This document shows, piece by piece, positions 1-64,000 of a stretch of DNA of 64,000 nt. The translations under genes were made by a program, and so were the position numbers. Each line of letters starts with the position of its first letter. Positions within the stretch are counted from its first letter, which is position 1. Below the pieces are notes generated by a model. That model searched no databases. It worked only from the letters and a program-made list of their open reading frames with translations, and was not told where the DNA came from. The stretch lies in the sequence record ON184125; one strand, 5' to 3'. Source of the DNA: Escherichia phage PC3.

Positions 1-218
1 GATCTGATGATTGCAAATGTAGAACACTGTCTGTTTGATGAGTCGGTTGATGCGTACTGCCAACCACGGTTCGCAAAAGTCGAGCTAACAAATTGTTGGC
101 CGCCGGAAATGGTTTTTCTATATTGACGTAGAAAGTTAATATTCACGCAAGTTCGCGCTCCGCTTGGTCGCGCACCTTATAACACTAAGGTGTTAACTTT
201 CTTTTCAATAAAAAGTAG

Positions 219-247
219 TTTACATCTATGAAAATGCAGTATATTAT
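219..247 (+). promoter_or_regulatory. sigma70-like early promoter candidate (TTTACA, 17-nt spacer, TATTAT)
   Basis: Hexamers with 17-nt spacing about 70 nt upstream of the first + strand gene; sequence reading only. Confidence 0.35.
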
Positions 248-315
248 GTTCTCACTACACAGTCAGAACAACAATATGCCGCGGATACGGTCTTAATAAC
301 GAAAGGGTTTTTATT

Positions 316-1152
316 ATGTCATATATTCTTCATGTGGAATCTGGAACCAAAATTGAAATTGAAGGCAAAGACGTTGCTGCTATTCAGGCTGAAATCAAAG
401 AAGCAGGTCTGATCATCGGAAACGTTACCCTGCGCCGTATGGTTGAAGGTGTTCTTCAGGCTGCCAACGGCTTCGAACTGATTGAAGGTCTGAGCGCCGA
501 AGAGAAGGAAGAAACCCAGCAGGCTCTGGCGCAAGCCCAAGAGCAAGCCCAAGCTGAAGTATCCCTGAAAGTCGCTGAAACCGTCGATGCTGAAGCACCG
601 ATCTCTGCCGATGCATGTGAAGTCCCAGTGTCCGACGCCCCGGTAGACGCGGTTGAAGATGCCGTCAACGCGGCGCTGGAAGAAGGCAATCAGCCGTCCG
701 ACGCGAAAATCGGTTCCTTGGCGTCTTCGATGCTGAAAGAAGCATCGAAGGGTAAGACCCTGACCCCGCAGGCAGCGCTGGTAGAGCGTAAACGCCGTCA
801 CACCAAACGTGAGGAAATGGTTGACTTGGCTCGCGCTTCTAATCACGGTCCGGTCTTGGCGGCGATTGAAGCTGGTGTTGTCCCCGGCGTGTTCCTGAGC
901 TACGTGAACCCAGACATGCGTTGGTTCCAGTTCCCGGTCACCGAACTGGCTAACCCTGAAAACCTTCACGCTCGCACCAATACGTATGTCGACGTTGCGC
1001 CTATCGTTTCCGGTGGCTGGGGCTTCAGTCTGTACGTGAACGGCAAGTCCTTCACCAAACGTCAGAAGATCAAAGAGTCTGATGCTGAGTCTCTGGTTAA
1101 GGCGATCAATGAATGGCTTCCACAGGCTCTGGCTGAAGCGAAAGCTGTGTAA
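316..1152 (+). CDS. hypothetical protein with acidic low-complexity central region
   Basis: 278-aa ORF; its antisense ORFs look spurious; no recognisable catalytic motif. Confidence 0.5.
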   Translation: MSYILHVESGTKIEIEGKDVAAIQAEIKEAGLIIGNVTLRRMVEGVLQAANGFELIEGLSAEEKEETQQALAQAQEQAQAEVSLKVAETVDAEAPISADACEVPVSDAPVDAVEDAVNAALEEGNQPSDAKIGSLASSMLKEASKGKTLTPQAALVERKRRHTKREEMVDLARASNHGPVLAAIEAGVVPGVFLSYVNPDMRWFQFPVTELANPENLHARTNTYVDVAPIVSGGWGFSLYVNGKSFTKRQKIKESDAESLVKAINEWLPQALAEAKAV

Positions 1153-1170
1153 ATTTAAGTTCAGAAACTG

Positions 1171-1198
1171 TTCAATAGATGAAGGGGTTGCTATAATA
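1171..1198 (+). promoter_or_regulatory. promoter candidate (TTCAAT, 16-nt spacer, TATAAT) followed by AGCAGC
   Basis: -10 TATAAT at 1193-1198; the 12-mer TATAATAGCAGC recurs at 10449-10460 upstream of the ligase gene. Confidence 0.35.
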
Positions 1199-1227
1199 GC
1201 AGCTCCTTTTGTTTATCGGAGCAGTTT

Positions 1228-1887
1228 ATGTCCTACTCCCTGAAGGGGCTGATGAAGCGCCCCGTCCACACATTCTTTAAACCACCCGTCGTAAAGGGGA
1301 TCTACCCAGCACGAGGGCAAATCTACTACGTCAAAGGCTCCAATGGTAGCGGTAAATCCACTGTGCCGTCTCAGCTGGCGGAGAGGGATCCTCAGGCGTA
1401 TGTCGTGACCCATAACGGCAAGGTAATGCTGACTGTCTGTCCTTCGTTCAACGTGGTCTGTATCGGTAAATATGACAAGTCGAAGTCCAAGGGGGTTGAT
1501 TCCCTGAAGGACACTGAGCAGATGTTGTTCGCGTTGTCTATTGCTGACCAACCAGAATACTTGAAATATGATGTGATTTTCGAAGGTATCATTCCATCCA
1601 CATTATTGAGTTCTTGGATCCCCCGCCTGACACGCCCACCACGTGAATTGGTTGTGCTCTTTATGGACACTCCCCTTGAAACGTGTATCTCCCGCGTTAA
1701 ATCACGTAACGGCGGTGTGGACTTCAATGAAAGTCTGGTGGTCGAGAAGTGGGAGAGAGTTCATGACCATCGTCAACGACATAAAGACTTGTTCCCTACG
1801 GTAGCTGCGGGTATGATGAAGTCTCACGGCCTAACGGTAGACCAGGCTGTGATGGCATTCCTCTGTCGTGATTTTGGGAGTATCTGA
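1228..1887 (+). CDS. P-loop NTPase / nucleotide or DNA kinase (candidate 5-hydroxymethylpyrimidine DNA kinase)
   Basis: Walker A GSNGSGKST; later IGKYDKSKSKG and IFEG motifs shared with the C-terminal domain of the 44142-45740 ORF; TGATG overlap with the downstream hydroxymethylase. Confidence 0.7.
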   Translation: MSYSLKGLMKRPVHTFFKPPVVKGIYPARGQIYYVKGSNGSGKSTVPSQLAERDPQAYVVTHNGKVMLTVCPSFNVVCIGKYDKSKSKGVDSLKDTEQMLFALSIADQPEYLKYDVIFEGIIPSTLLSSWIPRLTRPPRELVVLFMDTPLETCISRVKSRNGGVDFNESLVVEKWERVHDHRQRHKDLFPTVAAGMMKSHGLTVDQAVMAFLCRDFGSI

Positions 1888-2933
1888 TGGAAATCAAAGC
1901 AATTAACAACAATGACATGCTGAAGCAGGCTGTCTTGGCTATCCGTGAATTCGGGATCGAATCTGATCCTGGTAATGCTGAAATAAATACTGATAGCACC
2001 CGCTTCCTTGATGGCGTGACCATAACCGTCGCCGACATCCGTGACCGCTGGCTATCCGTTGAAGGTCGTAACTCATCGGCTATCGCTGCCATCGGCGAGA
2101 CCTTCTGGGTTCTGTCCGGGCGCGATGACGTTCGCTTCCTGTCCCGCGTATTACCTCGCGCTGCTAACTTTTCGGATGATGGGGTAACATGGCGAGCTGC
2201 TTATGGTCCGCGTCTGTACGCCCATGGCCAGCTGGATAGCGTTATCAACCGCCTGCGCAAGAACCCAAACACTCGCCAGGCGTACCTCACCATCTATGAC
2301 CCGGCTCTAGATTCGGATGCTGGTCTGGCGAAGTTCAGCGAGAGCGGCGAAGCAAAGACTAAGGACATGGTGTGTAACCTGGCTCTGTTGTTCGCCATCG
2401 TTGAAGGTCGTCTGAACCTGACGGTCATCAACCGCTCACAGGATGTTCTGTGGGGGATGAGTTCAATCAACTTCATTGAGTTCTCTATTCTTCAGGAAGT
2501 GATTGCTCGGGTGCTGGACGTTGACGTCGGTCAGTACAAGCTATTCTCTAACAATCTTCATTACTACAACAATGAAGTCAGCCAGAAGCAGCTTGGCAAG
2601 ATTACCAAAGACACAAAAGTCACTGGTGGTTTCATCAACTCCATGATTCACTTCACGAACGTGACCAACCAGAACCATATCCGCAATCTGTTCACTGGTG
2701 TGCTTCATCACTGTGATATCGGCAGCCCGTGGGAAACTGTGGTCGCCCACCTGAAGGAATATGATGCTGATCGTGGCCTGATTGTACAGATGGCGTACTG
2801 TCTGCACTGCAAACTGAACGAAAAGCTCATTAACCTGGACCTGATTCAGGATCATGGCTTGAACACCGCGCTCACCCATTCTCCGGTTGACCGCAAGATC
2901 GTTGATCCTAAGTTCCTGGAAGGTGTAGTATGA
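1887..2933 (+). CDS. thymidylate-synthase-family pyrimidine hydroxymethylase (dUMP/dCMP hydroxymethyltransferase-like)
   Basis: TS-fold motifs by eye: RQAYLTIYDP, candidate nucleophile Cys in MVCNLALLF, RSQDVLWGMSSINFIEFSIL resembling TS RSxD...FNI; substrate cannot be assigned. Confidence 0.7.
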   Translation: MEIKAINNNDMLKQAVLAIREFGIESDPGNAEINTDSTRFLDGVTITVADIRDRWLSVEGRNSSAIAAIGETFWVLSGRDDVRFLSRVLPRAANFSDDGVTWRAAYGPRLYAHGQLDSVINRLRKNPNTRQAYLTIYDPALDSDAGLAKFSESGEAKTKDMVCNLALLFAIVEGRLNLTVINRSQDVLWGMSSINFIEFSILQEVIARVLDVDVGQYKLFSNNLHYYNNEVSQKQLGKITKDTKVTGGFINSMIHFTNVTNQNHIRNLFTGVLHHCDIGSPWETVVAHLKEYDADRGLIVQMAYCLHCKLNEKLINLDLIQDHGLNTALTHSPVDRKIVDPKFLEGVV

Positions 2934-3499
2934 TGTACCCAAATCTTGAATTCTTTACGGGGCGCAAACGCTCCGGCAAGGACTTCTGTTTGGAGTCCCT
3001 GATCAGTTACCACCACTTACAGGGTGATATGGACATACAGCGCCTTTCTTTCTCTGATGAACTGCGCCGTGTAGCCAACTACATCTACCCATGGCTCCCA
3101 GCGGAGGTAGAGGATGCCGTGAAGGACGTTCCTTACGTGCACCCTGATAACCCCAAGGGCTTAACTCCACGGCAGATCTGGCTTCATCTAGGCAGCGATA
3201 CGGGCTTGCGTTATGTACAGCCTGATCTGTTCCTGGCATTCTTCAAGCGCTTCCAGCTTCCTCTGGTAGAGCAGAACCCCCACGTCCATTATATCGTGAG
3301 CGATCTGCGTACCCCTCAGGAATATGAATGGGCGCTGAGTACGAAATGTCCTATCACCCGTATTTCAAAGGCCGACCGTGCTGGTATCATAGAGGACGAT
3401 ATAGAGGCTTTCATTGACCAAATGAAAGTGGACTACGAATTCCTCAATCCATTTGATGGTTGGGAACCGTTCGTTAAATTCTACGGAGAACGTAAATGA
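2930..3499 (+). CDS. deoxynucleoside monophosphate kinase (T4 gp1-like)
   Basis: N-terminal FFTGRKRSGKD P-loop resembling T4 gp1 SGVKRSGKD; ATGA overlap with upstream gene. Confidence 0.65.
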   Translation: MMYPNLEFFTGRKRSGKDFCLESLISYHHLQGDMDIQRLSFSDELRRVANYIYPWLPAEVEDAVKDVPYVHPDNPKGLTPRQIWLHLGSDTGLRYVQPDLFLAFFKRFQLPLVEQNPHVHYIVSDLRTPQEYEWALSTKCPITRISKADRAGIIEDDIEAFIDQMKVDYEFLNPFDGWEPFVKFYGERK

Positions 3500-4050
3500 T
3501 CACAGCAGGGCATATCAAAAGCCTGCTCGAACTCCAAAAGGCCACCAACGTGGCCTACTTTGGGGAAGAGTGGAAGAATGTATGGAGTCAGAACGCAGTC
3601 ATCAACTCTATCTATCGTGAGTGGGCAGAGTTCCTTGATGAAACCACCCGTGACTGGAAGGTCTATGGCAACGACATCGGGTTTGACCATACGAACGCAG
3701 TTTATGAACTGGTGGACGTGGTACACTTCATGTTGTGCTTCATCCTTGTGGACCGCACCAAAGGTGAGATCGAAGAAGAATTTGAAGTCCTTAGTAATCG
3801 CGAATTCACCCCATCTGCTTTGGGTGTTGTAGGGCATCACAATGTTACGTACCGCCTTGGGCAATTCATGAACGATCCTTGCGTTGAGACTCTCATGTTC
3901 TTCCTGTCGTCTGCGTGTTCTTATATGGAGATCGACATTGAGACTTACATACTGGCACACAAACGCAAGAACGATCGCAATCGCCTGCGTGCTGCTGGTG
4001 GCGCGGATTACGATAAGTCTGCAGAAACCCCTCTGACCCTGGAGTTCTAA
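3496..4050 (+). CDS. all-alpha NTP pyrophosphatase (dCTPase/dUTPase-like, T4 gp56-type)
   Basis: EWAEFLDE and ELVDVVHFML motifs typical of MazG/dCTPase-type pyrophosphatases; located in the nucleotide-metabolism cluster. Confidence 0.5.
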   Translation: MITAGHIKSLLELQKATNVAYFGEEWKNVWSQNAVINSIYREWAEFLDETTRDWKVYGNDIGFDHTNAVYELVDVVHFMLCFILVDRTKGEIEEEFEVLSNREFTPSALGVVGHHNVTYRLGQFMNDPCVETLMFFLSSACSYMEIDIETYILAHKRKNDRNRLRAAGGADYDKSAETPLTLEF

Positions 4051-4592
4051 TGTTTACAGTCGTCGTTTCATATCATGCAGACAACGCGGCGAACGCATCC
4101 GCTAATTTCGCCGAGCACATCATCGGCGGCGGTCATAATGTATTCCTTACTGAATACACCAGGCCTGTTAAACCGGGCGACGGTCTTTCGGCGACTGTTA
4201 CGCATAAGATCGCCAGCGAGCAACCAGAGTCTCTGTTCAGGATGATCGAAGAGTATGCCGGTGGTGGCATCAAGATACCAGATGAACTGGTAGACGTCTA
4301 TTTTGAAGGCTCGATCTATTACATCCACGCTATGCCAAAGGATGTAACCATTGAACAGATGATGTATATCCTGAATATAGCACTGAACACTGCGTGCATC
4401 AACCGCACGAACTACAACAATCTGCGCAATATGTACCTAACCGACCGGCATAATGACGATGCGTCACTTGTTGAGACAATGTCCCTGAAGAGCATCCAAG
4501 AGGCGGTTAACATTTTGTCCCAGAAGGTTATGGGTGTAGACTTACTAACGACGATTAACAACAAAGAGGAAGTGAAATGGCCAGTTCATTAA
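4050..4592 (+). CDS. hypothetical protein
   Basis: 180-aa ORF, start overlaps upstream stop; no recognisable motif. Confidence 0.5.
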   Translation: MFTVVVSYHADNAANASANFAEHIIGGGHNVFLTEYTRPVKPGDGLSATVTHKIASEQPESLFRMIEEYAGGGIKIPDELVDVYFEGSIYYIHAMPKDVTIEQMMYILNIALNTACINRTNYNNLRNMYLTDRHNDDASLVETMSLKSIQEAVNILSQKVMGVDLLTTINNKEEVKWPVH

Positions 4593-5662
4593 TGGACCGC
4601 ATGCTGAAGGTTGCTAAGAAACACGATGACCAGGCTTCAGTGCTGTCCAAATCCGACGCTCTGGAACCGTCTATCATCTGTTCTACTGGTATTCCCCTGA
4701 TCGATATCGCATGGTCTGGGCGTATTGACGGTGGTCTGATCTCCGGTATCAAGATGATGGTGGGTGATTCCCGTACCTTCAAAACGATGTTCGGTCTGGT
4801 GGACGTCAAGGCGTACATGGACAAGTTCCCTGATGCTATCTGCGTCTTTGCGGACTCAGAAAAGGGTGCCAACGCCGATTACTGGACCTCTATGGGCATT
4901 GACATGGACCGCGTCCTGTACGTACCGATCGACAACGTTGAACAGACCAAGATCCGCTTGCTGCAGATCCTCCAGGAAGTCAAGAAAGGCGACCATGTTA
5001 TAATCTTCATCGACTCTATCAGCCAACTACCCTCCACCAAGGAAGTTGAAGATGCGATCAAAGGGAACGACACTCAAGACATGACCCGCGCCCGTGCCCT
5101 TAACAGCTTCTGGCGTGTCATGACTCCCGAAATCAACAGCAAAAATCTCGTGTGTGTTTGGATCAACTCCTATTACGATGAGATCGGCAACCAATATGCC
5201 GAGCCTAACATCAAAGGCGGCAAACAGGGCTTCTTATCCTCCAACTTGATCTGGTTTATCACCCGTTCTCAGGTGAAGGAAGACAAAGATCTGCTGGGTT
5301 GGAACTTCAACATAAGCATCATGAAAGGTCGCCATGTCAAAGAGAAAGCCAAGCTCCCTGTGACGGTACTGTACAACGGTGGTATTGATCGCTGGAGCGG
5401 CCTGCTTGAGATCGCTCGTGCTCTGGGTTATGTTGATATGCCGTCTTCCGGTTGGTATGTGCGTACAGCCAAGGGTGGTTTCGATCCTGAGAAGGAAAAG
5501 AAATATCAGAAGCGTCAGATGGATGATGATTTCTGGTATCCGCTGCTGGAGAATGTCAACTTCGCCGATGACGTGAAGAAAATGTTCGGTGTTTCTAACG
5601 GTACTGTTATGCCTGCTAACATGCTGGAGCAAATGGACCATGTTATCAACACAAGCGAATAA
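4577..5662 (+). CDS. uvsX: UvsX recombinase (RecA-like strand-exchange protein)
   Basis: Extended similarity to T4 UvsX from memory: FKTMFGL, FPDAICVFADSE, VIIFIDSISQLPSTKEVEDA, DMTRAR, GRHVKEKAKL, NGGIDRWSGLLEIARALGYV. Confidence 0.92.
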   Translation: MASSLMDRMLKVAKKHDDQASVLSKSDALEPSIICSTGIPLIDIAWSGRIDGGLISGIKMMVGDSRTFKTMFGLVDVKAYMDKFPDAICVFADSEKGANADYWTSMGIDMDRVLYVPIDNVEQTKIRLLQILQEVKKGDHVIIFIDSISQLPSTKEVEDAIKGNDTQDMTRARALNSFWRVMTPEINSKNLVCVWINSYYDEIGNQYAEPNIKGGKQGFLSSNLIWFITRSQVKEDKDLLGWNFNISIMKGRHVKEKAKLPVTVLYNGGIDRWSGLLEIARALGYVDMPSSGWYVRTAKGGFDPEKEKKYQKRQMDDDFWYPLLENVNFADDVKKMFGVSNGTVMPANMLEQMDHVINTSE

Positions 5663-5969
5663 CAGTGGAGGGGGAGGAGACTCCCCCAATAACTACACAA
5701 TCATCGACCCTGGTGCTGATCAGCTGGCGATCATCAAGATCACTTCTGGCAAATTCCGTGGTGTTCAATTCCGGTTCGGCAAGGTGGCCATCAACGAAGT
5801 GGACTGCGAACCCCGCCTGTCTTTCGTGACTGATATATTGAAGAAACCATTGCGTCTGATGTTTGTGAATTTGAAAGAAAATGACTTGTTCACTGAGGTG
5901 TCAGGGGATATCCTTGTAGACCTCATGCAGCGTAATGCTCAGGAATATAATAAATTTTTGGTGGGGTAA
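5640..5969 (+). CDS. hypothetical small protein (start uncertain)
   Basis: ORF between uvsX and the helicase; in-frame ATG at 5640 overlaps the uvsX 3' end; a GGGGGAG/CTCCCCC hairpin lies inside the 5' region. Confidence 0.3.
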   Translation: MLSTQANNSGGGGDSPNNYTIIDPGADQLAIIKITSGKFRGVQFRFGKVAINEVDCEPRLSFVTDILKKPLRLMFVNLKENDLFTEVSGDILVDLMQRNAQEYNKFLVG

Positions 5970-5976
5970 GTGGCCA

Positions 5977-7401
5977 ATGTTACTCGAATCTGTCGTGCTT
6001 TCACAGTTGATTTACAATGAAGATTACCAAAGAAAGATCCTGCCGTACCTGAAAGCCGATTATTTTGACAACGAAGGCGAAAAGGTCATCTTTGGTCTGA
6101 TTGACAGTTATACCTCAGAGTACAATGCCCGCCCGTCTGTCGAAGCACTATCTATAATTCTTGAACGGACAAAGCTGAACGAATATGTGTTTGACCAGGC
6201 GGTATCTGCCCTGGAGAACATCAACGACAACACCTTCAATGAAGAGTGGCTGGCGAAGGAAACCGAGGCTTGGGCGCGACAAAAGGCCGTACACAACGCA
6301 ATCAAGACCGCCGTTAACATCTACGGTGACGAGAAGCGCAAGGACGAGATGAACAACATCCCGACCATGTTGCAGGAAGCCCTGGCTATCCGGTTTGATT
6401 CATATCTCGGTCACATCTATTGGGAGATGGCGGCAGAGCAGTATGACCACATGAACTCCAACGAGGCCAAGATCCCGTTCGCAGTTGAGATCTTCAATAA
6501 GGCGACACGTGGTGGCGTTGGTAAGAAGACACTGAACATCGTAACAGGTGCGATCAACGCAGGTAAGACCACAACGCTGATTGACCTGACCGCAGGGTAC
6601 TCGGAGCAGGGGCTGAACGTCTTTGTCTTCACCCTTGAAGTGGCCGAGAACGTCTGGCGACACCGTCTTGATGCCCGTATCATGCGTCGCGACTTTGAGT
6701 CTTTAGAGAAACTCACAAGGCACGAGTATATTGCAACGATAGAGAAGCTCCGCAGTCGCCAAGATGGTGCGCCCAAGGGTGATATCGTCATCAAGGAATA
6801 TCCTTCCGGTACTGGACACACAGGTTTATTCCGCCGCGATATCCTTGAGTACATCCAGGCAACTGGTCGTGCTCCTGATGTTATCGTTATTGACTATCTT
6901 GGCGAAGCTGCTTCCTCGCGCCTGCCTGCCCACCTGATGCAGAACACGAACGTCTATTACACGTCTGTGGCTCGTGAGTTTCGTGCGCTGGGATTTGAGT
7001 TTGATGTCCCTGTATGGACTGGTATGCAGTTCAATCGTGAGAATCAGAATAGCACTGATGGTGGAATCAGTGATTTGGCAGATGCTATCGGTATTCCGAA
7101 GGTGGCCGACTTCATCATGGCATTCTATGCTCCTGACGAACTGGCGGCGGTCAAGAAAGCCCGAGCCTCAATACTCAAGAACCGTTATGCCAACAAGCAG
7201 AAGCTGAAATCATTCCTGTTTGGTATGGACCAAGACAAACAGATCCTGTTTGACCTGGACTGGAATGAAGTTAAGAAGGACCTGACTGAGGCTGAGGCCA
7301 AATATGTCGAAAACGTACACATCAAACATGACCTCAACAAGTCCGGAGCTGCTGCCAGCGATGAGCAGAAAGCCCAAACGGTCAATAATTGGAAATTCTA
7401 G
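5977..7401 (+). CDS. replicative DNA helicase (T4 gp41 / DnaB family)
   Basis: N-terminus resembles T4 gp41; Walker A TGAINAGKTT; start placed at MLLESVV giving 474 aa (T4 gp41 is about 475 aa). Confidence 0.85.
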   Translation: MLLESVVLSQLIYNEDYQRKILPYLKADYFDNEGEKVIFGLIDSYTSEYNARPSVEALSIILERTKLNEYVFDQAVSALENINDNTFNEEWLAKETEAWARQKAVHNAIKTAVNIYGDEKRKDEMNNIPTMLQEALAIRFDSYLGHIYWEMAAEQYDHMNSNEAKIPFAVEIFNKATRGGVGKKTLNIVTGAINAGKTTTLIDLTAGYSEQGLNVFVFTLEVAENVWRHRLDARIMRRDFESLEKLTRHEYIATIEKLRSRQDGAPKGDIVIKEYPSGTGHTGLFRRDILEYIQATGRAPDVIVIDYLGEAASSRLPAHLMQNTNVYYTSVAREFRALGFEFDVPVWTGMQFNRENQNSTDGGISDLADAIGIPKVADFIMAFYAPDELAAVKKARASILKNRYANKQKLKSFLFGMDQDKQILFDLDWNEVKKDLTEAEAKYVENVHIKHDLNKSGAAASDEQKAQTVNNWKF

Positions 7402-7465
7402 GCAATTCAATAAAGCGGGTCATAGGGTATAATTCTATGATCTGAATGTAAACCAGGAGCACATC

Positions 7466-7801
7466 ATGTCACACAATGATTTTATGGCTGGCCTGGTGCA
7501 GGCCGCCAAACAGGTGTGCCACACCAAACAAGCGATTGAGCTGAGTCCGGAGCAGACTCTGGAGTTCTTCAACAATCGTAAAATCTGGGAGGAATATGGA
7601 ATTGGTATGATATGCCAAGAGGGTGAACTCGTACAGCTGGATCTACCGTCATTTCCCCTTCCAGTGCGCACCAACACAGTGGAATGGTATACGACGGAAG
7701 ATGGTGTAGAGATCATCCCGAAGTTCCAGTATCACTCAATCGTAAACTTCTTTTTACGCCGTTGCGGGACTAATCTGATCCCACAAGGTATGAGATCTTA
7801 A
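7466..7801 (+). CDS. hypothetical protein
   Basis: 111-aa ORF preceded by TATAAT at 7428-7433 and RBS-like AGGAG. Confidence 0.45.
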   Translation: MSHNDFMAGLVQAAKQVCHTKQAIELSPEQTLEFFNNRKIWEEYGIGMICQEGELVQLDLPSFPLPVRTNTVEWYTTEDGVEIIPKFQYHSIVNFFLRRCGTNLIPQGMRS

Positions 7802-7816
7802 CAAGAGGAACACCAA

Positions 7817-8131
7817 ATGTCTGTAGAACAAATCGGCTTTTATGTACTACCATCTGATCCTGAATCCCGTCGCAAGCTGATAGGTGCAATTGAAAACTGT
7901 CGTGCCGCCCAGGTCCGCATCAAGTCGGAACAGACTTTCATTACTGAGACTCTGGCCGAGCTGGCGAAAGACACGGGTATCAAGGCCAGCGACTTGCGCA
8001 AGGTTGTATCCGACCGCGCCAATGGAACTTACCATAAGACGATCGAAACGAGCGAGAAATATCAAGACTTATACGAGTCTCTATTCCCGAACGCCAAGCC
8101 CGATCGAGACCCGAATGTCAGTGGCGAATAA
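7817..8131 (+). CDS. hypothetical protein
   Basis: 104-aa ORF with RBS-like AGAGGAA upstream. Confidence 0.45.
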   Translation: MSVEQIGFYVLPSDPESRRKLIGAIENCRAAQVRIKSEQTFITETLAELAKDTGIKASDLRKVVSDRANGTYHKTIETSEKYQDLYESLFPNAKPDRDPNVSGE

Positions 8132-8224
8132 GTCAATCGAACACCAAGAAGCCCAGTCAAGTACTGGGCTTTTTACTTCAATAACTTTACTTTCAAGAAA
8201 TAATCGCCTAATATTTAATCTGTA

Positions 8225-9451
8225 TTGAAGAGTTACAACTACATCATGAGGCTGGAAATGAACGTCAAAACATTCAATATTCCGATCGACAATGAAGGGT
8301 TGGTAGTTGAGCGACTGAAGAAGCTCGAGCGCACTGCCGAAAGGTTGGGTGTTCCGTTTCCGACTGTGACTTATGGTGAACCCTTCAAAACCCACACCCG
8401 CGACTTCACTGGTGAGATCATTACTCACTGGTGGAAACCTGTTACTCTTGAAGGCGAAGGCATTGACCGCCCCGTCTCTTATGGTGGCTGGAAGATCATC
8501 GGTCAGTTCAATCACGAATATCCAAAGGTTATTCTTAACCGCCTGTCCGACAACATCAATCCTGACTTCATCCGTCGCTTCGAGACAGAGAACGTCTCTT
8601 GGTGTCAGCATTGCAATCTAGCCATCCGTCGCAAGAACACGTATGTGATTGAAAATGAGGAAACGCATACCCAGATGCTGATTGGTAGCACCTGTATGCA
8701 TCATTATGTACCTCATCAGAAATCGCTTGACGCGATTATGTCTTACTATCTGGGGATCCAAGAGTTCTTCATGCCAGAAGAGGACGACCCAGAGGGTATA
8801 TATCGCGTCCAAAATGAGCGCTTCACCGATACCCACAGTTACCTGCGCGCATGCTTCCAGGTGATGCTGGCAGGCGTGGATATCAAGTCTGAACTGTTTG
8901 ACAAAGTACTGGGCTATGTCCGGTCTCACCAGAAACCAAAAGCAGGTTCCGATGAAGAGTATTTCGTAAACAAGGCACACGAATACCGTGAAGATGCCGA
9001 GTCGGAAATGTACCATATGAAGCTCTTCATCAGTGCGCTGTCCGAATCTAATGAGTTCAATGTTCGCCTGAAACGCATGTGTGAACCCGGCTATCACCTC
9101 ATCAAGGATAACAACACAGTCCGCTGGGGTGCCAAGAAGTATTACGATTACATCCATCGTCCTCGTACTGACCGCAAGGCGGAGAACAAATGGGTGGGTG
9201 AAGTCGGTGAAATGCTGGAAGTGCAAGTCAGGTTCGACAAGCGCACCTTTCTCTTCTCCAATGAATATGGTGATAGTTACCTGTTTACTTTCAAAACAGC
9301 AGAAGGCAATACAATTACCTGGAAGACCTCTTATATGGATACAGAGTTCTTGCAGGGCGATATGATCATCCGTGGTCGTGTCAAAGAACTGACTGAGTAC
9401 AACGGCGTTAAACAAACTCAGGTCACTAGAGCCAAATTGAGGAAATTATGA
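8225..9451 (+). CDS. hypothetical protein (Cys/His-rich central segment)
   Basis: 408-aa ORF; WCQHCNL...STCMHHY cluster may bind metal; no family assignment. Confidence 0.55.
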   Translation: MKSYNYIMRLEMNVKTFNIPIDNEGLVVERLKKLERTAERLGVPFPTVTYGEPFKTHTRDFTGEIITHWWKPVTLEGEGIDRPVSYGGWKIIGQFNHEYPKVILNRLSDNINPDFIRRFETENVSWCQHCNLAIRRKNTYVIENEETHTQMLIGSTCMHHYVPHQKSLDAIMSYYLGIQEFFMPEEDDPEGIYRVQNERFTDTHSYLRACFQVMLAGVDIKSELFDKVLGYVRSHQKPKAGSDEEYFVNKAHEYREDAESEMYHMKLFISALSESNEFNVRLKRMCEPGYHLIKDNNTVRWGAKKYYDYIHRPRTDRKAENKWVGEVGEMLEVQVRFDKRTFLFSNEYGDSYLFTFKTAEGNTITWKTSYMDTEFLQGDMIIRGRVKELTEYNGVKQTQVTRAKLRKL

Positions 9452-9564
9452 ATTTGATTGAGTTTGTTCTGAAGTCGTTCGCCTTTGGTCTGATAGCATG
9501 TGGGATGATTACAGCTATGCTTCTCATCATAGCCCTGGTCATCCCCTTTAAGAGGAAACGCTGA
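9448..9564 (+). CDS. small hydrophobic peptide (38 aa)
   Basis: ATGA-coupled to the upstream gene; translation is mostly hydrophobic (single TM helix). Confidence 0.25.
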   Translation: MNLIEFVLKSFAFGLIACGMITAMLLIIALVIPFKRKR

Positions 9565-9776
9565 TGGAATGTTCATGCGGAGGGCAGGGCACAAGTGCTT
9601 ACCTGCCATTCACCACTGTGAAGGAAGCCGAAGCCGCCGGATTTGCCGTAAGCAAGGCTCCCTGTGTAATCGCCACGAAGGATTGCCCGTGCTGTAAGAG
9701 GCACTCTCAGGACGTCTTCTACGCCCCTGATGCGCGTCCGGCTACGGTCAACCTACTCTCACTGATGAGGAAGTGA
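9564..9776 (+). CDS. small Cys-rich protein
   Basis: 70-aa ORF with CSCGG...CPCC motifs. Confidence 0.3.
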   Translation: MECSCGGQGTSAYLPFTTVKEAEAAGFAVSKAPCVIATKDCPCCKRHSQDVFYAPDARPATVNLLSLMRK

Positions 9777-10028
9777 CATGCGCAAGTATTTCAATTGGCT
9801 GTTGGCAAGCCCCTGATGCGCTGAGATCCGTTGTCTAATCGATGCCATTGACGCCAAGGCTGTTTACAAAGCCCTCTCCCGACATCACAAGCGCTAGATT
9901 AATCGCACAGAGGCTCAGGCCGAAATTAAAAATCGTGAAGAAGTCCACAAGGCTCTGGGTTTCATAACAAATAATTCAATAAACTATTCACCCATATAAT
10001 ACATGGGAACTTACAGAAGGAACAGACC

Positions 10029-10370
10029 ATGACTACACTCGTAGAAACATTATTCCCAGGCTGCGTGCTTGGGCGCGGCGGATCCGAAGCCAACGGGCTA
10101 CCGATTGACGTCGAACCTCAGAACTGTGTTATTGTTGACAAGTTTCACGACAACCATTATGTCCTGAACAATCGTCGTGACCACTATCTTGTTTCCGTAG
10201 GAGATTCTTTGGTCAGTCTGCGCATCTGCAAGGCTATGCCAGGATCCGGCTATGGAGCATTCGCCTATATTCACAGCGTGTCAAATGACGAGCTGGGTAA
10301 AGAAGCTCTGGTTGAAAAATTCAAGAGTTGGAAGGATTCTTTCACCTCAATTGAACCTCCGAAGAAATAA
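10029..10370 (+). CDS. hypothetical protein
   Basis: 113-aa ORF with RBS AGAAGGAA and upstream TATAAT at 9995-10000. Confidence 0.45.
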   Translation: MTTLVETLFPGCVLGRGGSEANGLPIDVEPQNCVIVDKFHDNHYVLNNRRDHYLVSVGDSLVSLRICKAMPGSGYGAFAYIHSVSNDELGKEALVEKFKSWKDSFTSIEPPKK

Positions 10371-10483
10371 CTGAGGACTACACACTGACCTCATTATCGG
10401 TCAGGCAAAATCTCACACCCGCCAATAATCTATTGAAGTCCCCAGGGTTATAATAGCAGCACATATAACCCTGGAGACACCAC

Positions 10484-11908
10484 ATGATCCCTATCCTTGA
10501 AATAGTCCACCGACTTCGCGAAACCAAAGGCAGCAATGCGAAGAAAGCTGTGCTGACCGAAGCATTCAAGAACAACCCAGACTTGGCAGACTTCCTGCAA
10601 TATGTCTATGACCCAATGACGTCGTTCTATCGGACTGAGTTGAAGCTCAGCGCGTACCCTCGCATGCTCGTCCGTGAGAAGACTGATGACATCAGCGAAG
10701 TCTATGACGTCCTCGACCAGATGGCACAGCGCCTTGTCGGTGGCCAAAAGGCTGATGCCCTGTTGGCCTCTGTCGCCCTGAAGATGGATCCCCAATACCA
10801 CGAACTCATTCAGATGATCCTAGACCGTGATATCAAGGCGGGTATCGCAGAGAAGGGCATCAACGCTGCATTCAACGCCGCCGGAGGCACTGGACGCCTG
10901 ATCAACATTCTTCCGTATCATCGTTATGACAACATGACGATTGACCTGCTGAAGAAGATGGACTTCAAGCGCGGCGTCTACAGCCAGCTGAAGTCAGACG
11001 GTATGTTCGCCAACATCATATGTCGGTACAATAAAGAGCCTGAGATTCGCTCTCGCTCCGGTTCCCTTATCGCAGGTGGTTCGGTTGATAACCTTTCACT
11101 GGTGTTCAAAGACCTGATCTACGATGCGGGGATTGGTGAGAGTGTGTTCCATGGTGAACTTCTCGTTGTTGACCTCAAGTCTAATACCATCCTGCCTCGT
11201 GCTGTCGGTAACGGTAAACTCAACAGCGTGATTCAGACAGGAGAACCCCTAGAAGATCGTTATCGGGTGATCTACCGGGTGTGGGATGTTGTGCCGTATG
11301 AACAATGGTTCAACGCCCAGCGCGTGGATACCCCGTATGAGCGCCGCTTCGATATTATCCAGCAACTGTTTGATGAAGACGACGGTCTGGTTCAGGTTCA
11401 AGAAACCCGCGTTGTTCACTCATTTGCCGAAGCCGTCGACCACTTCAAAGACGCGCTGGCTCGCAAAGAAGAAGGCACGATATGTAAGGCCGCCGACATG
11501 CCTTGGGAAGATGGGACTTCTTCTGAAGGTCTGAAGCTGAAGATGGAGGTTGAGTGTGACCTTGAAATCGTGGGCTTCAACGAGGCCGACAAGAAGGGTA
11601 AACACGCCAAGACTTTTGGCTCACTGATTTGTAAAACTTCCGATGGCTTGCTTGTTGTTGGTGTATCAGGGATCTCAGATGAGCTGAGACGCCATATGTG
11701 GGAGAACCAGGGCGACTACATTGGCAAGATCGCCGCAGTGCTCTCCAATGGCGTACAGGATAAGACAGATGATGCGATGAAGTCTTTGTTCCTACCTCGC
11801 CTTGTAGAAGTCCGCATTGACAAGAAAGTGGCCAACACACTGGATGAAGTCTATGCGATACAGAAAGCGTACATTGAAAACATCGCATTCCTGTTGGAGT
11901 CTGCATAA
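10484..11908 (+). CDS. ATP-dependent DNA ligase
   Basis: N-terminus resembles T4 DNA ligase; adenylation motif around LKSDGMF (KxDG). Confidence 0.88.
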   Translation: MIPILEIVHRLRETKGSNAKKAVLTEAFKNNPDLADFLQYVYDPMTSFYRTELKLSAYPRMLVREKTDDISEVYDVLDQMAQRLVGGQKADALLASVALKMDPQYHELIQMILDRDIKAGIAEKGINAAFNAAGGTGRLINILPYHRYDNMTIDLLKKMDFKRGVYSQLKSDGMFANIICRYNKEPEIRSRSGSLIAGGSVDNLSLVFKDLIYDAGIGESVFHGELLVVDLKSNTILPRAVGNGKLNSVIQTGEPLEDRYRVIYRVWDVVPYEQWFNAQRVDTPYERRFDIIQQLFDEDDGLVQVQETRVVHSFAEAVDHFKDALARKEEGTICKAADMPWEDGTSSEGLKLKMEVECDLEIVGFNEADKKGKHAKTFGSLICKTSDGLLVVGVSGISDELRRHMWENQGDYIGKIAAVLSNGVQDKTDDAMKSLFLPRLVEVRIDKKVANTLDEVYAIQKAYIENIAFLLESA

Positions 11909-12123
11909 TGAAAGTGTATTTGCTGCAGTATCATGATGGGTGTGACGGTCTACAGGTTCAATCCGTGTCCGGGACGCCAGAGGACGCCCAAAACTCCTTT
12001 CTTGAGAAAGCAGAGGCCTGGGGATTTACCCCAAAAGTGGCGACCCAGCATTTCAGTATTGAGATCTGGGACACAGAGACGGGTTGTTATGTTGATGACC
12101 TGAAAATCGAACTGAAGGGGTGA
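11908..12123 (+). CDS. hypothetical protein
   Basis: 71-aa ORF, start coupled to ligase stop. Confidence 0.4.
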   Translation: MKVYLLQYHDGCDGLQVQSVSGTPEDAQNSFLEKAEAWGFTPKVATQHFSIEIWDTETGCYVDDLKIELKG

Positions 12124-12127
12124 TCTG

Positions 12128-12385
12128 ATGGACGAGCTATTCGCATTGGTGATTGCATTAACGTTCTTACTGTCCTTGATTATCAGCTCGCTTGTGTTGT
12201 TGCTGGTGTGGATAGCTATTCCCGAGATCAATAACCACAAGGCGCTCGTTGTCGTGATTATCCTAGGTCTGAGTGCTTCCCTTACTCTTCACTATTCCAA
12301 ACAGGAGTATAATCCTAACAAATATTACAAGACATTAGCGGACAAGTATCATGAGTTTAAGAATGAAAGAACTTCCGGTAAATGA
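12128..12385 (+). CDS. small membrane protein (2 predicted TM helices)
   Basis: Hydrophobic stretches LVIALTFLLSLIISSLVLLLVWIAI and LVVVIILGLSASL. Confidence 0.4.
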   Translation: MDELFALVIALTFLLSLIISSLVLLLVWIAIPEINNHKALVVVIILGLSASLTLHYSKQEYNPNKYYKTLADKYHEFKNERTSGK

Positions 12386-12602
12386 CAAGAAGTACATGTA
12401 CAAGGTTCTGCTGAGCCTCGGGGTGTCACAATCTGGGCTGGCTCGTTTATTGGATTGTTCTAATGTTGTGAACTACTGGGCGAAGGGTTATCGTGTTGTC
12501 CCCCGCTCCTTCCGTCGCTTCATCCTGGTGTTACAGTTCATCAAGAAGAAAGGGCTGATGGAAGAGTTATTGCAATTTATTAAAGAAGAGGAACGCAAAT
12601 GA
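12351..12602 (+). CDS. HTH (XRE-like) DNA-binding protein
   Basis: LGVSQSGLARLLDCSNVVNYWAKG resembles a Cro/C1-type helix-turn-helix. Confidence 0.4.
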   Translation: MSLRMKELPVNDKKYMYKVLLSLGVSQSGLARLLDCSNVVNYWAKGYRVVPRSFRRFILVLQFIKKKGLMEELLQFIKEEERK

Positions 12603-13294
12603 ACTATACCCGAGCGTTGGTTTCTATCCTTGAAAGGTCTTATTCTCGCAATCTGATTGGGTATTCAGAAAGACACCATAAAGAACCCAGGAGCTTGGGA
12701 GGGACTGATACTGCGGAGAATATTGCTGTTCTAACTGCTCGGGAACATTTCATAGTTCACAAACTTTTGGCCAAGATATTCAGTATGTCTCCTGCATACG
12801 TGAAAATCTTTTCTTTGATGAGAAATATATCAAAATCACAAACTTCACGCCAATACGAAGAGTTCGCTCTCAGAAAATGGGAAAGGGTGAAGACAGCTAA
12901 CAGCACTCCAGAGTTTAAACAAAAATGCAGTGAAAGATTCAAGGGGGTGGCGTTATCCCGTGAACACAGATCGAAAATTTCCGATTCGCTGATGGGCAGA
13001 CCCAAATCAGATTCACAACGTTCCAAATTAAAACAAATCCATTCAAAGCCTTGGGAAAGTCCAAATGCGACACATACCCGCAAATATTGGGCTTTGGCAG
13101 GAATATTCTATGATTGGTGGGTAGCCGATGGTGCCAGGTTAGGCATATGTCGAAATGTAACGATGGTCAAGGAATTGGGGGTGGATCGCGCCGAAATGAC
13201 CGCCAAAAGTTGCATACAAAGATTTCAAAAAGGATGGGTGCCGTACAATGATGAGAATTGGGTTAAGTTTTTCGAGGAAATGAAAAATGCGTGA
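12599..13294 (+). CDS. HNH homing endonuclease
   Basis: HHKEPRSLGGTDTAENIAVLTAREHFIVH HNH motif; C-terminal FQKGWVPYND module shared with the two other endonuclease ORFs. Confidence 0.8.
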   Translation: MNYTRALVSILERSYSRNLIGYSERHHKEPRSLGGTDTAENIAVLTAREHFIVHKLLAKIFSMSPAYVKIFSLMRNISKSQTSRQYEEFALRKWERVKTANSTPEFKQKCSERFKGVALSREHRSKISDSLMGRPKSDSQRSKLKQIHSKPWESPNATHTRKYWALAGIFYDWWVADGARLGICRNVTMVKELGVDRAEMTAKSCIQRFQKGWVPYNDENWVKFFEEMKNA

Positions 13295-13952
13295 GTATAC
13301 CGATTGGGAAAAAATGCAGTTCGAGCGGGCGTTCAACGTTTACTGTGTCTTCATGGCGATCAAGCTGCACTTCACCACTAAGGACTTCGATTACAGCTTG
13401 TATGGACCGATGAATTACAAGTTCGAGACGTTCTTGGCGAAGGAGGCTGTGTGCAAACAGTTTGCTCGCCTTGCCCGTCGGTTCGAGTCATCACAGGGTG
13501 AAGTGGTAGAGAACTACATCATCGCCAACTTCATCAAATCACCCAAGACCTGGGTGACGACATTGCTTACACGCCAGGCTCAGGCCAATTATGATGAATA
13601 CCGTAAGCTGTACGAGAACTTCACATATAACTTCCTTGAGGAGTTCGAGCGGGAGATGATCCCTGCCATAAGGGAGCGCAACTGCACCTTCATTGAGTAC
13701 ATCAAGGGGACGGGTACAGGTCATCCACCGTTGCTGACAGACATCATCATCAAGAAGTTCCCGATTTGGTTCCTTGTCGGTCTGAACAAGATCGTTGGTT
13801 TCATTCATCTATACGATACGATTCTGCGTGATGACATCTACTGGAACTCAGAGGCGTTCTTGCTCAGGAAGACGAATGCTGTGGTTCCGGATGAGGATAC
13901 CACATATTCAAAACAGAGACTCCGTGAGCTAATACAAGCCCACGGAATCTGA
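13287..13952 (+). CDS. hypothetical protein
   Basis: 221-aa ORF. Confidence 0.5.
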   Translation: MREYTDWEKMQFERAFNVYCVFMAIKLHFTTKDFDYSLYGPMNYKFETFLAKEAVCKQFARLARRFESSQGEVVENYIIANFIKSPKTWVTTLLTRQAQANYDEYRKLYENFTYNFLEEFEREMIPAIRERNCTFIEYIKGTGTGHPPLLTDIIIKKFPIWFLVGLNKIVGFIHLYDTILRDDIYWNSEAFLLRKTNAVVPDEDTTYSKQRLRELIQAHGI

Positions 13953-15899
13953 TTACCATTCCCACAGGATGCGGGAATTATCTGTTTTGTTCTCAGGCTC
14001 AAGATATGAGCTGTTGAAGTTATTGGTCGTGTTGATCCTCTTAGAAGCATCCACATTCTGCTGTACTGGCATCACGACGCTGGCCGGAGGCGGTGAATAG
14101 CCGCCTTGTACTTGCTCAATATTAGACAGCGCCCTCCCTTGTGATGGCATGGCCCCGCCCAGAGTACCACCCCCGATAGAACCATACGCAGCTTTCAGCT
14201 GAGAGGTGCGGTCATTAGTCATATTCTTGTAATCTGAAGACGCACCAGAAGGTATTGGAGTCAGCGTTTGTGGATCGATGTTCGGTTGTGCTGGCGTCTG
14301 TGGCTGCTGGGTCTCTGTCACATCAGGAGACGGATTCTCATCAGTGTCAATCAGCATAGACTGGCGAGCCTCATCCATCTTCTGCTTCGCAGCCTGTCCA
14401 CCCAGAGCGTCAGGGATGATGCTGACGAACTTGTCAACGATATCGAACATCGCATTGGTGATTGTGTTCAGCATGTTGAAGAAAGGTTTCTTCACATTTT
14501 CGGCAAATCCCTTCTTGATTTCGTCAATAACCTTGTTGGCCACACCCATGCCCTCGTCGATCACACTACTGATACCCCCTGTGATCCAGTCTACCAGCTT
14601 CATCAACTCGGACTGTAGGTTGTCTGCTAACTTGCCAGGGATATCCGTAAGAGACGTGTCTCTCCCGATCCCTGCAAACAAGTCGTTGCTAATCCAGTCG
14701 ATAATACCATTCAGCCAACGAGCGGGAGCCTCAGTGATCATGAGGGTGTATTTGCGCAGGGTTTCACCCGCCTCGGTATCAAAGCCAAAGATCTTGGACA
14801 CCCAGTCAAATAGATCACCAAATCCACCAACCAGTTCTGATATCCCCGCCCGTACTCGGTCAACTATCGTGACAGCACCTTTACCCAGGATCTCCTTCGC
14901 ATCAATGAAGCCTTTACCGAAGTCCCAGATCATAGACAGGAGAGCCAGTGGGCCGACTTTCAGGAACTTGAACACCTTCCCAAATGGGCCCAGAAGTTTG
15001 GTGATACCTTCTCCCAGCTTGGAGAACATGCCGAGGAAAGTCCCGACAACACCACCGATGATCTTGAACGGCTTGAGCAAGAAGCCCTTCAGTGCATTCA
15101 GGCCAAGCATGGCCGCCACCGCCGCCCCGATACCGGAGGAATCGTCTTTCTGGTCATCGTCTTTGGGTATAACAGAACCCGCCTGAGGATGACCACCCGT
15201 TTCTTTGTCGGTTTCCCCACGGCGCATCTCGTCCTTCTCACGCCACTTCTGGTCTTCATCAAAGATGCGTGTCAACACTCCAACGATATGACCGCCCGTG
15301 CGCCCAATCTTGTTTTCAATGCTATACAAGCGAGTAAGGGTGTCATCGGAGTTCTTTTTCAGTTCAGCAACATCGTCACGAACCTCGATCATCACTCCGT
15401 CGATCATGTTCAAGAATGATCCCACGCGGACCAGAGACACACTCTGCTCGTCCATGCGCTTGAGGGTGTCATCATTGGCAGACTTCAGCTGGTCTGAGAT
15501 CAGGTTAAGATACTCCAGGGACGTGTCATCTGTTGGCATGCGGGTGATCTCACCGAGGCGGTCAATCTTGCCTGCGATATTCTCCAGTTCCCGATTGCCT
15601 TCGTTACCCACATCGACAGTATCCTTCATCCATACGCTGAAGTCGCGGGTGAAGATCGGAGACATGCGAGCGAATCCCATGACGATCTCATTGACTGTCG
15701 GGATACGGATTTCAAATGGCTTGGACTCGGCCTTGGTGCCCTGTTTAGTGGCAGATTCCAGCTTGGCCAGATTCTTGTTCATCCGGTCAAGCTGTCTGTT
15801 GGTTTCATTCTGAGCGCGGAGTTGTTTGCGCTGCATCATCTCCGCCTTGATCTTGTCTAGAACTTTGACAACATCATTGTTCGTTGCTTCCTGTGCCAT
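13953..15899 (-). CDS. virion structural protein, tape-measure/hub-like (coiled-coil N-terminus, Gly-rich hydrophobic core)
   Basis: 648 aa; N-terminal heptad-like region; GIGAAVAAMLGLNALKGFLLKPFKIIGGVVGTFLGMF segment typical of tape-measure or baseplate-hub proteins. Confidence 0.5.
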   Translation of the reverse strand: MAQEATNNDVVKVLDKIKAEMMQRKQLRAQNETNRQLDRMNKNLAKLESATKQGTKAESKPFEIRIPTVNEIVMGFARMSPIFTRDFSVWMKDTVDVGNEGNRELENIAGKIDRLGEITRMPTDDTSLEYLNLISDQLKSANDDTLKRMDEQSVSLVRVGSFLNMIDGVMIEVRDDVAELKKNSDDTLTRLYSIENKIGRTGGHIVGVLTRIFDEDQKWREKDEMRRGETDKETGGHPQAGSVIPKDDDQKDDSSGIGAAVAAMLGLNALKGFLLKPFKIIGGVVGTFLGMFSKLGEGITKLLGPFGKVFKFLKVGPLALLSMIWDFGKGFIDAKEILGKGAVTIVDRVRAGISELVGGFGDLFDWVSKIFGFDTEAGETLRKYTLMITEAPARWLNGIIDWISNDLFAGIGRDTSLTDIPGKLADNLQSELMKLVDWITGGISSVIDEGMGVANKVIDEIKKGFAENVKKPFFNMLNTITNAMFDIVDKFVSIIPDALGGQAAKQKMDEARQSMLIDTDENPSPDVTETQQPQTPAQPNIDPQTLTPIPSGASSDYKNMTNDRTSQLKAAYGSIGGGTLGGAMPSQGRALSNIEQVQGGYSPPPASVVMPVQQNVDASKRINTTNNFNSSYLEPENKTDNSRILWEW

Positions 15900-15910
15900 G
15901 GGTCACCTCG

Positions 15911-17299
15911 TTAAACCTTCTGTGCTTGGCCTTTCTCAATCGCCTGAGGAGTAGTGGTGGAAGCAGTTGTCTGATTGGTCTGAGGTGGAAGCACCTGCTC
16001 CAGCAAACTGTCCTTGGCAATCTCAGCGATGCACTGATAATCTTTGGTCAGGCGGGAAATCTTGTGACGCACTTTGGTCACGATATAGTGGCCTGTCGAT
16101 AGCTTACTTAACTCTGCCAGCTTTTCGTTCTTCTTAGGACGGTTGGACTGGTCTTCGACGTAGAACACCTGACCGACGTTCAGGCGGTTATCACCAACGA
16201 GCAACACGCGCATCACAGTGCTGGCAAGACTGAAGTTGATAACACGACGAGCATAATCAATCTGCTCTGCTCCATCCGGCTGGGCTTCAATGTAACGGAC
16301 GTTCTGACGATTGAATTCATCTGAGAACATCGGGAACGGATCAAGGTGAGCCGTCTCTGCAAACCACTCAGTATAGATGCGCTGTGTTGGGGTGACTGTC
16401 TTGGTCTCAAAGTCGTAGACGCGCTCGTTCACCGCCAGGACATCGCGGTAGTTTGCCATGAACTGGTCACGCGCCAGCTTCTTCTCTGCCTTGATGATCG
16501 TGCGCATAAAGCGCTCAGAGTTGAAGTTGTTATCCTGCATGAGCGGCGCGTCCTGAGGATCACGGAACAACTTGTTCTGCTGAGCTAGTTCCTGCTTCTC
16601 TTCTGCTGTCAATGACTGGCTACCCTGGTTGAACAACGTCGTCAGGCTCTTGAAGTGATAGCCATTGAAGTCTTCATAGAAAACGAATGGCATGAACAAT
16701 TCGTCATAAGAACGGCTCGCCATATAATCAATAGATCGCAGCACAGGCCAGAGCGGGGTGGCGAACCGCTCTTGAATTCCATATGACGGGTCGATGTCTT
16801 CGAACTTGGTGCGCGACTCCAGCTGATTGAAGATTGTCTTCGCCATGTCAGAATACGAACCGTCAAGACCGAGGGAGCATCGGATCATGCTGTCCTTATA
16901 GGCATCGGTGGTCACCATGTGCAACCAGAATGCTTTCTTGGACGAGCTGTTGGACTCATCAGCTACGCGCCCAACACGCGCTACGCGCAGGGAGAGAGTG
17001 GTGTATTCCGAGGCCGCCGGACTCTTGAATGACACCACAACTTCTTCACCACCCAAGATAGGCATTGTGTCAAGAATGTCCCACCCTTCTTTTATCAAGA
17101 CATTGGCTGTAAGTGATGGAGATGACTTCCCTTCAAGACCCAGATCCTGGAAGACGTTGAACTCCTCAAACAACGCCGTCAGGTCATATGGCGTTGGTGA
17201 TCCACCCTGGGGTGTATGAGGGAGGATCGCCATATACTTCAGGTCAAATGTTGTTGACGGTGTTACAATACCGTCTTGGGTCTCTCTGTTTTCGATCAT
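15911..17299 (-). CDS. hypothetical protein (probable tail/baseplate component)
   Basis: 462-aa ORF in the same minus-strand operon as the neighbouring structural-looking genes. Confidence 0.5.
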   Translation of the reverse strand: MIENRETQDGIVTPSTTFDLKYMAILPHTPQGGSPTPYDLTALFEEFNVFQDLGLEGKSSPSLTANVLIKEGWDILDTMPILGGEEVVVSFKSPAASEYTTLSLRVARVGRVADESNSSSKKAFWLHMVTTDAYKDSMIRCSLGLDGSYSDMAKTIFNQLESRTKFEDIDPSYGIQERFATPLWPVLRSIDYMASRSYDELFMPFVFYEDFNGYHFKSLTTLFNQGSQSLTAEEKQELAQQNKLFRDPQDAPLMQDNNFNSERFMRTIIKAEKKLARDQFMANYRDVLAVNERVYDFETKTVTPTQRIYTEWFAETAHLDPFPMFSDEFNRQNVRYIEAQPDGAEQIDYARRVINFSLASTVMRVLLVGDNRLNVGQVFYVEDQSNRPKKNEKLAELSKLSTGHYIVTKVRHKISRLTKDYQCIAEIAKDSLLEQVLPPQTNQTTASTTTPQAIEKGQAQKV

Positions 17300-17850
17300 T
17301 TCGCCAACTCCTGCTCCAGCTGATTGACAAACGAAGACACATAATCTGGGTCGAGTACTTGGATGTTCCGTTTGGCTTCATTCTTACTGATTGCATCATC
17401 ATGGTATGAAACTGCCGTCAGACCATAGTTAGCAATTATGGACGGCTCATCTAGGTCTAGGTTATATGCAAATTTGATAGCACGGGCGTCGGTCACATTG
17501 TTGAACTGGTCGACATAATAGGCTGTATCCCACATACCATCGATGCCGTAATCTGCAGTCAGTTCTTCAATAATACGGCGTTCCGGTTTCGGCCAGTCCT
17601 TATTGATGTCCATGATGCCGTTTATCAGACAAGGTATCCAAAACAACTCGAAGGATCCGTAAACGCGTTCTGCGAAAGACCTTGGGGTTTCCCCCTCTTG
17701 GATCGTATACGGCAGGAGAAGCCCTTCGATGTCCTTAATTTTCTGTAAGATCATCACCCGGCGCGTTAAGTTCTGTAACAACACCTGATCATTCTCTTGG
17801 ACATCTTGCAATTGATGCCAAACAAGTGGAAACTTCTCAAAATATTTCAT
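17296..17850 (-). CDS. hypothetical protein
   Basis: 184-aa ORF with 4-nt overlap to the downstream gene. Confidence 0.5.
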   Translation of the reverse strand: MKYFEKFPLVWHQLQDVQENDQVLLQNLTRRVMILQKIKDIEGLLLPYTIQEGETPRSFAERVYGSFELFWIPCLINGIMDINKDWPKPERRIIEELTADYGIDGMWDTAYYVDQFNNVTDARAIKFAYNLDLDEPSIIANYGLTAVSYHDDAISKNEAKRNIQVLDPDYVSSFVNQLEQELAK

Positions 17851-17861
17851 GGCATCCTCTC

Positions 17862-18830
17862 TTAGAAGCTATCGCCTTCGGTTTCAAAGCGCCCTTTGTG
17901 TAGAGGCTCCAGTTCGATGAAGGTCATGTCAACCTGCGTGGACACGATACCATCATCTTTGTGAACCGCGTATGAACTGTCCGGCGTCTCGTTGACGAAC
18001 ATGTTGGAAAGTACACAAGTGGAGATGCGGTGCAGCCACTGGTTACGCTCCCCATTGACCATGAACGTAATGTCGAATGTTGAAGGATGCAAGTAAAACG
18101 CGCTGGAATTCTTGTTGTACTTGTACTCTGGGTACATGTGCATCTTGAACATGCGGATGATCTCACGGACCATCTTGGCTTCCTTCTGAGATCGCGGCGT
18201 GAATTTGAATGTAAATGGAATCTCACGGTTGCGAACACCCTGGAAGATCATCTCCACATATGGGTTGGTCATGGTGCCTGTGAACAACTCAAGGGTGTCA
18301 TGGGCGTTAATGCTCGGCAGGAATGGAATAGCCTCCGACGCAGATTGGATAGCCTTGGTGGCAGCGAATCGCCCCATCTCCTTCCCGACGTTGAGCGCAT
18401 CACCCAGTTTAAACTGAGTCATGTCTTGGGCGGCGCGGGAAAGGAACTGTGCTCCCATACCAGCCAACCCCAGCTCGCTACCGTTCCAGCCAACACCATA
18501 GTTGGTTGTAATGTACTCGGGCATACAAAGTACGATAGACTCGTTTGAACGAACGTGACGCGCCCATGCATATTTGGTGATGGAACCAGACTTGGACCCA
18601 TAGACCACAGGAGTATTCCCCAGAGGGTTCTGTATTGGGTTCTCGATAGTCTGAGTAGCCGTGTTGCCATAAGATGAACCGGAGATACGGTTGATGTTGA
18701 ATAGGACATAGTGTCCTAAAGTCTTACCCCCAGTAACGTCTAGGGGATAAGACAATTGCTTCTGAGCCTGGGACAATCCCTTCGTGTTCAGAACCTTGAT
18801 CTTATCGATTGTCTTCTTGAAGTCGGCCAT
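17862..18830 (-). CDS. hypothetical structural protein
   Basis: 322-aa ORF divergent from the gp4-like gene. Confidence 0.5.
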   Translation of the reverse strand: MADFKKTIDKIKVLNTKGLSQAQKQLSYPLDVTGGKTLGHYVLFNINRISGSSYGNTATQTIENPIQNPLGNTPVVYGSKSGSITKYAWARHVRSNESIVLCMPEYITTNYGVGWNGSELGLAGMGAQFLSRAAQDMTQFKLGDALNVGKEMGRFAATKAIQSASEAIPFLPSINAHDTLELFTGTMTNPYVEMIFQGVRNREIPFTFKFTPRSQKEAKMVREIIRMFKMHMYPEYKYNKNSSAFYLHPSTFDITFMVNGERNQWLHRISTCVLSNMFVNETPDSSYAVHKDDGIVSTQVDMTFIELEPLHKGRFETEGDSF

Positions 18831-18880
18831 GGTCTCAGCCCTTAAATAGATAGAGTGTTATGGCTATTTAGGACTAGATT

Positions 18881-19495
18881 ATGAGCAACTATCTTCAGGG
18901 GAAGTACACCCCAGTTAATCCCAAGAAGTATCAGGGGAATGTGAATAACATCATCTTCCGCTCTTCGCTGGAGTTGGTGGCTTTCAAGTTCTGTGATATG
19001 AACTCCGCGATAGTGAAGTGGTCTAGTGAGGAGACCGTAATCCCTTACATTTCCCCAGTCGACGGGCGCACCCATCGTTACTTCATGGACCTCAAAGTCT
19101 GGACGCGCCGTGAAGGGCAAGAGGAACTACAGGTCACCCTCATTGAGATCAAGCCCAAAGACCAGATCAAGCAGCCGAAGAAGACTCCGAACATGAAGGA
19201 GTCGACATTCAACAATGCGATGCGAACCTGGTTGGTCAATTCTGCCAAGTGGGAGGCCACCCGCGAACTGTGTGCCAAGAAGAACTGGAAGTTCATTATA
19301 TGGACTGAAGAGCATCTTGTTCCGGGTGAAGATCCGGATGTTCGTAAACAGTTTGAGCTGAAGTCGAAAAAGAAACGGGATATGGAGATGCAAGATCGCC
19401 GACATGCCGAACGTGTCAGGGTGCTGAAGGAACAGATGCGGAAGGAGATTAAACCCGCCCCAACGGAGCGGGATGATGGACTGCTCTTACCTTAA
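18881..19495 (+). CDS. head completion nuclease-like protein (T4 gp4-like, PD-(D/E)XK fold)
   Basis: YQGNVNNIIFRSSLELVAFKFCD...WSSEETVIPY...FMDLKV...LIEIKP pattern recalled from gp4-type proteins. Confidence 0.45.
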   Translation: MSNYLQGKYTPVNPKKYQGNVNNIIFRSSLELVAFKFCDMNSAIVKWSSEETVIPYISPVDGRTHRYFMDLKVWTRREGQEELQVTLIEIKPKDQIKQPKKTPNMKESTFNNAMRTWLVNSAKWEATRELCAKKNWKFIIWTEEHLVPGEDPDVRKQFELKSKKKRDMEMQDRRHAERVRVLKEQMRKEIKPAPTERDDGLLLP

Positions 19496-19704
19496 CTTCT
19501 CTTGTGGCCAGGGGCGTAACAGGTATGCCTGTCGCGCCCAATTTGCCAGCCGTCTGATCGCGCCTGTTTGACACACTCACCCCAAGTCTCACCAGTGTAT
19601 TGTTTGAACCCGCACTTGGGGTGATGCTCTTCCCAAGCCCAACTGCATGCCTTGCAATCTGAGCATTCACAATAAAGATCGATGGTGTAACCTGAAATGA
19701 TCAT
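19492..19704 (-). CDS. small Cys-rich protein (zinc-ribbon-like)
   Basis: 70-aa ORF containing CECSDCKAC and later Cys/His residues. Confidence 0.3.
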   Translation of the reverse strand: MIISGYTIDLYCECSDCKACSWAWEEHHPKCGFKQYTGETWGECVKQARSDGWQIGRDRHTCYAPGHKRS

Positions 19705-19706
19705 GA

Positions 19707-20114
19707 TCAGTCTTCTAGGTGATCGTAGATCTTCTGGCGGAACGCATTACCACCAGCACAACCCTTGGCCAGCAGGTGGGTGCCGCCCGTACCGATCACG
19801 CTGATTGTTGAGAAGCCCAGGATGCGACCTGTGATGGACTGATCAACCTTCACTGTCTCCACCTTACCGATGCGCAACTCATCAGCATCACGACGGATGA
19901 AACCACGTTTGACGATGACGCGCTTGTTAGTCACAGCGAATTCAGTTGTCAATACATTTAAAATTGTTGGTATCAGAAATAACAAGCTGAATCCAAATGT
20001 TGGGATAAACGTTAAAATAACCAGAACGTAAATCCAAAAACCGCTCCACCAAGTCGGGCGGGTGAAGGCAATAACGTGCTCGTCTTTGCCGAGCATACGA
20101 TCTACATAACGCAT
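19707..20114 (-). CDS. membrane protein with bacterial PH-like domain
   Basis: Two predicted TM helices followed by VTNKRVIVKRGFIRRD... region. Confidence 0.4.
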   Translation of the reverse strand: MRYVDRMLGKDEHVIAFTRPTWWSGFWIYVLVILTFIPTFGFSLLFLIPTILNVLTTEFAVTNKRVIVKRGFIRRDADELRIGKVETVKVDQSITGRILGFSTISVIGTGGTHLLAKGCAGGNAFRQKIYDHLED

Positions 20115-20124
20115 GATAAATTCC

Positions 20125-20634
20125 TTATTTGTCAGGGTTCACTAAAACAGGGGTGGATACCAGTTCGCCGCTCTTCACAGAATGCTGGACTACAACAATC
20201 TGATCGACCATGCGATATACTTCAATCCCAGCAGCCAGCATTTCAATAATGCCGTCTATGATACGATATGGTCGGTCATAGAACACTTTAGCGATCTTGC
20301 CACTGTCGATAATACGACGGGTGCACTCTGGGCATGGACTATGAGTGACAAACATCACCAGGCCACAACAGTCTTCAGTGTGCTGGGGGAGTTTGCTCAG
20401 AGCATTCTCCTCGGCGTGGATAACACCCACCGATACCAGTTGACCGTCTACTTCCTTCTCACAGACATTAGGAGCGCCAGGAGCAGTCCCGTTCCAACCG
20501 ATAGACAGGGGCTGGTCAACACGCGGGTCAACGATAACACAGCCGACCTTCAGGCGCTGGGCATAGCTGGACAGAGCGTATGCATGAGCCGATCGCATAT
20601 GCGCAAACAACATACGGGGTTTGATAGTCATCAC
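20125..20634 (-). CDS. deoxycytidylate (dCMP) deaminase
   Basis: Zinc-binding deaminase motifs HAEENAL and HSPCPECTRRII. Confidence 0.85.
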   Translation of the reverse strand: MMTIKPRMLFAHMRSAHAYALSSYAQRLKVGCVIVDPRVDQPLSIGWNGTAPGAPNVCEKEVDGQLVSVGVIHAEENALSKLPQHTEDCCGLVMFVTHSPCPECTRRIIDSGKIAKVFYDRPYRIIDGIIEMLAAGIEVYRMVDQIVVVQHSVKSGELVSTPVLVNPDK

Positions 20635-20945
20635 ATCACCAGTTTCTTTTCAAGGAGGAAGATCATGTCGTCTTGGTCTGCACGACCAAAGATCTGACCC
20701 ATGGCGACCATCTGGTGGACTTCCCTGACAATGATTTCTTTGCCAGGAGTAACTTCATCCAGGTCCATGATAGTGCTGACGCGGTCTACCATGCGCGGCG
20801 GGTGATTAATGTAGCGCTGCAGGTACTTCTCGCGAGTGGCAATCAGGTTGTTCAGCTCGGCGATTTCAGACTCTTCTTCTGAGAAGCGCTTTTCCTTCGC
20901 CTGTAGTTCAGCCAGACGCTCATACATTTCTTTTAATGGGGTCAT
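20631..20945 (-). CDS. hypothetical protein
   Basis: 104-aa ORF, 4-nt overlap with dCMP deaminase. Confidence 0.45.
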   Translation of the reverse strand: MTPLKEMYERLAELQAKEKRFSEEESEIAELNNLIATREKYLQRYINHPPRMVDRVSTIMDLDEVTPGKEIIVREVHQMVAMGQIFGRADQDDMIFLLEKKLVM

Positions 20946-21014
20946 TTCCGGTTCCTCTTAATAAACGAAGGGAAGTATATACTCCCCCTTCTTCAATAAC
21001 CGCTGAATCTTTAT

Positions 21015-21353
21015 TCAGAGATAAGATTTACCGAGTTCGGTCAGGCGATAGAACGTCACCTCAGTGTTCGGCCAGTTCACGTAAGAACCGTCATGAACCA
21101 TTGAGCCAGCTGGTTCGATCAACCCCTTGGCGAGCAGGGAAGCCCCTGTGCGGGTGTCCCATGGGTCGCCTTTGACGGAGGTGAAACCACCAGTGTTCGG
21201 GCATACCTGGAACGTCCAGGCGGTGTTGCCCTTGTCATTGGTCCAGGATTTGGGATGCAAGTACCATTCACCATAACGGCAATGACCTTTCTCAAAGTTC
21301 TCCATCCCGTAGAGAACCAAGAGTTGGTGTCCTGTAATACGCGGCTTTTTCAT
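21015..21353 (-). CDS. hypothetical protein
   Basis: ORF trimmed to internal Met (MKKPRITGH) that is ATGA-coupled to the upstream gene. Confidence 0.4.
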   Translation of the reverse strand: MKKPRITGHQLLVLYGMENFEKGHCRYGEWYLHPKSWTNDKGNTAWTFQVCPNTGGFTSVKGDPWDTRTGASLLAKGLIEPAGSMVHDGSYVNWPNTEVTFYRLTELGKSYL

Positions 21354-21667
21354 GACAATACTCCTTTCAGAGCTAAAACGGAAAGCACACCAATAATCAA
21401 CCATGTCGGGATAATCGGCTTGCAGTTCATGTGGGTTTCTCCACCTTCGATGTTTGGACTTCCTTGTATAAGAACGTGTTCACAGGAAGCTCTGAACGTC
21501 ATTACACAGCCCATCAACACAATCGGCCTGATATAATAACCCGTTTTAGTTTGCTTCACGATACATGGAGAGGAGAAGCGCAGATATGGATCCCCTTTCC
21601 GGTAGCCTGTGATTGTGACCTTCTGCACTTCAGAAGGCACCTTTTGGCCAGGAAAATAAATTTTCAT
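21350..21667 (-). CDS. hypothetical protein with C-terminal TM helix
   Basis: 105-aa ORF. Confidence 0.4.
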
Positions 21668-22242
21668 ATTTCAATCCCCAGATTGGTGTATAACAACTCA
21701 GACAGGGTTACAGGACGCTTGAATTGTTCCCAACTACAGTTCAGGTATTCACGTTCTTCACGCATTTCACTGTGAAGATGACCATGGATATTATACGCCC
21801 AGCGGTCCAATTGATAAGGAACGTGAGTGGTCAGCACACGACCAACCGGAGTATCACGCTCATACATCGCACCAAAGGAGCTAATCCATCCCTCTTGATA
21901 CAGCTGCATCAACATCTTGAATCTGTCATGGTTGCCTTGCGCCACCCTGATGATAAAGTTCGGTCGCCAGTCATCGGGAACCGGGCGGCGCTTGAACTCA
22001 TCAATATTCCTCTTGGCACCCTCGCGCATCAGGCGAATGAACCCCTCAGCCCCGATGAAGCAGATGTCCCCAGCCAGTTCAAGGACGTCTCGGGACTTCA
22101 GCCCCTGAAAGATACTGTCGATAACTGCAGCATCATGCGCCTCTTGGGTATCGAACCCACGGGGCTTGAAGACCTTCTTGTGTCCGAGGTGGGTGTCGCC
22201 CAGATATTTTACAATTCCTGCCATTATGGTCTCCTCAACCAT
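21664..22242 (-). CDS. calcineurin-like metallophosphoesterase
   Basis: GDTHLGH, GNHD and GHLH motifs. Confidence 0.7.
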
Positions 22243-22652
22243 TCTAAAATCGATACGTTCACAAACCCCTTATGCCAGCGATGGGGTTTATGGCCTCTGT
22301 TGTGTTCGAGCAAACACGTGTCCGGTGGGACACTGAAGTGGATGCCGTCGATGTCGTAGTAATGCCCATCAATCAGAGTATACACATGACCTTCGGTCTG
22401 ACTGTAATGGATCTCTGCTTGGGGATACACGTGCTTCAGAAGTAGAGCAACCTGGTAACACTTCCCGTTCTTCCCCACGTACTCGACATCCACCTGTTGT
22501 GGAAACACATCTTTGACAAGGTTTATCAATCTCGTGATGTCATTTACAACAACCGAACGTTTCATATCGCCTCTCCCGAGGATTCGTTGGTGAACCAATG
22601 ATACTCTATCCCGGATATAGAAAAGCCCCTCACGGGGCTTGATCGTCTTCAT
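22224..22652 (-). CDS. hypothetical protein
   Basis: 142-aa ORF. Confidence 0.45.
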
Positions 22653-22932
22653 CAGGGAATATACGCCATCGACTTATTCCATACCACTCACCGATAGAGT
22701 TCCATGTCCTTTCCCCAGGCCAGCCACCGACCGTGTAGTAATGCGCTACCAGCCGCCAGTAAGGAAGAGAGGCCATGTTCACGCCGCCGTCGGCCTTTAG
22801 GCAGGCCAAGTACCAATTCGTGAGACTGAACGCCTGAAATAACGGATGAAGGAACATGAAGTATAGGTAGCCCAATATGGCTGCGAACACCCCAGCTATT
22901 ACGATAGCGCCAATAACTGTGAAGAATATCAT
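22630..22932 (-). CDS. small membrane protein
   Basis: Hydrophobic N-terminus FFTVIGAIVIAGVFAAILGYLYFMF. Confidence 0.4.
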   Translation of the reverse strand: MIFFTVIGAIVIAGVFAAILGYLYFMFLHPLFQAFSLTNWYLACLKADGGVNMASLPYWRLVAHYYTVGGWPGERTWNSIGEWYGISRWRIFPDEDDQAP

Positions 22933-23561
22933 TCTTTCACCTCCAGCCCCATCAGATCTTCCATGGTCTTCTGAATACGCAGCCAGTCAAGCGCAGCGTC
23001 ATAACGAGGGTCATGATAGACCATACCTTCCAGTTCCCAAGCCTTGATGCCAGCGTAGCGATCCTGTTGACCAACACCCTTCAGCCAGCTCACGATGTCG
23101 AAGGTGTGGTGGTAGTCCCAAGGTTCGTTGGAGTCCTGCTTACATGTCACCTCAATGATGTGCTGAGCCTTGCGCAGATCGAACAAGTTACGGTCACACC
23201 AGTCAACCGAGCGCGGGTCTACCCCAAGACGATGACAACCCTTGCGGATTTCATCGGCCAGCTGGAAGATAGAGATGTCCTGCTCAGTCGGGTACAGACT
23301 GACGGCGCGAGCCGCATCACACGGGTTGCGCTTGCCCGTGCCCAGCCACCATTCAACTGTCCCAGCGTCCTTCACGCGACCAAGTTCGAGCTGCTCTTTG
23401 ACATTCAGCTTAATGAACGTCGTGCGCTCCTCAACCAGCTGCTGAAGAGTATAACGCTTGGTCAGGTCAGCGATGGTGTGCGCCCAGGACAACATGACTG
23501 CATCATCCCAGCGCCCCAGGGTTTCGCTGTCGGCAACTGCAAGGAAATTAGACTTGTACAT
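22929..23561 (-). CDS. DEDD-family 3'-5' exonuclease (DexA-like)
   Basis: Exo I LAVADSETLG, Exo II NLFDL, Exo III YHHTFDIVSW. Confidence 0.6.
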   Translation of the reverse strand: MYKSNFLAVADSETLGRWDDAVMLSWAHTIADLTKRYTLQQLVEERTTFIKLNVKEQLELGRVKDAGTVEWWLGTGKRNPCDAARAVSLYPTEQDISIFQLADEIRKGCHRLGVDPRSVDWCDRNLFDLRKAQHIIEVTCKQDSNEPWDYHHTFDIVSWLKGVGQQDRYAGIKAWELEGMVYHDPRYDAALDWLRIQKTMEDLMGLEVKE

Positions 23562-24176
23562 TTACGCCTCCTCGTCGATGATTTCTTGCTCATCTTCGAC
23601 AATCATGATACCTTCTGTGTCCAGATGAGAAAGTTCCATCAGATCATCATCGAATCCGTCTCCTTCCCTGATATAGAAGACTGGGACGACACGACGGCGG
23701 GTCTCTTCATACACGCTTTCAGAGATTCGATTGATATGGCGCACTACACTGTAGAGGTTCAGGCCACCAATGCCACAGCCGATAGCAGGCAGGCCGACAT
23801 AGACAGTTTCGTCTTTAGTTGCTTCCACAATTTCATGCACCTGCTCAAACAGGGTCTGAACAGAACTGATGACTGACGGCATTCGAGCGTTCGGACCTGG
23901 ATAAAACTGAGTGTAGAGGTTCGCGCCCCAAACGCCCTTGCTGTGGTCAAATGCATAGGACATACCACCCAGGCGTTGCTCTGGACCACGAGGGTCGTTA
24001 GCATCGACTTCACGCAGGGCTGGGAAGTTGTTACCGATGTGCAGGGCAATACCCGCGCCCATGGTAGACCAACAGTTGGCACCGTGGGCAAAGATGTCGA
24101 TCAGATTGAAGCTACAGGCGGCTTTCAGTAGATCGCCACCATTGATTACATATGTGGTCATGCGTACTGTCTCCAT
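23562..24176 (-). CDS. macro-domain-like protein (ADP-ribose binding/processing candidate)
   Basis: HGANCWSTMGAGIA and LPAIGCGIGGL resemble macro-domain Gly-rich motifs. Confidence 0.45.
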   Translation of the reverse strand: METVRMTTYVINGGDLLKAACSFNLIDIFAHGANCWSTMGAGIALHIGNNFPALREVDANDPRGPEQRLGGMSYAFDHSKGVWGANLYTQFYPGPNARMPSVISSVQTLFEQVHEIVEATKDETVYVGLPAIGCGIGGLNLYSVVRHINRISESVYEETRRRVVPVFYIREGDGFDDDLMELSHLDTEGIMIVEDEQEIIDEEA

Positions 24177-24400
24177 TCAATAATGCTGTTGTCAACACAT
24201 GACACCTGGATGATGCCTGTGCGGTGGTGATAATCAGTCATCTGCATGATAAAGTTGTTCCCATTGCGGATAATGGTGTTGACAACGATACCCTTGGCAG
24301 CAAGGCGTATTACAATGGCAGTGCAAAGGCGGTCCATGTAACCGGACACAGAACCTGGTTCGAAGCATCGCTCGAACAGATTTTCAAATTCTGGGCTCAT
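24158..24400 (-). CDS. hypothetical protein
   Basis: 80-aa ORF. Confidence 0.35.
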   Translation of the reverse strand: MSPEFENLFERCFEPGSVSGYMDRLCTAIVIRLAAKGIVVNTIIRNGNNFIMQMTDYHHRTGIIQVSCVDNSIIEWRQYA

Positions 24401-24425
24401 TTGATGTTACCAAACAAGAGGTCGA

Positions 24426-24448
24426 GGCGGTAATAATACCGCCTTTTT
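24426..24448 (+). terminator. hairpin with TAATAATA loop followed by T-run
   Basis: GGCGG-TAATAATA-CCGCC then TTTTT; loop sequence shared with hairpins at 39256 and 42094. Confidence 0.4.
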
Positions 24449-24450
24449 CT

Positions 24451-24861
24451 TCAATAGAGGTCTTCGGAAAAGAGTTCGCGGAAAGGGGTTGTCTTCAGGC
24501 GCACCTGATTGATCTGTCCAGCTTCACGGGCTACGATGCACGCCTCTTCACGAGTGAGGAAGTTGCCCTGGTTGTCGATGAATCCCTGTTCGCGGGTATG
24601 GGTGGATTTAATGACGCCTGCTTCTTTCAGGATCTTGAGCTGGCTGTTCATGAATCGGCTGTGGTGACGGTCAGCAACGACGATTACATCACCATATTTG
24701 TTGGCGGCAGCGACCACACGGCGCTCCCAGGCACCTTCGACAGGAAGGTCACGGGTGTACAATGGAATCATCGTATCACCGATGTCATCCCCCTTCACCT
24801 GTGAGAACAACTTGCCTTCAGTGCCCGTTGGGAGTTCACGAAAATATCCCAGTAATTTCAT
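24451..24861 (-). CDS. hypothetical protein
   Basis: 136-aa ORF. Confidence 0.45.
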   Translation of the reverse strand: MKLLGYFRELPTGTEGKLFSQVKGDDIGDTMIPLYTRDLPVEGAWERRVVAAANKYGDVIVVADRHHSRFMNSQLKILKEAGVIKSTHTREQGFIDNQGNFLTREEACIVAREAGQINQVRLKTTPFRELFSEDLY

Positions 24862-25177
24862 AATCTATTCAATCCAAATTTCAGGTTCAGAGATGTCGAC
24901 CATATCCACTGTCTGGTTCTTCAGATCACGGAAACAGTCGCCGAGGAATTGTATTTTGCCGTCGGTCAGGAACAGATGGCAAATGATGCTGGATCAGTTT
25001 CATTCACCAGCAGGCTCGGTGTGAACGTAGGCTCAATAACATTGTTGTTCCACGACCACATCGGACCTTGGGCATCACCCTTTACGCGATATGGGTGAAG
25101 TATATCACACCCAGGACAATGAAAATACAAGGAATCATCCGTAGACAGAAGTTTAGGGCTCAGAAGCTATGTTATGA

Positions 25178-25465
25178 TCAACCATCTACAGTGGCTTCAG
25201 GAACGTAGGGGCGCAGTTCACCAACCAGTTTCGGAAAGAGTGCAAGCCCAAACAGATTGAAAGAACGCATGGTGCCTACCATTGCAACATCTTCCCCTTC
25301 CTCGATATCTTTCAGGGCGCACATTGGGTAATATTCATCGACCTCTGGGTCTTCCGTCTCACCATAGAGACCAAACGCTACCTCTTCTTTGATAAAGCGA
25401 GGAACCAGGAAATCAAATAGGAAAATGATGAATACCACAGGTGCTGCAGAACGGAGATAGAACAT
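25178..25465 (-). CDS. small membrane protein
   Basis: Hydrophobic stretch AAPVVFIIFLFDFLV. Confidence 0.3.
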   Translation of the reverse strand: MFYLRSAAPVVFIIFLFDFLVPRFIKEEVAFGLYGETEDPEVDEYYPMCALKDIEEGEDVAMVGTMRSFNLFGLALFPKLVGELRPYVPEATVDG

Positions 25466-25507
25466 AGCACAACCCTCGCAGGTGAGGAGGGGCGAACCCC
25501 TCCGATG

Positions 25508-26839
25508 TTATAGGCCAAGAGCCTTTTCAAGGTCATCAAGGTCTTCAGTGTAAAGATCGATGTCCTCTTTCTTACTTAATTCCTTATATTGTGCTTCAAG
25601 GTTCTCAATCTGCTTGAGTAGGCGCTCACGGGCGTCCAGAGTAATAGACGACAGAGGCATCTTGAACAACTCGTCAAGATCACCACCAAAGTCCGGGTAG
25701 TCCTGCATGAACAGAGACTTCAGCACGTCAATCTTTTGGCGGAGATCAACACGCGTCGCCCATTCAATGAACACCGCCCGGTCACCCAGCTTGCGGATCC
25801 TGTCTGCCATGTCCTTCAACAGATACTGGCGACGGTCTTCGTACCGTGACAGGCGATAATTGAAGAACGGCAGCAACATGTCCCGCCAACCAGAATAACG
25901 ATGAATAACACCGTCTTCATCCCAGGCTGTCCAAACAGGCTTGGTGGCTGAATACAGTTTGAACATCTGCTCAACCTGCTCGTCACTCAGCTTAGAGAGT
26001 TCGCCGCGCTTAAACACAACCGTGATATCCCAGCCATCTTCGGTCGTGTCGTTGGCGTACTCGGTGAGGATACCTGCCTTGTACAGAGGCAGCAACACCT
26101 TGGTCTCATAGGTTTTGGCAAACCAGCCCACTGGGACTTCGGTGATATGCAGGGTCGTGGCATTGACCCGACGGAAGATACCACGACTGTATGCTCTTCC
26201 TTCCTCAGTATAGCCTGTCTCTCCTTTGAAGCCGTTCCAGTACGGTTTTAAGTCTTTCGGGTCTTCGCCACGGAGAAGCGCTCTCAGGGCATTCAGCACG
26301 GACTTAACGCAATGACACGGGGTGTCGGTGGAATATCCGGTGCCGATACCATTGATCCCATTCACCAGGAACATGGGTAGGATGGGCAGAAAGAACTTCG
26401 GCTCCAGCCTTTCTTCACCAAGGTAGTTGTATTCCAAGATACCCTCATCCTCCTTGCGGAAGATCTTGCGGATAACGTCAGATACAGCGACGGATATGTA
26501 TCGGGCAGATGAAGCATCACGCCCCATGATAGAACCAAACTGGCCATCGCGGTCAAAGTACGGGATGTTGTTCGTGCCTGGGAACCCCTGAGCCATGTTC
26601 ACGATAGTGCCGCTCATGTTCTCACCACCAGACTTGTAGTTGGTGCGAGCGGCGGCGAACATACCAAGGCGGTCAACAATCTCCTCCTTGTTGTACTCAA
26701 GAGCAGCGAAAAGGATCTTGCGCTGGCTTGGCTTGAGGCTGTCAATCAGCTGAGGGATTTGACGGATGCTGTTGACCACAGAAAACTGTTTATGGTCAGT
26801 GTTGACAAAGTCCGTTACAGTAATGCTCTTAGCAACCAT
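25508..26839 (-). CDS. DNA topoisomerase II medium subunit (T4 gp52-like, GyrA-type)
   Basis: N-terminal region resembles T4 gp52 (PSQRKILFAALE); start moved to internal Met at 26839 with GAGG RBS, giving 443 aa (T4 gp52 is 442 aa). Confidence 0.85.
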   Translation of the reverse strand: MVAKSITVTDFVNTDHKQFSVVNSIRQIPQLIDSLKPSQRKILFAALEYNKEEIVDRLGMFAAARTNYKSGGENMSGTIVNMAQGFPGTNNIPYFDRDGQFGSIMGRDASSARYISVAVSDVIRKIFRKEDEGILEYNYLGEERLEPKFFLPILPMFLVNGINGIGTGYSTDTPCHCVKSVLNALRALLRGEDPKDLKPYWNGFKGETGYTEEGRAYSRGIFRRVNATTLHITEVPVGWFAKTYETKVLLPLYKAGILTEYANDTTEDGWDITVVFKRGELSKLSDEQVEQMFKLYSATKPVWTAWDEDGVIHRYSGWRDMLLPFFNYRLSRYEDRRQYLLKDMADRIRKLGDRAVFIEWATRVDLRQKIDVLKSLFMQDYPDFGGDLDELFKMPLSSITLDARERLLKQIENLEAQYKELSKKEDIDLYTEDLDDLEKALGL

Positions 26840-26840
26840 C

Positions 26841-28739
26841 TTATTCATCCTCAGTTTCAAATAGGCAAACATCGCTAAACCAGGTTTTGCGGTAATCGGC
26901 GGCCTCGTCACCGAAGCCATTCTTCAGTGACTGTTGATAGCCATCGTCCAGCGTGACCGTCGTAGTATACGCATCCAGGTTGTTTAGAATACGTTTGAAG
27001 TCTTCAGTGCTGTTACCACCCAGACCTTTCAGATATTTCTTCTTCGTGATCTTCTTGGCATCAGGCGTCTTCAGGAACTCCTCATACTCTGCGTTGTTCA
27101 TGAACTCATGCATCACCTTGCCACACCACACACGCATGTAAGGGGTGCGCAGGAGCTTCAGCCTGCCCTGACGGACGTACTCCGGCCAGTAGGTGCAATA
27201 CAGGGTGATCAACAACCCACGGATGTGAATGCCGTCATCGTCCGCATCGGTAGCCACAACAGTCTGTGGGTAACGGGTGATGTCAAGGGGCTGGCCTGGT
27301 ACTGCACCGCCGTGGATCGTACACAGGTTCTTGAACTCTTCATTGTTCATCACCTTTGAGCGCGGGGCGTTCAGGCAGTTGATGAACTTACCACGAAGCG
27401 GGAACAACCCGATCTTCTTGGTGTCGCGGGCGTTCAGGATAGGATTGGAGGCACTATCACCCTCTGTCAGCAACAGGGAGCATCCGCTGCGGTCACCACG
27501 GGCGGTCGCCGGGTAATACTTCTCAATCTCACGATAATCCCGCTTGCTGATGTCCTTCTTGGCCTTTTCAAACTCAGCATCATCCTGCTCATTGCGCAGG
27601 GAAGCCAGTTCTTTGCTCAGACCAGCCGTAACGAACTCAAGCGCCTTGCGGATCAGTTTATCGCTGGGCTTGTACGACGTACCGAACTGGCTTACAGGAG
27701 TGGTCATGCGCTCCTTGGTCTGGCTGTCAAAGCGCGGGTTGTTGATGTCGGCGGCGATGAACAAGGACATGTGGTTCTTGATCATTGCTGGCTTCAGTTC
27801 GGTCTTGAACTTCTTCACCAGCTGGGGACGAATCGCTGCCACGATCTGGTCAGCAACATAATCAACGTGAGGACCACCGATGTGGGTGGCAATAGAGTTC
27901 ACGTATGATGCGTGCATGAACGTACCGGATGAAGGGGCTACAGCAACAGACCAATCCCCGGTTTCGTCAACAGCCGAACCAGCATGGAAGTAATCAACGA
28001 AGTGGCCAAAGCGGTCAATCCGGATTTGCTTCCCATTGAGAACAATCTTCAGGCGCGGGTTACACGCAGCCACTTCAAACGCGCGGCGATAGATCATCAG
28101 CAGGTTGTTCTGGTCAAGTCCTTTGACGCCCAGACGAGCATAGTCAGGGATCCAGGCGATGGATGTGCCGGGACTGTTCACGTTGCTGATGACTGGGTTA
28201 GATTTCTTGCTCATGTTGTCTTCAAACGTCTGAGTATAAGACTTCTTGCCGTCATTAGTCGTGACGCGGAACCATTTGGAGAACACGTTGACGAGGGACG
28301 CCCCTTCGCCATTCTGACCACCGGACTTCTGGTTGTTGTACTCTTCGTCTTCGTCGTTGAAGTTCGATCCTGCAAACAATTCTGAAAATAACATTTCTGG
28401 CAACCACATACCAGATTCATGCTTGACCACAGGGATACCCCCGTTGTCAGCAACGATGATTTGACCGTTCATCGGGGAAACTGTGACGGTGATTTCCGTC
28501 AGGGATTTACCCTCAGGGGTCTTGCTGTGGTCAACACAGTTGGTGATGATTTCATCAAACTGTTTGATAAGAGCGGGGTTATATTCAAAATTGTCTTTAA
28601 ACACAACTTTGTCTTTGCTGAGATCATATACCCAAGCCATCCCGACAGAAGAACGGATACTCCCTAGATGGCGCTCTGGGCGAAGGAGTATATGCTCGAT
28701 GTGTGAGAGCTTTTTGTATTTTCTGTTTACATCAACCAT
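26841..28739 (-). CDS. DNA topoisomerase II large subunit (gp39/gp60-type, GyrB-like ATPase plus Toprim)
   Basis: GHKL ATPase N-terminus and Toprim LLLTEGDSA motif; uninterrupted 632 aa. Confidence 0.9.
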   Translation of the reverse strand: MVDVNRKYKKLSHIEHILLRPERHLGSIRSSVGMAWVYDLSKDKVVFKDNFEYNPALIKQFDEIITNCVDHSKTPEGKSLTEITVTVSPMNGQIIVADNGGIPVVKHESGMWLPEMLFSELFAGSNFNDEDEEYNNQKSGGQNGEGASLVNVFSKWFRVTTNDGKKSYTQTFEDNMSKKSNPVISNVNSPGTSIAWIPDYARLGVKGLDQNNLLMIYRRAFEVAACNPRLKIVLNGKQIRIDRFGHFVDYFHAGSAVDETGDWSVAVAPSSGTFMHASYVNSIATHIGGPHVDYVADQIVAAIRPQLVKKFKTELKPAMIKNHMSLFIAADINNPRFDSQTKERMTTPVSQFGTSYKPSDKLIRKALEFVTAGLSKELASLRNEQDDAEFEKAKKDISKRDYREIEKYYPATARGDRSGCSLLLTEGDSASNPILNARDTKKIGLFPLRGKFINCLNAPRSKVMNNEEFKNLCTIHGGAVPGQPLDITRYPQTVVATDADDDGIHIRGLLITLYCTYWPEYVRQGRLKLLRTPYMRVWCGKVMHEFMNNAEYEEFLKTPDAKKITKKKYLKGLGGNSTEDFKRILNNLDAYTTTVTLDDGYQQSLKNGFGDEAADYRKTWFSDVCLFETEDE

Positions 28740-29562
28740 TATTATCTCCGTAAAATTTCAACCAGGCGGGATCTTCTTTTGGTATCCAACCTTTCTGAAA
28801 TTTAGATATACAAGTTTGAGCTGTGGCCTTAGAACAAACAGAGCTTAACCCGGTTTCTTTCAACATTAAACAATAACGGTTCTTCACTTTGTCTTCACCG
28901 TTACTATACCACCATTCAAAGAATTCACCAGCCAAGAGCCATTGTCGGGATTTACCCGTCTTTACGACAGTCGGGTGTTCCCAAGGTTGTATGTTATTCA
29001 TGGGATTGTTCTGGCGCCACATAGCAGAATACCTCTCCCTTTCTTCTGGTCGCCTCATCCGTTCGGTGACTGATTTGGTAAGATTGGCTTTGTGTGCTTC
29101 GGAGTGTGGTATCCCTTTCCTGGATTTTGACAACCTGCGCCTTGATTCGTCATTCCAAGTGTAACCTCTCAAACTATCCGCACGTTTCTTCTGTACTTCT
29201 GGGTTCAATGAGTTTTTCTTGGATTGCTTACGACAACGTTCCTTTTGTTCATCAGATGACATCACTTCTTTCATTCTGGTGGAATTATTTCTCCTCAATT
29301 CCCCAAACTCTTTGTTGTTCCTAGACATGTTGTTCATCCCAGTCCATGCCTTCCTGATACCGGGGTTGAGTGGTTTTGTTCTCCAAAGTAAGTGATGTAC
29401 GACATAATGTTCTTCTGGTGTCAACCATACAAGATTAGAGAAGTGGTTAGTGCCACCCAAGCACACAGGGATTATATGGTGGCGTTCTTGATAAACGCCA
29501 TCCATTTTACCTCTCTGTATTGCTCTCTGTATGAGAGCGTCTAAGATGATTTCGTATTTCAT
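28732..29562 (-). CDS. HNH homing endonuclease
   Basis: HHIIPVCLGGTNHFSNLVWLTPEEHYVVHH motif; C-terminal FQKGWIPKED module. Confidence 0.8.
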   Translation of the reverse strand: MKYEIILDALIQRAIQRGKMDGVYQERHHIIPVCLGGTNHFSNLVWLTPEEHYVVHHLLWRTKPLNPGIRKAWTGMNNMSRNNKEFGELRRNNSTRMKEVMSSDEQKERCRKQSKKNSLNPEVQKKRADSLRGYTWNDESRRRLSKSRKGIPHSEAHKANLTKSVTERMRRPEERERYSAMWRQNNPMNNIQPWEHPTVVKTGKSRQWLLAGEFFEWWYSNGEDKVKNRYCLMLKETGLSSVCSKATAQTCISKFQKGWIPKEDPAWLKFYGDNNG

Positions 29563-30140
29563 AAGCCAAATTTGCTACGCCACTTTTCAACCTTGTGTTC
29601 AATAGCGTGCTCCACTTTAATGCGAGTGGCCATCAAAGAGGATCCACGGATCGCCCCTTCCCCACACCCCATGCGCGCAACATGCTTGATTAGGTCATTG
29701 ACGAGTTGATCCAATCTGTCTTGACTGCGATAAGGCTGGTTACACAATCGGATAATCCGGCCATGATAATGATGGATAAGATTCAGATGCTTTTGAGGAT
29801 CACGATCAATCAGACGGAACCAGTCTTCTTCCAACAGATTAGAAGAAATATCGTTCACTATCGCCATGTGGTTGATGACAGAGTCGATCATTTCGGCCTT
29901 GTTCATAGAGCCGCGCATTTGGACGTCGTCATAATCCATGACGTACAGAAGGTCAATAGCAGAGATAATGACATCAGCAACTTCGCCATTCAACGGCTCG
30001 GAAGATACTATGCCATGAAACACATCAGACAGTTCACAGATCTCTTCACCTAGTTTGTTCAGAACAAACACAGGCGAACGGTCTGGGGTATGAGCAGTGC
30101 AGTCATAAGAAGTGTCGACGATAGTGTGTAGAAATTTCAT
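29559..30140 (-). CDS. MazG-like all-alpha NTP pyrophosphatase (candidate)
   Basis: LGEEICELSD and EVADVIISAIDL resemble the MazG EExxE/ExxD pattern. Confidence 0.4.
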   Translation of the reverse strand: MKFLHTIVDTSYDCTAHTPDRSPVFVLNKLGEEICELSDVFHGIVSSEPLNGEVADVIISAIDLLYVMDYDDVQMRGSMNKAEMIDSVINHMAIVNDISSNLLEEDWFRLIDRDPQKHLNLIHHYHGRIIRLCNQPYRSQDRLDQLVNDLIKHVARMGCGEGAIRGSSLMATRIKVEHAIEHKVEKWRSKFGL

Positions 30141-30640
30141 TTCAAAGTTCCTTGTATGCGGAGACGATTAATGTGGGCAATGATATAGTCCATAGAGTTT
30201 TGAAAACTGTATTTCCCGTTCTGAACATATGCATGGATCAGGGGTAGGCGACTGTACGCCAATCTGATTTTCAGACGTTCAGGCATTGTCTGGAGTTTCA
30301 TACTAGTTGCAAATAGGATATCGCGCTTGAATTCTTCGGTGGACGGGTCCAGGACAATGACGCGAGAAGCCGCCAATCCCTGTCCATATTGCTTGGCCTC
30401 ATAACCGTCGAGCAGGCGCAGGTTGTCATCCCTATACTTCAGCCAATACCAGTACCCCTCCATGGAGTTGAACACACCATGTTCATGGGTAGTCATTGGA
30501 TGATGGGTAAAATGCGAGAGGAAGCGCCCGAGTTCCGTCTGGCTCCGGCTATAGATGTTGAAGTGATTCTTACCCTCTGTTGCAGGGGTCATCTTGTTCT
30601 GTGGAACGTTCATTAACAGCATCATGATGTAGTTTCTCAA
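30137..30640 (-). CDS. hypothetical protein
   Basis: 167-aa ORF. Confidence 0.5.
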   Translation of the reverse strand: MRNYIMMLLMNVPQNKMTPATEGKNHFNIYSRSQTELGRFLSHFTHHPMTTHEHGVFNSMEGYWYWLKYRDDNLRLLDGYEAKQYGQGLAASRVIVLDPSTEEFKRDILFATSMKLQTMPERLKIRLAYSRLPLIHAYVQNGKYSFQNSMDYIIAHINRLRIQGTLK

Positions 30641-30667
30641 ATCAAAGTATTGCTGTGTGTAGTGAAA

Positions 30668-30865
30668 TTACTTCTTCATGCAGCCCATATAACTACAGGC
30701 CAAGCCGATAGCGGCGAATACGATAGCCAGGACAAATCGGGTTATCTGCATTTGTGGTATTGTGAGCAGCCCGATCACGTTTTCGATCGTCAGGAAGAAA
30801 CACACCCCAGCGACGACACCGAATTTGAACGAGTTTCGTTCTTTGTAGATCTTGAACCTGAACAT
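30668..30865 (-). CDS. small membrane protein
   Basis: 65-aa ORF, two hydrophobic helices. Confidence 0.3.
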   Translation of the reverse strand: MFRFKIYKERNSFKFGVVAGVCFFLTIENVIGLLTIPQMQITRFVLAIVFAAIGLACSYMGCMKK

Positions 30866-30910
30866 ATGCGCCTCCTGATTGAAGCGGGGAGTTTCCTCCC
30901 CTGTAACTAT

Positions 30911-31411
30911 CTAGCCCAGAAACACTACTAAAGTCAAATTAGTGAGGGCGCTGCGACCTTCCCGCAGCATTTCATGCGCAGATGCAAGGCGCTTGGGGTC
31001 ATGCAACGTATCAGAGAACACGATGATGTTTGCTTTATCGATGTCCGTGCCCATGTAATGGGAGATGGTTGTCGTGTGCTGTTTCTTGTCTACATCGGGC
31101 AATGATACATCCGCGCCTGCTCGGGAGCGGAAGAAAGAATCGCGTTCACTAACGCTATGGAAGACACCCATGATGTTGAGGTTGTTCTCTGTCTGGAAAT
31201 CATAGGACAGAATCTTCTTCAGCGCGGCGGTGTGCCCAGTCTGGCGCAGCATGCGATAGTACAGTATGTTTCCAGGACAGGTGGGGTCCGTCACACCTCC
31301 CCTCGATTGGCGATCTTTCTGGATTTCATACGCATCCAGGATAAGTTGTTGGACCATTTCAATATGGGCAGTCAGGGAGATTTCGACTTTACGTTTGACC
31401 ATGGATTTCAT
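30911..31411 (-). CDS. hypothetical protein
   Basis: 166-aa ORF. Confidence 0.5.
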   Translation of the reverse strand: MKSMVKRKVEISLTAHIEMVQQLILDAYEIQKDRQSRGGVTDPTCPGNILYYRMLRQTGHTAALKKILSYDFQTENNLNIMGVFHSVSERDSFFRSRAGADVSLPDVDKKQHTTTISHYMGTDIDKANIIVFSDTLHDPKRLASAHEMLREGRSALTNLTLVVFLG

Positions 31412-31479
31412 TTGGTGTATCCTCAGTTAGGTTCCGCTCATGGGGAACGGGTCCATTATACACCAAATGCTGGAAATGA

Positions 31480-31501
31480 AAAAGAGGCCGGAGCCTCTTT
31501 T
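31480..31501 (-). terminator. rho-independent terminator (AAAAGAGGC-CGGA-GCCTCTTTT)
   Basis: 9-bp GC-rich stem, tetraloop, T-run on the minus strand; core GAGGCCGGAGCCTC shared with 33557-33578. Confidence 0.6.
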
Positions 31502-31754
31502 AGTCTTCATATTTGCCTGTCCTGAAGTTCCACTTTCGCGCATTCTTCAGGTCCAGGTCTTTGAAGATGTTTCCAAAGATCTTTTGGAAGGAGGTCTGCT
31601 CTTGTTCTTCCTCAAGATCCTTGGGCTTCTTGACAGGCTCTTTCACCATACCGCCTTCGGGTTTCCCCACATCGGCGGTCGTGGTTCCAGGGGCTGTCGA
31701 GTCTTCAAGGAAGTCCTGGAAGCCTTTCATGATTAGATCGCAGCCATTTCGCAA
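31500..31754 (-). CDS. hypothetical protein
   Basis: 84-aa ORF. Confidence 0.35.
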   Translation of the reverse strand: MRNGCDLIMKGFQDFLEDSTAPGTTTADVGKPEGGMVKEPVKKPKDLEEEQEQTSFQKIFGNIFKDLDLKNARKWNFRTGKYED

Positions 31755-32554
31755 CGAGTAGAGGTCACAGAGTGGCCGTCAGCGTCTTCAACAACACACC
31801 AGTACTCACCCTCGTTTTCGGCAGCAACTGCAGTGATAACCAGGCTCGCAGTTGCAGCAGTGGGGTTAGTGCCAGCATCGATCACCTCACCTTCACCACC
31901 AGGGACATCAGAGAAGTACCAAGTATGTGTGTATGGGGTAGTGCCGCCTGTAGCAGCGATGGTGAAGGTTGCGGATTCACCTGTTGTTACATCCTGAGAA
32001 GCGGCCAGATCGGTAGATAGAGACAGAGCGCCAGCCACTGTGATGACGGTAGAGTCGGTGTGGTCACCTTCGATGGTTACACCGTAAACAGTCACTGAAC
32101 CCGGCGCCAGCAGCTTGAATTTACCACCACCGATGTGCACAGCTTTGGTCAGATCGCCAGAGTACCAGTTGACACCCTGGTAGGTCGCGTTCTCCGGAGC
32201 GACGACCGCCTTCAGTTCAACAACCTGACCGACTTCACCATTAGCAGTTTCAGGGGTGATGGTCAGGCCAGTGGTCAGCACAGCGCTTGGGTCGTGGATT
32301 TCATAAGACAGCTGGAAGCCAACGGGCTTGGTTGGATCCACTTTGGTGACGCCATCGGCCTGCAAATTGCTCTTGGTCAGCAGTGCATCCAGACCTTTAC
32401 ACTCAGTCAGGATCTCGTCTGGGTCTTGGTTAAGACTGGTCTTTTCCCAACCCCGAGCAGTACCTGTTACAGTGTGAAGACGCTCAGTTTCCGGTTTGTT
32501 GCGAACAACTTCCGGTGCTACTAATACAGTGATCGTTGGCATGGTTTCCTCCAC
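31733..32554 (-). CDS. Ig-like domain protein (possible capsid or tail decoration)
   Basis: Ig-fold signatures ATFTIAATGGTTPYTHTWYF and GEYWCVVEDADG. Confidence 0.5.
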   Translation of the reverse strand: MEETMPTITVLVAPEVVRNKPETERLHTVTGTARGWEKTSLNQDPDEILTECKGLDALLTKSNLQADGVTKVDPTKPVGFQLSYEIHDPSAVLTTGLTITPETANGEVGQVVELKAVVAPENATYQGVNWYSGDLTKAVHIGGGKFKLLAPGSVTVYGVTIEGDHTDSTVITVAGALSLSTDLAASQDVTTGESATFTIAATGGTTPYTHTWYFSDVPGGEGEVIDAGTNPTAATASLVITAVAAENEGEYWCVVEDADGHSVTSTRCEMAAI

Positions 32555-32913
32555 TCATCCAAATCGTTGTTCAGAGCCATCATCAGCTCATTATCTGGTT
32601 CGTATGAACCGGAACATAAATCATCGCGCCATACGCCTAATGTCAACAAAGCAGCCTTGAGGCGTGGCAACTGGGGCTTATCCACCTTCAAAACGAGCAT
32701 GTGGCAAGCGGCCTCTGTTTCGAACGTATTGAAGACAGTAATCAATTGATTGAGAATCAACCGAGGACTCTTACCAGGGACAAATCTCTTCAATGATTGA
32801 TTAATTAGCGAAATCCGCTGAATGTCTACCAGCAGTTCATCCCACGAGACAGAATCTACAATATAATGCCTCAGTGCATAATCCATCAAGTTGCTTTCGT
32901 CAACGATAGGCAT
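32521..32913 (-). CDS. hypothetical protein
   Basis: 130-aa ORF. Confidence 0.45.
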   Translation of the reverse strand: MPIVDESNLMDYALRHYIVDSVSWDELLVDIQRISLINQSLKRFVPGKSPRLILNQLITVFNTFETEAACHMLVLKVDKPQLPRLKAALLTLGVWRDDLCSGSYEPDNELMMALNNDLDEWRKPCQRSLY

Positions 32914-32943
32914 ATTGAATAAGTTCAGCTGTTGTACACCGGC

Positions 32944-33369
32944 TTATTTAATCTGCAATTTTTCGATCAGCTTCGCAATCAGCTGAATGCGATCTTCTTC
33001 TGTGATACCCAGCGGCGCAGCCAACAACTTGAGATCGTCAACCCCCAACAGGTTCAGAGTCTCGACTGTGATGTTGGTTTCAATCACAGCCCCGGTTTCA
33101 AACGGCTTGCCGAACTTGTCGCGACCATAACGCTTGAGGGTCGCAGCCAGCCCTGGAAGCTCCTGGAGGAGTTCCTTCGTGCCGTCTTGGTATTCGCACA
33201 CCCAACCGTACCCGCCAGCGTAGACGACGCCTCCGTCTCCCCCTGGAGGGATGTTATCGATGGCGCGTTGTAGGTAGGTAGGCAACACACCTTCCTCCTT
33301 CGCCTGGATGTCATCGACTGGGGCTTCAGTTTTAATTTCAACTTTCTTGACTTCAGGTTTCTTCGCCAT
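32944..33369 (-). CDS. hypothetical protein
   Basis: 141-aa ORF. Confidence 0.45.
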   Translation of the reverse strand: MAKKPEVKKVEIKTEAPVDDIQAKEEGVLPTYLQRAIDNIPPGGDGGVVYAGGYGWVCEYQDGTKELLQELPGLAATLKRYGRDKFGKPFETGAVIETNITVETLNLLGVDDLKLLAAPLGITEEDRIQLIAKLIEKLQIK

Positions 33370-33556
33370 GTTTGGTTCTCCTATAGACTGTTACGTATTT
33401 ACCACAGCAATTGCAGCAGTATACGTGCATCGCGTATCCTTCGTCTGTGAAGTCGCAACCACCACAGCGACAGAACAATTTCACGAACTGTTGGTCATGA
33501 ACTTCACGGGGAGGAAAGTTCTTGTGGGAGTATTCCCTGGTCTCGCCTTCGAACTG

Positions 33557-33578
33557 AAAAGGAGGCCGGAGCCTCCTT
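33557..33578 (-). terminator. rho-independent terminator (AAAAGGAGGC-CGGA-GCCTCCTT)
   Basis: GC-rich stem, T-run on the minus strand directly downstream of the 33594 gene end. Confidence 0.6.
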
Positions 33579-33593
33579 GGTGGATGGGTTTGG

Positions 33594-35156
33594 TTACTTG
33601 TACAGACCTGTCACGTCAATAGACTTGTGCTGGCGGTTGTACTCAGCAGTGTAGTCATCCAACACCAGGTATTCACAGCAGCGGATCTTGCTGGAGCCAT
33701 AGTCGTTGGTAATAGACACGATGTCTTTCGGGTTCAGCTTACAGCGAACAACGCGCTGGCCAACAGAACCGAAGCACTGTTTCAGATAGGCCAGGGAGCA
33801 AACGTGCAAACCGTATGAACACAGGTCAGAGTTGTTGTCGTTCACGAATGAGCGAGCCATCCGCACGATAGTGCCTGGGGCGTTGCTGATCGTGTTGCTG
33901 TGCTTGTCCATGTAGTTGCCGCGCACCGATTTGTAGAGGATGATGTCACCATCGTCGTCAATTTCGATGTCAGAGTACGCCATGAACTCATAGATGCGCC
34001 CAGACTGAACCAGAGAAGCTGACGGGTTCTGGAACATTTTGTCCATAAACTTCGCCATGCGGTCCAGGTTGTGGAAGTCACCCTTCAGCATCAGCGCCAG
34101 TACACGCTTGGCGATGGATGTGCCTGTGATGTCATGACCGGACCAGCGGACACGGTTGTCAGACACGTCTACCAGACCAGCAGCGTACTTCGCGATGGCT
34201 TCACGAGGGCGCATCAGCGAGTATGCCAGCTTCACGTCTTTGTCTTTGATCGCCTGTACGATGCGGTCATAGGCCGGGTGTGAAGTGGTGATCGTTTCCG
34301 GCTTGCCGTCAATCGCGATAACAACGCTGTCAGGCAGAATCAGGATCTGGTGTTCGTTCAGGAACACGTCCAGGTCTTTCGCTCCGAAGTCCTGCTTGGT
34401 CTTCTTGTCATCAGCCACTTCTTCAACATCTTTGATGGCGACGGTGAATTCTACAGAAGACAGAGCCAGACGCAGGGTGCGACCGAGGATGCCATCAAAG
34501 TAACCAACACGGCGACGGGCATCCAAGGATCCACGAATAGGATAGGTTTCCCCGTCAACCACAACGCTGATTTCAACGTTGCTCGGAACTTTGTCCGCAC
34601 CTTCTGACAACGCCACAGAAATTTCTGCCATCTTGCCGATATCTTCAACATCGAAAGCGCGACTATCACCTTCCACAGGAGTCAATTCAGACTTTTCAAA
34701 GAAAGCCCCTTTGAAATTGTCGTCGTTAGTGAGACACAGATACTTGTTGTGGTTCGGCAGATATGCCCCAACATACCATTCTGTGCCATCTTTGTCTTTG
34801 GCCGTGCCGCCCGGTTGGACCTCGAACACTTCTTGTTCTTCCGGCTTGATAGGAGAGATCACAGTTACCTTGTTTTTCTCCTCGGTAATCCGGACCAACA
34901 GGGCACGGGCGATCGTCTTGGCGCTTACAGCAAAGAACTCAGCCAGGGCACGGTTGCTTTCACCAGCCTTGCTCTTCATCTGAATCTGCTGAATCTCTTC
35001 AGTGGTAAGAGATTTCAGCGATAACGGGTTGACACCGAGTTCCGTGTCTGCAACACGTTGTACAGTCGAGCGGGGTATGCCCAACAGAGTAGCAATTGCG
35101 CTCTGGCTTTTGCCTTCCTTCAAATGCTTCAGGATCTTTTCTTCAATCTTGTTCAT
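33594..35156 (-). CDS. rIIB-like protein (candidate) with N-terminal HTH
   Basis: Immediately downstream of the rIIA-like gene on the same strand; start moved to MNKIEEKILKH; HTH-like SQSAIATLLGIPRSTVQRV. Confidence 0.35.
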   Translation of the reverse strand: MNKIEEKILKHLKEGKSQSAIATLLGIPRSTVQRVADTELGVNPLSLKSLTTEEIQQIQMKSKAGESNRALAEFFAVSAKTIARALLVRITEEKNKVTVISPIKPEEQEVFEVQPGGTAKDKDGTEWYVGAYLPNHNKYLCLTNDDNFKGAFFEKSELTPVEGDSRAFDVEDIGKMAEISVALSEGADKVPSNVEISVVVDGETYPIRGSLDARRRVGYFDGILGRTLRLALSSVEFTVAIKDVEEVADDKKTKQDFGAKDLDVFLNEHQILILPDSVVIAIDGKPETITTSHPAYDRIVQAIKDKDVKLAYSLMRPREAIAKYAAGLVDVSDNRVRWSGHDITGTSIAKRVLALMLKGDFHNLDRMAKFMDKMFQNPSASLVQSGRIYEFMAYSDIEIDDDGDIILYKSVRGNYMDKHSNTISNAPGTIVRMARSFVNDNNSDLCSYGLHVCSLAYLKQCFGSVGQRVVRCKLNPKDIVSITNDYGSSKIRCCEYLVLDDYTAEYNRQHKSIDVTGLYK

Positions 35157-35187
35157 CTTGTAGTTCCCACGTTGGTTAACAGGACTA

Positions 35188-37944
35188 TTATGCCCTGATA
35201 ATGGAATTTGAAATAACGTCCAAGTAATCCGAAGAATTTTCAATCGGGTTCAGGGCGCTTGGTTTGTAATTCTCTTTCAAGAACCGGACAACACGATGAC
35301 GTTCTACGGTCATGCGGTTCGCCTTTTTCGCGTTCCGTGTTGGCGTCTTCAGTAAATCAAACGGCACGAATCCATGAATCCTCAGAACTTCCGATGCGTG
35401 ACTGAAGATTTGCAACATGCGTTGTTCAGCGCGGAACACCCTTTCATCCCGCTCATTGGTGTACAGATTCAGATTCAGAGTGCTGATCGTATCCTGGAAA
35501 TGTTTGAAGCGGCGAACCTCATGAAGGGAAACACTACGCTTCGACATCGCCTGATAATGGCGGATAGTTTGTTCGTCCAAGATATCGTCAACATAATCCA
35601 GCATTTGGTTATACCGATTAACCAGCTGATTATAACGCCCGTCTTCCCCTTCACCGAACGCCTGTTTTACCAGATGACACCCGTATTTCAGGCGATTAGA
35701 ACCAAGGTGAAGTCTCTGATGAGATTTCAGCAACCGTATCGCGTTGTGGCGTTCCAGCATCGGCCTGGCATTCTCCAACATAATCTTCAGAATCTCATCA
35801 ATCGGTATGAAGACCTCTGGGAACTTCTTCATCATTGGCACGGATTTACGGCGAGCCAGGAAGATCCTCTTGTGAACGTTCAGCATGTCGCTGATATACA
35901 CTGGCTTGCCATCTTCATCCGCGTGAACGGCATGTTTGTAGAGAGACTCGCGAATACCCCGCGCCGCATCTGTGGTCAACGTTCTGCCCATCACCTGGTG
36001 GATACACTCATAGCCAGACACCTCAATATAGACGATGCGCTCGCCCTTGTTGATGATATCTGAGATCTGGTCGCCCGTCAGTTCTTCTTGCAGGCAGATA
36101 TCGAAGTTTCTGGACGTGAACGGAAACAGGCCAGGGTCTTTGGTGACCGGGGGCGTGACATACGTCAGTTCGTTCATGAACTTAACTTCAGCAGGCTCCA
36201 GCACCGCACTCAGCCAATCGACGAACTTGTCAGCGAAGCACAGATAATCAACCGTCGTTTCTTCTTTGCCAATCCAAGTTTCAAAGAAATCATAGAGAGC
36301 CTGAGAATTCTTGAACGCAGGGTTATCCTTAGATTGGTTGCGCTTGGTGACATAGGATGTGTTCGGCTTGGCCACGATGACTATCGTCCCTGTATCTTTC
36401 AGCTGCTTGATCTTCAGGTTACGAGCACGAACACTATCTTCGATCACCACAGTAACATGCTGGCCGCGATCAATCCAATTCTGGATTTCTGAGATAGTCA
36501 AAGTACTGGACTCACCCCAGTCATAGAAGATCTCCATAGAGAACGGCGACGACAATTCATTGAACGGCGCGGTGTGGTCATAGTCACGGTCGATCTCAAC
36601 AGGCAGCGGGTAACGGTAATATGAATCATGAAAGCGCTTGTCTGCTGGGTATTCCTTTTCAACCATCTTACGGAACCCACTGCCGAACATTTCACTCAGT
36701 TTTACCTTCTCCATATACAGGGCAAGAGGACCGCGCTTACACGCCAGCTCCAGGTCACGCATCTTTTCTGTCAAGATTGCATTGGCGGTGCCCTTAAACT
36801 CCTCAGAGAGCGTCTCACGCGTGAATTCGTCATATGAAAGGTCTTCACGCGACGGTGGTACGTTCAGCGAGCCAAGTTCGAAGAACGTATAGGACGATGG
36901 AAACTTGCTCATGATGGAAGCAGTGTCCGGGTCCAGCTGGTCCAGGTCAATCGGGTACGACACACCACCCATTACAGCGTAGTGGGTGTTCCCCTGGCCT
37001 TTCGGCTGGATGTACGTGTTGTTGACCTTGAATTCATAACTGATATCTTCCCAGCTGAAGCGGTATGAAGCGTTCTCAACAATTGGACGTTGTTCAGGGC
37101 GCATAACACGACCAAGGCGAACCAGTTCATCAGAGAATGCGGAGAAGCGAGCGTTCTTCACCGGGATCTTCACCGTCATGCCGTTGAACTCATCGGTGTC
37201 TTCCGGCTTAGGATCACGGGTTTCAAGATCTTTGGTGATCAGATCAACAGTCGGGATGCGCTTGGCATTCAGGTACATCAGGAAGCGATGGAGTTTACCG
37301 TCCATGCGGCTTTCCACAGTGAACGAATCCGATACCGCAAATGGTGATTTGGAGCCAAGACCGAATGCCCCAATCTGATCATCATCTTCTTCCTTCGTAC
37401 TGTGGAAAAGAGTGGTATACAACCCAGGCGTACGAATGATTTCACCATCTTCGCGACGGAACACTAGACCACCATTATAGAACGCAGGCACGCCGATGAC
37501 CTCAGCTGAGTCAGGGATCTCGTCTTCCTTGACCACCATGTTGCCTTCCAGCAACACTTCATCTTCCTGCGCTGGGATAGGCTCGCCAATGATCTTCTCG
37601 AGTGGCAGACCGATGCCGTAATCACGGATTTCCAGCCATGGTTCAAAGTCGTCAGGCAGATGGACGATGACTGGTGTACCCTTCGGTGCCAGGAACTTAC
37701 TATGGCGCTGTGGAGGGGGAGTGAGAGGCGCGTAGTGGGATGCTACCATACGGTGCATACGATCACGCATGCCATGGGAGTCGATGGCGTTACAGACGGT
37801 TTCGCGCAGGGCTGCAGCCTCTTTGTAACGATACAATGATGAGAACAGAGTCTCAAACATCTTATCGTTCATCTTCACGTTGAACGCCTGCCCCTGAATG
37901 GAAGACGACGAGCGGATAAAGTGCTCGGACTTGCGCATTTTCAT
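35188..37944 (-). CDS. rIIA-like protein with GHKL-type ATPase N-terminus
   Basis: ETVCNAIDSH, DYGIGLP and GAFGLGSKS motifs resembling Bergerat-fold ATPase boxes; 918 aa. Confidence 0.5.
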   Translation of the reverse strand: MKMRKSEHFIRSSSSIQGQAFNVKMNDKMFETLFSSLYRYKEAAALRETVCNAIDSHGMRDRMHRMVASHYAPLTPPPQRHSKFLAPKGTPVIVHLPDDFEPWLEIRDYGIGLPLEKIIGEPIPAQEDEVLLEGNMVVKEDEIPDSAEVIGVPAFYNGGLVFRREDGEIIRTPGLYTTLFHSTKEEDDDQIGAFGLGSKSPFAVSDSFTVESRMDGKLHRFLMYLNAKRIPTVDLITKDLETRDPKPEDTDEFNGMTVKIPVKNARFSAFSDELVRLGRVMRPEQRPIVENASYRFSWEDISYEFKVNNTYIQPKGQGNTHYAVMGGVSYPIDLDQLDPDTASIMSKFPSSYTFFELGSLNVPPSREDLSYDEFTRETLSEEFKGTANAILTEKMRDLELACKRGPLALYMEKVKLSEMFGSGFRKMVEKEYPADKRFHDSYYRYPLPVEIDRDYDHTAPFNELSSPFSMEIFYDWGESSTLTISEIQNWIDRGQHVTVVIEDSVRARNLKIKQLKDTGTIVIVAKPNTSYVTKRNQSKDNPAFKNSQALYDFFETWIGKEETTVDYLCFADKFVDWLSAVLEPAEVKFMNELTYVTPPVTKDPGLFPFTSRNFDICLQEELTGDQISDIINKGERIVYIEVSGYECIHQVMGRTLTTDAARGIRESLYKHAVHADEDGKPVYISDMLNVHKRIFLARRKSVPMMKKFPEVFIPIDEILKIMLENARPMLERHNAIRLLKSHQRLHLGSNRLKYGCHLVKQAFGEGEDGRYNQLVNRYNQMLDYVDDILDEQTIRHYQAMSKRSVSLHEVRRFKHFQDTISTLNLNLYTNERDERVFRAEQRMLQIFSHASEVLRIHGFVPFDLLKTPTRNAKKANRMTVERHRVVRFLKENYKPSALNPIENSSDYLDVISNSIIRA

Positions 37945-38020
37945 AGTATAGAAATCCTATCAATGTCAAAGGGGAACATATTGGTTGAGTGGGTATAATA
38001 CGGTGGGTGTCTTCAATTGA

Positions 38021-38043
38021 AAAAGCCCTCGGCTGAGGGCTTT
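38021..38043 (-). terminator. rho-independent terminator (AAAAGCCCTC-GGCT-GAGGGCTTT)
   Basis: GC-rich hairpin with T-run on the minus strand downstream of the 38051 gene end. Confidence 0.55.
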
Positions 38044-38050
38044 GTTCAGA

Positions 38051-38479
38051 TCAATCTTCGGTGGCGAATCGCGCCTGGAAGTCGAATGTTGGGCGCTGGG
38101 CACCAGGTTCCAACTTCTCTTCCAGATAGCCGATGATGGTGCGAGTGACCGACACAGGCTCTTTGCGTGGGTTGACTGGAGTAGCCAGCGCGATGATAGA
38201 GGACTGCTGCTCTTCTACACGCGTGTATTCCACATTAAAGTGATAGCGAGAACCAAAGGCCGCCACTTCGACTTTAACGATTTGTAGATCTTTCAGGTCA
38301 GTGCTGCTCAGGGTTCCCACGTTCAACTGTGAGCGCAGGTGCTCAACAATGTTGGAGTACACATACTGTGGGGTGATCAGCTGTTCAATAGAACTCATAA
38401 CATATCCTCTACTTTTGGGTTCGGTTTTACTTAATCGAGCGACCTCTGCTCGAAGGAAGATTATCTCGTCGGTCATCAA
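38051..38479 (-). CDS. hypothetical protein
   Basis: 142-aa ORF. Confidence 0.45.
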   Translation of the reverse strand: MMTDEIIFLRAEVARLSKTEPKSRGYVMSSIEQLITPQYVYSNIVEHLRSQLNVGTLSSTDLKDLQIVKVEVAAFGSRYHFNVEYTRVEEQQSSIIALATPVNPRKEPVSVTRTIIGYLEEKLEPGAQRPTFDFQARFATED

Positions 38480-38736
38480 ACATCACCCATGATCTGGCCA
38501 ACTTTGGAGTGTCTGTAGAAAGATCCTTCAGACACTCCTCACTTACGTTTGCGCTTGTTCTTTCCATGAGTCTTCGCCTTCTTCTTGCGGGTTACAGATG
38601 GACGACCATGTCCCGGTTCGCCGGGTGTGCCACCCTGAGTGTAACGACGCCCCCACATGTCATCACCACGATGCGCGGCGACGATTTCCATTTCTGACAG
38701 CGCTAGCATAGCAGCAACAGCCCGCAGATGATTTCT

Positions 38737-39273
38737 TCATTTCGTTTCCCCCTTGGCAGCATAGGACAGTGCCTGAACAATCATTACAGCCAGATCGATC
38801 GGCGAGTAGGTGCTGTTCAGATCTTCTCGAACACTCTGCTCGATTTCTTCATCAGACTGGACCACAGGACAGTTCTTTCCCTGGCGACGGCGTTCTGTGT
38901 TGATCATATCACGCAGGAGCAGATTGGTGAAGGAGTACTCGTCAAAGTTCTCCAGGTATTTCTGAATCCCAGTGGATACAGGGGTTGGCTCCGGCTCCTT
39001 TGCCCCAGGATCTTTCAGGGCAGCAACAGTGGCATCAATATCCCACAGAGGGTTCATCAGTAACAGAAGATTAACTGTTTCTCCTGACTCTGAAGTCGGG
39101 TTATTTCCCAGCACCTTGTAAAGATTCTTCAGGGTGCTGTCAAAGGTCAGAACGGTCTGTGCCAGTTCTTCATAAGTTGGTTTGGTAGTCATCAGCGTTT
39201 GCTCCGGCGTTTGTTCTTCATCTTTCTTGGCTTGTCTGTCATGTTCCTGTCCACGAAAAAGGGGATAGAGCAA
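38737..39273 (-). CDS. hypothetical protein
   Basis: 178-aa ORF. Confidence 0.45.
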   Translation of the reverse strand: MLYPLFRGQEHDRQAKKDEEQTPEQTLMTTKPTYEELAQTVLTFDSTLKNLYKVLGNNPTSESGETVNLLLLMNPLWDIDATVAALKDPGAKEPEPTPVSTGIQKYLENFDEYSFTNLLLRDMINTERRRQGKNCPVVQSDEEIEQSVREDLNSTYSPIDLAVMIVQALSYAAKGETK

Positions 39274-39292
39274 TAATACCCTATCCCCTTTT
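39256..39292 (-). terminator. long hairpin (AAAAAGGGGATAG...CTATCCCCTTTT) with CAATAATACC loop
   Basis: 13-bp stem flanked by A/T runs on both sides; sits between two minus-strand genes. Confidence 0.5.
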
Positions 39293-39304
39293 ATTGAAGA
39301 ACGA

Positions 39305-39718
39305 TTAGTCTTCAGATTCTACTTTGCCGCCTCGTAGATCCCGAACTGGTTTACCGTCCGGTGTCATCACATAAATGGTGTTGATTGTCTCAAACCAAGA
39401 CAGCTGGTCAACACCCTCGGTGTATGGGGTCACCGGAACAGAAGTCTTGACCTCTTTGCCTTTCGTGTTCGGATGTTCAACCACATCCAAGAACGCACAT
39501 TTCCCGCTCGGAAGGATCACACCATCAGTAAACAGCACGATCTTCTTGCGAGGGTTGCTGGCCTCACCCAGGCACACCACCAGATGATGGATCATCTCGG
39601 GGCGGTCAATCAACATGTCGTCTTTGATAATCCCTTGCTTGATAGCAGAGATCACCACTTCATCCAACAGAGCCTGCTGTTGGTCCAGTGTCAGGGATTC
39701 AGTGAGTTTCACGCTCAT
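39305..39718 (-). CDS. hypothetical protein
   Basis: 137-aa ORF. Confidence 0.45.
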   Translation of the reverse strand: MSVKLTESLTLDQQQALLDEVVISAIKQGIIKDDMLIDRPEMIHHLVVCLGEASNPRKKIVLFTDGVILPSGKCAFLDVVEHPNTKGKEVKTSVPVTPYTEGVDQLSWFETINTIYVMTPDGKPVRDLRGGKVESED

Positions 39719-39722
39719 GACA

Positions 39723-40292
39723 TCAGCCTTTGAAGTTAATCGGTTTCTGAATACCAGCGTCGAACGCGGCCTGGGTACGGGTATCGCTCACCACCTGGCA
39801 GGTCTTGTCAAGGTCGATGCGCGGGTAGCCGAACACACCAGCAATCAACGAACCAGGGAACTGAGCCAGCTTGGTTTCGTATATTGCGCAGATATCCAGC
39901 TTCTTGGTCTGGCTGATGCGGAATTCATCACGCCCAGAACTGATCACCACCTGGATCTCTTTGTACAGGCTGGAATCGAACTGAATATTCTGCTCTTGGA
40001 TCCACTGCATGACGGCCTTGGAACCATCAGCGCCATAACGCCCTTCGAACGTGCCTTTGATCACTTCCTTCAGACCGTCTTTATACATGTCAGGAATCTG
40101 CGCCGTCTCTTGAACTTTGAGCGTGTAGTTGCTCAGGTAGTTCTCGGAGTCTTTGTTGAACTTCTTGACCTGCTGCTCAGTGCGGTTGAAGTCGTTGAAG
40201 TAGCTGATGACTGTACCGATGCCGAGAATCACTACACCCAGCAAAGCCAAACCAATTATCCAACCTGTTGCAATACCCTTAGATTGAGACAT
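39723..40292 (-). CDS. LemA-like membrane protein (candidate)
   Basis: N-terminal TM helix followed by a soluble domain with LemA-like composition; weak assignment. Confidence 0.35.
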   Translation of the reverse strand: MSQSKGIATGWIIGLALLGVVILGIGTVISYFNDFNRTEQQVKKFNKDSENYLSNYTLKVQETAQIPDMYKDGLKEVIKGTFEGRYGADGSKAVMQWIQEQNIQFDSSLYKEIQVVISSGRDEFRISQTKKLDICAIYETKLAQFPGSLIAGVFGYPRIDLDKTCQVVSDTRTQAAFDAGIQKPINFKG

Positions 40293-40310
40293 TCTTACTT
40301 CCTCTTTTGA

Positions 40311-41426
40311 TTAAAAATTAAACGGATAACGACGACGGCCACCATTGTACTCCATTCGCTGCAATATGAAAATTGCGGTGAATGGTAAGCAGCCCAGCAG
40401 AACAACAACCACAACTTCCCAGGTCTTGAGTTCCCGCCACTTCAGGTACTCCATTTCCTTCATCTCAACGCGGTTGTAGCCTTTGGTGATGTTAGCGACA
40501 ACATCAGCCATGACACCGACGCCCATGTCGTGGCCTGTGAGAGTCATGCCATTGCGAGAGTGTAGTTCACGGTTATGCATACCATCAGCGAACGAAGTGC
40601 TCTTACCCCAGTTGATCTTCAGATCTTTGCTGATGTCGGTCACGACGATAACGTCGTTCTTTTTACCACCATCCCAAGCATAGACCAAGCCCTGGAAGTA
40701 TTCAACTGGCTGACCGGATGTCACAACCCAGACGATATTGACCTGACGTGAAGCACCTAATGTTTTCAGAGTATTGTTCAGATAGTCGTTCCAGTATGTG
40801 GTCGGTAACGCCAGGCCGGACACATTCAACACACGAGTGACACGATAGTAGTCATAGACCTCAGGGTACTTGGGAATCTTGTCTTTGAAGCGTTCAGCAA
40901 ACTGCTGGTCTGAGCGGGAGAACAGAGAGTCTTTGTTACCCAGTACATAGTTCATGTAGGAATGCTCACGGGCTGCGGGTTCGCCGATCTGAACCTGCGC
41001 CCAGCGCGGGGGCTGACCAAGACCGCGACGATCAATGCGGTCAATCGTCAGATTACCGACAGTCGTCAACACATCCCAGTCCACGTCATATGAATGCTCA
41101 TAACATGTACTGCAATGACGCGTTTTTGTACAAGATCGGTTATTTCCTGAACCTGTACAAGATGTGGTGTAGTAGCAGTTGCATTCATATGAATGCTCAC
41201 AGCTCACCTTATTCCGCTCCTTTGCAGTGACGTACCCGTTCAGGATCTCAACATCCCCTGAACTGCCAAGGGAGAACGCAGCATAAGCCCCCGCCTGAAT
41301 CAGACAGGATAGCACCACTACAATCGCGGTCGCTATCAGAGTCTCTTTCGGCTCATGGGTCTTGCGGTGGTAGATCACAAACAAGATAGCCAGTACCAAT
41401 GGCACACCAAACAGGAGGTAGATCAT
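40311..41426 (-). CDS. membrane protein with Cys-rich extracytoplasmic domain
   Basis: N- and C-terminal TM helices; CEHSYECNCYYTTSCTG...CSTC cluster. Confidence 0.45.
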   Translation of the reverse strand: MIYLLFGVPLVLAILFVIYHRKTHEPKETLIATAIVVVLSCLIQAGAYAAFSLGSSGDVEILNGYVTAKERNKVSCEHSYECNCYYTTSCTGSGNNRSCTKTRHCSTCYEHSYDVDWDVLTTVGNLTIDRIDRRGLGQPPRWAQVQIGEPAAREHSYMNYVLGNKDSLFSRSDQQFAERFKDKIPKYPEVYDYYRVTRVLNVSGLALPTTYWNDYLNNTLKTLGASRQVNIVWVVTSGQPVEYFQGLVYAWDGGKKNDVIVVTDISKDLKINWGKSTSFADGMHNRELHSRNGMTLTGHDMGVGVMADVVANITKGYNRVEMKEMEYLKWRELKTWEVVVVVLLGCLPFTAIFILQRMEYNGGRRRYPFNF

Positions 41427-41662
41427 TTGGATTCACCGACGAGCTGCGCCTTGGTCATCCCAAGGAGTTGATCTTTATGCTCAGGATTGGCACCGTTCTT
41501 TAACAACAAATCCCAACGCTCTTCATGGTACTGTGGGTCCAGTGCTTCATCAAATGTGATGTGGTGGCGGAACATAATAGTTGCCACTGAATGGACACAG
41601 TGAGCGATTGCGCGCTTCATTGTTCGAGTATTCTTGTTCATCTTGTACACCCTCCGACACAA
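41423..41662 (-). CDS. hypothetical protein
   Basis: 79-aa ORF. Confidence 0.35.
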   Translation of the reverse strand: MCRRVYKMNKNTRTMKRAIAHCVHSVATIMFRHHITFDEALDPQYHEERWDLLLKNGANPEHKDQLLGMTKAQLVGESK

Positions 41663-41862
41663 ATGATATTCAGTTCGCCACGGACAAACCCATTCTTACC
41701 GGAGGATTTGTTGCCGTTCAGCATTTTCCACAGCCCATCAGCGTCGCCCAATTCCGGCATCTGATACTGTACCACAGGGGTCTTGCGATCTTCTTCGAGC
41801 ATTACAGACACCATAGATTCGATATCCAGGGAGTCCATATCTTCAATTCGTTGCATTGCCAT
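41638..41862 (-). CDS. hypothetical protein
   Basis: 74-aa ORF. Confidence 0.35.
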   Translation of the reverse strand: MAMQRIEDMDSLDIESMVSVMLEEDRKTPVVQYQMPELGDADGLWKMLNGNKSSGKNGFVRGELNIICVGGCTR

Positions 41863-41874
41863 AGTGAAATCCTC

Positions 41875-42072
41875 TTAATAGAGTTTGGTGTATGTTTGTT
41901 TGACACGCATAAAAGTGCTCATATATTTTTGTGATCCCACCAAATGAGCAAACGCAATTTCTGCCGAACTCTTGTCCTTGAACTCCAGAACGGAAGTGTC
42001 TACTGCAATAGATTGATTCTTCCCGTCGAAGCCAACGGTTGTCACTAAGATCTTATAATCTTGGGTTTCCAT
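41875..42072 (-). CDS. hypothetical protein
   Basis: 65-aa ORF with RBS-like AAGGA upstream. Confidence 0.35.
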   Translation of the reverse strand: METQDYKILVTTVGFDGKNQSIAVDTSVLEFKDKSSAEIAFAHLVGSQKYMSTFMRVKQTYTKLY

Positions 42073-42093
42073 GATGTATATCCTTGCAAAAGA

Positions 42094-42128
42094 AAGGGGA
42101 ACGGGCTAATAATAACCCATTCCCCTTT
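42094..42128 (-). terminator. hairpin (AGGGGAACGGG...CCCATTCCCCT) with TAATAATAA loop plus T-run
   Basis: Downstream of small ORF 42154-42321; followed on the minus strand by TTTCTTTT. Confidence 0.45.
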
Positions 42129-42153
42129 ATTGAAGGAAGCAACCCCAGTCAGA

Positions 42154-42321
42154 TTACTTTTTCTTCAGCTCGTCCAGTTTGGCTTCGATCTGGTCCAGAA
42201 TCTCTTTGCCTTTCTGAACAATCACTTCACCATCTTGCGCGTGTTTACGGAAGACCAGAGCACCAGCGATGAAGCCGACAACCGCGCCAGGAAGCGCATA
42301 AACCAGCAGATCTTGTAACAT
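42154..42321 (-). CDS. small protein (55 aa), below the ORF-track size cut-off
   Basis: GAGG RBS 8 nt upstream of ATG; hydrophobic N-terminal half, charged C-terminus. Confidence 0.35.
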   Translation of the reverse strand: MLQDLLVYALPGAVVGFIAGALVFRKHAQDGEVIVQKGKEILDQIEAKLDELKKK

Positions 42322-42357
42322 GATAATATCCTCGCTTTATAGGCGAGGATATTTATA

Positions 42358-43584
42358 TCAGCGTTTCAAGAGTGTCATGAGGTTGACGCTGCTGGACTTC
42401 GGTTTATCAATCTTCGGTTTACCCAATTCTCGATACACCTGGTCAGGCTCCCAGCGCGTACCCTTTTGCAGGTGCCAGATATGCAGAGGAACACCAGTCT
42501 CAAAGAACACAGGCATCTTCCACTTCTGGACGCCTGGAACGTGCCCTGCAGGAGCCTTTTCGCACAACAGGGTATCTGGCAGCCAGAGCGAACGGGCTTC
42601 CCAGAGCGCTGCGCAGGAGTATTCAGGCCAGACGCGTTCCATGTAGTCTATCTCATCCCAGGTACGCTCTGCGTCCCACCCGATGTAACGAGTATTCTTC
42701 AGTCGGAAGAATTTCTTCAGCCAACAAGCACCGGAGGTTTCAAAGTTCAGGCGGTTGATGAACGTCAGGTGCCCGAACTCAGCCACACAATCCTGGAACG
42801 CCTGCTCAAGGTCGGCCTCAAGGATGTCACACTCTTCATCCGTGATAGGGCAACTGTTGATCTTTTTCTTCCCGTGTTTAGTCACCCAATCGTCACGGTT
42901 GGACAAGAACGCCGCGCCATTACGGTTGGACTCGCTTCCATCACGATCACGCAACATGAAGCCAGGGACGTCAATGGTGTATTCGTTCCCGAAGACCATG
43001 TTCAGGGCTTCCAGGAAGTTCCAGGCGCTCAGGCGACCGAAGTATTTCCAGGACATCGCCGTGTCCCACAGCTGGGTGAATTGTTCTGTCTTATCGATGC
43101 ACACCAACATCCCACGGAAAGCGTCATATTGAGTACGGCCAGCCAGCCAGTCAATATAGGACTGAACACACGGAATCATCTTGGACTTGCGGTAGCGACA
43201 GTCGGTATCGAATCGCATGCGATCAAAGTTCAGATTATACCAATCAGAGAAGCGCTGCATCTCTTCCTTAGACTGAGGCGGCACAGGGAACTCACTGTAG
43301 ATCGTCCACGGCCCGACGGCGTTATAGCAACAACCCCACAGGAATGCCATCCAGATCTTGCGCTCGACTTTCTGTTCGAGGCTGATGCCTTCAGTGACTT
43401 CGATCGCATAGTCCATCAGACGCATCTGCTGGTTGTGCTCTTCTGTGTAGGACAGCGCCTCCACCCAAGCCTTGAGCAAGTACATGCGATTCTCAGGCTT
43501 GCGATAATCAACAGCCAGGTCAATCGGGTACTTCCATTCAGCCGGAGGCGTATAGCCCGTCGGCATTTTAGATAAATGATGCAT
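42358..43584 (-). CDS. hypothetical protein (408 aa)
   Basis: Long ORF with no motif recognisable by eye; candidate accessory enzyme. Confidence 0.55.
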   Translation of the reverse strand: MHHLSKMPTGYTPPAEWKYPIDLAVDYRKPENRMYLLKAWVEALSYTEEHNQQMRLMDYAIEVTEGISLEQKVERKIWMAFLWGCCYNAVGPWTIYSEFPVPPQSKEEMQRFSDWYNLNFDRMRFDTDCRYRKSKMIPCVQSYIDWLAGRTQYDAFRGMLVCIDKTEQFTQLWDTAMSWKYFGRLSAWNFLEALNMVFGNEYTIDVPGFMLRDRDGSESNRNGAAFLSNRDDWVTKHGKKKINSCPITDEECDILEADLEQAFQDCVAEFGHLTFINRLNFETSGACWLKKFFRLKNTRYIGWDAERTWDEIDYMERVWPEYSCAALWEARSLWLPDTLLCEKAPAGHVPGVQKWKMPVFFETGVPLHIWHLQKGTRWEPDQVYRELGKPKIDKPKSSSVNLMTLLKR

Positions 43585-43945
43585 CTTTCGCTTCCTCTTC
43601 AGGAGCCACAGCTTCAGGCTCAGGAGCCAGCTGAATATCTTCCGGCTTCACGAACCCCATCGGACGTTCCCACATATCGATAAAACGACGGTCAGCGGTC
43701 ACGAACCACAGACGGGCTGCAGTGTGGGTCTTACCCGAGATGAACATCTGAGCGTTCGTCTGGGTACGGAACGGAGCAGCCTGCAACCACTTTCCGAAGT
43801 CTTTGGACGACGGATTGGCATTCAGCTGGAACTGAGGGATGACGCAGTTCTTTTCAGGAATCAGGCGCACGGCAGTAATGTGCTTGGCGTTTCCGGTGTA
43901 GTCGATCGCAACAGCCACAGCATCGCGAGGGATTTGAATTTTCAT
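43568..43945 (-). CDS. hypothetical protein
   Basis: Start moved to internal Met that is ATGA-coupled to the upstream small gene. Confidence 0.4.
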   Translation of the reverse strand: MKIQIPRDAVAVAIDYTGNAKHITAVRLIPEKNCVIPQFQLNANPSSKDFGKWLQAAPFRTQTNAQMFISGKTHTAARLWFVTADRRFIDMWERPMGFVKPEDIQLAPEPEAVAPEEEAKDASFI

Positions 43946-44145
43946 TTTGGTTCCTTGAATATTTTGTAACCAGCAGCGCCGATAGACATCACCGCGCCAA
44001 TACAGTACATCACAGTCACGTTCAACTTCTCTGAGGTTGTTAAGTCCAGAGGGGTGAAATGATAGGCTAGGGCAGTACACATTGAAACGGCTGCCATAAC
44101 CAGACCAATGAACAACAGATAATTAGACAACCGTTTCATGATCAC
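43942..44145 (-). CDS. small membrane protein
   Basis: 67-aa ORF, two hydrophobic helices. Confidence 0.35.
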   Translation of the reverse strand: MIMKRLSNYLLFIGLVMAAVSMCTALAYHFTPLDLTTSEKLNVTVMYCIGAVMSIGAAGYKIFKEPK

Positions 44146-45740
44146 CCCTTCTTCATCAGGTCAAGGAGAGAGCGCGACGCTGCCTTCGTTGCTTCTGGCT
44201 GGGCGCTCGCCTTGGTTTTAGTTTTGGATGCCTTCTGCGGCTTCTCAGGCACTCTGTGCGCCAAAGGGTTGCTACCCTTAATCTTGCGCAACATTGGTGT
44301 GGTGTCGCAATATTTTTGAAACTCTTCTTTGGACAACCCTCTCAATCCAACAAAATCTATAATAAAACTACCAATAAAGTGGAGAGGGGCATCGAAGAAT
44401 TTCAGTATATTCCAACCAACTGCCTTTACACCATTTTCATTCGCTGCCTTTGCAATGAACAACTCATTCTGAGAGTCTGGTTCAAGTTCGTATCCGATGG
44501 CAGCGTACTCACTCATGATCTTGACGTGATCCTTGGTGTATTGTTCATTTCTTCCCCAGCCAGTGTCCTTCGCCGCCTTACCAGAACGACCGATGATACG
44601 TTTGTCGTAATCTTCCCGCGCTTGGTAAATAAAGGAGATGAATGCCATGTTGTTGAACCCCAAGTCCTGGTGTACGAACTCGGGACGCCATCGATGGCTC
44701 TGCATCATAGGTTCCCCCTCCAAGATGATAGTTGCATCTTTGAACTTTATTTTGAGATACTTCAACAACGAATTGGCCATCTCAGAAGACTTGAGAGTGG
44801 AGTGTATGAAATCCATAGAAGTCCATGATGCTAGACCTGATTTGTTGGACACTGTATACTTGCCGATGAACACCAGATTGATTTCCTTGAACCAAAACCC
44901 AACCTGGATCATCTTCTTGTCGAATTCGTATTCTATGAGTTCTGGCTCATATTTGGTTCTCAACCACTCAAGGAATTGAACGACACGAGTCCCCTTTCCC
45001 GTTCCACTTGTCCCGCGAATAACGACAATACCCGGCGTCACGCTAGAATTTATCATAGTCATAAAACGTTTGTCCTCTTTGGGAATCCAACCATCTTTAA
45101 ACATGGCGATCATATTACGAAAGACGCTCTCATCGCCCTTTAGATTACGATACTCTGTGTCCAGTAGTTTAGAATACCACAATCCGATAGATTTGTAACC
45201 ACATCCTCGTTTTGGTATACAGGTAGGATTCACAGTACCACCGTTATTCACCCATCTATCATAGATCCTACGGGCGTCCTTCCAAACCCACCAATAACCA
45301 TTTGAAACCATGAATGGGTAGGGAGAATTACCCCTGTTCTCCTTTATTGATTTTATTACACGCTCCCGGTATTCTGGATCATCCCAAGGATTTATACCAG
45401 ATTTGTATTTCTTGCCAGTCCTGGCCAACGCCGCCTTAAATTGGTTTGGTATGATAGAATTGTCTCCTCCCAATTTCAGGTTCAGACATAATGGGTCCAA
45501 CAGTAACTCTTCCGTAACAATAATAGACTCCAGGTCGGATGCCTCCAACCTGGTTTCAAACTTTTCTATTATCGTCTTTAAGAATTCAGAAGCGGGGTGA
45601 GATTCCAACAACCTTTTGATGATAACACCAGAACCCATATAGGGGTCTTGTTCGGGGGCGCATGAACAAGACCGAATCCCGACGTAGAATCTCCCAGTTG
45701 GGACATGGGTTATCCTATATGTGTAATGGTAGCGAGCCAT
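44142..45740 (-). CDS. GIY-YIG homing-endonuclease domain fused in frame to a P-loop kinase domain
   Basis: N-terminus YTYRITHVPTGRFYVGIRS...YMGSGVII (GIY-YIG); FKDGWIPKEDKRF module at about aa 215; C-terminal half has Walker A GTSGTGKGT, IGKYTVSNKSG and ILEG, paralogous to the 1228-1887 kinase. Confidence 0.7.
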   Translation of the reverse strand: MARYHYTYRITHVPTGRFYVGIRSCSCAPEQDPYMGSGVIIKRLLESHPASEFLKTIIEKFETRLEASDLESIIVTEELLLDPLCLNLKLGGDNSIIPNQFKAALARTGKKYKSGINPWDDPEYRERVIKSIKENRGNSPYPFMVSNGYWWVWKDARRIYDRWVNNGGTVNPTCIPKRGCGYKSIGLWYSKLLDTEYRNLKGDESVFRNMIAMFKDGWIPKEDKRFMTMINSSVTPGIVVIRGTSGTGKGTRVVQFLEWLRTKYEPELIEYEFDKKMIQVGFWFKEINLVFIGKYTVSNKSGLASWTSMDFIHSTLKSSEMANSLLKYLKIKFKDATIILEGEPMMQSHRWRPEFVHQDLGFNNMAFISFIYQAREDYDKRIIGRSGKAAKDTGWGRNEQYTKDHVKIMSEYAAIGYELEPDSQNELFIAKAANENGVKAVGWNILKFFDAPLHFIGSFIIDFVGLRGLSKEEFQKYCDTTPMLRKIKGSNPLAHRVPEKPQKASKTKTKASAQPEATKAASRSLLDLMKKG

Positions 45741-46045
45741 TACACAGCATCCTCAATACGCCAGCTCACGCCGCCCAGCCAAGGTGCCCAGAACACAGCA
45801 ACCTGTGGGCAGCCATTCTCTTCAAACTTAACTTTATACTGGTCGTCGAAGTTATAGAAGATTTCATCCGCTTCAGAGCGCTGGCCGATCTTCACCAGTA
45901 CATCATGAAGAGCCTTGGCTGCACCGATAGGAGTTGGAGTCTCCTGCTGGCGAATGAAGTTGTTCACATGGTTAATCACGCTATCCATGTCGCTATCACC
46001 GGAACGCTTGTCTGGGGTTTCCCCAAACTTGGATTGTTCTTGCAC
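45740..46045 (-). CDS. hypothetical protein
   Basis: 101-aa ORF. Confidence 0.4.
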   Translation of the reverse strand: MQEQSKFGETPDKRSGDSDMDSVINHVNNFIRQQETPTPIGAAKALHDVLVKIGQRSEADEIFYNFDDQYKVKFEENGCPQVAVFWAPWLGGVSWRIEDAV

Positions 46046-46054
46046 GATGTCCTC

Positions 46055-46834
46055 CTATCGGACGTATTGATAATGACTAATCAGGCGGTTAACCACTTCA
46101 ACAATATTGTAATTCAGGAAGTCGAAGTGATTCTGGCCTTCTACTGGTTTAATATAAAGCATGTCTTCCGAATTCGAAAGATCCAGTTTTTCATAATTGC
46201 CCTGAGGAACAAAGATGACAAAGATGTTGTTCAGGCCGCACGGCTCGACATACTTCGGATTGTCATCAATCAGGACATCGCCAGCCAGCAGATGCTTTTC
46301 GTCGGTGCTGACAAATCCGTTGAAGATACCAGGGAACTTGTCGTAGACAAACTGGCGCTTGCTGCGCTCGTGTTCCGGCTCACACTTGGACACTGCGATG
46401 AATTCAACATTGTCGAAATCTTCGAGCAAGATATCCTTCAGATTTACCAGGAACTCGTAAGCGCCGGGGAGCGGGTTCATCTTGGCGTACAAGTCAGGGC
46501 GACGCCACCAGTCCATAGGATCGTTACCGCTTGGCACACGTTGTTTGTGCATCCCCAATTGTACTTCATGGTATAGCCACGCCGGATGCGCACGTTCACG
46601 CATCAGAATAGCCAGGTCGCCAGCATGGGACATATAACACTCTTTGGTAATCGGCTGGAACTGGTATGACTTATGTTCCCCCGTAGCGATAGCAGCGGCG
46701 GCGATGTTCTCTTCGTTAAACCACTGCACCCAAGGGGAGAGGCTGTCGACCAACGTCAGGTCAACATCCACGAGGACGCGATACAGGCCACCGACCTTTG
46801 ATTTCATATCATAGATACAAACCAGGTTGTTCAT
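46055..46834 (-). CDS. HAD-superfamily phosphatase (5'/3'-deoxyribonucleotidase-like)
   Basis: HAD motif I VLVDVDLTLVD (DxDxT/V). Confidence 0.55.
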   Translation of the reverse strand: MNNLVCIYDMKSKVGGLYRVLVDVDLTLVDSLSPWVQWFNEENIAAAAIATGEHKSYQFQPITKECYMSHAGDLAILMRERAHPAWLYHEVQLGMHKQRVPSGNDPMDWWRRPDLYAKMNPLPGAYEFLVNLKDILLEDFDNVEFIAVSKCEPEHERSKRQFVYDKFPGIFNGFVSTDEKHLLAGDVLIDDNPKYVEPCGLNNIFVIFVPQGNYEKLDLSNSEDMLYIKPVEGQNHFDFLNYNIVEVVNRLISHYQYVR

Positions 46835-47181
46835 TTGTCTTCCTCAACTTTATCGTAGCCTGTAGCAACACACTGTTCTTCGGTACAATCTGCATACAGA
46901 ACGACGGAGGCCTGCTTCACGTAGGTGATGCAGTGGTAAGTTTCGTCTTCCTGGATGGAATCGTCATAATTGCAGACAGTTTGGAGCGGACCCGGAGTAG
47001 TGTTGTCCAGTGCTGCATGCGCCTTGATGGTGTCTTCCATCTTGGACACGGCCTGCTCATTGGTGAACGTCGGCGTGTCAAGGTCTACAGTAGAAGCAAC
47101 GCCCAGAAGGGTGGAACACGCAGTGGTAGAGAAAGCCAGAGCACACACCAGAAGAATCTTATTGAGTTTCATTTCAATCAC
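46831..47181 (-). CDS. putative lipoprotein
   Basis: Signal-peptide-like N-terminus with lipobox-like FSTTAC; several Cys in the mature part. Confidence 0.4.
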   Translation of the reverse strand: MIEMKLNKILLVCALAFSTTACSTLLGVASTVDLDTPTFTNEQAVSKMEDTIKAHAALDNTTPGPLQTVCNYDDSIQEDETYHCITYVKQASVVLYADCTEEQCVATGYDKVEEDK

Positions 47182-47202
47182 CTGTTTGTCAAAGGGTTAA
47201 CA

Positions 47203-47220
47203 GGGGGAATTATATCCCCC
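47203..47220 (-). terminator. hairpin GGGGGAAT-TATA-TCCCCC downstream of the DNA polymerase
   Basis: Perfect 7-8-bp stem between the polymerase stop (47235) and the next gene start (47181). Confidence 0.4.
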
Positions 47221-47234
47221 TTTGGTTTATTGAA

Positions 47235-48816
47235 TCAACCTTTCTTCTTTTGCATCATGGCAAGAAGGTTCACACGGCGCTTGTGTGACCAGCCGACCAC
47301 GTCGAGGATAGACTGAATCGGATCAATGAAGGACTTCTCAAAGGCCGCCTGATAATCCACCCATTTGCCCAGACCAAGCTCCTCGGGGAAGAACTCAGGA
47401 TATGCAAAGTAGTTCTGCCCAAACGGGTTGCCCGGCTTCAATAACACCATCTGTACCTTATCACCCGACTCGATCATCGGTAGACCCAGATCTTCGTTCT
47501 TCTCAACCAGACGGTTGTAGCCCACACACGCCTTGGCAGCAAAATGAGCACCAGATATAAACGAGCCGTCAGCAGCCACACACTTCTCTATGTCGGACAC
47601 GCCTGACGCCTTGGCGATATCGTCTACAGAGAGTTTCATGTACTCCTCTTTGTACTGGGAGATGAGCGTCTGTACTTCCTCTTCGGTGCCGAGTAGGATC
47701 TTCTCATAACACTTGACAAGACGCTCACGACACCATTCCGGCGTGGTGGACTTGCGGGCTTCCAGACCTTTGAACTTGATCTTCGGCTTCTCATACTTGA
47801 TACCCTCACTGTCGTACACGGCCATGGCATACATCTTCTTGGCTCGCCAGACAGCGGCTGACGCAATGACCTCACGCTCCCATACCATACGCTGTTCAAA
47901 TCCGTTCATGGTGTTACACAGAAGCTGTGCCCACTCATTGGTCTTCGGCTGGTAGTTGTCTTTGATCCATTGGTCGATATTATCAACCATAGCATGATGG
48001 TCAGTAACATCAGGCCACAACTGCTTGACAAGACGCTCAATGCAGATGTAGTTGGAGTCGGTATCACCTGCGATGACGAAGTCCTGGCCTGTTGTACCAC
48101 ACAGCTTGTTCAGATAGTCATCAGTGTAACGCTTGTTCCACTTGTTGATCAGCTGACCGGATGTGGTGATGGCTTCGGCAATGTTGAGGTTGAAGTACTC
48201 TTTGAACCAGACGTTCGAGATCGCGCCATAACCTGCGTTCATCAAGATCTTCAGACCTTGCTGTAGGGTATCTTGAGCGACGCCCAGGTCTTCCCACTTC
48301 TTCATCACTTCGGTCAGGGCATCAAGATCAATGTTCTTGTGCTCTTCATACCACTCTGGGTCATAGTAGCGAGACTTCATGGCAGACTCAAGATGGAAGT
48401 CGCCCTTCGACATCTCTTTACACCAGCCAGCCCACTGCTCATACTTCAGACCCTTGGCCTTCTCTACTTTACGGTCGCTGTAGATACCACGCATGATTTC
48501 AGACAGGAACGACATCTTCTCGTTGCTGAAGAATTGAACGTTCGGTGTGAACGACACGTTGTAGCGGCGCAGGGTTTCAAAGTGGAACTCACCCAGGGCA
48601 ACCAACTCATCAACAACCTGCAGGCGTTCGTCAACCGCACGCAACAGCTTGTCGTGAAGGGCTTTCATCAACCGACGTTTGTGCATCGGCGTTGCCATGT
48701 TATTCATCTGAGCAGCCAGCTCTTCACACATAGCCTCAATAATCTCGCGGCGCTGGTGTTTGTCGCCAACGATAGTCTCAGGACCGAGGTTGTACTGCTG
48801 AATGATGTGTGGATAT
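47235..48816 (-). CDS. DNA polymerase (family B) exon 2: second half of motif A through C-terminus
   Basis: Starts with YPHIIQQYNLGPETI matching T4 gp43 YPSIIRQVNISPETI; contains motif C VIAGDTDSNYICIE; both exons together are 3000 nt in frame. Confidence 0.85.
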
Positions 48817-49281
48817 CGCTTGTGTTCAGGGATGCTCGCTATTTCATCCCCCGTGTTCGTCATTCAGTTTACCGAACACTGCTGTATGTCACCATACAGG
48901 CCAGACTATATCACAATCTCCAGAACTGTCTAGAGATTCTCTCCATTTCGAGGCGCTTGCCCCTACTCTACTCGCTTCAGATCAGACGCTTAGTCGTCGG
49001 TCTTGCTTTCGATAGTCGTTGAACCTTGTCGCCCACTACTTCAAGGAAATCATCTGGGTTTAACCCAGCGTAACCAAAGAGTCGTTTGAAGTTTCTTGCC
49101 AACTTGCCCCACTCATTCTGGCAAACATTTCCTTCATGACCTTACTCCTTCACCGAGGTTACAGAGTATTTAGATCTTCGTGGCCGACCTTGGCTGCTGA
49201 TTATCTCTAAAGAGACTTCCCAGCAATTAAGAGAGTTATTCGATGGTTGTCGCCAACCAAAGCCCCTATGCTGCTAACTTA
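48817..49281 (-). mobile_element. group I self-splicing intron, ORF-less (~465 nt), inside the DNA polymerase gene
   Basis: Interrupts motif A between DLNSL and YPHII; 5' exon ends in U that can pair (U-G) with intronic GGGG guide; intron ends in G; GGGTTAAACCCAGATGA, ACGACTAAGCG and GATATAGTCTGGCC resemble T4 td intron P3 and P7 elements from memory. Confidence 0.7.
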
Positions 49282-50699
49282 AGGGAGTTCAAATCTTCCG
49301 AGAAGACCCAGAAGTAGATTCCTGGTGTCACATCCATGACGTATGCACCCTCAAAGTCGGTCGGACCATCGTATACACGCTGGATCTTAGGCACTATCCC
49401 CTTCTCGTACAGGCGATAGTAGCACATGGCCAGCCACGGAGCCACAGTGCCCAGACCGTCTTCATAGTTGGACTTGGTGCGGTAGGCCAGGACGAACATC
49501 AGTTGGAGCAGGCGCAGCTTCTGTTCAAGTCGCCATACCAGCTTAACGTCTTTGATACCATATCGGGTGTGTTTGCAGTAGTCGTTGAAGTACAGATCAA
49601 AGAGCGACTTGCTCTCACTGTAGTCCATCTTCTTCTCACCCAGCTCACAATACGCAATCCAGTCAAGAGAGTAGCGTTCACGGGTGGTGTACGTGTGTTT
49701 CTTGTAGATCTGCATATAATCGAGCATAGGGCAACCCACGAACTGATACGTCGTGATATCGCCCTTCTTATCGCGAATGATACGCTTCTTAATGATACCC
49801 CAAGGACTGAGGCGCGACGTTTCAGCCTCACCCAGAACCTGATTCATGCGCTCAACAAGATAAGGGCTATCAAACGTCTCAATGTTCCAGCCTGTCCAGC
49901 CGTCGAACTGACGCTGTGACCAGAAGTCAAGGAAAGATCGCAGCAGATCCTGCTCGGTGACAAACTCCTTGTACTCCACCTCAAGTCCACCGATCTCCGC
50001 GTCTTCTGGATCGTATCTGAACTTCGCACGATCCTTCGCGCACGGCATACCCCACACCATGAACTTATTGGTCGCCATGTCCTGAAGCTGGATCAGGGTA
50101 ATGGGGAACGCCGCATTCATGTCTTGGGTGATCTTACCGTTGCTGTCAATGATAGGGAACTGATCAGTGACGTTGTTGCTGATAAAGGAACTGGGAAAGT
50201 GCTCACGGATGAAGTCATGGTTGGCCAGTACCTGCTGATGGAAGCGGCGAATGCGCGCCTCATTCCCTTTGAACGTCTGCTGCTCAATGGTTGGGTGAGG
50301 GAATGGACCTTTGGTCATCTTTCCATCTTTCCACCCGGCGGAGAACACTTCGATATCGAGGTTAGCAATATGGATGTTGGAGTAATCCGGCTCAATCTTT
50401 CCAGGAAAGCTATGGGCGATGAACTGGTATGCATAATCGGTCTGCCCGTAAATGGCTGCACCCTGGACTTCCTTGTACTCTTCAAGGTAGTTGTCAGCAG
50501 TGCGCATGTCAGGGAACTTCTTGGAGACCAGGGGTTCGTTGAGCAGGCCGACCTTTTCAACATTTGAATAATCAGCCGTGGGTAAATAGAGAGTGGGTTC
50601 GAATTTCTTTTTCAACAGACGGCGATTACCCATGTCATCTGCAATTCGAATCAACAGGTCATTGCCCCTGCGGGCAACGTTCGTATAGAAAACGGTCAT
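49282..50699 (-). CDS. DNA polymerase (family B) exon 1: N-terminal and 3'-5' exonuclease domains through first half of motif A
   Basis: N-terminus resembles T4 gp43; Exo I HIANLDIEV; ends ...GAYVMDVTPGIYFWVFSEDLNSL then stop in the unspliced frame. Confidence 0.85.
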
Positions 50700-50778
50700 G
50701 TAATTCTCCAGGTTATCCGTGCCGTTAGCACGTGGGTATATTTAACCATAGAGCCATTCATTGACCAAGGAGTTTATT

Positions 50779-51351
50779 ATGGCAATCCCCCTCGTTGGTA
50801 TGATCCCAGGGGCGCTCAAGCAACTCTGGAACCTCGGGACTGATTTGATCCAATATAAGCGGGAAGTTGTACAGGCCAAACACGACGTCAAGCTGGAGGC
50901 CATCAAGTCCTCCTCAGATTGGGAGCTGTCTAAGATTACCGAAGTCGGCGGGTCTTGGAAAGACGAATTCTGGACTATCGTGTTGGCCATACCCGCCATC
51001 CTCGTCATGACTGCTCCGGTTGTGGAACTGATTCTGTTCCCTGGTGAGTATCATAAAGGGGATTTCATCAAAGCAGTAATCGGTGGCCTTCAGGCACTAG
51101 ATACCGCACCTGAATGGTATACCTATTCGTTATTGACAGCAATTAGTGCATCATTCGGTATCAAAGGCTACAACCACTACAAAAGCAACAGGCGAAAAGC
51201 CCAAGCTATGGATGCTCTCAAGCAATTTGGGGTTCGGGTCGTACAGAAAGATCCCACTGTTGTTACTCAGTCGGGTTCTCCCGATCTTGAGTCTGCTCCC
51301 CCAGCTGGGTCTACTGCGACCTCTGGTGCGTGGCCTGATCTGAAGAAATAA
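50779..51351 (+). CDS. membrane protein (holin-like candidate)
   Basis: Start placed at ATG 50779 after AAGGAG RBS; hydrophobic helices near both ends. Confidence 0.4.
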   Translation: MAIPLVGMIPGALKQLWNLGTDLIQYKREVVQAKHDVKLEAIKSSSDWELSKITEVGGSWKDEFWTIVLAIPAILVMTAPVVELILFPGEYHKGDFIKAVIGGLQALDTAPEWYTYSLLTAISASFGIKGYNHYKSNRRKAQAMDALKQFGVRVVQKDPTVVTQSGSPDLESAPPAGSTATSGAWPDLKK

Positions 51352-51357
51352 GTTCAA

Positions 51358-51381
51358 GGGGAGGAAACTCCCCTTTCTTTT
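51358..51381 (+). terminator. rho-independent terminator (GGGGAG-GAAA-CTCCCC then TTTCTTTT)
   Basis: Perfect 6-bp GC stem, GAAA tetraloop and T-run immediately after the 51351 stop. Confidence 0.7.
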
Positions 51382-51393
51382 GGTGTTTAGGGA

Positions 51394-51606
51394 ATGAATG
51401 TGGTAAACAAGAGATTGCTCGTCACCCAAGGCGGGGCGACGATAGTGCGCGGAAGGATCTATGAACAAACACAGCTGGGTGATCACAAGACACGCCTGAC
51501 TATTAAGGCTCCCGATGGTGGTTGGCCAACAAAGGTGATTGTCCCAGACGGTCTCATAGAACGAGGGTCGGCGGTGTATAAAGGAGCGGAGTTCAAAATT
51601 TATTAA
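51394..51606 (+). CDS. hypothetical protein
   Basis: 70-aa ORF. Confidence 0.4.
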   Translation: MNVVNKRLLVTQGGATIVRGRIYEQTQLGDHKTRLTIKAPDGGWPTKVIVPDGLIERGSAVYKGAEFKIY

Positions 51607-51692
51607 AATATTTATTGAATAAAGTTTACTTCTTCAATAACTGGCGTATACTTCTAATTGTAGTACGAACAAACAACAATCTGAAGAGAAGG

Positions 51693-52010
51693 AAATACAT
51701 CATGGCAATCACAAAAGAACAATTTGAAGCACAACTGGCTAAATCTAACAAAGAAACCGTTGTTGCTACCTTTAAGTTCCACGCAGTGAGAAACGCAGAA
51801 GCGCTTATGATTGCCCAGTCTTGTACTCCAGACTCAACTTTCAACTCTGTCGTCTCTTCGGCTTTGTTTGACAACCCAGCGTGTGGGCTGGTTCCGGCTT
51901 CCTTCCTGAAAGCCCTACACAAAGCATTCAACGATTTTATGGTGGTTGACGCGGTTGAAGAAGTTTGCTCCCGCTTGACATTCAAAGATTCTAAATTCAT
52001 CTTTGTCTAA
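51693..52010 (+). CDS. hypothetical protein
   Basis: Start placed at MAITKEQ with GAAGGAAA RBS. Confidence 0.45.
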   Translation, partial: KYIMAITKEQFEAQLAKSNKETVVATFKFHAVRNAEALMIAQSCTPDSTFNSVVSSALFDNPACGLVPASFLKALHKAFNDFMVVDAVEEVCSRLTFKDSKFIFV

Positions 52011-52053
52011 TTACAAAGCCCCTCCGGGGGCTTACTTTGAACTGAAGGGCTAT

Positions 52054-52608
52054 ATCATGACAATACCAAAAACTGCTGTCCGTATCGCTGTTGAGCCTCT
52101 GTTATCACAGGCTGAAGAAGCTGCCGAGCAGTACGCGAACAAAATCATCAAGAACGTGATGGACGACCTGGCCGCCAACGGCTGGGATCTTCAGAAGTGC
52201 GCCCCTTGGCCGTCAACTGTCGGCGTCCGGATGGGTCACCACGATTACCACCGCATGAAGGCAAAACAGTCCTTGTATATGAGCCTGACTACCGACAATA
52301 ACCCGCCAAACCGCTCTTATCAGGTCGGTGCGCCGAACATCGTCAAGGCCGATCCAGAGCGCCAACGTCTGTTCATCAAGGAAGCCCGTCGCAACGCTGC
52401 CTATCAGTATGAGTCTTTCATCTGTAAACTGGAAGACAAGATTGGCGGTCATAGCGCGGCTGTCCTCGACGGTTCCCACATTTGGGGACATTCAATCCTG
52501 ATCGTGACTACTCCGGAAGGGGTTCAGCGCTGGAAGACTCAGACGATCATCAATGTGTCTAAGCTGGGCAAACTCTTTAACCAATATCCAACTCGCAAGG
52601 TGAAATAA
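52054..52608 (+). CDS. hypothetical protein
   Basis: Start placed at MTIPKTAV; 184 aa. Confidence 0.45.
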   Translation: MMTIPKTAVRIAVEPLLSQAEEAAEQYANKIIKNVMDDLAANGWDLQKCAPWPSTVGVRMGHHDYHRMKAKQSLYMSLTTDNNPPNRSYQVGAPNIVKADPERQRLFIKEARRNAAYQYESFICKLEDKIGGHSAAVLDGSHIWGHSILIVTTPEGVQRWKTQTIINVSKLGKLFNQYPTRKVK

Positions 52609-52967
52609 TGGAAAACAAAATCAAATTGACCTGGCGCGTCGCCCCTGAACCAACGGGGCGCTATCGCTCCTTTGAGCGCCGCGCATGGCCGTCAGCCGAG
52701 TACAAGAACGGCGCTTGTGCGGCCTATATGTCTCACGAAGAAAGCTATGAACCATCTGTTCACCGAAACGCGACTGATCTCGTCATTAAACTTCACATCG
52801 CCAAATGGGATCAGAAAGAAGACGGGCGCTGGGGATTCAAATGGCGTGTGTTGAACAAGCGCGCTTCTTCCATTGCAGAAGCCAAACAAATCGTGGAAGA
52901 GTTCCTGAATGGTCAGGCGAAGAACTCTGTGGTGCACCCGGACTACCGTGGAGGGGAAGTGAAATGA
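52608..52967 (+). CDS. hypothetical protein
   Basis: 119-aa ORF coupled to the upstream stop. Confidence 0.45.
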   Translation: MENKIKLTWRVAPEPTGRYRSFERRAWPSAEYKNGACAAYMSHEESYEPSVHRNATDLVIKLHIAKWDQKEDGRWGFKWRVLNKRASSIAEAKQIVEEFLNGQAKNSVVHPDYRGGEVK

Positions 52968-52992
52968 AGAAAGGGGCTTAATGCCCCTTTTG

Positions 52993-53451
52993 TTATTCTT
53001 CCCAGAAGTCGTCATCGTCACCGACGGCGGCCAGTTCCGTGTCCAGGTCTTCATCACTGAATGGTGGCAGCACGCCATTCTGGATCAGATAATCCATCTC
53101 ATCGTCTTCCAGCTGCAGGTCAGTGGCAATATACAGCGCTCCACTGCCCTCTTCGTCCGTCTCGATGCTATACGAAGTGTATGGCACCCCATTCACCGTG
53201 ATGATGATAGACGTTGGATCCTCGGGATCTACGTGAGCCTCGAACGGTACGCCGTCAATCGGTGCATCTTCCAGGAAGGTGGCAAGGGCTACGGCGGCGC
53301 GGACAACATCAGTGCCTTCAACGCCTGCATAGATCTCTTCCGCGCCCGTCTCTTCACGATCAAACAGCTCAATCGTGATACCGTCTTGAACACCAGTCCA
53401 TACAGGGATGTCATTGGTGTATTCTGATTCAAACAATTTGGAGGTTGGCAT
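52993..53451 (-). CDS. hypothetical acidic protein
   Basis: 152-aa ORF with strongly acidic C-terminus. Confidence 0.45.
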   Translation of the reverse strand: MPTSKLFESEYTNDIPVWTGVQDGITIELFDREETGAEEIYAGVEGTDVVRAAVALATFLEDAPIDGVPFEAHVDPEDPTSIIITVNGVPYTSYSIETDEEGSGALYIATDLQLEDDEMDYLIQNGVLPPFSDEDLDTELAAVGDDDDFWEE

Positions 53452-53595
53452 GTTGGGTTCCTCAGTGGGTTAGCCATATGGGGTATTTAGGCTTCCCGCT
53501 TGGCGAGGCCTGGTTTGTACAGGACGCCTCTCGGAAATATTGGAGGAAGGTTTTCATAGATACCCCACACGGATTGTATGGGGTATTCAGGAGGG

Positions 53596-54870
53596 TCAGG
53601 AAGGGGTGAAGTCGTTTACAGGAACTGTTTCAGGGATAGCCAGCTCAGGGCATGCTGCCTTCATCGGCTCTATGTATGGCTTGCTACCCACAATCCAGAA
53701 CAGAGTGTTCTCATTGAGCACCTCTGGCTTGTTCTGCTGGATCCAGGTCATGACCTTGCCTTCATAGCGAGGATGCAATTCGATATCACCCCACTGATAT
53801 TCCATCAGGTCATTGTAACGAACCCAATTAGTGGTGTGAAGATCCCAATGGTGTACCTCAAAGCGAGGAAGCACGACCTCTGGCTCTTCCTTCTGCCTGA
53901 TACCACTTAGGAGGCCAGCCAGAGAAACGCTCTTAGAGGCATGCTGAAGCTCCTTCTTGCCGTGTACATAGTCTGGGTTGTCGTGATAGCGACGGGTGAA
54001 GTCGACAATGTGCGGCAGATTGGCATGTTTGCCGATGATACGCAGACGGCTCTCAATGAAGTCCAGGCGGTTCGGACCGATGCCAATCAGATACACACGC
54101 TTCAGATTAGGCTTCGGATGCATTGCCAGCCCGGTCAGAATGCTTGTGCAAGAGTTGCACGATCCGGCTGGGATAATCAGATCGGTAATATGGTCAGGGA
54201 TGTTGGCAACCTGCTCGCCACCCAGCATATGGAAGCCAGCGATGCGCTCAGGAGAATGCGCTGTATGGTCGAGGGTGATACCATATTCCAGATAATACGC
54301 CTTTGGATTCTGTTGTTCGATCAACTTCTTACAGCGCGGCTGGATCGTGCTGTTGTAACCCGAGCCGACGAAGTTGAACTCACTACCAAACCAGGCTGAC
54401 ATTGCCACCATGTCGTGGTTCATACAGGTGGTGGGTTTGGTCGCTCCGAGTACAGTGGTTGTCTTGCCGCCGAAGTGCCGAGAGACTGCCGTCGCCATAG
54501 GGGACTGCGGACTACCAACGACAGTACCATGGATGATGTCAGGGGAGCCTCCAGTCTTCAGGTGCTCAACCATCAACCAGATGGCCTGGCGCAACTTACT
54601 GCCATTGATGCCCTGCTTGCCATTCATATAACAAGATAGCGGCGCGAAGTAATCTTCACGCTTGAACCAGACCTGCTGGTTAGTTTCGGGGTTGGCGACG
54701 AGTTCACACGGAGTGTGTTTGTAGAGGTAGTCTTCCCAGTGAATATGTTCACGATGAAGAGAGAGGACATCAAAAATCGTTTTGTATGGACCTTTCCCTA
54801 ACGTGTGGAACGGGATATACGTGCGGAACGGGATATATGGAGCGAGGGGTTGTGCAGCGAATTTGTTCAT
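53596..54870 (-). CDS. PLP-dependent fold-type-II enzyme (ACC deaminase / D-cysteine desulfhydrase-like family)
   Basis: KREDYF...NGSKLRQ (candidate PLP-lysine motif like KRED...GGNKxRKLE), SPQSPMATAVSRHFGGK, DLIIPAGSCNSCTSILTG, LFWIVGSKP align by eye with ACC deaminase motifs. Confidence 0.65.
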   Translation of the reverse strand: MNKFAAQPLAPYIPFRTYIPFHTLGKGPYKTIFDVLSLHREHIHWEDYLYKHTPCELVANPETNQQVWFKREDYFAPLSCYMNGKQGINGSKLRQAIWLMVEHLKTGGSPDIIHGTVVGSPQSPMATAVSRHFGGKTTTVLGATKPTTCMNHDMVAMSAWFGSEFNFVGSGYNSTIQPRCKKLIEQQNPKAYYLEYGITLDHTAHSPERIAGFHMLGGEQVANIPDHITDLIIPAGSCNSCTSILTGLAMHPKPNLKRVYLIGIGPNRLDFIESRLRIIGKHANLPHIVDFTRRYHDNPDYVHGKKELQHASKSVSLAGLLSGIRQKEEPEVVLPRFEVHHWDLHTTNWVRYNDLMEYQWGDIELHPRYEGKVMTWIQQNKPEVLNENTLFWIVGSKPYIEPMKAACPELAIPETVPVNDFTPS

Positions 54871-54939
54871 TCTATTTCTCCTGTAGACATTGGCTTATCA
54901 TAGCGTATCTACAGGAGTATAGAAAAGGAGAATCTCGGC

Positions 54940-55584
54940 TTATTTCTTGAATAAACGAAGGAACTTCATCATGTTTTCCATGAAAGTCGGCTTCTTGACC
55001 TTTTGTTTTACCGGAGCGCCCTGATCATTCAGAACACGATTGGCCGGAGGAGTTGGATTCAAAGATTTAATTGCCTGATTCAAATCGGAATTATCCACGA
55101 CACCCACTTCTTCACCGACCGTAACGCATGGTTTGATTAGAACGGATTTCTTAGACTGCTCATACTGATGAGCGATATCCAGATATTTCTTGCGCTCTGC
55201 GTAGAAATCAACAGACTTGACCTTGCGACGACGCCAATTGGCGCTTTCTTCGCCATAGAAATCATATCCGTTTCTGATCAGCCAGTGCACGGCTTGTTCA
55301 AACGAACCGAAGACCATAAGTGGAGCGCCCTGGCCTTTCTCAGATTGTTCCAGGCTACCATAACCCATCAGCACAACCTGGCCTTTGATACTCAAATCAA
55401 ACGTCATACCAAGGTTCGGGATGTTTTTATCGCGGCGGAAGAACCCGCCATCACGGTAGACGTAAACAGGCGACAGGAACTCATTCAGAGTGCGCTTGAC
55501 ACCCTTGTATTGGAAGAGTCTGACAATTGGAGGGGTGTCATGGGAAATCACTTCGTTCAATTCCCAGATAGAAACATTACGCAT
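54940..55584 (-). CDS. hypothetical protein
   Basis: 214-aa ORF. Confidence 0.5.
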   Translation of the reverse strand: MRNVSIWELNEVISHDTPPIVRLFQYKGVKRTLNEFLSPVYVYRDGGFFRRDKNIPNLGMTFDLSIKGQVVLMGYGSLEQSEKGQGAPLMVFGSFEQAVHWLIRNGYDFYGEESANWRRRKVKSVDFYAERKKYLDIAHQYEQSKKSVLIKPCVTVGEEVGVVDNSDLNQAIKSLNPTPPANRVLNDQGAPVKQKVKKPTFMENMMKFLRLFKK

Positions 55585-55606
55585 TAGTGTATCCTCAAAT
55601 CTATGA

Positions 55607-55636
55607 TAGGGGGTTAACGGTTAAATTTTAAACCCC
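55607..55636 (-). terminator. hairpin GGGGGTT...AACCCCC with AT-rich loop
   Basis: 7-bp G/C stem followed by TTTG on the plus strand; lies between the tRNA region and the 55584 gene start. Confidence 0.4.
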
Positions 55637-55954
55637 CTTTGTATCATTGAACAAACTATGATAAAGGAGGACATGCTTGGGCCGATAAGAAGATAATAAG
55701 ACAGGGATAAAAAGAAAGCCGGATAGGATATCCGGCTATACCACATCGATGGGATGGGTTGAAAGACTACACGCTTGCACTGGTACTACCCTATGGGAGA
55801 GCGCGTCAGGAGTCGAACCTGAAGTCGTCGACGTAGAGAAAGCTATTTGCATTTCACTATCCTCGCCTCGATTTTCTTAACTTCCTAAACACCCCGATTA
55901 CGAGAGAGTCGACATGCACATCTTCTAACTCTTCAGGAAGTCACGCCCGTAATT

Positions 55955-56043
55955 TGGCGGAAGGTGAAGGATTCGAACCTTCGGGGGCTAAAAGCCCCAC
56001 TCGATTAGCAGTCGAGTCCCTTAAACCTCTCGGGCAACCTTCC
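55955..56043 (-). tRNA. tRNA-Ser (anticodon GCU), type II with long variable arm, CCA encoded
   Basis: Manually folded cloverleaf: acceptor GGAAGGT/ACCTTCC, anticodon stem CTCGA/TCGAG with loop CTGCTAA, variable-arm stem GGGC/GCCC, T-arm GAAGG-TTCGAAT-CCTTC. Confidence 0.8.
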
Positions 56044-56296
56044 AATTTGGACGGGCTTCACACCCGATTGAGCATTTGATCTGCCGTAGCCCAACTCCCC
56101 GCGCTTCTCAGCGCCGATTGGTTAACTGGCGACCAGTGCCTTCTGGTTCGATCTCCTGGAACTTTACAGGCTTTGCGCCCGACCATTTCTGGAAGTTGGG
56201 GCATCGTTTCCGATGCGGAGTCATCCCCATTTTATACACAGCTGGCTGCAACGCTTACTGTGTTTGTCGGAGTGTTATGTTTCACACCCCTTAACA

Positions 56297-56373
56297 TGGT
56301 GATCCTGATTGGGTTTGAACCAATGACCAATGAATTATGAGTTCACTGCTCTAACCGACTGAGCTACAGGACC
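56297..56373 (-). tRNA. tRNA with CAU anticodon (Met or lysidine-modified Ile), CCA encoded
   Basis: Acceptor GGTCCTG/CAGGATC (one G-U), D-arm GCTC-AGTCGGTTA-GAGC, anticodon loop CTCATAA, T-arm ATTGG-TTCAAAC-CCAAT. Confidence 0.75.
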
Positions 56374-58395
56374 AAATTATTGTGTACCAACCAAGGACTG
56401 TCAACCCTTTATCCCGTTTGTGTATGATCAGTTCATGCATGCCTGTTTGTGCGCCTCACGGCATGCGCTTCTGTGGGTCTTTGGCTTGCACCATAGCCTC
56501 GCCACAGGCGTTTATTTTTCCAGGGCTTTCCACTTACAAGTCTTAACCAGACCGGGATACGGGCTTGTAAGATCGGGTTGGACACAACTTTGATAGCTCT
56601 GGTACTAAAGATCCCGCGTCACCCATAGACATGGTTTATAAAATCCAGAGCCATCAAAGTTGCAACCAAATGTTACAACTCGCAGCTTCCATGTAGAAGC
56701 AACTTGTCCTCTAACGCTCGGACCAAACTAGGCTGGCTGGTTGATTCAGAGCCGCTGGTTGCTCCAGCAAGCATGGGTTGATAGCCCGGCAACATAGAAT
56801 CACCCAAAGATGAAGAACATTCATGACTCACATCACACCACGAATGGCCTGAAAGAGAATCGAACTCTTTAAATGCTCTTCATTTTGTGAACTTGAGAAT
56901 ACTACGCCTGTCTCGGGTTTCCCCTTAGTTCGGCCTCCCAGTCCTCGCCGCGCCGGGTAGCTAACCCTGATGGCTCGTCTGCTACTGAGTTCTTCTTGGT
57001 GCCCACCAGTGTCCGGAATGTGTAGGCATCGCAATCTGCAAGGCATGGTCTATTTCACCCAATGCTCTCTCAAGTTCACAAATCGAAGTGCCCTGACTCA
57101 ACAGTATGGCCCAATATGCTGTTATCGTCCACCGGATTGGCCGTCCAATTTGTAGATCAACCTTTGGGTTTAAGATAAATTGTCAAGGCACTTCGATTTG
57201 TGTGCCCTTCACCTGCCAGGGGTCAGGGCTGATGGCAAGACTTCGCTCACATCTTTCAAGATACTCGTGAGAATATCCTCAAAGATGTGGGCCGTTTTAG
57301 GGAGTCGAACCCAAATGTTCAGCCAGCGCTGACCTTACATCCCATCTGACTCAGGCAACCCGCCTCTGCTTACTCAGGAGCTTATCCCCTTTGTGCAGTC
57401 AGATGTAACGGCATTTTATTTAACAATTCATTCAACTGATAACTTCAGGGGACCACTCTCATCTCCCCACATTTCGACCGCCCGGGACGGTTTAGTGGTA
57501 CGTCACTTGGTCTGTTACATGGTAGGAGCCGATTCTCCCTCGAATTACCTCTTGTTCGTATGCCTACAAACAATTTCACAGATTGCTGACAAGTTATCAT
57601 GTGAATGAATTGTCATTGTATGCCCTGACTTATTAATCACATCTCAGGGCCGCGATGCGCCAGATTCTGTTACAGGGAACTGGAATACCCCGCTGACTTA
57701 TAGGCTATTACGCCGCCATCAGAACTTCCGAATCATTAGCATTTATTTGCTTGGTCAGTTTCTAAAAACCCGCAAAGTCACGCACAACGAAAACGAAAAC
57801 CTGTTTGAGTCCTAAACGTACCTGTCTTAGTCTCACAACGCTATGAGTGGCCAGGACTCAAACAGCTTGCCGTTCAGTGGGTTAACTATACTTTGTAACC
57901 CGTTATTGATAAACCTTTTATTTTTGTTGGTGAGGGTGTCACCATCGATTTACCGGAACTTACGCATCCGGCCTCGCCTGTTGGTGATCCTTCGAATCCG
58001 GGAAGATCAGTAGGAACTATGAATCAAGTTAATTCAACCAACAGGAACCTTGTTGCCCTTTGACGCAACATTATGAACCCTCTATGGAAGACTCATAATG
58101 TTGTGGCGTGATGGAGATTAGCGCCCCCGACCTCCCCTTATATGTTGGTGTCGACTTGCCAACGGGGTGCTCTCTATTTCTGAGCTAATCACGCTACAAC
58201 AGGGAGTTTCGTTCTCCGACGGTCAAGTGCGTCCACTGACACCATGCAAGGTGGATATTGACTTATGGAGTCGGAGTCCTCGTCCTAGGACTGTGCTCGG
58301 CCTCAACCTTTACACCGCTGGTAGCCCGACCCTTTACACCATAAAATTTACTATACTACAGCCCAGCTAATTTGAAAAGTCCTCTCCTCTTTGAG

Positions 58396-58542
58396 CTACA
58401 CTGCCCACAGCAGTGCGGACGAACCTTCACTCAAAACCGGATGCGCCGAAGTGGGCGTCTGTTTACCGGACTGATCGGGTAGACCCAGGAGAGTAAAGGT
58501 AATCCCGATCAGGAGGATGAGGAGTAACATCATGTAAAACAT
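58396..58542 (-). CDS. small hydrophobic peptide (48 aa), below the ORF-track size cut-off
   Basis: Strong SD GGAGGG 6-8 nt upstream of ATG; MFYMMLLLILLIGITFTLLGL predicted TM helix. Confidence 0.35.
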   Translation of the reverse strand: MFYMMLLLILLIGITFTLLGLPDQSGKQTPTSAHPVLSEGSSALLWAV

Positions 58543-58599
58543 AGTGTTCCCTCCCTTCCATGCAACTAACTTTACTGCAATTATTTATTGAATAAAGCG

Positions 58600-59169
58600 T
58601 TATTTTAACACTTCTAACTTCACAATACGACGCAGAAGGTAAACATATTCGCCAGCAGCTTCATGCGTCATATAATGGGTAGAAGGTGTGGAATGAGTGT
58701 TCTGGGTTTCTTTTAATCCAACGCGTTCAGCCCAACCATTAATAGAGTTCCCATAGAAACCGATAATCGCGCCAAAATAAATGCGCCCGCTTTCTGGCTC
58801 TAAAACGTAGTTGACAGTGAAGCAAATGTCAGAACGAATAGACTCCAGTTTCATACCAACACGACCTTCAGAGAATTCGTTACGAACATATAAATGACGG
58901 AAGCGATCGCGCCGTGCTTGTGATGATTCTTCCAATTCTTGTCGAAGTGAAGAAGTTATGTCAATATTAAATGAAAATGTTGGATTTCGTAAATCAGAAC
59001 GGGCCAACTCTAACGCAGATTCAATAACGCGACGGAAATTGATACTTTTACCTGTCAGGCGTTTCACTTCATCGGTGATTGTTTCAAAAGGGATTTTCGT
59101 GGCGCGTTCCCCTTCGTATTTTGCTAACAAAGGAACAATGTGTTTCATGATTGCTGTGTTAATGTGCAT
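58600..59169 (-). CDS. hypothetical protein
   Basis: 189-aa ORF. Confidence 0.5.
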   Translation of the reverse strand: MHINTAIMKHIVPLLAKYEGERATKIPFETITDEVKRLTGKSINFRRVIESALELARSDLRNPTFSFNIDITSSLRQELEESSQARRDRFRHLYVRNEFSEGRVGMKLESIRSDICFTVNYVLEPESGRIYFGAIIGFYGNSINGWAERVGLKETQNTHSTPSTHYMTHEAAGEYVYLLRRIVKLEVLK

Positions 59170-59534
59170 TCCGGAGCCTCACTGGATTGATTAAATGTCT
59201 CCGTTATTATATTGGGAGTATGTTTATTGAATATAAACACAGGAATGACCAATAAAATAATGACAGTGATTATTAATAGGTAAAAACTACTTTTCTATAA
59301 CATCAAGAAACTGTATCCTAACGCAGTGCCCTTCGAGTTGTGAGTGTTAACGAACAACGAGAAGCAGCCTCCATGGCTGTGGAATGGTGCTGCCCGCACA
59401 GGGCGGTGTTACGAGCGAGGGCGTCAGCCCCCTCGCGAGTTATATTCGAATAAATTAAACGCGCGCGAGCGTTTTGATTCCCGTTGGCTAAATATCTTCA
59501 ACACCATATTCAAACTCAGGTGATGGAGATTATC

Positions 59535-61313
59535 ATGGCCACGCAAACAGTCCCTTCACTCGATGTCAGGGCTTTCGAGTATCTTATCAAGAAGCGCATG
59601 AAAGCTGATCCAACTTTCAAGGATTATGACTTTGAAGGTTCTGGTCTCAGTGCAATCGTGCGTATCTTGGCCTCGGATGCCAACTCTATCGGGTTCATGC
59701 AGAACATGCTGAATGGCGAAAGCCATCTTCACTCTGCTCAACAGCGTTCTAATGTCGGTCTGGCGGCGGGGTTCTTGTCTTACACCCCTCACAACTACCA
59801 GGCAGCGTTCCTGTACGCAAACGTCACAGTCACTCCATATGACGCCAGCACGGCTCCAGACACGATTGTAATGGATCGCCGCGCGATGTTCATTGGGGTG
59901 AAAGATGGCAAATCCTATAACTTCACGGTTGACCAACCTGTGAGCGCCTCTCTTGTAGACGGCTCTTACAAGTTCGAGAACATCAAACTCATACAGGGTA
60001 ACTGGCTGTACAAGTCCTATGATGTGGAAGGCAGCGCGATCTCTACCTATGTGATCCCATCTTCTTCCGTGGACATCGACCATATGGTGGTGCAGGTGCA
60101 GGAATCTGAGACATCTGACGTGCGGTCTACCTTCTCACGATATGTCAGCCCGTTCGATTTGAGCCAGTATGCGCAACTCTACTTCGTTGAGCTGGGGTTG
60201 GACGGGTTGTACACGTTCGAATTCGGTGATGGGTATATCTGTAAGCGAGTAGAAGACGGGAACGTCGTGTACCTCCAGTATCTGGAGACAGCTGGTGCAG
60301 ACGGCAATGACATCACTGCCTTGTCCTCCGCGTCTTCCATCGGGGGATTCAACCTTGTAGATGTTGAGCTGGTGTCAGAACGTTCTTCTGGTGGTAAGGA
60401 CCCAGAGAGCATTGAGGACATCAAGCGCCTTGCTCCGCTGGCTTATCAGGCTGAGGGTGCGGCGGTGGCCGAAGTCGATTATGCTGTGTTGACCGAGCGT
60501 CTGTTCTCCAACGTCTCCCGCGCCAAAGCATATGGCGGCGACACGCTCTCTCCGCCCGACTCCGGATACGTTTACATTGCTGTGATACCTTCTGTTGGTG
60601 AGGCGCTCTCGGACGCTGAGAAGGCAGATATCGTGGCGACGTTAGACAAGTACAATGTGGGCACGATCACACCCAAGATTGTCGACGCTGAACTGACTTA
60701 TGTTGATGTCACCACCCGCGTGTTCTGGGATCCGACTTCCACGTCCTATACCGAAGAGCAGTTGAAGACAGTCGTGAAGAACGGTGTTGTCAACTGGGGC
60801 TTGGGGAACCTAGAAGGATTCGACGAACTGTTCGATAAAGAGCAGTTACAGTCGGCCATCACCGACATGGACAGATCGATAGTGTCAAACATCACTTCTG
60901 TGAAGTACAAGCGCCATTTCAAGCCAGACTATGGGGTACTGGACAGCTTCACGTTCGATTATGGGCGCTCGATTGCGTCTGGTTCTGTGCGTATCAGTGG
61001 GTTTAAGCCGCTTCCGGCCGAGGTCGACTTCACTTACTACATGCGCGACGTCAGTGGTGTCCTGAATATGTACAAGGTGAGTACAACAGACACGACCAAG
61101 GAATATCTGGTACAAGCTGTTGGAACAGTTGATTATATGACTGGCGTTGTTGAACTCCAGCGTATCATAGTATCCAACTACAACACTGAGGGTATGACAA
61201 TAATTGTGTCTCCAGACGGTCTTGACCAGAACATTCAGGCCACACAGAATCAGGTGCTCCGCATCGGTGCTGTAACTGTGGAGCCGGAGGTGCGTTATGT
61301 CCAAAGATCTTAA
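59535..61313 (+). CDS. baseplate wedge protein (gp6 / baseplate J-like candidate)
   Basis: 592 aa from ATG 59535 with GGAG RBS; size and position before tail-fibre genes fit a myovirus baseplate wedge subunit; family call by context. Confidence 0.45.
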   Translation: MATQTVPSLDVRAFEYLIKKRMKADPTFKDYDFEGSGLSAIVRILASDANSIGFMQNMLNGESHLHSAQQRSNVGLAAGFLSYTPHNYQAAFLYANVTVTPYDASTAPDTIVMDRRAMFIGVKDGKSYNFTVDQPVSASLVDGSYKFENIKLIQGNWLYKSYDVEGSAISTYVIPSSSVDIDHMVVQVQESETSDVRSTFSRYVSPFDLSQYAQLYFVELGLDGLYTFEFGDGYICKRVEDGNVVYLQYLETAGADGNDITALSSASSIGGFNLVDVELVSERSSGGKDPESIEDIKRLAPLAYQAEGAAVAEVDYAVLTERLFSNVSRAKAYGGDTLSPPDSGYVYIAVIPSVGEALSDAEKADIVATLDKYNVGTITPKIVDAELTYVDVTTRVFWDPTSTSYTEEQLKTVVKNGVVNWGLGNLEGFDELFDKEQLQSAITDMDRSIVSNITSVKYKRHFKPDYGVLDSFTFDYGRSIASGSVRISGFKPLPAEVDFTYYMRDVSGVLNMYKVSTTDTTKEYLVQAVGTVDYMTGVVELQRIIVSNYNTEGMTIIVSPDGLDQNIQATQNQVLRIGAVTVEPEVRYVQRS

Positions 61314-62151
61314 TAACGGACACAATGGGGTGAAATATGAAACCCCATTGTTTTACCAGAATGAATTCCCAGTATTCATCGAGTTTATGGATACGTTCTT
61401 CAACTGGTTGTATCGCCAGCAGGGATTCACCGAAGAGGAGATCTTGGCGTATCTGGCAGACACTGGTGGTTGGGTGAACCCAAATACGGATCAGTCTCCT
61501 ATTGAGCAGTTGATTGACATCAAGAAGCGCAAGACGCCAGGTACTGAGGCCAAAGACTTCTTGGAAGACAAGTTCCTGAAGCGCACGTTTGAGAACATGA
61601 TGGCGCTAGATTTCGAAGATTTGCTGGACGTGGACGGTCGGCTATTAATCTCAATGGAAGACAAGAACGAACGCATCGACGATTGGTATGCTGATTTTGG
61701 ATTCCAGAGAACGGTTGATAAGTCCTTCCTGGAGTTCGGGAAGTTTGTGCCAGTTGGTTCGGACAGTTTAGTGACTTCAGACGGAGACACACTCTCTGTA
61801 TATGTCGAGGGAACTGAACGCCGGACACTGGACCATGTACGCTGGTTGAAGTTGCTTAAACACATTTATCGCATTCGCGGGACGAAGAAAGCGATTGAAT
61901 TGTTCTTCTGGATTTACTTTGGTTGCCCAGTGAGTGTGTATTATCCCAAGGAAGCAATTGGTGGCCTAGATGACAACTTTGAATGTGACGGCGCGACAGG
62001 AATGCGTGACGATTACTACTATGATGAATTCACGTATGTGATAAGAGTTCCTGGCAACGTATCTGATTTTGAAGGTGTGTTTGATCGCGTCTTCCGTCAG
62101 CATTTCCATCCTGCTGGGTTTACTGTATTCCTAGAAAGTTCAAGGAGTTAA
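61297..62151 (+). CDS. baseplate/tail-associated protein (hypothetical)
   Basis: 284-aa ORF overlapping the upstream gene end within a structural operon. Confidence 0.45.
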   Translation: MSKDLNNGHNGVKYETPLFYQNEFPVFIEFMDTFFNWLYRQQGFTEEEILAYLADTGGWVNPNTDQSPIEQLIDIKKRKTPGTEAKDFLEDKFLKRTFENMMALDFEDLLDVDGRLLISMEDKNERIDDWYADFGFQRTVDKSFLEFGKFVPVGSDSLVTSDGDTLSVYVEGTERRTLDHVRWLKLLKHIYRIRGTKKAIELFFWIYFGCPVSVYYPKEAIGGLDDNFECDGATGMRDDYYYDEFTYVIRVPGNVSDFEGVFDRVFRQHFHPAGFTVFLESSRS

Positions 62152-62153
62152 AA

Positions 62154-63344
62154 ATGGCCGATTTTCTGAGTCGATACACAGGTCAGCAGATTGATGCAAT
62201 CCTTTCTTCTGTTGACGATAAGATAAGCAAGACTGATGTTATCAACGATTTCGCTGTTGATGATCCGTTGTTCCCTCCTTCGGCTCATTTGACATACGAG
62301 CTGAAGCGTTCTGTGGATAATATCTACGACACACTGGAAAACAAAGTGATCCGTACCGACGGTGGTGAACAAACGATCAACGGGAACAAGACTTTTGCTG
62401 CGTTGTTGACCGCCAACGGCGGCCTGACTGTTCCGGCTGGAAAGAAACTGTCTATCATGGATGAACCTATGGTAGCGACAGATGGTGTTAACCTGAGCAT
62501 GTTGAGAAAGCATGGTGTCAGTGAAGACACTACCCCACCTGGTTCTGGTTTGGCTGGGGAGTTGTTGGCATCCGGATATTACAAATTCAATTTGGATTTC
62601 ACCAGATTGTCTGCGTATACCGGATCAACGATGCCGACTTCAATTCCAGTACAAACAGATTCTGGAGCGCGTTATTGGACAATGACTGCATTTTTTGATG
62701 CGTTGTTTGCAGATAACCGATTTAATGGATATGTGACAACGACAGCGTATGACGCAGATATGCTGAGTCTAGAGTCCCAGATTAATAACATCAACACGTC
62801 GTTGAACGGGAAAGTCAACACATCGACTTACAACACGAAGATGGCGTCGTTGGATTTGAGCATCTCCAATATCAATACGTCTCTGGGTAATAAAGTCGAG
62901 GTCAGCACGTACAACACGAAGATGGCATCTCTGGATAACAGCATCAGTTCTCTTTCCAGTGATAAAGTTAATGTATCAACGTATAATGCCAAGATGACCT
63001 CTGTCGACAATAGTTTAGGGAACGCCGTTTATCGTACCAAAACGAATTTGTCTTCTTACACGGTTTCGGCTTCTGGGACGACGGCTCTTCCAGATTTTGA
63101 TTTGGTGAACCTTTGTCAAATACTGGTGACCGCGCAATGGGGAACAGGTAACGTTGTTGATACATATCGAGTAACCATAACTCGCGACGGAACGATCAAA
63201 TCGGAGTTGTTAGTTCAGAAGTCCACTTCTGGTACAGTGACGTTCACAGGGGCTGTGGTGGGTGGTAAATTGAGAATTTCCGTTGTTAATGCGAATACGA
63301 CGACTGCGTGCTCCGTTGACTACAATCTAGTCGCTTCTTTCTAA
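62154..63344 (+). CDS. tail fibre protein with internal tandem repeats
   Basis: N-terminal YTGQQIDAIL typical of tail-fibre N-termini; three ~28-aa repeats INTSLNGKV..STYNTKMASLD. Confidence 0.55.
   Translation: MADFLSRYTGQQIDAILSSVDDKISKTDVINDFAVDDPLFPPSAHLTYELKRSVDNIYDTLENKVIRTDGGEQTINGNKTFAALLTANGGLTVPAGKKLSIMDEPMVATDGVNLSMLRKHGVSEDTTPPGSGLAGELLASGYYKFNLDFTRLSAYTGSTMPTSIPVQTDSGARYWTMTAFFDALFADNRFNGYVTTTAYDADMLSLESQINNINTSLNGKVNTSTYNTKMASLDLSISNINTSLGNKVEVSTYNTKMASLDNSISSLSSDKVNVSTYNAKMTSVDNSLGNAVYRTKTNLSSYTVSASGTTALPDFDLVNLCQILVTAQWGTGNVVDTYRVTITRDGTIKSELLVQKSTSGTVTFTGAVVGGKLRISVVNANTTTACSVDYNLVASF
62781..63010 (+). repeat. ~84-bp imperfect tandem repeats (about 3 copies) inside the tail-fibre gene
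   Basis: Near-identical DNA blocks ...ATCAA(C/T)ACGTC...ACAACACGAAGATGGC(G/A)TC...TGGAT at 62787 and 62871, with a third degenerate copy. Confidence 0.6.
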
Positions 63345-63396
63345 AGTGAAAACTAAATACCCCTAGATGAAACGAACACATTTAGGGGTATTTGAA

Positions 63397-64000
63397 ATGG
63401 CTAATAAACCAACACAGCCTGTTTTCCCTCTCGGTCTGGTGGCTGAAGAGCAGTCTACTTTGGCTGGTGTCGTCAACACGGGTACGATTGAGCATGGACC
63501 AGATGCTGTCCTGACTTTACCCGAGGGTAATGCCAGCGCAGGACTCCCGTCTTCCGTTCGCTACAATGCCGACTCCGACGAATTTGAGGGCTTCTATGAA
63601 AATGGTGGATGGTTGCCGCTGGGTGGCGGTGGTATCCGCTGGGAAGTCCTTCCGCATGCCTCTACGGTAACGCTCACTGAAGGGCGAGGCTATCTCATTA
63701 ATAATACCACAGGGGCATCTACAGTGGTTCTCCCTTCCCCTACGCGTATTGGGGATTCCGTTACTATTTGTGATGCTTATGGGAAATTTGCCACTTACCC
63801 ATTGACTGTGTCTCCTTCTGGAAATAATTTGTATGGCTCCACTGAAGACATGGCTATAACAACTGATAACGTATCAGCAACGTTCACTTGGTCTGGACCT
63901 GAACAAGGTTGGATTATTACATCCGGCGTCGGTCTTGGCCAAGGTCGCGTCTACAGTCGTGAAATCTTTACAAAAATTTTGGCGTCTGAAACAAGTTCTG
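63397..64000 (+). CDS. tailspike/tail-fibre protein, N-terminal anchor domain (partial, runs off window end)
   Basis: Open frame from ATG 63397 to the window end; SSVRYNADSDEFEGFYENGGWLPLGGGGIRWE resembles the conserved N-terminal domain of tailspikes in ViI-like phages, from memory. Confidence 0.6.
   Translation, partial: MANKPTQPVFPLGLVAEEQSTLAGVVNTGTIEHGPDAVLTLPEGNASAGLPSSVRYNADSDEFEGFYENGGWLPLGGGGIRWEVLPHASTVTLTEGRGYLINNTTGASTVVLPSPTRIGDSVTICDAYGKFATYPLTVSPSGNNLYGSTEDMAITTDNVSATFTWSGPEQGWIITSGVGLGQGRVYSREIFTKILASETSS

Follow-up and report, generated by a model that had tools for sequence, protein, structure and literature searches.

A 12-mer repeated before the DNA kinase and DNA ligase genes of Escherichia phage PH4 lies in two different conserved hairpin cassettes that are probably promoters

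The window, the whole 64,000-nucleotide stretch of DNA analysed, carries the 12-mer TATAATAGCAGC exactly twice on the + strand, at 1192-1203 and 10449-10460, and both copies are intergenic. The first copy precedes PH4_000111 (1228..1887, + strand), annotated as 5-hmdU DNA kinase (PF18748, E 3.6e-109), which opens a block of nucleotide-metabolism and recombination genes. The second precedes PH4_000124 (10484..11908, + strand), an ATP-dependent DNA ligase gene (PF01068, E 9e-15) with orthologues annotated as gp30 DNA ligase. Both genes agree with the P-loop kinase and DNA ligase named in an earlier note, which gave the second copy correctly and placed the first one base off, at 1193-1204. From the first base of the 12-mer to the ATG there are 36 nt at the kinase site (ATG 1228) and 35 nt at the ligase site (ATG 10484), leaving gaps of 24 and 23 nt after its last base. 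The genome-wide search that the note had proposed was run on the complete 155,895-bp genome of Escherichia phage PH4 (Ackermannviridae, ViI-like) and found the same two copies and no others.

The expectation of 0.01 copies of the 12-mer is valid for a pattern fixed beforehand, not for one chosen post hoc. On the + strand of the window, 290 distinct 12-mers are repeated, against about 150 expected from Markov-1 simulations, and the intergenic DNA of the window contains about 13 repeat locus pairs against about 2.7 by chance. Eighteen exact TATAAT hexamers are intergenic in the genome, and the probability that the six bases after the hexamer agree in at least one pair of them is about 153/4096 = 0.04. 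When the two intergenic regions are aligned locally, only the 12-mer is recovered, and the alignment ranks 54th of 4186 intergenic pairs. At these chance levels, the repeat, though real, is only borderline statistically. Far beyond chance, in contrast to the repeat itself, are the architecture surrounding each copy and its conservation.

At the kinase site, the 12-mer consists of the -10 hexamer TATAAT (1192-1197) and six predicted discriminator bases (-6 to -1), and no base of it changes in four genera. The hexamer belongs to an extended -10 of the TGn type, TGCTATAAT (1189..1197, + strand), invariant in eight phages of four genera. The box TTCAATAG (1171..1178, + strand), a variant of TTCAATAA, lies 15 nt before the -10 (pattern match 1171-1197), represents the hallmark TTCAATA box of the family, and is likewise identical in eight phages of four genera. 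The predicted +1 is a pyrimidine (T1204). The same bases take part in an intrinsic-terminator-shaped hairpin (1181..1216, + strand), composed of the core GGGGTTGC/TATAATA/GCAGCTCC at 1184-1206 and the T-run TTTTGTTTAT at 1207-1216, in which the 12-mer makes up the loop plus the greater part of the 3' arm, AGCAGC being the descending arm. This hairpin (47-nt fold, -18.2 kcal/mol, z -4.1) is picked up by the terminator scan and is labelled 'terminator' in the LIMEstone1 record. At the base of an extended hairpin (1165..1227, + strand), GTTC (1170-1173) is moreover paired with GGAG (1218-1221) in the region of the Shine-Dalgarno. The structure is specific to the sense strand (-31.6 kcal/mol, z -6.2, versus -15.4 kcal/mol for the antisense strand), and 93% of cells are paired among eight phages. 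GCAGC is kept at this site because it is paired with GCTGC in the hairpin; since the box is also paired with the T-run, some of the conservation could serve RNA structure alone. In Table S2 for Shigella phage phiSboM-AG3 (Ag3), the orthologous site, one stem base apart, is listed both as early promoter Porf067, TTcAatagatgaaggggcTGcTATAAT, and as rho-independent terminator Torf069, -16.3 kcal/mol (Anany et al. 2011, PMC3121705). The two entries were predicted from sequence; their overlap is not discussed there, and the ligase site is not listed (PMC3121705).

At the ligase site, the -10 hexamer TATAAT (10449..10454, + strand) is invariant in 11 phages of four genera. The upstream box ATCTATTGAAG (10428..10438, + strand) contains the TTCAAT box inverted, and a degenerate direct copy, ATCTAT, lies 15 nt before the -10. 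The core of the box, TCTATTGAAGTC, is the same in seven of 11 phages, five positions varying in one to three phages each. The corresponding class ATTGAAG-N7-11-TAWWWW occurs four times in the window versus 0.13 expected. The last six bases of the 12-mer (10449..10460, + strand), a predicted discriminator, lie in the loop of a hairpin and differ among genera, where AGCAGC is AGCATG, AACAAG, ATAACG or TGGATT. The start predicted from the sequence is an A seven nt past the -10 (10461, + strand); A10461 and C10462 are invariant, adjacent bases vary (11 phages, four genera), and RNA from this start is essentially unstructured (MFE -1.3 kcal/mol). The hairpin (10438..10478, + strand; -20.4 kcal/mol, z -5.1) has the arms CCAGGGTTATA (10442-10452) and TATAACCCTGG (10464-10474) with outer pairs GTC/GAC, encloses the Shine-Dalgarno GGAG (10473-10476) and has no T-run downstream. 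Its inverted repeat folds equally on either strand; 94% of cells are paired among the orthologues, and one pair shows the series A-U, G-U, G-C. Homology of Kuttervirus and Limestonevirus to PH4 starts at 10424-10427, the left edge of this cassette, which is consistent with a module boundary. The earlier note had missed that both copies lie within strong conserved hairpins.

TATAAT is unchanged at both sites in Agtrevirus, Limestonevirus, Kuttervirus and Taipeivirus, against a divergence of 20-30% in the coding DNA alongside. Together with the TGn, the TTCAATA box and the early-promoter listing at the first copy, this supports the -10 part of the proposal in the earlier note, TATAAT behaving as such an element. 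No canonical -35 was found at either site, and a scan for TTGACA-N16-18-TATAAT calls neither; TTCAAT, with a gap of 14-15 nt to the -10, stands too close to be an ordinary -35. Of all 8-mers in the genome, TTCAATAA shows the strongest intergenic enrichment, with 24 of its 32 copies in the 8.9% that is noncoding, and TTCAATA-N10-14-TAWWAT occurs six times in the window versus 0.02 expected, every match being intergenic and aimed at a gene. The box is found at further distances and orientations too.

Similar to the kinase site, several sister cassettes combine a box and a -10. In one (7406..7445, + strand), TTCAATAA is followed after 14 nt by GGTATAAT in the loop of the hairpin CGGGTCATAG/CTATGATCTG, which lacks a T-run; box and -10 are invariant, and pairing of the stem is kept by compensatory changes at three pairs, a covariation reached in one of 500 shuffles. 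TTCAATAA-N12-TATAAT matches at 9975..10000 (+ strand), 59206..59231 (- strand) and 47209..47234 (- strand), where the -10 is the loop of AGGGGGA/TCCCCCT and the Ag3 orthologue is Porf237. TTCAATAA-N12-TATTAT matches at 39273..39298 (- strand), where a terminator-like hairpin of 16 bp holds the -10 in its loop, and at 42109..42134 (- strand), with the -10 also in a terminator-like hairpin loop (Ag3 orthologue Torf248). Among 68 stable intergenic hairpins, ten have an apex TAT[AT]AT oriented to the downstream gene, and at most one has it in reverse only; the ligase site is an eleventh, counted apart since part of its TATAAT belongs to the arm. Across the two sites and the sister hairpin, 93-96% of cells are paired in orthologues, with fold z of -4.1 to -6.2 at the two sites. 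Covariation at the two sites is not significant, because their sequences are so conserved.

Architectures of this kind are known from other phages. T4 middle promoters consist of a MotA box at -30 and a sigma-70 -10, used by AsiA/MotA sigma appropriation, with an 8-9-nt box, about 12 nt, the -10, and no -35. The box-gap--10 geometry of PH4 matches this, also upstream of nucleotide-metabolism and replication genes. However, TTCAATAA bears no relation to the MotA box (TGCTT) and occurs at other distances and orientations as well, and MotA and AsiA are reportedly absent from ViI-like phages. Also similar are the promoter-early stem-loops (PeSLs) of the T4-type phages RB49, phi1, T4/PST and KVP40/nt-1, in which a stem-loop overlaps the -10 box, a Shine-Dalgarno and ATG stand at the 3' end, and promoter and terminator activity were demonstrated by reporter fusions (Arbiol et al. 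2010, PMC2839356; Comeau et al. 2014, PMC4122927). Shared features are intergenic regions of about 50-100 nt, a sigma-70-type -10 overlapped by a G+C-rich stem-loop, Shine-Dalgarno and ATG at the 3' end, many genome copies, placement at the edges of variable gene modules, and a terminator for the upstream unit coupled to a promoter for the next, the last being only predicted in PH4. PeSLs differ in having a consensus TTGACA-type -35 and an AT-rich upstream region, whereas PH4 cassettes have a TTCAATAA-type box at 14-16 nt or none; they precede ORFans and are near-identical repeats, whereas the kinase and ligase sites precede conserved core genes and are single-copy, conserved across genera. 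We found no description of PeSLs in Ackermannviridae in the literature. Likewise, longer transcripts of the T4 genes e, soc, 49 and I-TevI have their ribosome binding site masked by a hairpin, and a promoter is placed within that hairpin (review: Uzan and Miller 2010, PMC3014915). There, too, the 5' strand of the Shine-Dalgarno helix lies upstream of or overlaps the promoter, and internal transcripts without it should be translatable. Those promoters are late (gp55, TATAAATA) and serve late or lysis genes, whereas those of PH4 are predicted sigma-70-type TATAAT elements before DNA-metabolism genes.

The two copies probably mark two different single-copy cassettes, conserved across the family, each with a host-type (sigma-70-like) TATAAT at the apex of a stable stem-loop directly upstream of the Shine-Dalgarno and start codon, an internal start and an insulated downstream gene. 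Such a cassette would comprise a TTCAATAA-type box upstream, the -10 at the hairpin apex and the Shine-Dalgarno paired within the hairpin. The box may be a family-specific promoter element, and its reader could be sigma region 4 or a phage factor. The 12-mer would then be the -10 hexamer with six discriminator bases, and the identity past TATAAT would be incidental, by chance or by local homogenisation within Aglimvirinae. RNA polymerase coming from upstream genes would transcribe the entire inverted repeat. At the kinase site, the hairpin and T-run would terminate or attenuate the incoming transcript, and in read-through RNA the Shine-Dalgarno would be paired at the base of the longer hairpin. 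At the ligase site, where the T-run is absent, the hairpin would bury GGAG, and poor translation of read-through RNA is expected. Transcripts of the internal promoter would start about 7 nt past TATAAT, in the loop or 3' arm, and would lack the 5' arm, so that their ribosome binding site should be open. In the searched literature, no transcription start, termination or translation data were found for any Ackermannviridae phage.

The hairpins could instead be purely RNA elements (terminator, attenuator, processing or stability signal, translational operator) whose TATAAT-like apex is no promoter and no start. The kinase site passes terminator criteria, is annotated as a terminator in several records and forms a sense-strand-specific structure with many G-U pairs, and the missing canonical -35 points the same way. 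Nonetheless, this is unlikely, as terminator loops normally vary freely and TATAAT is invariant beside changing loop bases, the apex is biased 10-11 vs 0-1 toward the downstream gene, the spacing to the TTCAATA box is fixed, and the T-run is missing at the ligase site and at 7406-7445. Without these sites, long early-gene blocks would also be promoterless, a gap already noted for CBA120.

It is quite doubtful that the 12-mer arose by recombination or gene conversion between cassettes, as in PeSL-type exchange, and so reflects shared ancestry instead of a shared function or coincidence. PeSL cassettes do recombine mutually, other PH4 cassettes have near-identical stretches of 40-90 nt in common, inter-genus homology breaks at the ligase cassette edge, and identity between the two sites declines from 12 nt in Aglimvirinae to 10/12 in most Kuttervirus and 7-8/12 in Taipeivirus. 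However, the likeness does not extend by a single base past the 12-mer, whose flanks are unrelated on either side, and each core matches only its own locus in about 267 genomes.

Less probable still is the reading of the earlier note, in which the whole TATAATAGCAGC is a conserved -10 and initiation region of a shared promoter class co-regulating the two genes. The identical 12-mer stands at equal distance from the start codons of two DNA-metabolism genes, is fully invariant at the kinase site and retains AGCA at the ligase site in Kuttervirus. The initiation-region part is not supported, with two copies genome-wide, AGCAGC replaced at the ligase site in other genera, GCAGC at the kinase site accounted for by pairing, and upstream boxes and hairpin geometry that differ between the sites. 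Among 96 intergenic -10-like hexamers, no base preference was found at eight positions after the -10, so AGCAGC is not a class-wide initiation region, and a coincidence among 18 TATAAT promoters is not negligible.

Action of the inverted repeats as DNA, extruded as hairpins or cruciforms with a single-stranded -10, like the hairpin promoters that serve the virion RNA polymerase of phage N4 (5-7-bp stem, 3-nt loop), is highly improbable: a dozen cassettes have the -10 at an inverted-repeat apex and the ligase repeat folds equally on both strands, but the kinase site relies on G-U pairs and loses half the energy on the opposite strand, stems of 8-16 bp and loops of 4-11 nt are heterogeneous, many hairpins have T-runs typical of RNA terminators, and the PH4 annotation has no phage RNA polymerase gene.

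Rather than a new shared signal, the promoter-in-hairpin cassette is a type of regulatory element already familiar from phages, and the kinase site was already predicted as promoter and terminator in Ag3 in 2011. Such a cassette would insulate the downstream gene from upstream transcription and provide it with a separate start. Hypermodified thymidine, to whose pathway the kinase belongs, is probably present in the phage DNA, and this modification could alter the reading of a T-rich -10.

Over its first 12 kb, the window matches Escherichia phage PH4 (ON184126.1; Ackermannviridae, Aglimvirinae) with 100% identity. This region shares 91-98% identity with Agtrevirus phages such as Ag3, and 60-80% identity with Kuttervirus (CBA120, Vi01), Limestonevirus, and Taipeivirus. 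Genome-wide counts were made on the complete 155,895-bp PH4 genome, assembled from the record, of which the window spans positions 91896-155895. There are exactly two + strand copies of the 12-mer TATAATAGCAGC, at 1192-1203 (site 1) and 10449-10460 (site 2). The genome-wide search proposed in the earlier note returned only these two copies; the position of the second agrees with that note, which had placed the first one base off. Both copies are intergenic and, counted from the first base, precede their start codons (ATG at 1228 and 10484) by 36 and 35 nt, respectively. The predicted association with a P-loop kinase and a DNA ligase was confirmed, as the gene after copy 1 encodes a 5-hmdU DNA kinase (PF18748, E 3.6e-109), a P-loop enzyme of the thymidine-hypermodification pathway, and the gene after copy 2 encodes an ATP-dependent DNA ligase.

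The 12-mer repeat as such is borderline. On the + strand of the window, 290 distinct 12-mers are repeated, compared with ~150 under Markov-1 random sequence, and ~13 intergenic 12-mer locus pairs were observed versus ~2.7 by chance. The genome contains 18 exact intergenic TATAAT sequences, and the chance of any pair sharing the next six bases is ~0.04. The best local match between these two intergenic regions extends no further than the 12-mer and places them 54th among 4186 intergenic pairs. Allowing up to two mismatches, six matches were found versus 2.7 expected, the extra ones all outside a promoter context. BLAST of the 63-66-nt cores against 50,697 phage records gave no match beyond their own orthologous locus, where each core matches once per genome in ~267 Ackermannviridae records, so neither core is a dispersed repeat. 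Scanning IMG/VR for exact 15-mers gave 120+ and 48 matches on contigs of every size, which corresponds to chance level, and Rfam detected no family at site 1 or site 2. The identity of the 12-mer in itself carries little meaning.

Site 1 comprises the box GTTCAATAG (1171-1178, +), followed by 15 nt ending in TGC, the -10 hexamer TATAAT (1192-1197, +), followed by AGCAGCTCC and then TTTTGTTTAT, and the Shine-Dalgarno sequence GGAG within CGGAGC (1218-1221, +). The stem arms GGGGTTGC (1184-1191, +) and GCAGCTCC (1199-1206, +) enclose the loop TATAATA and are followed by a T-run. The core folds at -18.2 kcal/mol (z -4.1), and the terminator scan called it as an intrinsic (rho-independent) terminator with 13 pairs followed by TGTTTATCGG, located 29 nt past the stop codon of the upstream gene PH4_000110. 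In an 81-nt fold the helix extends, with many G-U pairs, to -31.6 kcal/mol (z -6.2); the additional pairs join the box region to the T-run and GTTC to the Shine-Dalgarno region (GGAG). The opposite strand reaches only -15.4 kcal/mol, so the structure is specific to the sense RNA. Over the stretch that runs from GTTCAATAG to the Shine-Dalgarno sequence, site 1 is almost invariant in 8 phages from four genera, and more conserved than the flanking coding DNA. The few substitutions keep the pairing: Limestonevirus has the perfect arms GGAGCTGC/GCAGCTCC, and in Taipeivirus a G-U pair is moved. An invariant TGC precedes TATAAT, giving the TGn of an extended -10. The opposite strand of the loop, in a near-palindrome, contains a -10-like TATTAT (1187-1198, -), probably a by-product of the inverted repeat since no gene lies in that direction.

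At site 2, the arms CCAGGGTTATA (10442-10452, +) and TATAACCCTGG (10464-10474, +), with outer GTC/GAC pairs, enclose the 11-nt loop ATAGCAGCACA, and the fold reaches -20.4 kcal/mol (z -5.1). Although the stem is present, the hairpin has no T-run and was not classified as an intrinsic terminator. The hexamer TATAAT (10449-10454) spans the 5' arm and the loop. The Shine-Dalgarno sequence GGAG (10473-10476) is inside the helix, with G10473, G10474, and G10476 paired. The predicted RNA from A10461, seven nt past the -10, is essentially unstructured (-1.3 kcal/mol). Among 11 phages from four genera, TATAAT, ATAACCC-GGAG, A10461, and C10462 are invariant, and the upstream box TCTATTGAAGTC is nearly so, being exact in seven of the eleven. 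The bases before TATAAT are GGT, so that of the TGn only the G at -14 is present. One stem pair forms an A-U, G-U, G-C series among the phages; with so little sequence variation, covariation reached significance at neither site. Homology of Kuttervirus and Limestonevirus to PH4 starts at 10424-10427, the left edge of the cassette, and the genes upstream differ. Some 40 nt ahead of the ligase cassette is a second, small hairpin, CTGACC/GGTCAG with the loop TCATTATC (10385-10404, +). Agtrevirus and one Taipeivirus phage keep it; Kuttervirus and Limestonevirus, whose homology does not begin until the edge of the cassette, lack it.

The invariance of TATAAT in the 8 phages compared at site 1 and the 11 at site 2 supports its reading as a -10 element. 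The earlier note had also proposed that the bases after it form a conserved initiation region, and this part did not hold. The eight positions after the -10 showed no base preference among 96 intergenic candidates, and such a region is therefore not part of the class. Moreover, AGCAGC has different structural roles at the two sites: in the predicted fold, GCAGC of copy 1 is the descending hairpin arm, and at site 2 AGCAGC lies within the loop. The six bases at site 2 also vary between genera: Agtrevirus and Limestonevirus have AGCAGC, Kuttervirus has AGCATG or AACAAG, and Taipeivirus has ATAACG or TGGATT. The structural role of the six extra bases differs between the sites, and one site can do without them.

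A consensus sigma-70 scan of 1-14000 called neither site, and its number of hits equalled that in shuffles. TTGACA-like -35 elements were absent 16-18 nt before the -10 at both sites in this consensus scan; the best upstream elements, both at 15 nt, were TTCAAT for site 1 and ATCTAT for site 2. Comparison of intergenic with coding sequence gave TTCAATAA as the top k-mer, with 24 out of 32 genomic copies in the 8.9% of noncoding DNA. Its distance to the best -10 is bimodal. Eight cases are at 14 nt, site 1 is at 15, and two are at 16; the other mode, at 8-10 nt, comprises five cases, each with a T4-early-like TTTACT -35 at 16-17 nt. The separate PH4 cassette type TTTACT-N16/17-TATAMT does carry a -35. 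A TTCAATAA box located 14-15 nt from the -10 is not an ordinary -35. The pattern TTCAATA-N10-14-TAWWAT, which includes site 1, occurs six times in the window versus 0.02 expected, always intergenic and directed towards a gene. Site 2 belongs to a smaller group with an inverted box, ATTGAAG-N7-11-TAWWWW, with four copies versus 0.13 expected.

In many box cassettes the -10 is at the apex of a G+C-rich inverted repeat. Ten out of 68 stable intergenic hairpins have an apex TAT[AT]AT oriented towards the downstream gene (eleven with site 2), and at most one has it only in reverse, a bias that favours a directional signal over loops that are simply AT-rich. At 7406-7445, a sister cassette keeps TTCAATA and GGTATAAT invariant, with compensatory substitutions at three stem pairs. 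This covariation was reached by only one of 500 shuffles, and was significant here but at neither site 1 nor site 2. In the match 37995-38017, the sequence TTCAATTGAA at ~38008-38017 (-) is perfectly palindromic, with TTCAAT fused to inverted ATTGAA, 10-15 nt upstream of a TATTAT; the fusion suggests that the box could be one half of a symmetric binding sequence for a protein.

Two further regions of the window were recorded. The 3 kb at 55585-58599 contain no annotated CDS, and include tRNA-Ser(gct) (55955-56043, -), tRNA-Met(cat) (56297-56373, -), and TTCAAT-type promoter-like sites at 55625 (-) and 57885 (-). The gap of 402 nt that separates the annotated DNA polymerase ORFs PH4_000178 and PH4_000179 contains, at 48882-49269 (-), a full-length match to the Rfam group I intron model RF00028 (58.6 bits); a self-splicing intron thus appears to interrupt the gp43 polymerase gene.

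Among known phage signals, T4 middle promoters have a MotA box with the consensus (a/t)(a/t)(a/t)TGCTT(t/c)A, centred at -30. A middle promoter of the T4 type was rejected, as the box at the two sites is TTCAATAG or ATCTATTGAAG. CBA120, ViI and Ag3 are reported to lack both MotA and AsiA (Kutter et al. 2011). A T4 late promoter, recognised by gp55, was also discarded: the sequence is TATAATAG, not TATAAATA, TATAAATA and CTAAATAC are distinct motifs, and the window contains only one exact TATAAATA. A different motif, CTAAATA(C/T)C, was found 20-40 nt before structural genes (tail spikes, prohead core, baseplate), at 18831-18880 (divergent pair), ~53480 (-), and ~59500 (+), with many others elsewhere in the PH4 genome; unlike T4 TATAAATA, it is a candidate late (gp55-type) promoter consensus of the family. 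An N4-like promoter formed by a DNA hairpin is unlikely, given the strand asymmetry of site 1.

The closest counterparts are the promoter-early stem-loop (PeSL) cassettes of T4-type phages, for which promoter and terminator activity was shown by reporter fusions, and which are sites of modular shuffling (PMC2839356). Similar to PeSLs, both sites have a predicted stem-loop overlapping the -10, with the Shine-Dalgarno sequence and start codon at its 3' end, and at least ten further PH4 cassettes share this layout. However, PeSLs have a consensus sigma-70 -35 and an AT-rich upstream region, and sites 1 and 2 lack a TTGACA-like -35. PeSLs also occur in many copies at module boundaries. In PH4 the architecture recurs, and the break of homology at the left edge of site 2 is in keeping with modular shuffling, whereas sites 1 and 2 are unique and precede core genes. 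The genes downstream of the precedents are ORFans, and the box found here is family-specific. Another ~90-nt early-promoter cassette (51619-51701, +) contains inverted TTCAATAA, TTTACTTCTTCAATAAC, TATACT, and a conserved leader ending in GGAAATACATCATG. Long near-identical relatives lie outside the window upstream of at least three other PH4 genes, at record positions 23724, 68742, and 81153 (local alignment scores 41-90). This repetition far exceeds that of the 12-mer, and comes closer to classical PeSLs.

Part of the arrangement had been predicted previously. The Ag3 orthologue of site 1 was listed as both early promoter Porf067 and terminator Torf069, with no comment on the overlap, and the ligase site is absent from that promoter and terminator list (Anany et al. 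2011, PMC3121705). Site 1 is annotated as 'terminator' in the LIMEstone1 record, and seemingly in the Marshall and Menlow records too. The finding adds an unremarkable example to a known type of phage regulatory cassette, and one of its two copies was already predicted in a close relative.

Each cassette would stop or mask transcripts arriving from upstream and also provide a new start. The hairpin and T-run of site 1 would terminate PH4_000110 transcripts, and the ribosome binding site would be paired in read-through RNA; at site 2, the hairpin would make read-through RNA poorly translatable. Initiation at the TATAAT inside the repeat would give an RNA without the 5' arm, and thus an open ribosome binding site. 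The invariant TGn of site 1 could be used in place of a -35. This unmasking logic is that of the T4 genes e, soc, 49, and I-TevI, in which the Shine-Dalgarno sequence is paired in the long transcript and the promoter RNA lacks the 5' strand, as folding predicts at both sites. A more far-reaching proposal, which we consider doubtful, is that a TTCAATAA-type box ~12-14 nt before a hairpin-apex -10 defines an undescribed, family-wide Ackermannviridae promoter class, with the 12-mer copies as two members. Such promoters would be the functional counterpart of T4 middle promoters, read by the host RNA polymerase with a phage factor replacing -35 recognition (a non-homologous MotA/AsiA analogue), and the hairpin would link termination with insulation of the promoter and with exposure of the ribosome binding site.

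The literature search found no transcription start or RNA-seq data for Kuttervirus, Ackermannviridae or CBA120, and no paper on the TTCAATA motif. Early and middle transcription signals of ViI-like phages were described as not identifiable by informatics (Kutter et al. 2011), and a 2024 review of Ackermannviridae does not mention promoters or transcription. Therefore, the recurring grammar of a TTCAATAA box, a TATAAT at a stem-loop apex, and a Shine-Dalgarno sequence masked in read-through RNA may be useful, and represents a reasonable lead for early and middle promoters of Ackermannviridae. Wide efforts are under way to develop ViI-like phages for biocontrol and as reporters. The grammar yields concrete promoter candidates for genes of DNA modification (5-hmdU kinase) and replication (ligase), and would carry the PeSL idea beyond T4-type phages proper.

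Follow-up and report, generated by a model that had tools for sequence, protein, structure and literature searches.

The four overlapping genes at positions 1228-4050 very probably form the core operon of a thymidine hypermodification pathway of the ViI type (Ackermannviridae) in Escherichia phage PH4, and the modified base predicted from their sequences and those of their distal partners is 5-(2-aminoethoxy)methyl-dU (5-NeOmdU). The window, that is the whole 64-kb stretch of DNA analyzed, corresponds with 100% nucleotide identity to the last 64 kb of the PH4 genome (ON184126.1; Ackermannviridae, Aglimvirinae). The pathway is already known, being the published thymidine hypermodification of Ackermannviridae in a published genome. 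The initial annotation had seen in this block a toolkit for a hydroxymethylated pyrimidine and had left the pyrimidine open; the evidence given below points to uracil.

1181..1209, plus strand: G+C-rich hairpin with TATAAT in its loop, followed by TTTTGTTTAT, 5' of the module
1228..1887, plus strand: predicted 5-hydroxymethyl-dU DNA kinase (5-HMUDK, HMUD1 type), ViI gp67 orthologue, 219 aa
1887..2933, plus strand: predicted dUMP 5-hydroxymethyltransferase, thymidylate synthase superfamily, 348 aa
2930..3499, plus strand: T4 gp1-type dNMP kinase, 189 aa
3496..4050, plus strand: all-alpha NTP pyrophosphohydrolase, dimeric dUTPase / T4 gp56 family, 184 aa
4050..4592, plus strand: phage ACT-like domain protein (PF24021, E=3.5e-79), overlapping the pyrophosphatase stop

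The genes of the four-gene block are joined by start/stop overlaps (TGATG at 1885-1889, ATGA at 2930-2933 and ATGA at 3496-3499), and a further overlap, TAATG at 4048-4052, couples the pyrophosphatase ORF to the fifth ORF (4050-4592). The 2.8-kb block is matched by 251 phage records (megablast), 124 of which cover at least 80% of its length; with so many matching records, the four-gene arrangement is not due to chance. The order gp67-thyA-dnk-dUTPase-orf62-uvsX-gp41 is common to the window and to Salmonella phage ViI, and the four core proteins display amino-acid identities to ViI of 88% (gp67), 76.5% (thyA-like), 91% (dnk) and 61% (dUTPase-like). Other T4-like replication genes are present in the genome, gp59 and gp43 among them. 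A group I intron was observed within the DNA polymerase gene.

The ACT-like protein is confined to Ackermannviridae-type records (269), and its gene stands between the pyrophosphatase and uvsX in every annotated row among the matches listed; it is uncertain whether it belongs to the module. The hairpin at 1181..1209 gives a terminator-like match with 13 pairs and an MFE of -19.3 kcal/mol. It is nearly unchanged between PH4 and ViI, the sole change in the stem being a G-U pair that becomes G-C. It probably serves as terminator for the gene upstream and, lying directly 5' of the module, may possibly have a regulatory role.

The product of 1228-1887 is predicted to be a 5-hmdU DNA kinase active on DNA. 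It matches PF18748 (HMUDK_HMUD1) over model positions 1-195 of 196 with E=3.6e-109 and 363.2 bits, for a gathering score of 27 bits, and possesses a Walker A motif, GSNGSGKS, at residues 37-44. The protein is 88% identical to ViI gp67 across its full 219 aa and the flanking genes are alike; purified ViI gp67 phosphorylates 5-hmdU inside DNA (PMC8989533), a reaction for which the product expected is a nucleotide of 418 u. The adjacent gene encodes the hydroxymethylase, and an amino acid:DNA transferase (ADDT, PF18724) is found at 42358-43584 in the same window. A weak match of this ORF to phrog_761 thymidylate kinase (2e-6) was also recorded.

The 348-aa product of 1887-2933, assigned to phrog_3676, adopts the thymidylate synthase fold according to PF00303 (56.9 bits, cut-off 24.3). 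In the alignment it retains Cys163, Glu71, Tyr106, Arg130, Arg183, Ser184, Asp186, His225 and Tyr227, which match, in the same order, C146, E58, Y94, R126, R166, S167, D169, H207 and Y209 of E. coli ThyA. The base should be uracil because Asn195 corresponds to Asn177 of the E. coli enzyme (SPO1 Asn194), where T4 gp42 has Asp179. On the other hand, ThyA residues Trp80/Trp83, His147 and Gln165 are absent, with gap/Phe95, Asn164 and Asn182 in their place, and where ThyA has a short C-terminus closing the active site there is an extension of about 110 aa. This extension, Cys-Asn for Cys-His, the loss of Trp80/Trp83 and Asn182 for Gln165 are all common to SPO1 gp29. Identity reaches 34.8% with SPO1 gp29 (E=7e-33) versus 21.9% with E. 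coli ThyA (5e-13), and the match to phrog_5131, the PHROG of SPO1 gp29 and the M6-like enzyme, has an E-value of 2.6e-58 versus 4e-25 for phrog_160 (ThyA). The top PDB match is the CMP hydroxymethylase MilA (5e-18), the best thymidylate synthase standing at 1e-8. None of the seven NCBIfam thymidylate synthase equivalogs (cut-offs 108-427 bits) is reached, the best score being 55.4 versus 327; T4 gp42 gives no BLASTP match at E<=10, and there is no second thymidylate synthase homologue in the PH4 genome.

An identity as ordinary thymidylate synthase was thus rejected, since the protein fails the equivalogs, is devoid of the ThyA residues and groups with SPO1 gp29; the product is predicted to be a dUMP hydroxymethylase. 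The initial annotation had described a hydroxymethylase of thymidylate synthase fold coupled on both sides to kinases, the upstream one an unusual P-loop kinase in an arrangement resembling that reported for hmdU DNA kinases, and had suggested profile searches of both ORFs. The overlaps on either side of 1887-2933 and the syntenic gp67 orthologue agree with this description, and the searches returned PF18748 for 1228-1887 and a hydroxymethylase-type protein for 1887-2933.

The 189-aa protein belongs to phrog_139 (E=1.2e-47), as does T4 gp1 (1.8e-65), and its P-loop reads GRKRSGKD versus GVKRSGKD in T4 gp1. Pairwise BLASTP between the two is weak (E=0.003) and limited to the P-loop segment, with a further weak collinear segment including VSDLR/VPDTR; a search of solved structures (PDB) gave no sequence match for this kinase. 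It is predicted to convert 5-hmdUMP to 5-hmdUDP. The 184-aa protein matches PF08761 dUTPase_2 (36.8 bits, cut-off 22.9) and shares phrog_173 (4.5e-40) with the T4 dCTPase/dUTPase gp56 (5.8e-39), and its nearest solved relatives are dimeric dUTPases. It carries the acidic motifs EWAEFLD and ELVDVVHF; both line up with their counterparts in the Campylobacter dimeric dUTPase 1W2Y, and ELVDIFHF of T4 gp56 aligns as well. In dimeric dUTPases and gp56-type pyrophosphohydrolases, the acidic motifs are metal ligands. The pyrophosphatase is predicted to be a dUTPase that would feed dUMP to the hydroxymethylase, and it may possibly be a dTTPase as well.

Further genes of the pathway are scattered over the window.

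20125..20631, minus strand: dCMP deaminase (PF00383, E=4.3e-16; phrog_174), 63% identical to ViI dCMP deaminase
42358..43584, minus strand: amino acid:DNA transferase (ADDT / aGPT-Pplase clade 2), ViI gp247 orthologue (PF18724, E=7e-60)
44142..45638, minus strand: second 5-hmdU DNA kinase HMUD2, ViI gp243 orthologue (PF18747, E=1e-156, residues 202-497)
46055..46834, minus strand: NT5C-like 5'(3')-deoxyribonucleotidase (PF06941, E=1e-8), 76% identical to ViI orf239
53596..54870, minus strand: PLP-dependent decarboxylase, ViI gp226 orthologue (O-serinyl-T to 5-NeOmdU), 90.5% identity

The downstream gp1-type kinase and dCTPase/dUTPase-like pyrophosphatase of the initial annotation are thus recovered in the PHROGs of T4 gp1 and gp56, and the dCMP deaminase that it had placed elsewhere in the window is indeed encoded there. 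The scores of PF18748, PF18747 and PF18724 all lie far over their cut-offs. The ADDT is 87.8% identical to the ViI serine:DNA transferase gp247 and keeps 10 of its 11 cysteines, C113 being Ser; its ATG at 43584 is preceded by the Shine-Dalgarno sequence GAGGAAG. Between HMUD2 and ViI gp243, identity drops to 47.5%. An N-terminal region of about 200 aa, derived from a homing endonuclease and matching phrog_314 homing endonuclease, is in frame with it, and the ORF contains an internal Shine-Dalgarno sequence with an ATG at 45062. By analogy with the SPO1-type pathway (PMC8989533), the NT5C-like protein may be a dTMPase serving to deplete the pool of thymidine nucleotides. The PLP enzyme matches PF00291 with E=3e-7, under the gathering score; its proposed PLP lysine K92 and the context QGINGSKLRQAIW are identical in ViI gp226.

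In vitro, ViI gp67, gp160, gp226, gp243 and gp247 suffice for the reconstitution of 5-NeOmdU (PMC5889632). The PH4 set is complete, with identities of 88, 80.6, 90.5, 47.5 and 87.8%, respectively, the gp160 orthologue lying outside the window at PH4 46034-47254. In ViI, phosphorylation of 5-hmdU within DNA is carried out by gp67 and gp243, serine transfer to DNA by gp247 and decarboxylation by gp226 (PMC8989533). Measurements on virion DNA have shown 5-NeOmdU in ViI, CBA120 and the Taipeivirus phiHS2, Taipeivirus being a third genus with the same gene set. For relatives of PH4, the modified fraction of thymidine is reported to range from about 16% to about 40%. The hypermodification genes are described in the literature as conserved across Ackermannviridae.

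One could assume that the block simply ensures an ordinary dTTP supply and that the DNA has canonical thymidine, the first ORF then being a thymidylate or nucleotide kinase, the second a true thymidylate synthase, the third a dNMP kinase and the fourth a housekeeping dUTPase. Most GenBank labels ('thymidylate synthase', 'putative thymidylate kinase', 'dUTP diphosphatase') read this way, and the PF00303 match over threshold and the weak phrog_761 match would agree. We nevertheless consider it extremely unlikely: the thymidylate synthase-like protein stays at 55 bits versus equivalog cut-offs of 108-427 and bears the SPO1 gp29 signature instead of Trp80, Trp83, His147 and the thymidylate synthase C-terminus, the kinase scores 363 bits with PF18748 and shares 88% identity with an enzyme proven on DNA, and a dedicated ADDT, PLP decarboxylase and HMUD2 are encoded. 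The chances of a T4-like cytosine pathway, in which a dCMP hydroxymethylase, a dCTPase and a gp1 kinase would lead to 5-hmC DNA, are practically negligible. Such a pathway would account for the PHROGs shared with T4 gp56 and gp1 and for the T4-like replication set including uvsX, gp41, gp59 and gp43, but where T4 gp42 has Asp179 the PH4 enzyme has Asn195, as do thymidylate synthases and SPO1 gp29 at this position, and BLASTP detects no similarity to gp42 at E<=10. Moreover, the encoded dCMP deaminase would oppose hmC and the 5-HMUDK family acts on hmU.

The end of the pathway could also be different, with plain 5-hmdU as in SPO1 or an adduct other than that of ViI. Plain 5-hmdU is what older papers on Ackermannviridae give, 'HMdU' substitution is still described in Agtrevirus papers, we found in the literature no chemical analysis of virion DNA from PH4 or any Aglimvirinae, and the PH4 HMUD2 is a divergent, domain-fused allele. 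Against this, the serine-derived adduct of ViI is defined by an ADDT and a PLP decarboxylase to which the PH4 proteins are 88% and 90.5% identical, with the PLP lysine and 10/11 ADDT cysteines kept; ViI virions are free of residual 5-hmdU (PMC8989533), and Taipeivirus makes 5-NeOmdU with the same genes. An ending at, or a branch from, 5-hmdU hence appears very unlikely.

We thus favor a pathway leading to 5-NeOmdU, which would proceed as follows. dUMP would come both from the dCMP deaminase (20125-20631) and from the dUTPase-family pyrophosphatase (3496-4050). The enzyme of thymidylate synthase fold (1887-2933) would use methylene-tetrahydrofolate to attach a one-carbon unit at C5 of dUMP, and the exocyclic methylene would be quenched by water, not hydride, giving 5-hmdUMP. 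The gp1-type dNMP kinase (2930-3499) would then yield 5-hmdUDP, the triphosphate would be made by the host NDP kinase, and the phage polymerase would place 5-hmdU opposite A. It is from sequence comparison that we infer the hydroxymethylase, dNMP kinase and pyrophosphatase activities in the PH4 lineage; the post-replicative steps have been shown for the ViI orthologues and are carried to PH4 by orthology. After replication, the P-loop kinase (1228-1887), assisted by its paralogue HMUD2, would move the ATP gamma-phosphate to the 5-hydroxymethyl group of hmdU in duplex DNA. The ADDT (42358-43584) would swap this phosphate for the side-chain oxygen of L-serine, and the PLP enzyme (53596-54870) would decarboxylate the serine adduct to 5-NeOmdU. 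Modification would reach only part of the T positions, and the modified DNA would resist many restriction endonucleases.

A more speculative hypothesis, which we consider rather unlikely, is that the operon and its distal partners hold accessory parts deciding which, or how many, thymidine positions are modified. The candidates are the ACT-like protein (4050-4592), which is co-translated with the pyrophosphatase and could be a regulator sensing a small molecule such as serine, and the PH4-type HMUD2, in which a domesticated homing-endonuclease DNA-binding region could confer a sequence preference unlike that of ViI gp243.

A first parallel can be drawn with ViI itself (Kuttervirus; PMC5889632, PMC8989533), which has the same overlapping operon, gene order and upstream hairpin and all five reconstitution genes. 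PH4 differs in belonging to another subfamily, Aglimvirinae, and in its HMUD2, a 47.5%-identical allele with the homing-endonuclease-derived region of about 200 aa; 5-NeOmdU is measured in ViI and predicted for PH4. Dickeya phage PP35 (Limestonevirus) is also a member of Aglimvirinae and shows no substantive difference, its block being about 90% nucleotide-identical with the same published functional assignment: ORF43 as dUMP hydroxymethyltransferase, ORF44/ORF183 as kinases, ORF169 as PLP enzyme and ORF113/ORF187 as aGPT-Pplases, the exact structure of the modified base being described as 'yet to be determined' (PMC6336734).

The SPO1-type hmU pathway (gp29, dNMP kinase, dTTPase/dUTPase, dCMP deaminase) follows the same pre-replicative logic, and gp29, 34.8% identical to the PH4 enzyme, has the same active-site signature and a C-terminal extension as well. 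However, DNA of the related Bacillus hmU phage SP8 keeps plain 5-hmdU; a search of 47.6 kb of the SPO1 genome gave no 5-HMUDK homologue, and SPO1 gp22.1, annotated as a possible dUTPase/dTTPase, has no similarity to the PH4 pyrophosphatase. The T4 hmC pathway (gp42, gp56, gp1) relies on the same three enzyme families, gp1 and gp56 sharing PHROGs 139 and 173 with PH4. It differs by its specificity for cytosine (Asp179) versus uracil in PH4 (Asn195), by glucosylation where the PH4 route would involve phosphorylation, amino-acid transfer and decarboxylation, and by having no counterpart of the PH4 DNA kinase. Finally, Pseudomonas phages M6 and PaMx11 and Delftia phage PhiW-14 also associate a kinase with a hydroxymethylase and pass through a 5-PmdU intermediate. 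In Pa-C, an M6-like Yuavirus with an unrelated locus, a kinase and a hydroxymethylase, 29% and 32% identical to the respective PH4 proteins, are about 1.8 kb apart. In contrast to PH4, M6, PaMx11 and PhiW-14 use glycine and putrescine as nucleophiles and radical SAM, FAD lyase and acetyltransferase enzymes for tailoring, and arrive at other final bases.

By megablast, the segment 1228-4050 matches Escherichia phage PH4 (ON184126.1), a member of Ackermannviridae, subfamily Aglimvirinae, with 100% identity; the final 64,000 nt of that record are the window. The same search returned 251 matching phage records, 124 of which cover at least 80% of the block; nearly all come from Ackermannviridae hosts (Salmonella, Escherichia, Klebsiella, Dickeya, Shigella). 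Four ORFs lie exactly where the initial annotation had placed them, and all of their junctions are start/stop overlaps (TGATG at 1885-1889, ATGA at 2930-2933 and ATGA at 3496-3499). Beyond the block, TAATG at 4048-4052 couples the fourth ORF to a fifth, and the coupling carries on into uvsX. In GenBank, the four block genes are labelled, in order, hypothetical, thymidylate synthase, hypothetical and dUTP diphosphatase.

1181-1209, + strand: hairpin of 13 pairs followed by a T-run, with TATAAT in the loop (dG -19.3 kcal/mol)
1228-1887, + strand: ORF of 219 aa, DNA kinase
1887-2933, + strand: ORF of 348 aa, thymidylate synthase (TS)-fold enzyme
2930-3499, + strand: ORF of 189 aa, dNMP kinase
3496-4050, + strand: ORF of 184 aa, pyrophosphatase
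4050-4592, + strand: phage ACT-like domain protein (PF24021), start/stop-coupled to the pyrophosphatase

The hairpin, which sits 19 nt 5' of the kinase ATG, is probably a terminator. The intergenic stretch containing it is nearly invariant between PH4 and Salmonella phage ViI, the sole stem change being G-U to G-C. A sigma-70 promoter scan 5' of 1228 gave no candidate exceeding the shuffled background; the perfect TATAAT is confined to the conserved hairpin loop and comes with a poor -35. As for the ACT-like protein, it was seen only in Ackermannviridae-type records (269), and among the annotated rows listed its gene always lies between those of the pyrophosphatase and uvsX. One could speculate that it plays a small-molecule-sensing role in the pathway.

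The 1228-1887 product matches the Pfam family of 5-hydroxymethyl-deoxyuridine (5-hmdU) DNA kinases of HMUD1 type (PF18748) with 363 bits for a cut-off of 27, displays the Walker A motif GSNGSGKS and is the orthologue of ViI gp67 (88% identity). The initial annotation had likened the arrangement around this upstream P-loop kinase to that of 5-hmdU DNA kinases, and this reading is supported. A search of solved structures by sequence returned only P-loop noise for this protein. We also observed that RefSeq records and phrog_800 call its orthologues 'terminase small subunit'. This label is a misannotation, and was rejected for 1228-1887, because the genuine TerS orthologue is the neighbour of the large terminase gene, at PH4 18753-19442.

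The 1887-2933 product carries the TS fold (PF00303, 56.9 bits) and falls short of every NCBIfam TS equivalog (55 versus 327 bits). We built an alignment of this protein, E. coli ThyA, T4 gp42, an M6-like enzyme and the classical dUMP hydroxymethylase, SPO1 gp29. The PH4 protein retains catalytic Cys163 as well as the residues that bind phosphate and folate. Several features are common to the PH4 protein, SPO1 gp29 and the M6-like enzyme, namely a Cys-Asn dyad replacing Cys-His, the loss of Trp80/Trp83, an Asn in place of Gln165 and a C-terminal extension of about 110 residues. Identity amounts to 34.8% with SPO1 gp29 and 21.9% with ThyA, the PHROG containing SPO1 gp29 ranks second, and among solved structures the CMP hydroxymethylase MilA comes closest (5e-18), ahead of the best TS (1e-8). 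The equivalog scores, the signature residues and this nearer kinship to SPO1 gp29 and MilA led us to reject an ordinary TS, and a canonical dTTP module appears highly improbable despite the shared fold. A second TS homologue of the ThyA type that could supply dTMP was not found in PH4 by tblastn at E<=10. The base-specifying position is occupied by Asn195, as it is by Asn in TS and SPO1 gp29, versus Asp179 in T4 gp42, with which BLASTP gave no match. A T4-like dCMP hydroxymethylase was rejected on these two grounds, and a T4-like hmC pathway can be considered next to impossible, even though the two neighbouring genes have T4 counterparts. The pyrimidine hydroxymethylase on a TS fold that had been proposed from the sequence therefore stands, and the ordinary TS that would have contradicted it was not what we found.

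These neighbours also turned out as proposed. The 2930-3499 product shares phrog_139 with T4 gp1 and contains the gp1-type P-loop GRKRSGKD, which supports a gp1-type dNMP kinase 3' of the hydroxymethylase; its pairwise similarity to T4 gp1 is weak, and no solved structure was retrieved for it by sequence. The 3496-4050 product passes Pfam dUTPase_2, belongs to phrog_173 together with T4 gp56, as expected for a dCTPase/dUTPase-like pyrophosphatase, and its acidic motifs align with those of dimeric dUTPases.

Lysates expressing ViI gp67, gp160, gp226, gp243 and gp247 turn 5-hmdU DNA into 5-(2-aminoethoxy)methyl-deoxyuridine (5-NeOmdU) (Lee et al., PMC5889632). Gp67 and gp243 phosphorylate 5-hmdU in DNA to the monophosphate with release of ADP, gp247 transfers L-serine via its side-chain oxygen, with essential Cys and Glu residues, and gp226 is the PLP-dependent decarboxylase that yields 5-NeOmdU (PMC8989533). 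All five of these proteins have an orthologue in PH4, which bears out the base-hypermodification module of the initial annotation, and the dCMP deaminase announced elsewhere in the window is also present.

Window 1228-1887, + strand: orthologue of gp67 (88%, PF18748)
Window 44142-45638, - strand: orthologue of gp243, the second 5-hmdU DNA kinase, HMUD2 (47.5%, PF18747, E=1e-156)
Window 42358-43584, - strand: orthologue of gp247, the amino acid:DNA transferase ADDT (87.8%, PF18724)
Window 53596-54870, - strand: orthologue of gp226, the PLP enzyme (90.5%, K92 context identical)
PH4 46034-47254, outside the window: orthologue of gp160 (80.6%)
Window 20125-20631, - strand: dCMP deaminase
Window 46055-46834, - strand: NT5C-like 5'(3')-deoxyribonucleotidase, beside the polymerase/HMUD2/ADDT cluster
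Window 29559-30140, - strand: second MazG-like protein (pyrophosphatase)

For ADDT, the ATG at 43584 is preceded by a GAGGAAG Shine-Dalgarno and is collinear with the N-terminus of ViI gp247; it is most likely the start, 18 nt upstream of the GenBank one (43566).

The HMUD2 ORF (498 aa), which GenBank names 'homing endonuclease F-LimXI', is a fusion in which the kinase occupies residues 202-497. In its first 200 residues or so it matches homing-endonuclease PHROGs over their C-terminal half and shows weak similarity to the C-terminus of the HNH endonuclease of the window; no catalytic domain was detected there, and the N-terminal 199 aa gave zero Pfam matches up to E<=10. The kinase part could also be made by itself, from an internal ATG at 45062 that has its own Shine-Dalgarno. 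At a threshold of at least 80% identity, this divergent fused allele was seen in just 28 records, dispersed among phages of Agtrevirus, Dickeya and Klebsiella, and the close relatives of PH4 possess the unfused ViI-type allele.

Judging from homology, the deaminase and the pyrophosphatase would supply dUMP, the TS-fold enzyme would hydroxymethylate it, the gp1-type kinase and the host NDP kinase would phosphorylate the product, and the phage polymerase would build it into DNA as 5-hmdU. By analogy with the reactions demonstrated for the orthologues, the DNA kinases would then phosphorylate the hydroxymethyl group within the DNA, ADDT would swap the phosphate for serine and the PLP enzyme would decarboxylate the adduct to 5-NeOmdU. 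This base is very likely the one present in PH4 DNA, because ADDT and the decarboxylase are 88-90% identical to the ViI enzymes; unmodified hmU or an alternative adduct seems unlikely, although the AV101 paper, which places PH4 among Agtrevirus genomes, still describes an 'HMdU' substitution. T is replaced at about 40% in ViI and CBA120 and about 16% in Taipeivirus phiHS2.

The hypermodification finding is correct but already known, since a 2024 review reports the modification genes as conserved throughout Ackermannviridae and the PP35 paper lists orthologues in Limestonevirus, of the same subfamily as PH4. Hypermodified thymidine shields Ackermannviridae genomes against many restriction enzymes, which is relevant to phage therapy, host-range prediction and the sequencing or cloning of these phages. 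The finding itself opens no new biology; its practical value for the window is better annotation, the entries to correct being the DNA kinase ('hypothetical' in GenBank), the hydroxymethylase ('thymidylate synthase') and HMUD2 ('homing endonuclease' or 'guanylate kinase').

Other features of the window are listed below.

48882-49269, - strand: group I catalytic intron (Rfam RF00028, 58.6 bits)
55955-56043, - strand: tRNA-Ser(GCT)
56297-56373, - strand: tRNA-Met(CAT)

This intron breaks up a DNA polymerase gene of the gp43 type, annotated as two CDSs (47235-48863 and a second one from 49266); in ViI, the polymerase is one uninterrupted ORF. Both tRNA genes lie within a stretch of about 3 kb devoid of annotated CDS (55585-58599), and ViI has a similar gap. 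The QueC-like gene of ViI (Vi01_023) is without tblastn match across the entire PH4 genome. The NT5C-like nucleotidase and the MazG-like pyrophosphatase are candidate dTMPase and dTTPase that may deplete thymidine nucleotides and, together with the deaminase, agree with the SPO1-type scheme of pre-replicative steps outlined in PMC8989533. Finally, the ViI gene order (gp67, thyA-like, dnk, dUTPase-like, orf62, uvsX, orf60, gp41) matches that of PH4, and the four core proteins are 88, 76.5, 91 and 61% identical, in that order.

Follow-up and report, generated by a model that had tools for sequence, protein, structure and literature searches.

We describe in Escherichia phage PH4 (Ackermannviridae, ViI-like) a family of repeated elements that are likely to be composite promoter-terminator cassettes between prereplicative genes, working like the PeSL and PmSL elements of other phages, with an octamer box, TTCAATAA, as a stand-in for the -35 hexamer. 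Such compact units would probably end transcription of one gene and start that of its successor. The window analyzed is a stretch of 64,000 nucleotides corresponding to genome positions 91,896-155,895, and coordinates are those of the window unless marked as genome positions. No mapping of transcript starts or ends for any Ackermannviridae phage was found in the literature searched, and consequently we infer both promoter and terminator activity from sequence.

An earlier note on this DNA had proposed that the octamer and a set of G5/C5 hairpins form a phage-specific promoter or terminator grammar. Our results support a grammar that is both at once, given by a fixed 12-nt distance from the box to a -10 hexamer and by a hairpin that wraps the -10. 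This grammar is indeed conserved, but it is family-wide rather than phage-specific, with a resemblance to PeSL cassettes in T4-type phages. That note had overlooked the -10 in the loop and the fixed spacing.

Enrichment of the box and geometry of class A cassettes

TTCAATAA has 18 exact matches on the two strands of the window, compared with 2.17 expected from dinucleotide shuffles of the whole window, and none of 100 such shuffles reached this number, which confirms the recurrence noted earlier. The positions given for it earlier were correct to within 0-4 nt (204 rather than 206, 8177 rather than 8173, and, among others, 39291, 42127, 47227 and 59224). Twelve of the 18 copies fall in the non-coding 11.3% of the window (binomial p = 4e-8); when only intergenic DNA, which is more AT-rich, was shuffled, 0.37 copies were expected and the maximum among 1000 shuffles was 4. 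As had also been proposed, the octamer is oriented with the downstream gene, 9 of the 12 intergenic copies being aimed at an annotated gene start no more than 250 nt away. Composite sites of box and -10 number 10, against 0.09 expected. The octamers at 6493, 17566, 20242, 24176, 47437 and 59020 are intragenic, lack the associated -10 and hairpin architecture, and are probably incidental. The box, which carries one mismatch at some sites and is inverted at others, appears not to have been described before.

Class A sites have the box and a sigma-70-type -10 hexamer (TATAAT or TATTAT) 12 nt apart (range 11-14), the box being upstream. The spacing shows a sharp peak, with 11 sites at 12 nt and 19 within 11-14, and among 71 sites from 11 genome segments the spacer is 12 nt at 35. 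No -35 hexamer was found at canonical spacing upstream of the class A -10, and the same 71 sites show no information content upstream of the box that would indicate an UP element or other conserved sequence. The -10 is placed at the apex of a GC-rich inverted repeat, one arm of which takes up the spacer and the other the sequence directly after the hexamer; loops measure 4-15 nt, the loop hexamer fits TAnnnT, and stems reach 16 bp. Most class A cassettes have only the box and the -10 in common, their stem sequences being unrelated. Hairpin z-scores range from -2.6 to -6.4 at 9 of 16 folded class A sites, with -2.05 at a tenth (genome 34145). A T-run follows about half of the strong hairpins; those at 7406, 47227, 55644 and genome positions 33884 and 34145 lack it, and therefore are not canonical intrinsic terminators.

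On the plus strand, the cassette at 1171..1216 is located upstream of PH4_111, the first in a series of genes for nucleotide metabolism and recombination that share one direction (thymidylate synthase, dUTPase, uvsX). An octamer had been listed here; the site is present, but its box (1171-1178) is the one-mismatch variant TTCAATAG, followed by a 13-nt spacer, TATAAT (1192-1197), a hairpin at 1181-1209 (z = -5.1) and a T-rich tail, TGTTTAT, and 13 distinct orthologues keep the site with altered stems. The cassette past the helicase gene (7406..7444, +) has its box at 7406-7413, a 14-nt spacer, TATAAT at 7428-7433 and a hairpin at 7416-7444 (z = -5.9), which shows an A-T to G-C compensatory change in the related locus L030. 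At 9975..10007 (+) the site is promoter-like, with the box at 9975-9982, a 12-nt spacer, TATAAT at 9995-10000 and only a weak 5-bp stem (9991-10007; z = -1.5); box and -10 are kept in L031, and in L029 as TTCATTAA.

On the minus strand, the cassette at 39258..39298 (box 39291-39298, 12-nt spacer, TATTAT 39273-39278) forms a long hairpin at 39258-39291 (z = -6.4) whose 3' arm runs into a T-run, and has 17 distinct orthologues. That at 42094..42134 (box 42127-42134, 12-nt spacer, TATTAT 42109-42114; hairpin 42094-42127, z = -6.1, tail CTTTTG) has 14 orthologues with an invariant octamer and varying stems (L023, L025, L016). The cassette at 47202..47234 lies directly past the stop codon of a DNA polymerase C-terminal fragment, with the box at 47227-47234, a 12-nt spacer, TATAAT at 47209-47214 and a G5/C5 hairpin at 47202-47221 (z = -2.6) without a sense-strand T-run; the stem of its orthologue in L025 differs, AGTGGGG/CCCCACT. 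A class A-like cassette upstream of PH4_187 (55605..55651) combines the box variant TTCAATGA (55644-55651), a 13-nt spacer, TAAAAT (55625-55630) and a G5/C5 stem with a 15-nt loop (55605-55645; z = -2.9 when refolded full-length). In a tRNA/non-coding region, a class A-like site at 57879..57910 has the box variant ATCAATAA (57903-57910), a 12-nt spacer, TATAGT (57885-57890) and a 6-bp stem, GGGTTA/TAACCC (z = -1.4). The promoter-like site at 59199..59231 lies in a divergent intergenic region, with the box at 59224-59231, a 12-nt spacer, TATAAT at 59206-59211 and a 4-bp stem only (z = -2.0), and there the antisense fold beats the sense fold.

From this geometry, we propose that host RNA polymerase would use the -10 and initiate about 7 nt downstream, inside the 3' arm, so that the new transcript would lack the hairpin, while transcripts reading in from the upstream gene would contain it whole and be terminated, attenuated or 3'-stabilized. 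Occupying about -32 to -25, which is the geometry of the T4 Mot box, the box would substitute for the -35 element and would probably be read by a factor, phage-encoded or a modified host polymerase. A Pfam scan of 30 phage proteins for a box-reading protein returned one generic HU/IHF-family protein only.

Other arrangements of the box and the operator alternative

In class B the box is inverted. The cassette at 10432..10478 (+) has ATTGAAG at 10432-10438, a 10-nt spacer, TATAAT at 10449-10454 and a hairpin at about 10438-10478 (z = -5.6), and is kept in L030, L031 and L038 with stem changes. On the minus strand, that at 20968..20999 has the inverted box TTATTGAAGAA, ending at 20999 in plus-strand coordinates, a -10-like TATATA at 20976-20981 and a stem in which G·U pairs form on the minus (sense) strand (z = -3.1); that at 24425..24455 has ATTGAAG at 24449-24455, a 10-nt spacer, TATTAT at 24433-24438 and a hairpin at 24425-24444 (z = -3.2). 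At 37995..38046 (-) a class B box (ATTGAAG 38011-38017, 10-nt spacer, TATTAT 37995-38000) comes after a terminator hairpin that is separate from it and has a T-run (about 38023-38046); this element, conserved in L026 and L010, is upstream of a 918-aa gene adjoining rIIB, whose orthologue is annotated rIIA in relatives.

Class C consists of early-type cassettes, T4-early-like (TTTACT, N16-17, TATACT), with the box within the spacer. The one at 51612..51652 (+) has an inverted octamer (51612-51619), TTTACT (51625-51630), a 16-nt spacer containing TTCAATAA (51633-51640) and TATACT (51647-51652); it belongs to a repeated unit of ~110 nt, of which four further close copies and a looser one, at genome 47275, occur in the rest of the genome, and is kept in all full-length relatives. 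At 8149..8214 (+) a terminator hairpin (8149-8171) is followed by the box (8177-8184), TTTACT (8186-8191), a spacer that has the box-like TTCAAGAA at its start, and TAATAT (8209-8214). At 204..247 (+) the box (204-211) is separated by 7 nt from a canonical sigma-70-type promoter downstream (TTTACA 219-224, N17, TATTAT 242-247). The box at 58585..58592 (-) lacks a good -10 in the 11-14 nt range; an unannotated 48-aa ORF with a strong Shine-Dalgarno sequence lies about 43 nt downstream of it.

The box thus lies 12 nt from the -10 in class A, 6 nt from it in class C, upstream of the -35 at 204 and inverted in class B, and such variable positions are more like those of a site bound by a protein than those of a core promoter element with one fixed reading. 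It is therefore conceivable, although we consider it unlikely, that the box serves chiefly as the operator of a DNA-binding phage protein (the HU/IHF-family PH4_064, for instance, or an unrecognised regulator) and not a -35 surrogate, tuning promoters so that early ones are shut off and others activated. The paired boxes at class C cassettes, which are 20-22 bp or two helical turns apart, the palindromic extended form of the box, TTATTSAATAA, and the presence of an HU/IHF-family protein among the phage products all agree with this. However, the dominant layout, a fixed 12 nt to the -10 without a -35, is like that of an essential promoter element; the HU-family protein is a generic one that gives no hint of sequence specificity; and the sites lack the TTR that makes up the 3' half of the IHF consensus. 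The operator and the promoter-terminator explanations overlap and are not exclusive.

The hairpins of the earlier note were only partly of one kind. Folding is significant or close to significant for each of the five (z from -1.95 to -3.3), but a strict GGGGG...CCCCC is present at 5670, 47203 and 55609 and not at 20967, where G5 occurs on the minus strand only and pairs partly through G·U, or at 51358, which is G4/C4. Three are promoter-embedded and have the octamer nearby, as claimed (20967, 47203 and 55607, the last as its variant); the two without a box, at 5670 and 51358, are plain GNRA-tetraloop hairpins past stop codons and stand outside the box grammar. The former (5670..5687, +), GGGGGAG-GAGA-CTCCCCC, is found just past the uvsX stop codon (z = -3.3) and has no T-run; the latter (51356..51375, +) has a GAAA tetraloop and a T-run and is an ordinary intrinsic terminator. 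A near-identical twin of it lies at 30886-30901 on the minus strand.

Conservation of the cassettes and probable selection on the hairpin

Among the 20-plus related genomes sampled, box and -10 are kept at orthologous sites, and the stems are altered yet still pair. Enrichment of the octamer is 8-15 fold in 22 of the related loci and absent only from the 23rd, a 4.4-kb fragment. Nearly every full-length locus has it unchanged at the sites orthologous to 39291, 42127 and 47227; L024 has the variant TTCAATAT at 47227, and a few of the most divergent loci gave no match at these sites. When native arm pairs were compared with cross-genome chimeric arms, the native fold was more stable at all six sites (for example -12.0 against -8.8 at 7406 and -23.5 against -17.2 at 42127), the trials being non-independent since orthologous sequences are related by phylogeny. 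Formal covariation was modest on a fixed-register alignment, with one pair changed on both sides. Furthermore, the sense fold is more stable than the antisense fold at 13 of 16 independent PH4 sites, and sense folds contain 220 G·U pairs compared with 64 in antisense folds. This bias suggests that the hairpin is selected in RNA, probably to terminate or attenuate transcription of the upstream gene.

In the related Dickeya phage LIMEstone1 (HE600015) the orthologues of 1171, 39291 and 42127 are annotated as factor-independent terminators, that of 39291 with a nested minus_10_signal, the only such nesting; the orthologue of the 8149 element is annotated as putative middle promoter plus terminator, and that of the 204 element as putative early promoter. 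In PH4 itself 1171, 39291 and 42127, together with several out-of-window sites, have a GC-rich stem and a U-tract right after a stop codon, as intrinsic terminators do, and at 39291 and 42127 the T-run pairs with A-rich bases at one end of the box. These annotations and the sense-strand bias would suit elements that are only terminators or RNA 3' stabilizers, the loop TATAAT and the box being incidental to an AT-rich loop and an A-rich 5' flank pairing with the U-tract. We find this improbable. Terminator loops are otherwise unconstrained in sequence, whereas the TAnnnT hexamer is kept across genomes despite stem change, and both the box and its 12-nt distance to the hexamer are kept exactly; about half of the hairpins lack a U-tract, box and -10 occur with little or no hairpin at 9975, 59224 and genome 47275, and the ordinary terminators of the same genome are tetraloops without a box.

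Very little probability attaches to a hairpin acting in DNA, as a cruciform or on the non-template strand, which would expose the -10 as single strand and help, or be required for, promoter opening, in the manner of phage N4 virion RNA polymerase promoters or of conjugative plasmid single-strand promoters. The apical -10 at most sites suits such a role, hairpins without a T-run require another rationale, and G·T pairs would also be tolerated by a sense-strand DNA hairpin. In N4, too, key promoter bases lie within a hairpin; N4 stems, however, are of 5-7 bp with 3-nt loops, and a single-subunit polymerase encoded by the phage recognises them as DNA, whereas PH4 has stems of up to 16 bp and loops of 4-15 nt that carry a sigma-70-type -10, and its strong strand asymmetry points to RNA and is contrary to a symmetric cruciform. 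GC-rich stems of 12-16 bp are poor candidates for spontaneous extrusion. Moreover, the stem is nearly absent at 59224, the only class A site without a gene upstream in its own direction, box and -10 function together where there is no hairpin, and the tested PeSL precedent gives the stem-loop a terminator role (PMC2839356).

Under the promoter-terminator explanation, the cassettes would also double as repeats between which ORFs come and go. In phage EspM4VN exactly one ORF and one cassette are absent and a chimeric cassette is retained; two cassettes are identical at 47 of 48 nt, and the ORF that they flank is absent from a relative. This near-identity, with the ~110 nt common to class C cassettes, might suggest selfish or recombination-maintained repeats conserved by gene conversion and not by transcriptional function, but that is highly implausible, for class A stems are unrelated in sequence and hence not copies of one another, and orientation to genes and exact spacing are conserved.

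Relationship to known phage cassettes

The closest known kind is the PeSL/PmSL composite cassette, and what is new is a -30 box in place of the -35 hexamer, with Mot-box geometry and unrelated sequence. PeSLs, or promoter-early stem-loops, occur in the T4-type phages RB49/phi1, PST/T4 and nt-1/KVP40 (Arbiol et al. 2010, PMC2839356; Comeau et al. 2014, PMC4122927). Those of RB49/phi1 have poly-G/poly-C stems, mostly between -35 and -10 or overlapping the -10, and lacZ fusions show promoter and terminator activity (PMC2839356). The PH4 cassettes are likewise repeated intergenic promoter-like elements with stem-loops rich in poly-G/poly-C, and the genes that follow are early or small; a terminator or attenuator role, shown for the stem-loop in RB49, is proposed for that in PH4, and cassettes bound ORF gain and loss, for which one cassette-bounded indel was examined in the PH4 family. 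Class C has, in addition, an AT-rich upstream region and a T4-type -35 (TTTACW). In contrast, PH4 belongs to the Ackermannviridae, its main class has TTCAATAA 12 bp from the -10 and no -35 hexamer, and the box also occurs in the spacer of early-type cassettes.

PmSLs pair a Mot box with the -10 (PMC4122927). Like T4 MotA/AsiA middle promoters and the PmSLs of Vibrio phage nt-1, the PH4 cassettes combine a sigma-70-type -10 with a box near -30, ~12 bp upstream, without a -35, and are found upstream of DNA-metabolism and replication genes; in nt-1 a stem-loop is combined as well. The Mot box, (a/t)(a/t)(a/t)TGCTT(t/c)A, is nevertheless unrelated to TTCAATAA, and ViI-like phages have been reported to be without MotA and AsiA homologues (PMC3184105). 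A role for the box as a late promoter element was considered and rejected, as late genes bear CTAAATAcc, which is distinct from it.

Frequency and geometry of the octamer

Statistics were computed on the complete genome of PH4 (ON184126.1; 155,895 bp, 192 annotated genes), in which the window corresponds to 91,896-155,895 with 100% identity. PH4 is a ViI-like relative of T4 in the Ackermannviridae (subfamily Aglimvirinae). Positions are those of the window unless marked as genome positions. The window has 18 copies of the octamer TTCAATAA, hereafter the box, or its complement, where dinucleotide shuffles predict 2.17. Non-coding DNA makes up 11.3% of the window and contains 12 of these copies (binomial p = 4e-8). 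For the complete PH4 genome the figures are 24 of 32 copies inside the 9% of non-coding DNA (p = 4e-19). Shuffles restricted to intergenic sequence, which is more AT-rich, give an expectation of 0.37 for the 12 intergenic copies, with a maximum of 4 across 1000 shuffles. An annotated gene start lies within 250 nt ahead, in the correct direction, for 9 of these 12 copies. The earlier note on this DNA had described the octamer near several hairpins and gene starts, oriented with the downstream gene, and had named a frequency at chance level as grounds for refutation; the observation is confirmed. Its octamer coordinates are right but for a few bases, 1171 being a one-mismatch variant, TTCAATAG.

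Most intergenic boxes, read in the direction of the downstream gene, have a sigma-70-type -10 hexamer (TATAAT or TATTAT) 12 nt further on. If up to one mismatch in the box is allowed, the spacings peak sharply at 12 nt (11 sites), with a total of 19 sites at 11-14 nt and a minor peak at 6 nt. The intergenic DNA of the window contains 10 instances of the composite (box, N11-14 and a -10 with 5 or 6 of its 6 positions matching), against 0.09 expected. We refer to this arrangement, together with the hairpin described below, as class A, which has nine sites within the window. A position matrix of 71 composite sites, taken from PH4 and from divergent relatives (ten segments), contains no information upstream of the box, and therefore neither a -35 hexamer nor an UP element; a canonical -35 concealed upstream of the box is rejected on the same ground. 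The spacer is G-rich, and the sequence after the -10 is first C-rich and then T-rich. The box occupies about -32 to -25, 12 bp from the -10, where a -35 would be. Given the 12-nt spacer, the -35 position itself reads nnnTTC and is not conserved, so that class A sites are not canonical sigma-70 promoters: they lack a TTGACA-like -35 placed 16-18 bp from the -10, and a simple promoter scan returned only weak and sporadic -35 matches, such as TTGATT N18 at 47238.

The same arrangement is found throughout the family. Two protein-anchored scans of IMG/VR gave 23 and 22 Ackermannviridae loci, whose proteins are 70-100% identical to those of PH4. Of the 23 loci of the first region, 22 show an 8-15 fold enrichment of the octamer, with the gene-sense strand favoured, and only a 4.4-kb fragment (L009) lacks it. 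The orthologues of sites 39291, 42127, 47227, 1171, 7406 and genome 90914 keep the box, or the same one-mismatch variant, and the -10, while flanks and stems vary. A separate IMG/VR scan for exact TTCAATAA-N12-TATAAT was uninformative on distribution, since almost all of the matches listed were single, chance occurrences. A contig of a giant-virus metagenome (L086, IMGVR_UViG_GVMAG-S-1063923-83_000001, 2467-4610) has three exact matches to this composite on one strand within 2.2 kb, which may be due to chance in AT-rich DNA or to an unrelated promoter motif.

A hairpin around the -10 hexamer

The G-rich spacer pairs with the C-rich segment downstream, so the -10 hexamer lies at the apex of a stem-loop. 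Segments of 40 nt from the 16 class A sites of the genome were folded, each against 200 shuffles. Nine of them (1171, 7406, 39291, 42127 and 47227, and genome 33884, 51142, 54368 and 57725) gave z values of -2.6 to -6.4, at most 1 of 200 shuffles folding equally well. The site at genome 34145 is borderline (z = -2.05, 7 of 200 shuffles equally good) and 55644 reaches z = -2.9 only upon full-length refolding; stems are weak at 9975, 57903, 59224 and genome 90914, and there is no stem at genome 47275. Stem length reaches 16 bp, with loops of 4-15 nt, and a T-run is found after about half of the strong ones. The hairpin and T-run expected of an intrinsic terminator are present at 1171, 39291 and 42127 and at genome 45978, 51142 and 57725; the T-run is missing at 7406, 47227 and 55644 and at genome 33884 and 34145. 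Stem sequences are unrelated from site to site, which rules the cassettes out as copies of a single element. The cassettes, that is, box, -10 and hairpin, match none of the Rfam covariance models searched against the window, whose only hits at or above the gathering score are two tRNAs and a group I intron.

The five G5/C5 hairpins singled out earlier all fold well, although the strict G5...C5 pattern matches only those at 5670, 47203 and 55609; the remaining two are G4/C4 or have a G5 partly paired through G·U. A position beside the box, which the note gave for several of them, proved true of 47203, 20967 and 55607, which are embedded in promoters, but not of 5670 and 51358, which are tetraloop hairpins without a box. 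The suggestion of a phage-specific promoter or terminator grammar is supported in a refined form, that of both functions at once, the -10 at fixed spacing having been missed.

Whether the stem is formed in DNA or in RNA can be judged from its strand asymmetry, as a cruciform in double-stranded DNA is symmetric, whereas G·U pairs stabilise the transcript of one strand only. In 97 class A segments the mean folding energy was -18.3 kcal/mol for the sense strand and -13.7 kcal/mol for the antisense strand, the sense fold being better in 84 of the 97, with 220 G·U pairs against 64. Among the independent PH4 sites, 13 of 16 favour the sense strand, and the three exceptions are sites with weak stems. 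A symmetric DNA cruciform is rejected by this asymmetry. Furthermore, 59224, the only class A site without a co-directional gene upstream, has a stem of just 4 bp. Together with the sense-strand bias, this points to selection on the RNA of the upstream gene, in whose read-in transcript the hairpin would act as a terminator, an attenuator or a 3' stabiliser. The new transcript, which would start about 7 nt past the -10, would begin within the 3' arm and consequently lack the hairpin.

Comparison of relatives also indicates that the two arms change together. At 42127 the arms are AGGGGAATGGG/CCCGTTCCCCT in PH4, ATGGGGTTACAG/CTGTAACCCCAT in relative L025 and GGGGTGCA/TGTACCC in relative L023; at 7406, GTCATAG/CTATGAT in PH4 becomes GTCGTAG/CTACGAT in the Dickeya phage LIMEstone1; and at 1171, GGGGTTGC/GCAGCTCC becomes AAAGGCCGC/GCGGCCTTT in relative L047, with the T-run retained. 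MAFFT alignments showed that the arms shift by 1 nt in register between clades, which makes a fixed-register covariation count conservative and weak, and an alignment-free swap test was therefore used, in which native 5' and 3' halves were compared with cross-genome chimeras. The native arms were more stable at 6 of 6 sites (native/chimera, in kcal/mol: -23.5/-17.2, -19.9/-18.0, -16.1/-13.2, -20.1/-17.6, -12.0/-8.8 and -15.2/-9.2), the genomes being related by descent and the test thus not a set of phylogenetically independent trials. In the fixed-register alignment of site 1171, 91.7% of cells are paired, against 32-71% in slid registers; only one pair is changed on both sides, because changes within the close clade are mostly from G·U to G-C or A-U. 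We consider this good evidence of covariation in the predicted stems, coming mainly from the few most divergent genomes in a set of non-independent sequences.

The cassettes may also behave as recombination points. Those at genome 33884 and 34145 are identical at 47 of 48 nt and flank a 66-aa ORF. Enterobacter phage EspM4VN (NC_049384, 96174-96240; L052) has a single chimeric cassette where PH4 has 33884-34200 (L003), and lacks the ORF and one cassette, about 258 bp less than PH4, which is the expected outcome of recombination between near-identical repeats. In several other relatives homology breaks exactly at the cassette of this locus.

The window also contains, at 55585-58599, 3 kb without an annotated gene or a convincing ORF, in which only a tRNA-Ser (55955-56043) and a tRNA-Met (56297-56373) were detected. 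As this stretch carries two class A-like cassettes (55644 and 57903), degenerate tRNAs or other RNAs may be encoded here and transcribed from those cassettes. An unannotated 48-aa ORF at 58396-58542 (minus strand) has a hydrophobic N-terminus and a strong Shine-Dalgarno sequence, GGGAGGG, and a TTCAATAA box (58585-58592) lies about 43 nt upstream of its ATG.

Known cassettes, other box arrangements and a candidate reader

Promoter-early stem-loop cassettes (PeSLs) were described in RB49/phi1 (Arbiol et al. 2010, PMC2839356) and extended to PST/T4 and nt-1/KVP40 by Comeau et al. (2014, PMC4122927), together with promoter-middle cassettes (PmSLs) consisting of a Mot box and a -10. The PH4 elements share with PeSLs the repeated intergenic combination of a promoter and a stable stem-loop (10 sites against 0.09 expected), and the G-run and C-run arms that overlap the -10, filling the spacer and the region after the hexamer. 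In the one case examined, that of EspM4VN, they also bound an ORF indel between close relatives, as PeSLs do. They differ in phage family, in a main class without a -35, and in the new box; the PeSL -35 and -10 about 17 bp apart, with AT-rich sequence upstream, are absent from class A and found only in class C, described below. The geometry is that of T4 middle promoters and PmSLs, with a box near -30, 11-13 bp from the -10, replacing the -35, and a 12-nt peak in PH4. However, the Mot box TGCTT is absent, the PH4 box being TTCAATAA at every site and unrelated in sequence. The DNA hairpin promoters of N4, read by a virion RNA polymerase, have a 5-7 bp stem and a 3-nt loop, and do not fit PH4, because its stems reach 16 bp, its loops have 4-15 nt and the strand asymmetry points to RNA. 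Most probably the elements are family-wide composite promoter-terminator cassettes of the PeSL/PmSL kind, a putative function read from sequence.

Annotation of relatives has recorded parts of these cassettes. In the GenBank entry of LIMEstone1, terminators are marked at the orthologues of 42127 (as putative factor-independent), 39291 (with a nested minus_10_signal) and 1171. An early promoter is entered for the orthologue of 204, and a middle promoter together with a terminator for that of 8177; nothing is entered for the orthologue of 7406, and the box is nowhere annotated. Promoters of LIMEstone had been called by resemblance to T4 consensus sequences (PMC3296691). In the founding paper on CBA120, early promoters were not identifiable by informatics, and MotA, AsiA and other T4 early and middle regulators were absent (Kutter et al. 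2011, PMC3184105), and Anany et al. (2011, PMC3121705) listed no more than eight sigma-70-like promoters, alongside some late ones. We found no transcriptome or transcript mapping of an Ackermannviridae or Kuttervirus phage, and in the open full-text literature the octamer is nowhere described as a phage promoter element; the -30 box of these cassettes appears to be previously undescribed.

Two further arrangements contain the box. In class B it is inverted, (T)TATTGAAG(A), followed by N9-10 and the -10, usually with a hairpin (10432, 20968-20999, 24425-24455 and 37995-38017); site 10432 is conserved in relatives. Class C is a repeated cassette of about 110 nt in which an AT-rich region is followed by TTTACT, a 16-17-nt spacer containing TTCAATAA, TATACT, a conserved leader and SD-ATG, often with a second, inverted box 20-22 bp upstream. 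Besides the one at 51612-51652, the genome contains four close copies and a looser one (genome 47275). In its -35 and -10 the cassette conforms to TTTACW-N17-TAYWAT, the T4/PST early-promoter type given in PMC4122927. A sigma-70-like promoter lies directly downstream of the box at 204 and 8177. The occurrence of the box inverted in class B, within the early spacer in class C, and paired two helical turns apart suggests a protein-binding site. A host IHF site (WATCAANNNNTTR) is rejected, since the 3' TTR half is missing from the 71-site logo.

A dedicated reader protein for the box is conceivable, with the odds somewhat against it. A Pfam scan of 30 of the 192 PH4 proteins (products of early-cassette genes, annotated regulators and small rII-proximal genes) gave no match to MotA or AsiA, and its only domain lead was of the HU/IHF family. 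This is PH4_064 (genome 58821-59099, L004:12821-13099), a 92-aa protein encoded outside the window, annotated as 'transcription factor' and belonging to the HU/IHF-family DNA-binding proteins (Pfam Bac_DNA_binding, E = 6e-30). In a PDB sequence search it appears as a generic HU/IHF relative, SPO1 TF1 matching it without being the best hit. SPO1 TF1 binds hmU-containing DNA, and ViI-like phages carry hmU-derived thymidine modifications. PH4_064 is a weak lead as reader of the box. The start codon of its gene is preceded, at a distance of 80 nt, by a one-mismatch box, TTCAATAT.

More speculatively, and on balance improbably, TTCAATAA could be the site of an Ackermannviridae transcription factor that replaces -35 recognition, as an independently evolved analogue of sigma appropriation by MotA/AsiA, and drives the early-to-middle switch. 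The putative factor would switch on the middle class of genes from promoters with box-N12--10, and the same factor, on the box within the TTTACT-type early spacer, would shut early promoters off. If so, one protein and one 8-bp word would drive this switch in a family with hypermodified thymidines.

ViI-like phages (Kuttervirus, Agtrevirus, Limestonevirus, Taipeivirus) are in wide use, or have been proposed, for biocontrol and diagnostics. For their prereplicative genes, a box of fixed geometry shared by the whole family provides a concrete and testable promoter model. It would make it possible to delineate transcription units in several hundred sequenced Ackermannviridae genomes, and could serve as bait for the missing regulator. 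The cassettes would be compact promoter-terminator parts for the engineering of reporter phages, and would carry the PeSL idea, in which regulatory cassettes double as recombination linkers when ORFs are shuffled, past the T4-type phages in which it was defined.

Probable late promoters, tetraloop hairpins and an intron

The box is rejected as a late promoter, as late genes bear CTAAATAcc instead. Tail spike, portal, prohead, tail tube and other late genes have CTAAATA(C/T)C 30-45 nt ahead of their start codons, with CTAAATAcc at 53482-53490 (minus strand), 59488-59496 (plus) and 63353-63361 (plus), and in front of structural genes at many places in genome 1-91895 of PH4 (L003, L004). This motif is likely a gp55-type late promoter, corresponding to T4 TATAAATA; according to Kutter et al. 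(2011, PMC3184105), no late recognition sequence had been identified in ViI-like phages.

A second family of hairpins, directly 3' of stop codons, has GNRA (GAGA, GAAA) or UNCG loops and, in some members, a T-run. Those at 5670-5687 (plus strand, GAGA loop) and 51356-51375 (plus, GAAA loop followed by a T-run) both come after a stop codon and have no box. A similar tetraloop hairpin is found at 30886-30901 (minus), and hairpins with UNCG loops (TTCG, TCCG) at about 25480, 31420 and 33385 (minus). The sequence GGGGAGGAAACTCCCC is present twice among them, and they are reminiscent of the CUUCGG-type intercistronic hairpins of T4.

The group I intron (Rfam RF00028, 58.6 bits; 48882-49269, minus strand) lies between the annotated DNA polymerase fragments 47235-48863 and 49266-50699, in agreement with the intron-split gp43 reported for LIMEstone1.
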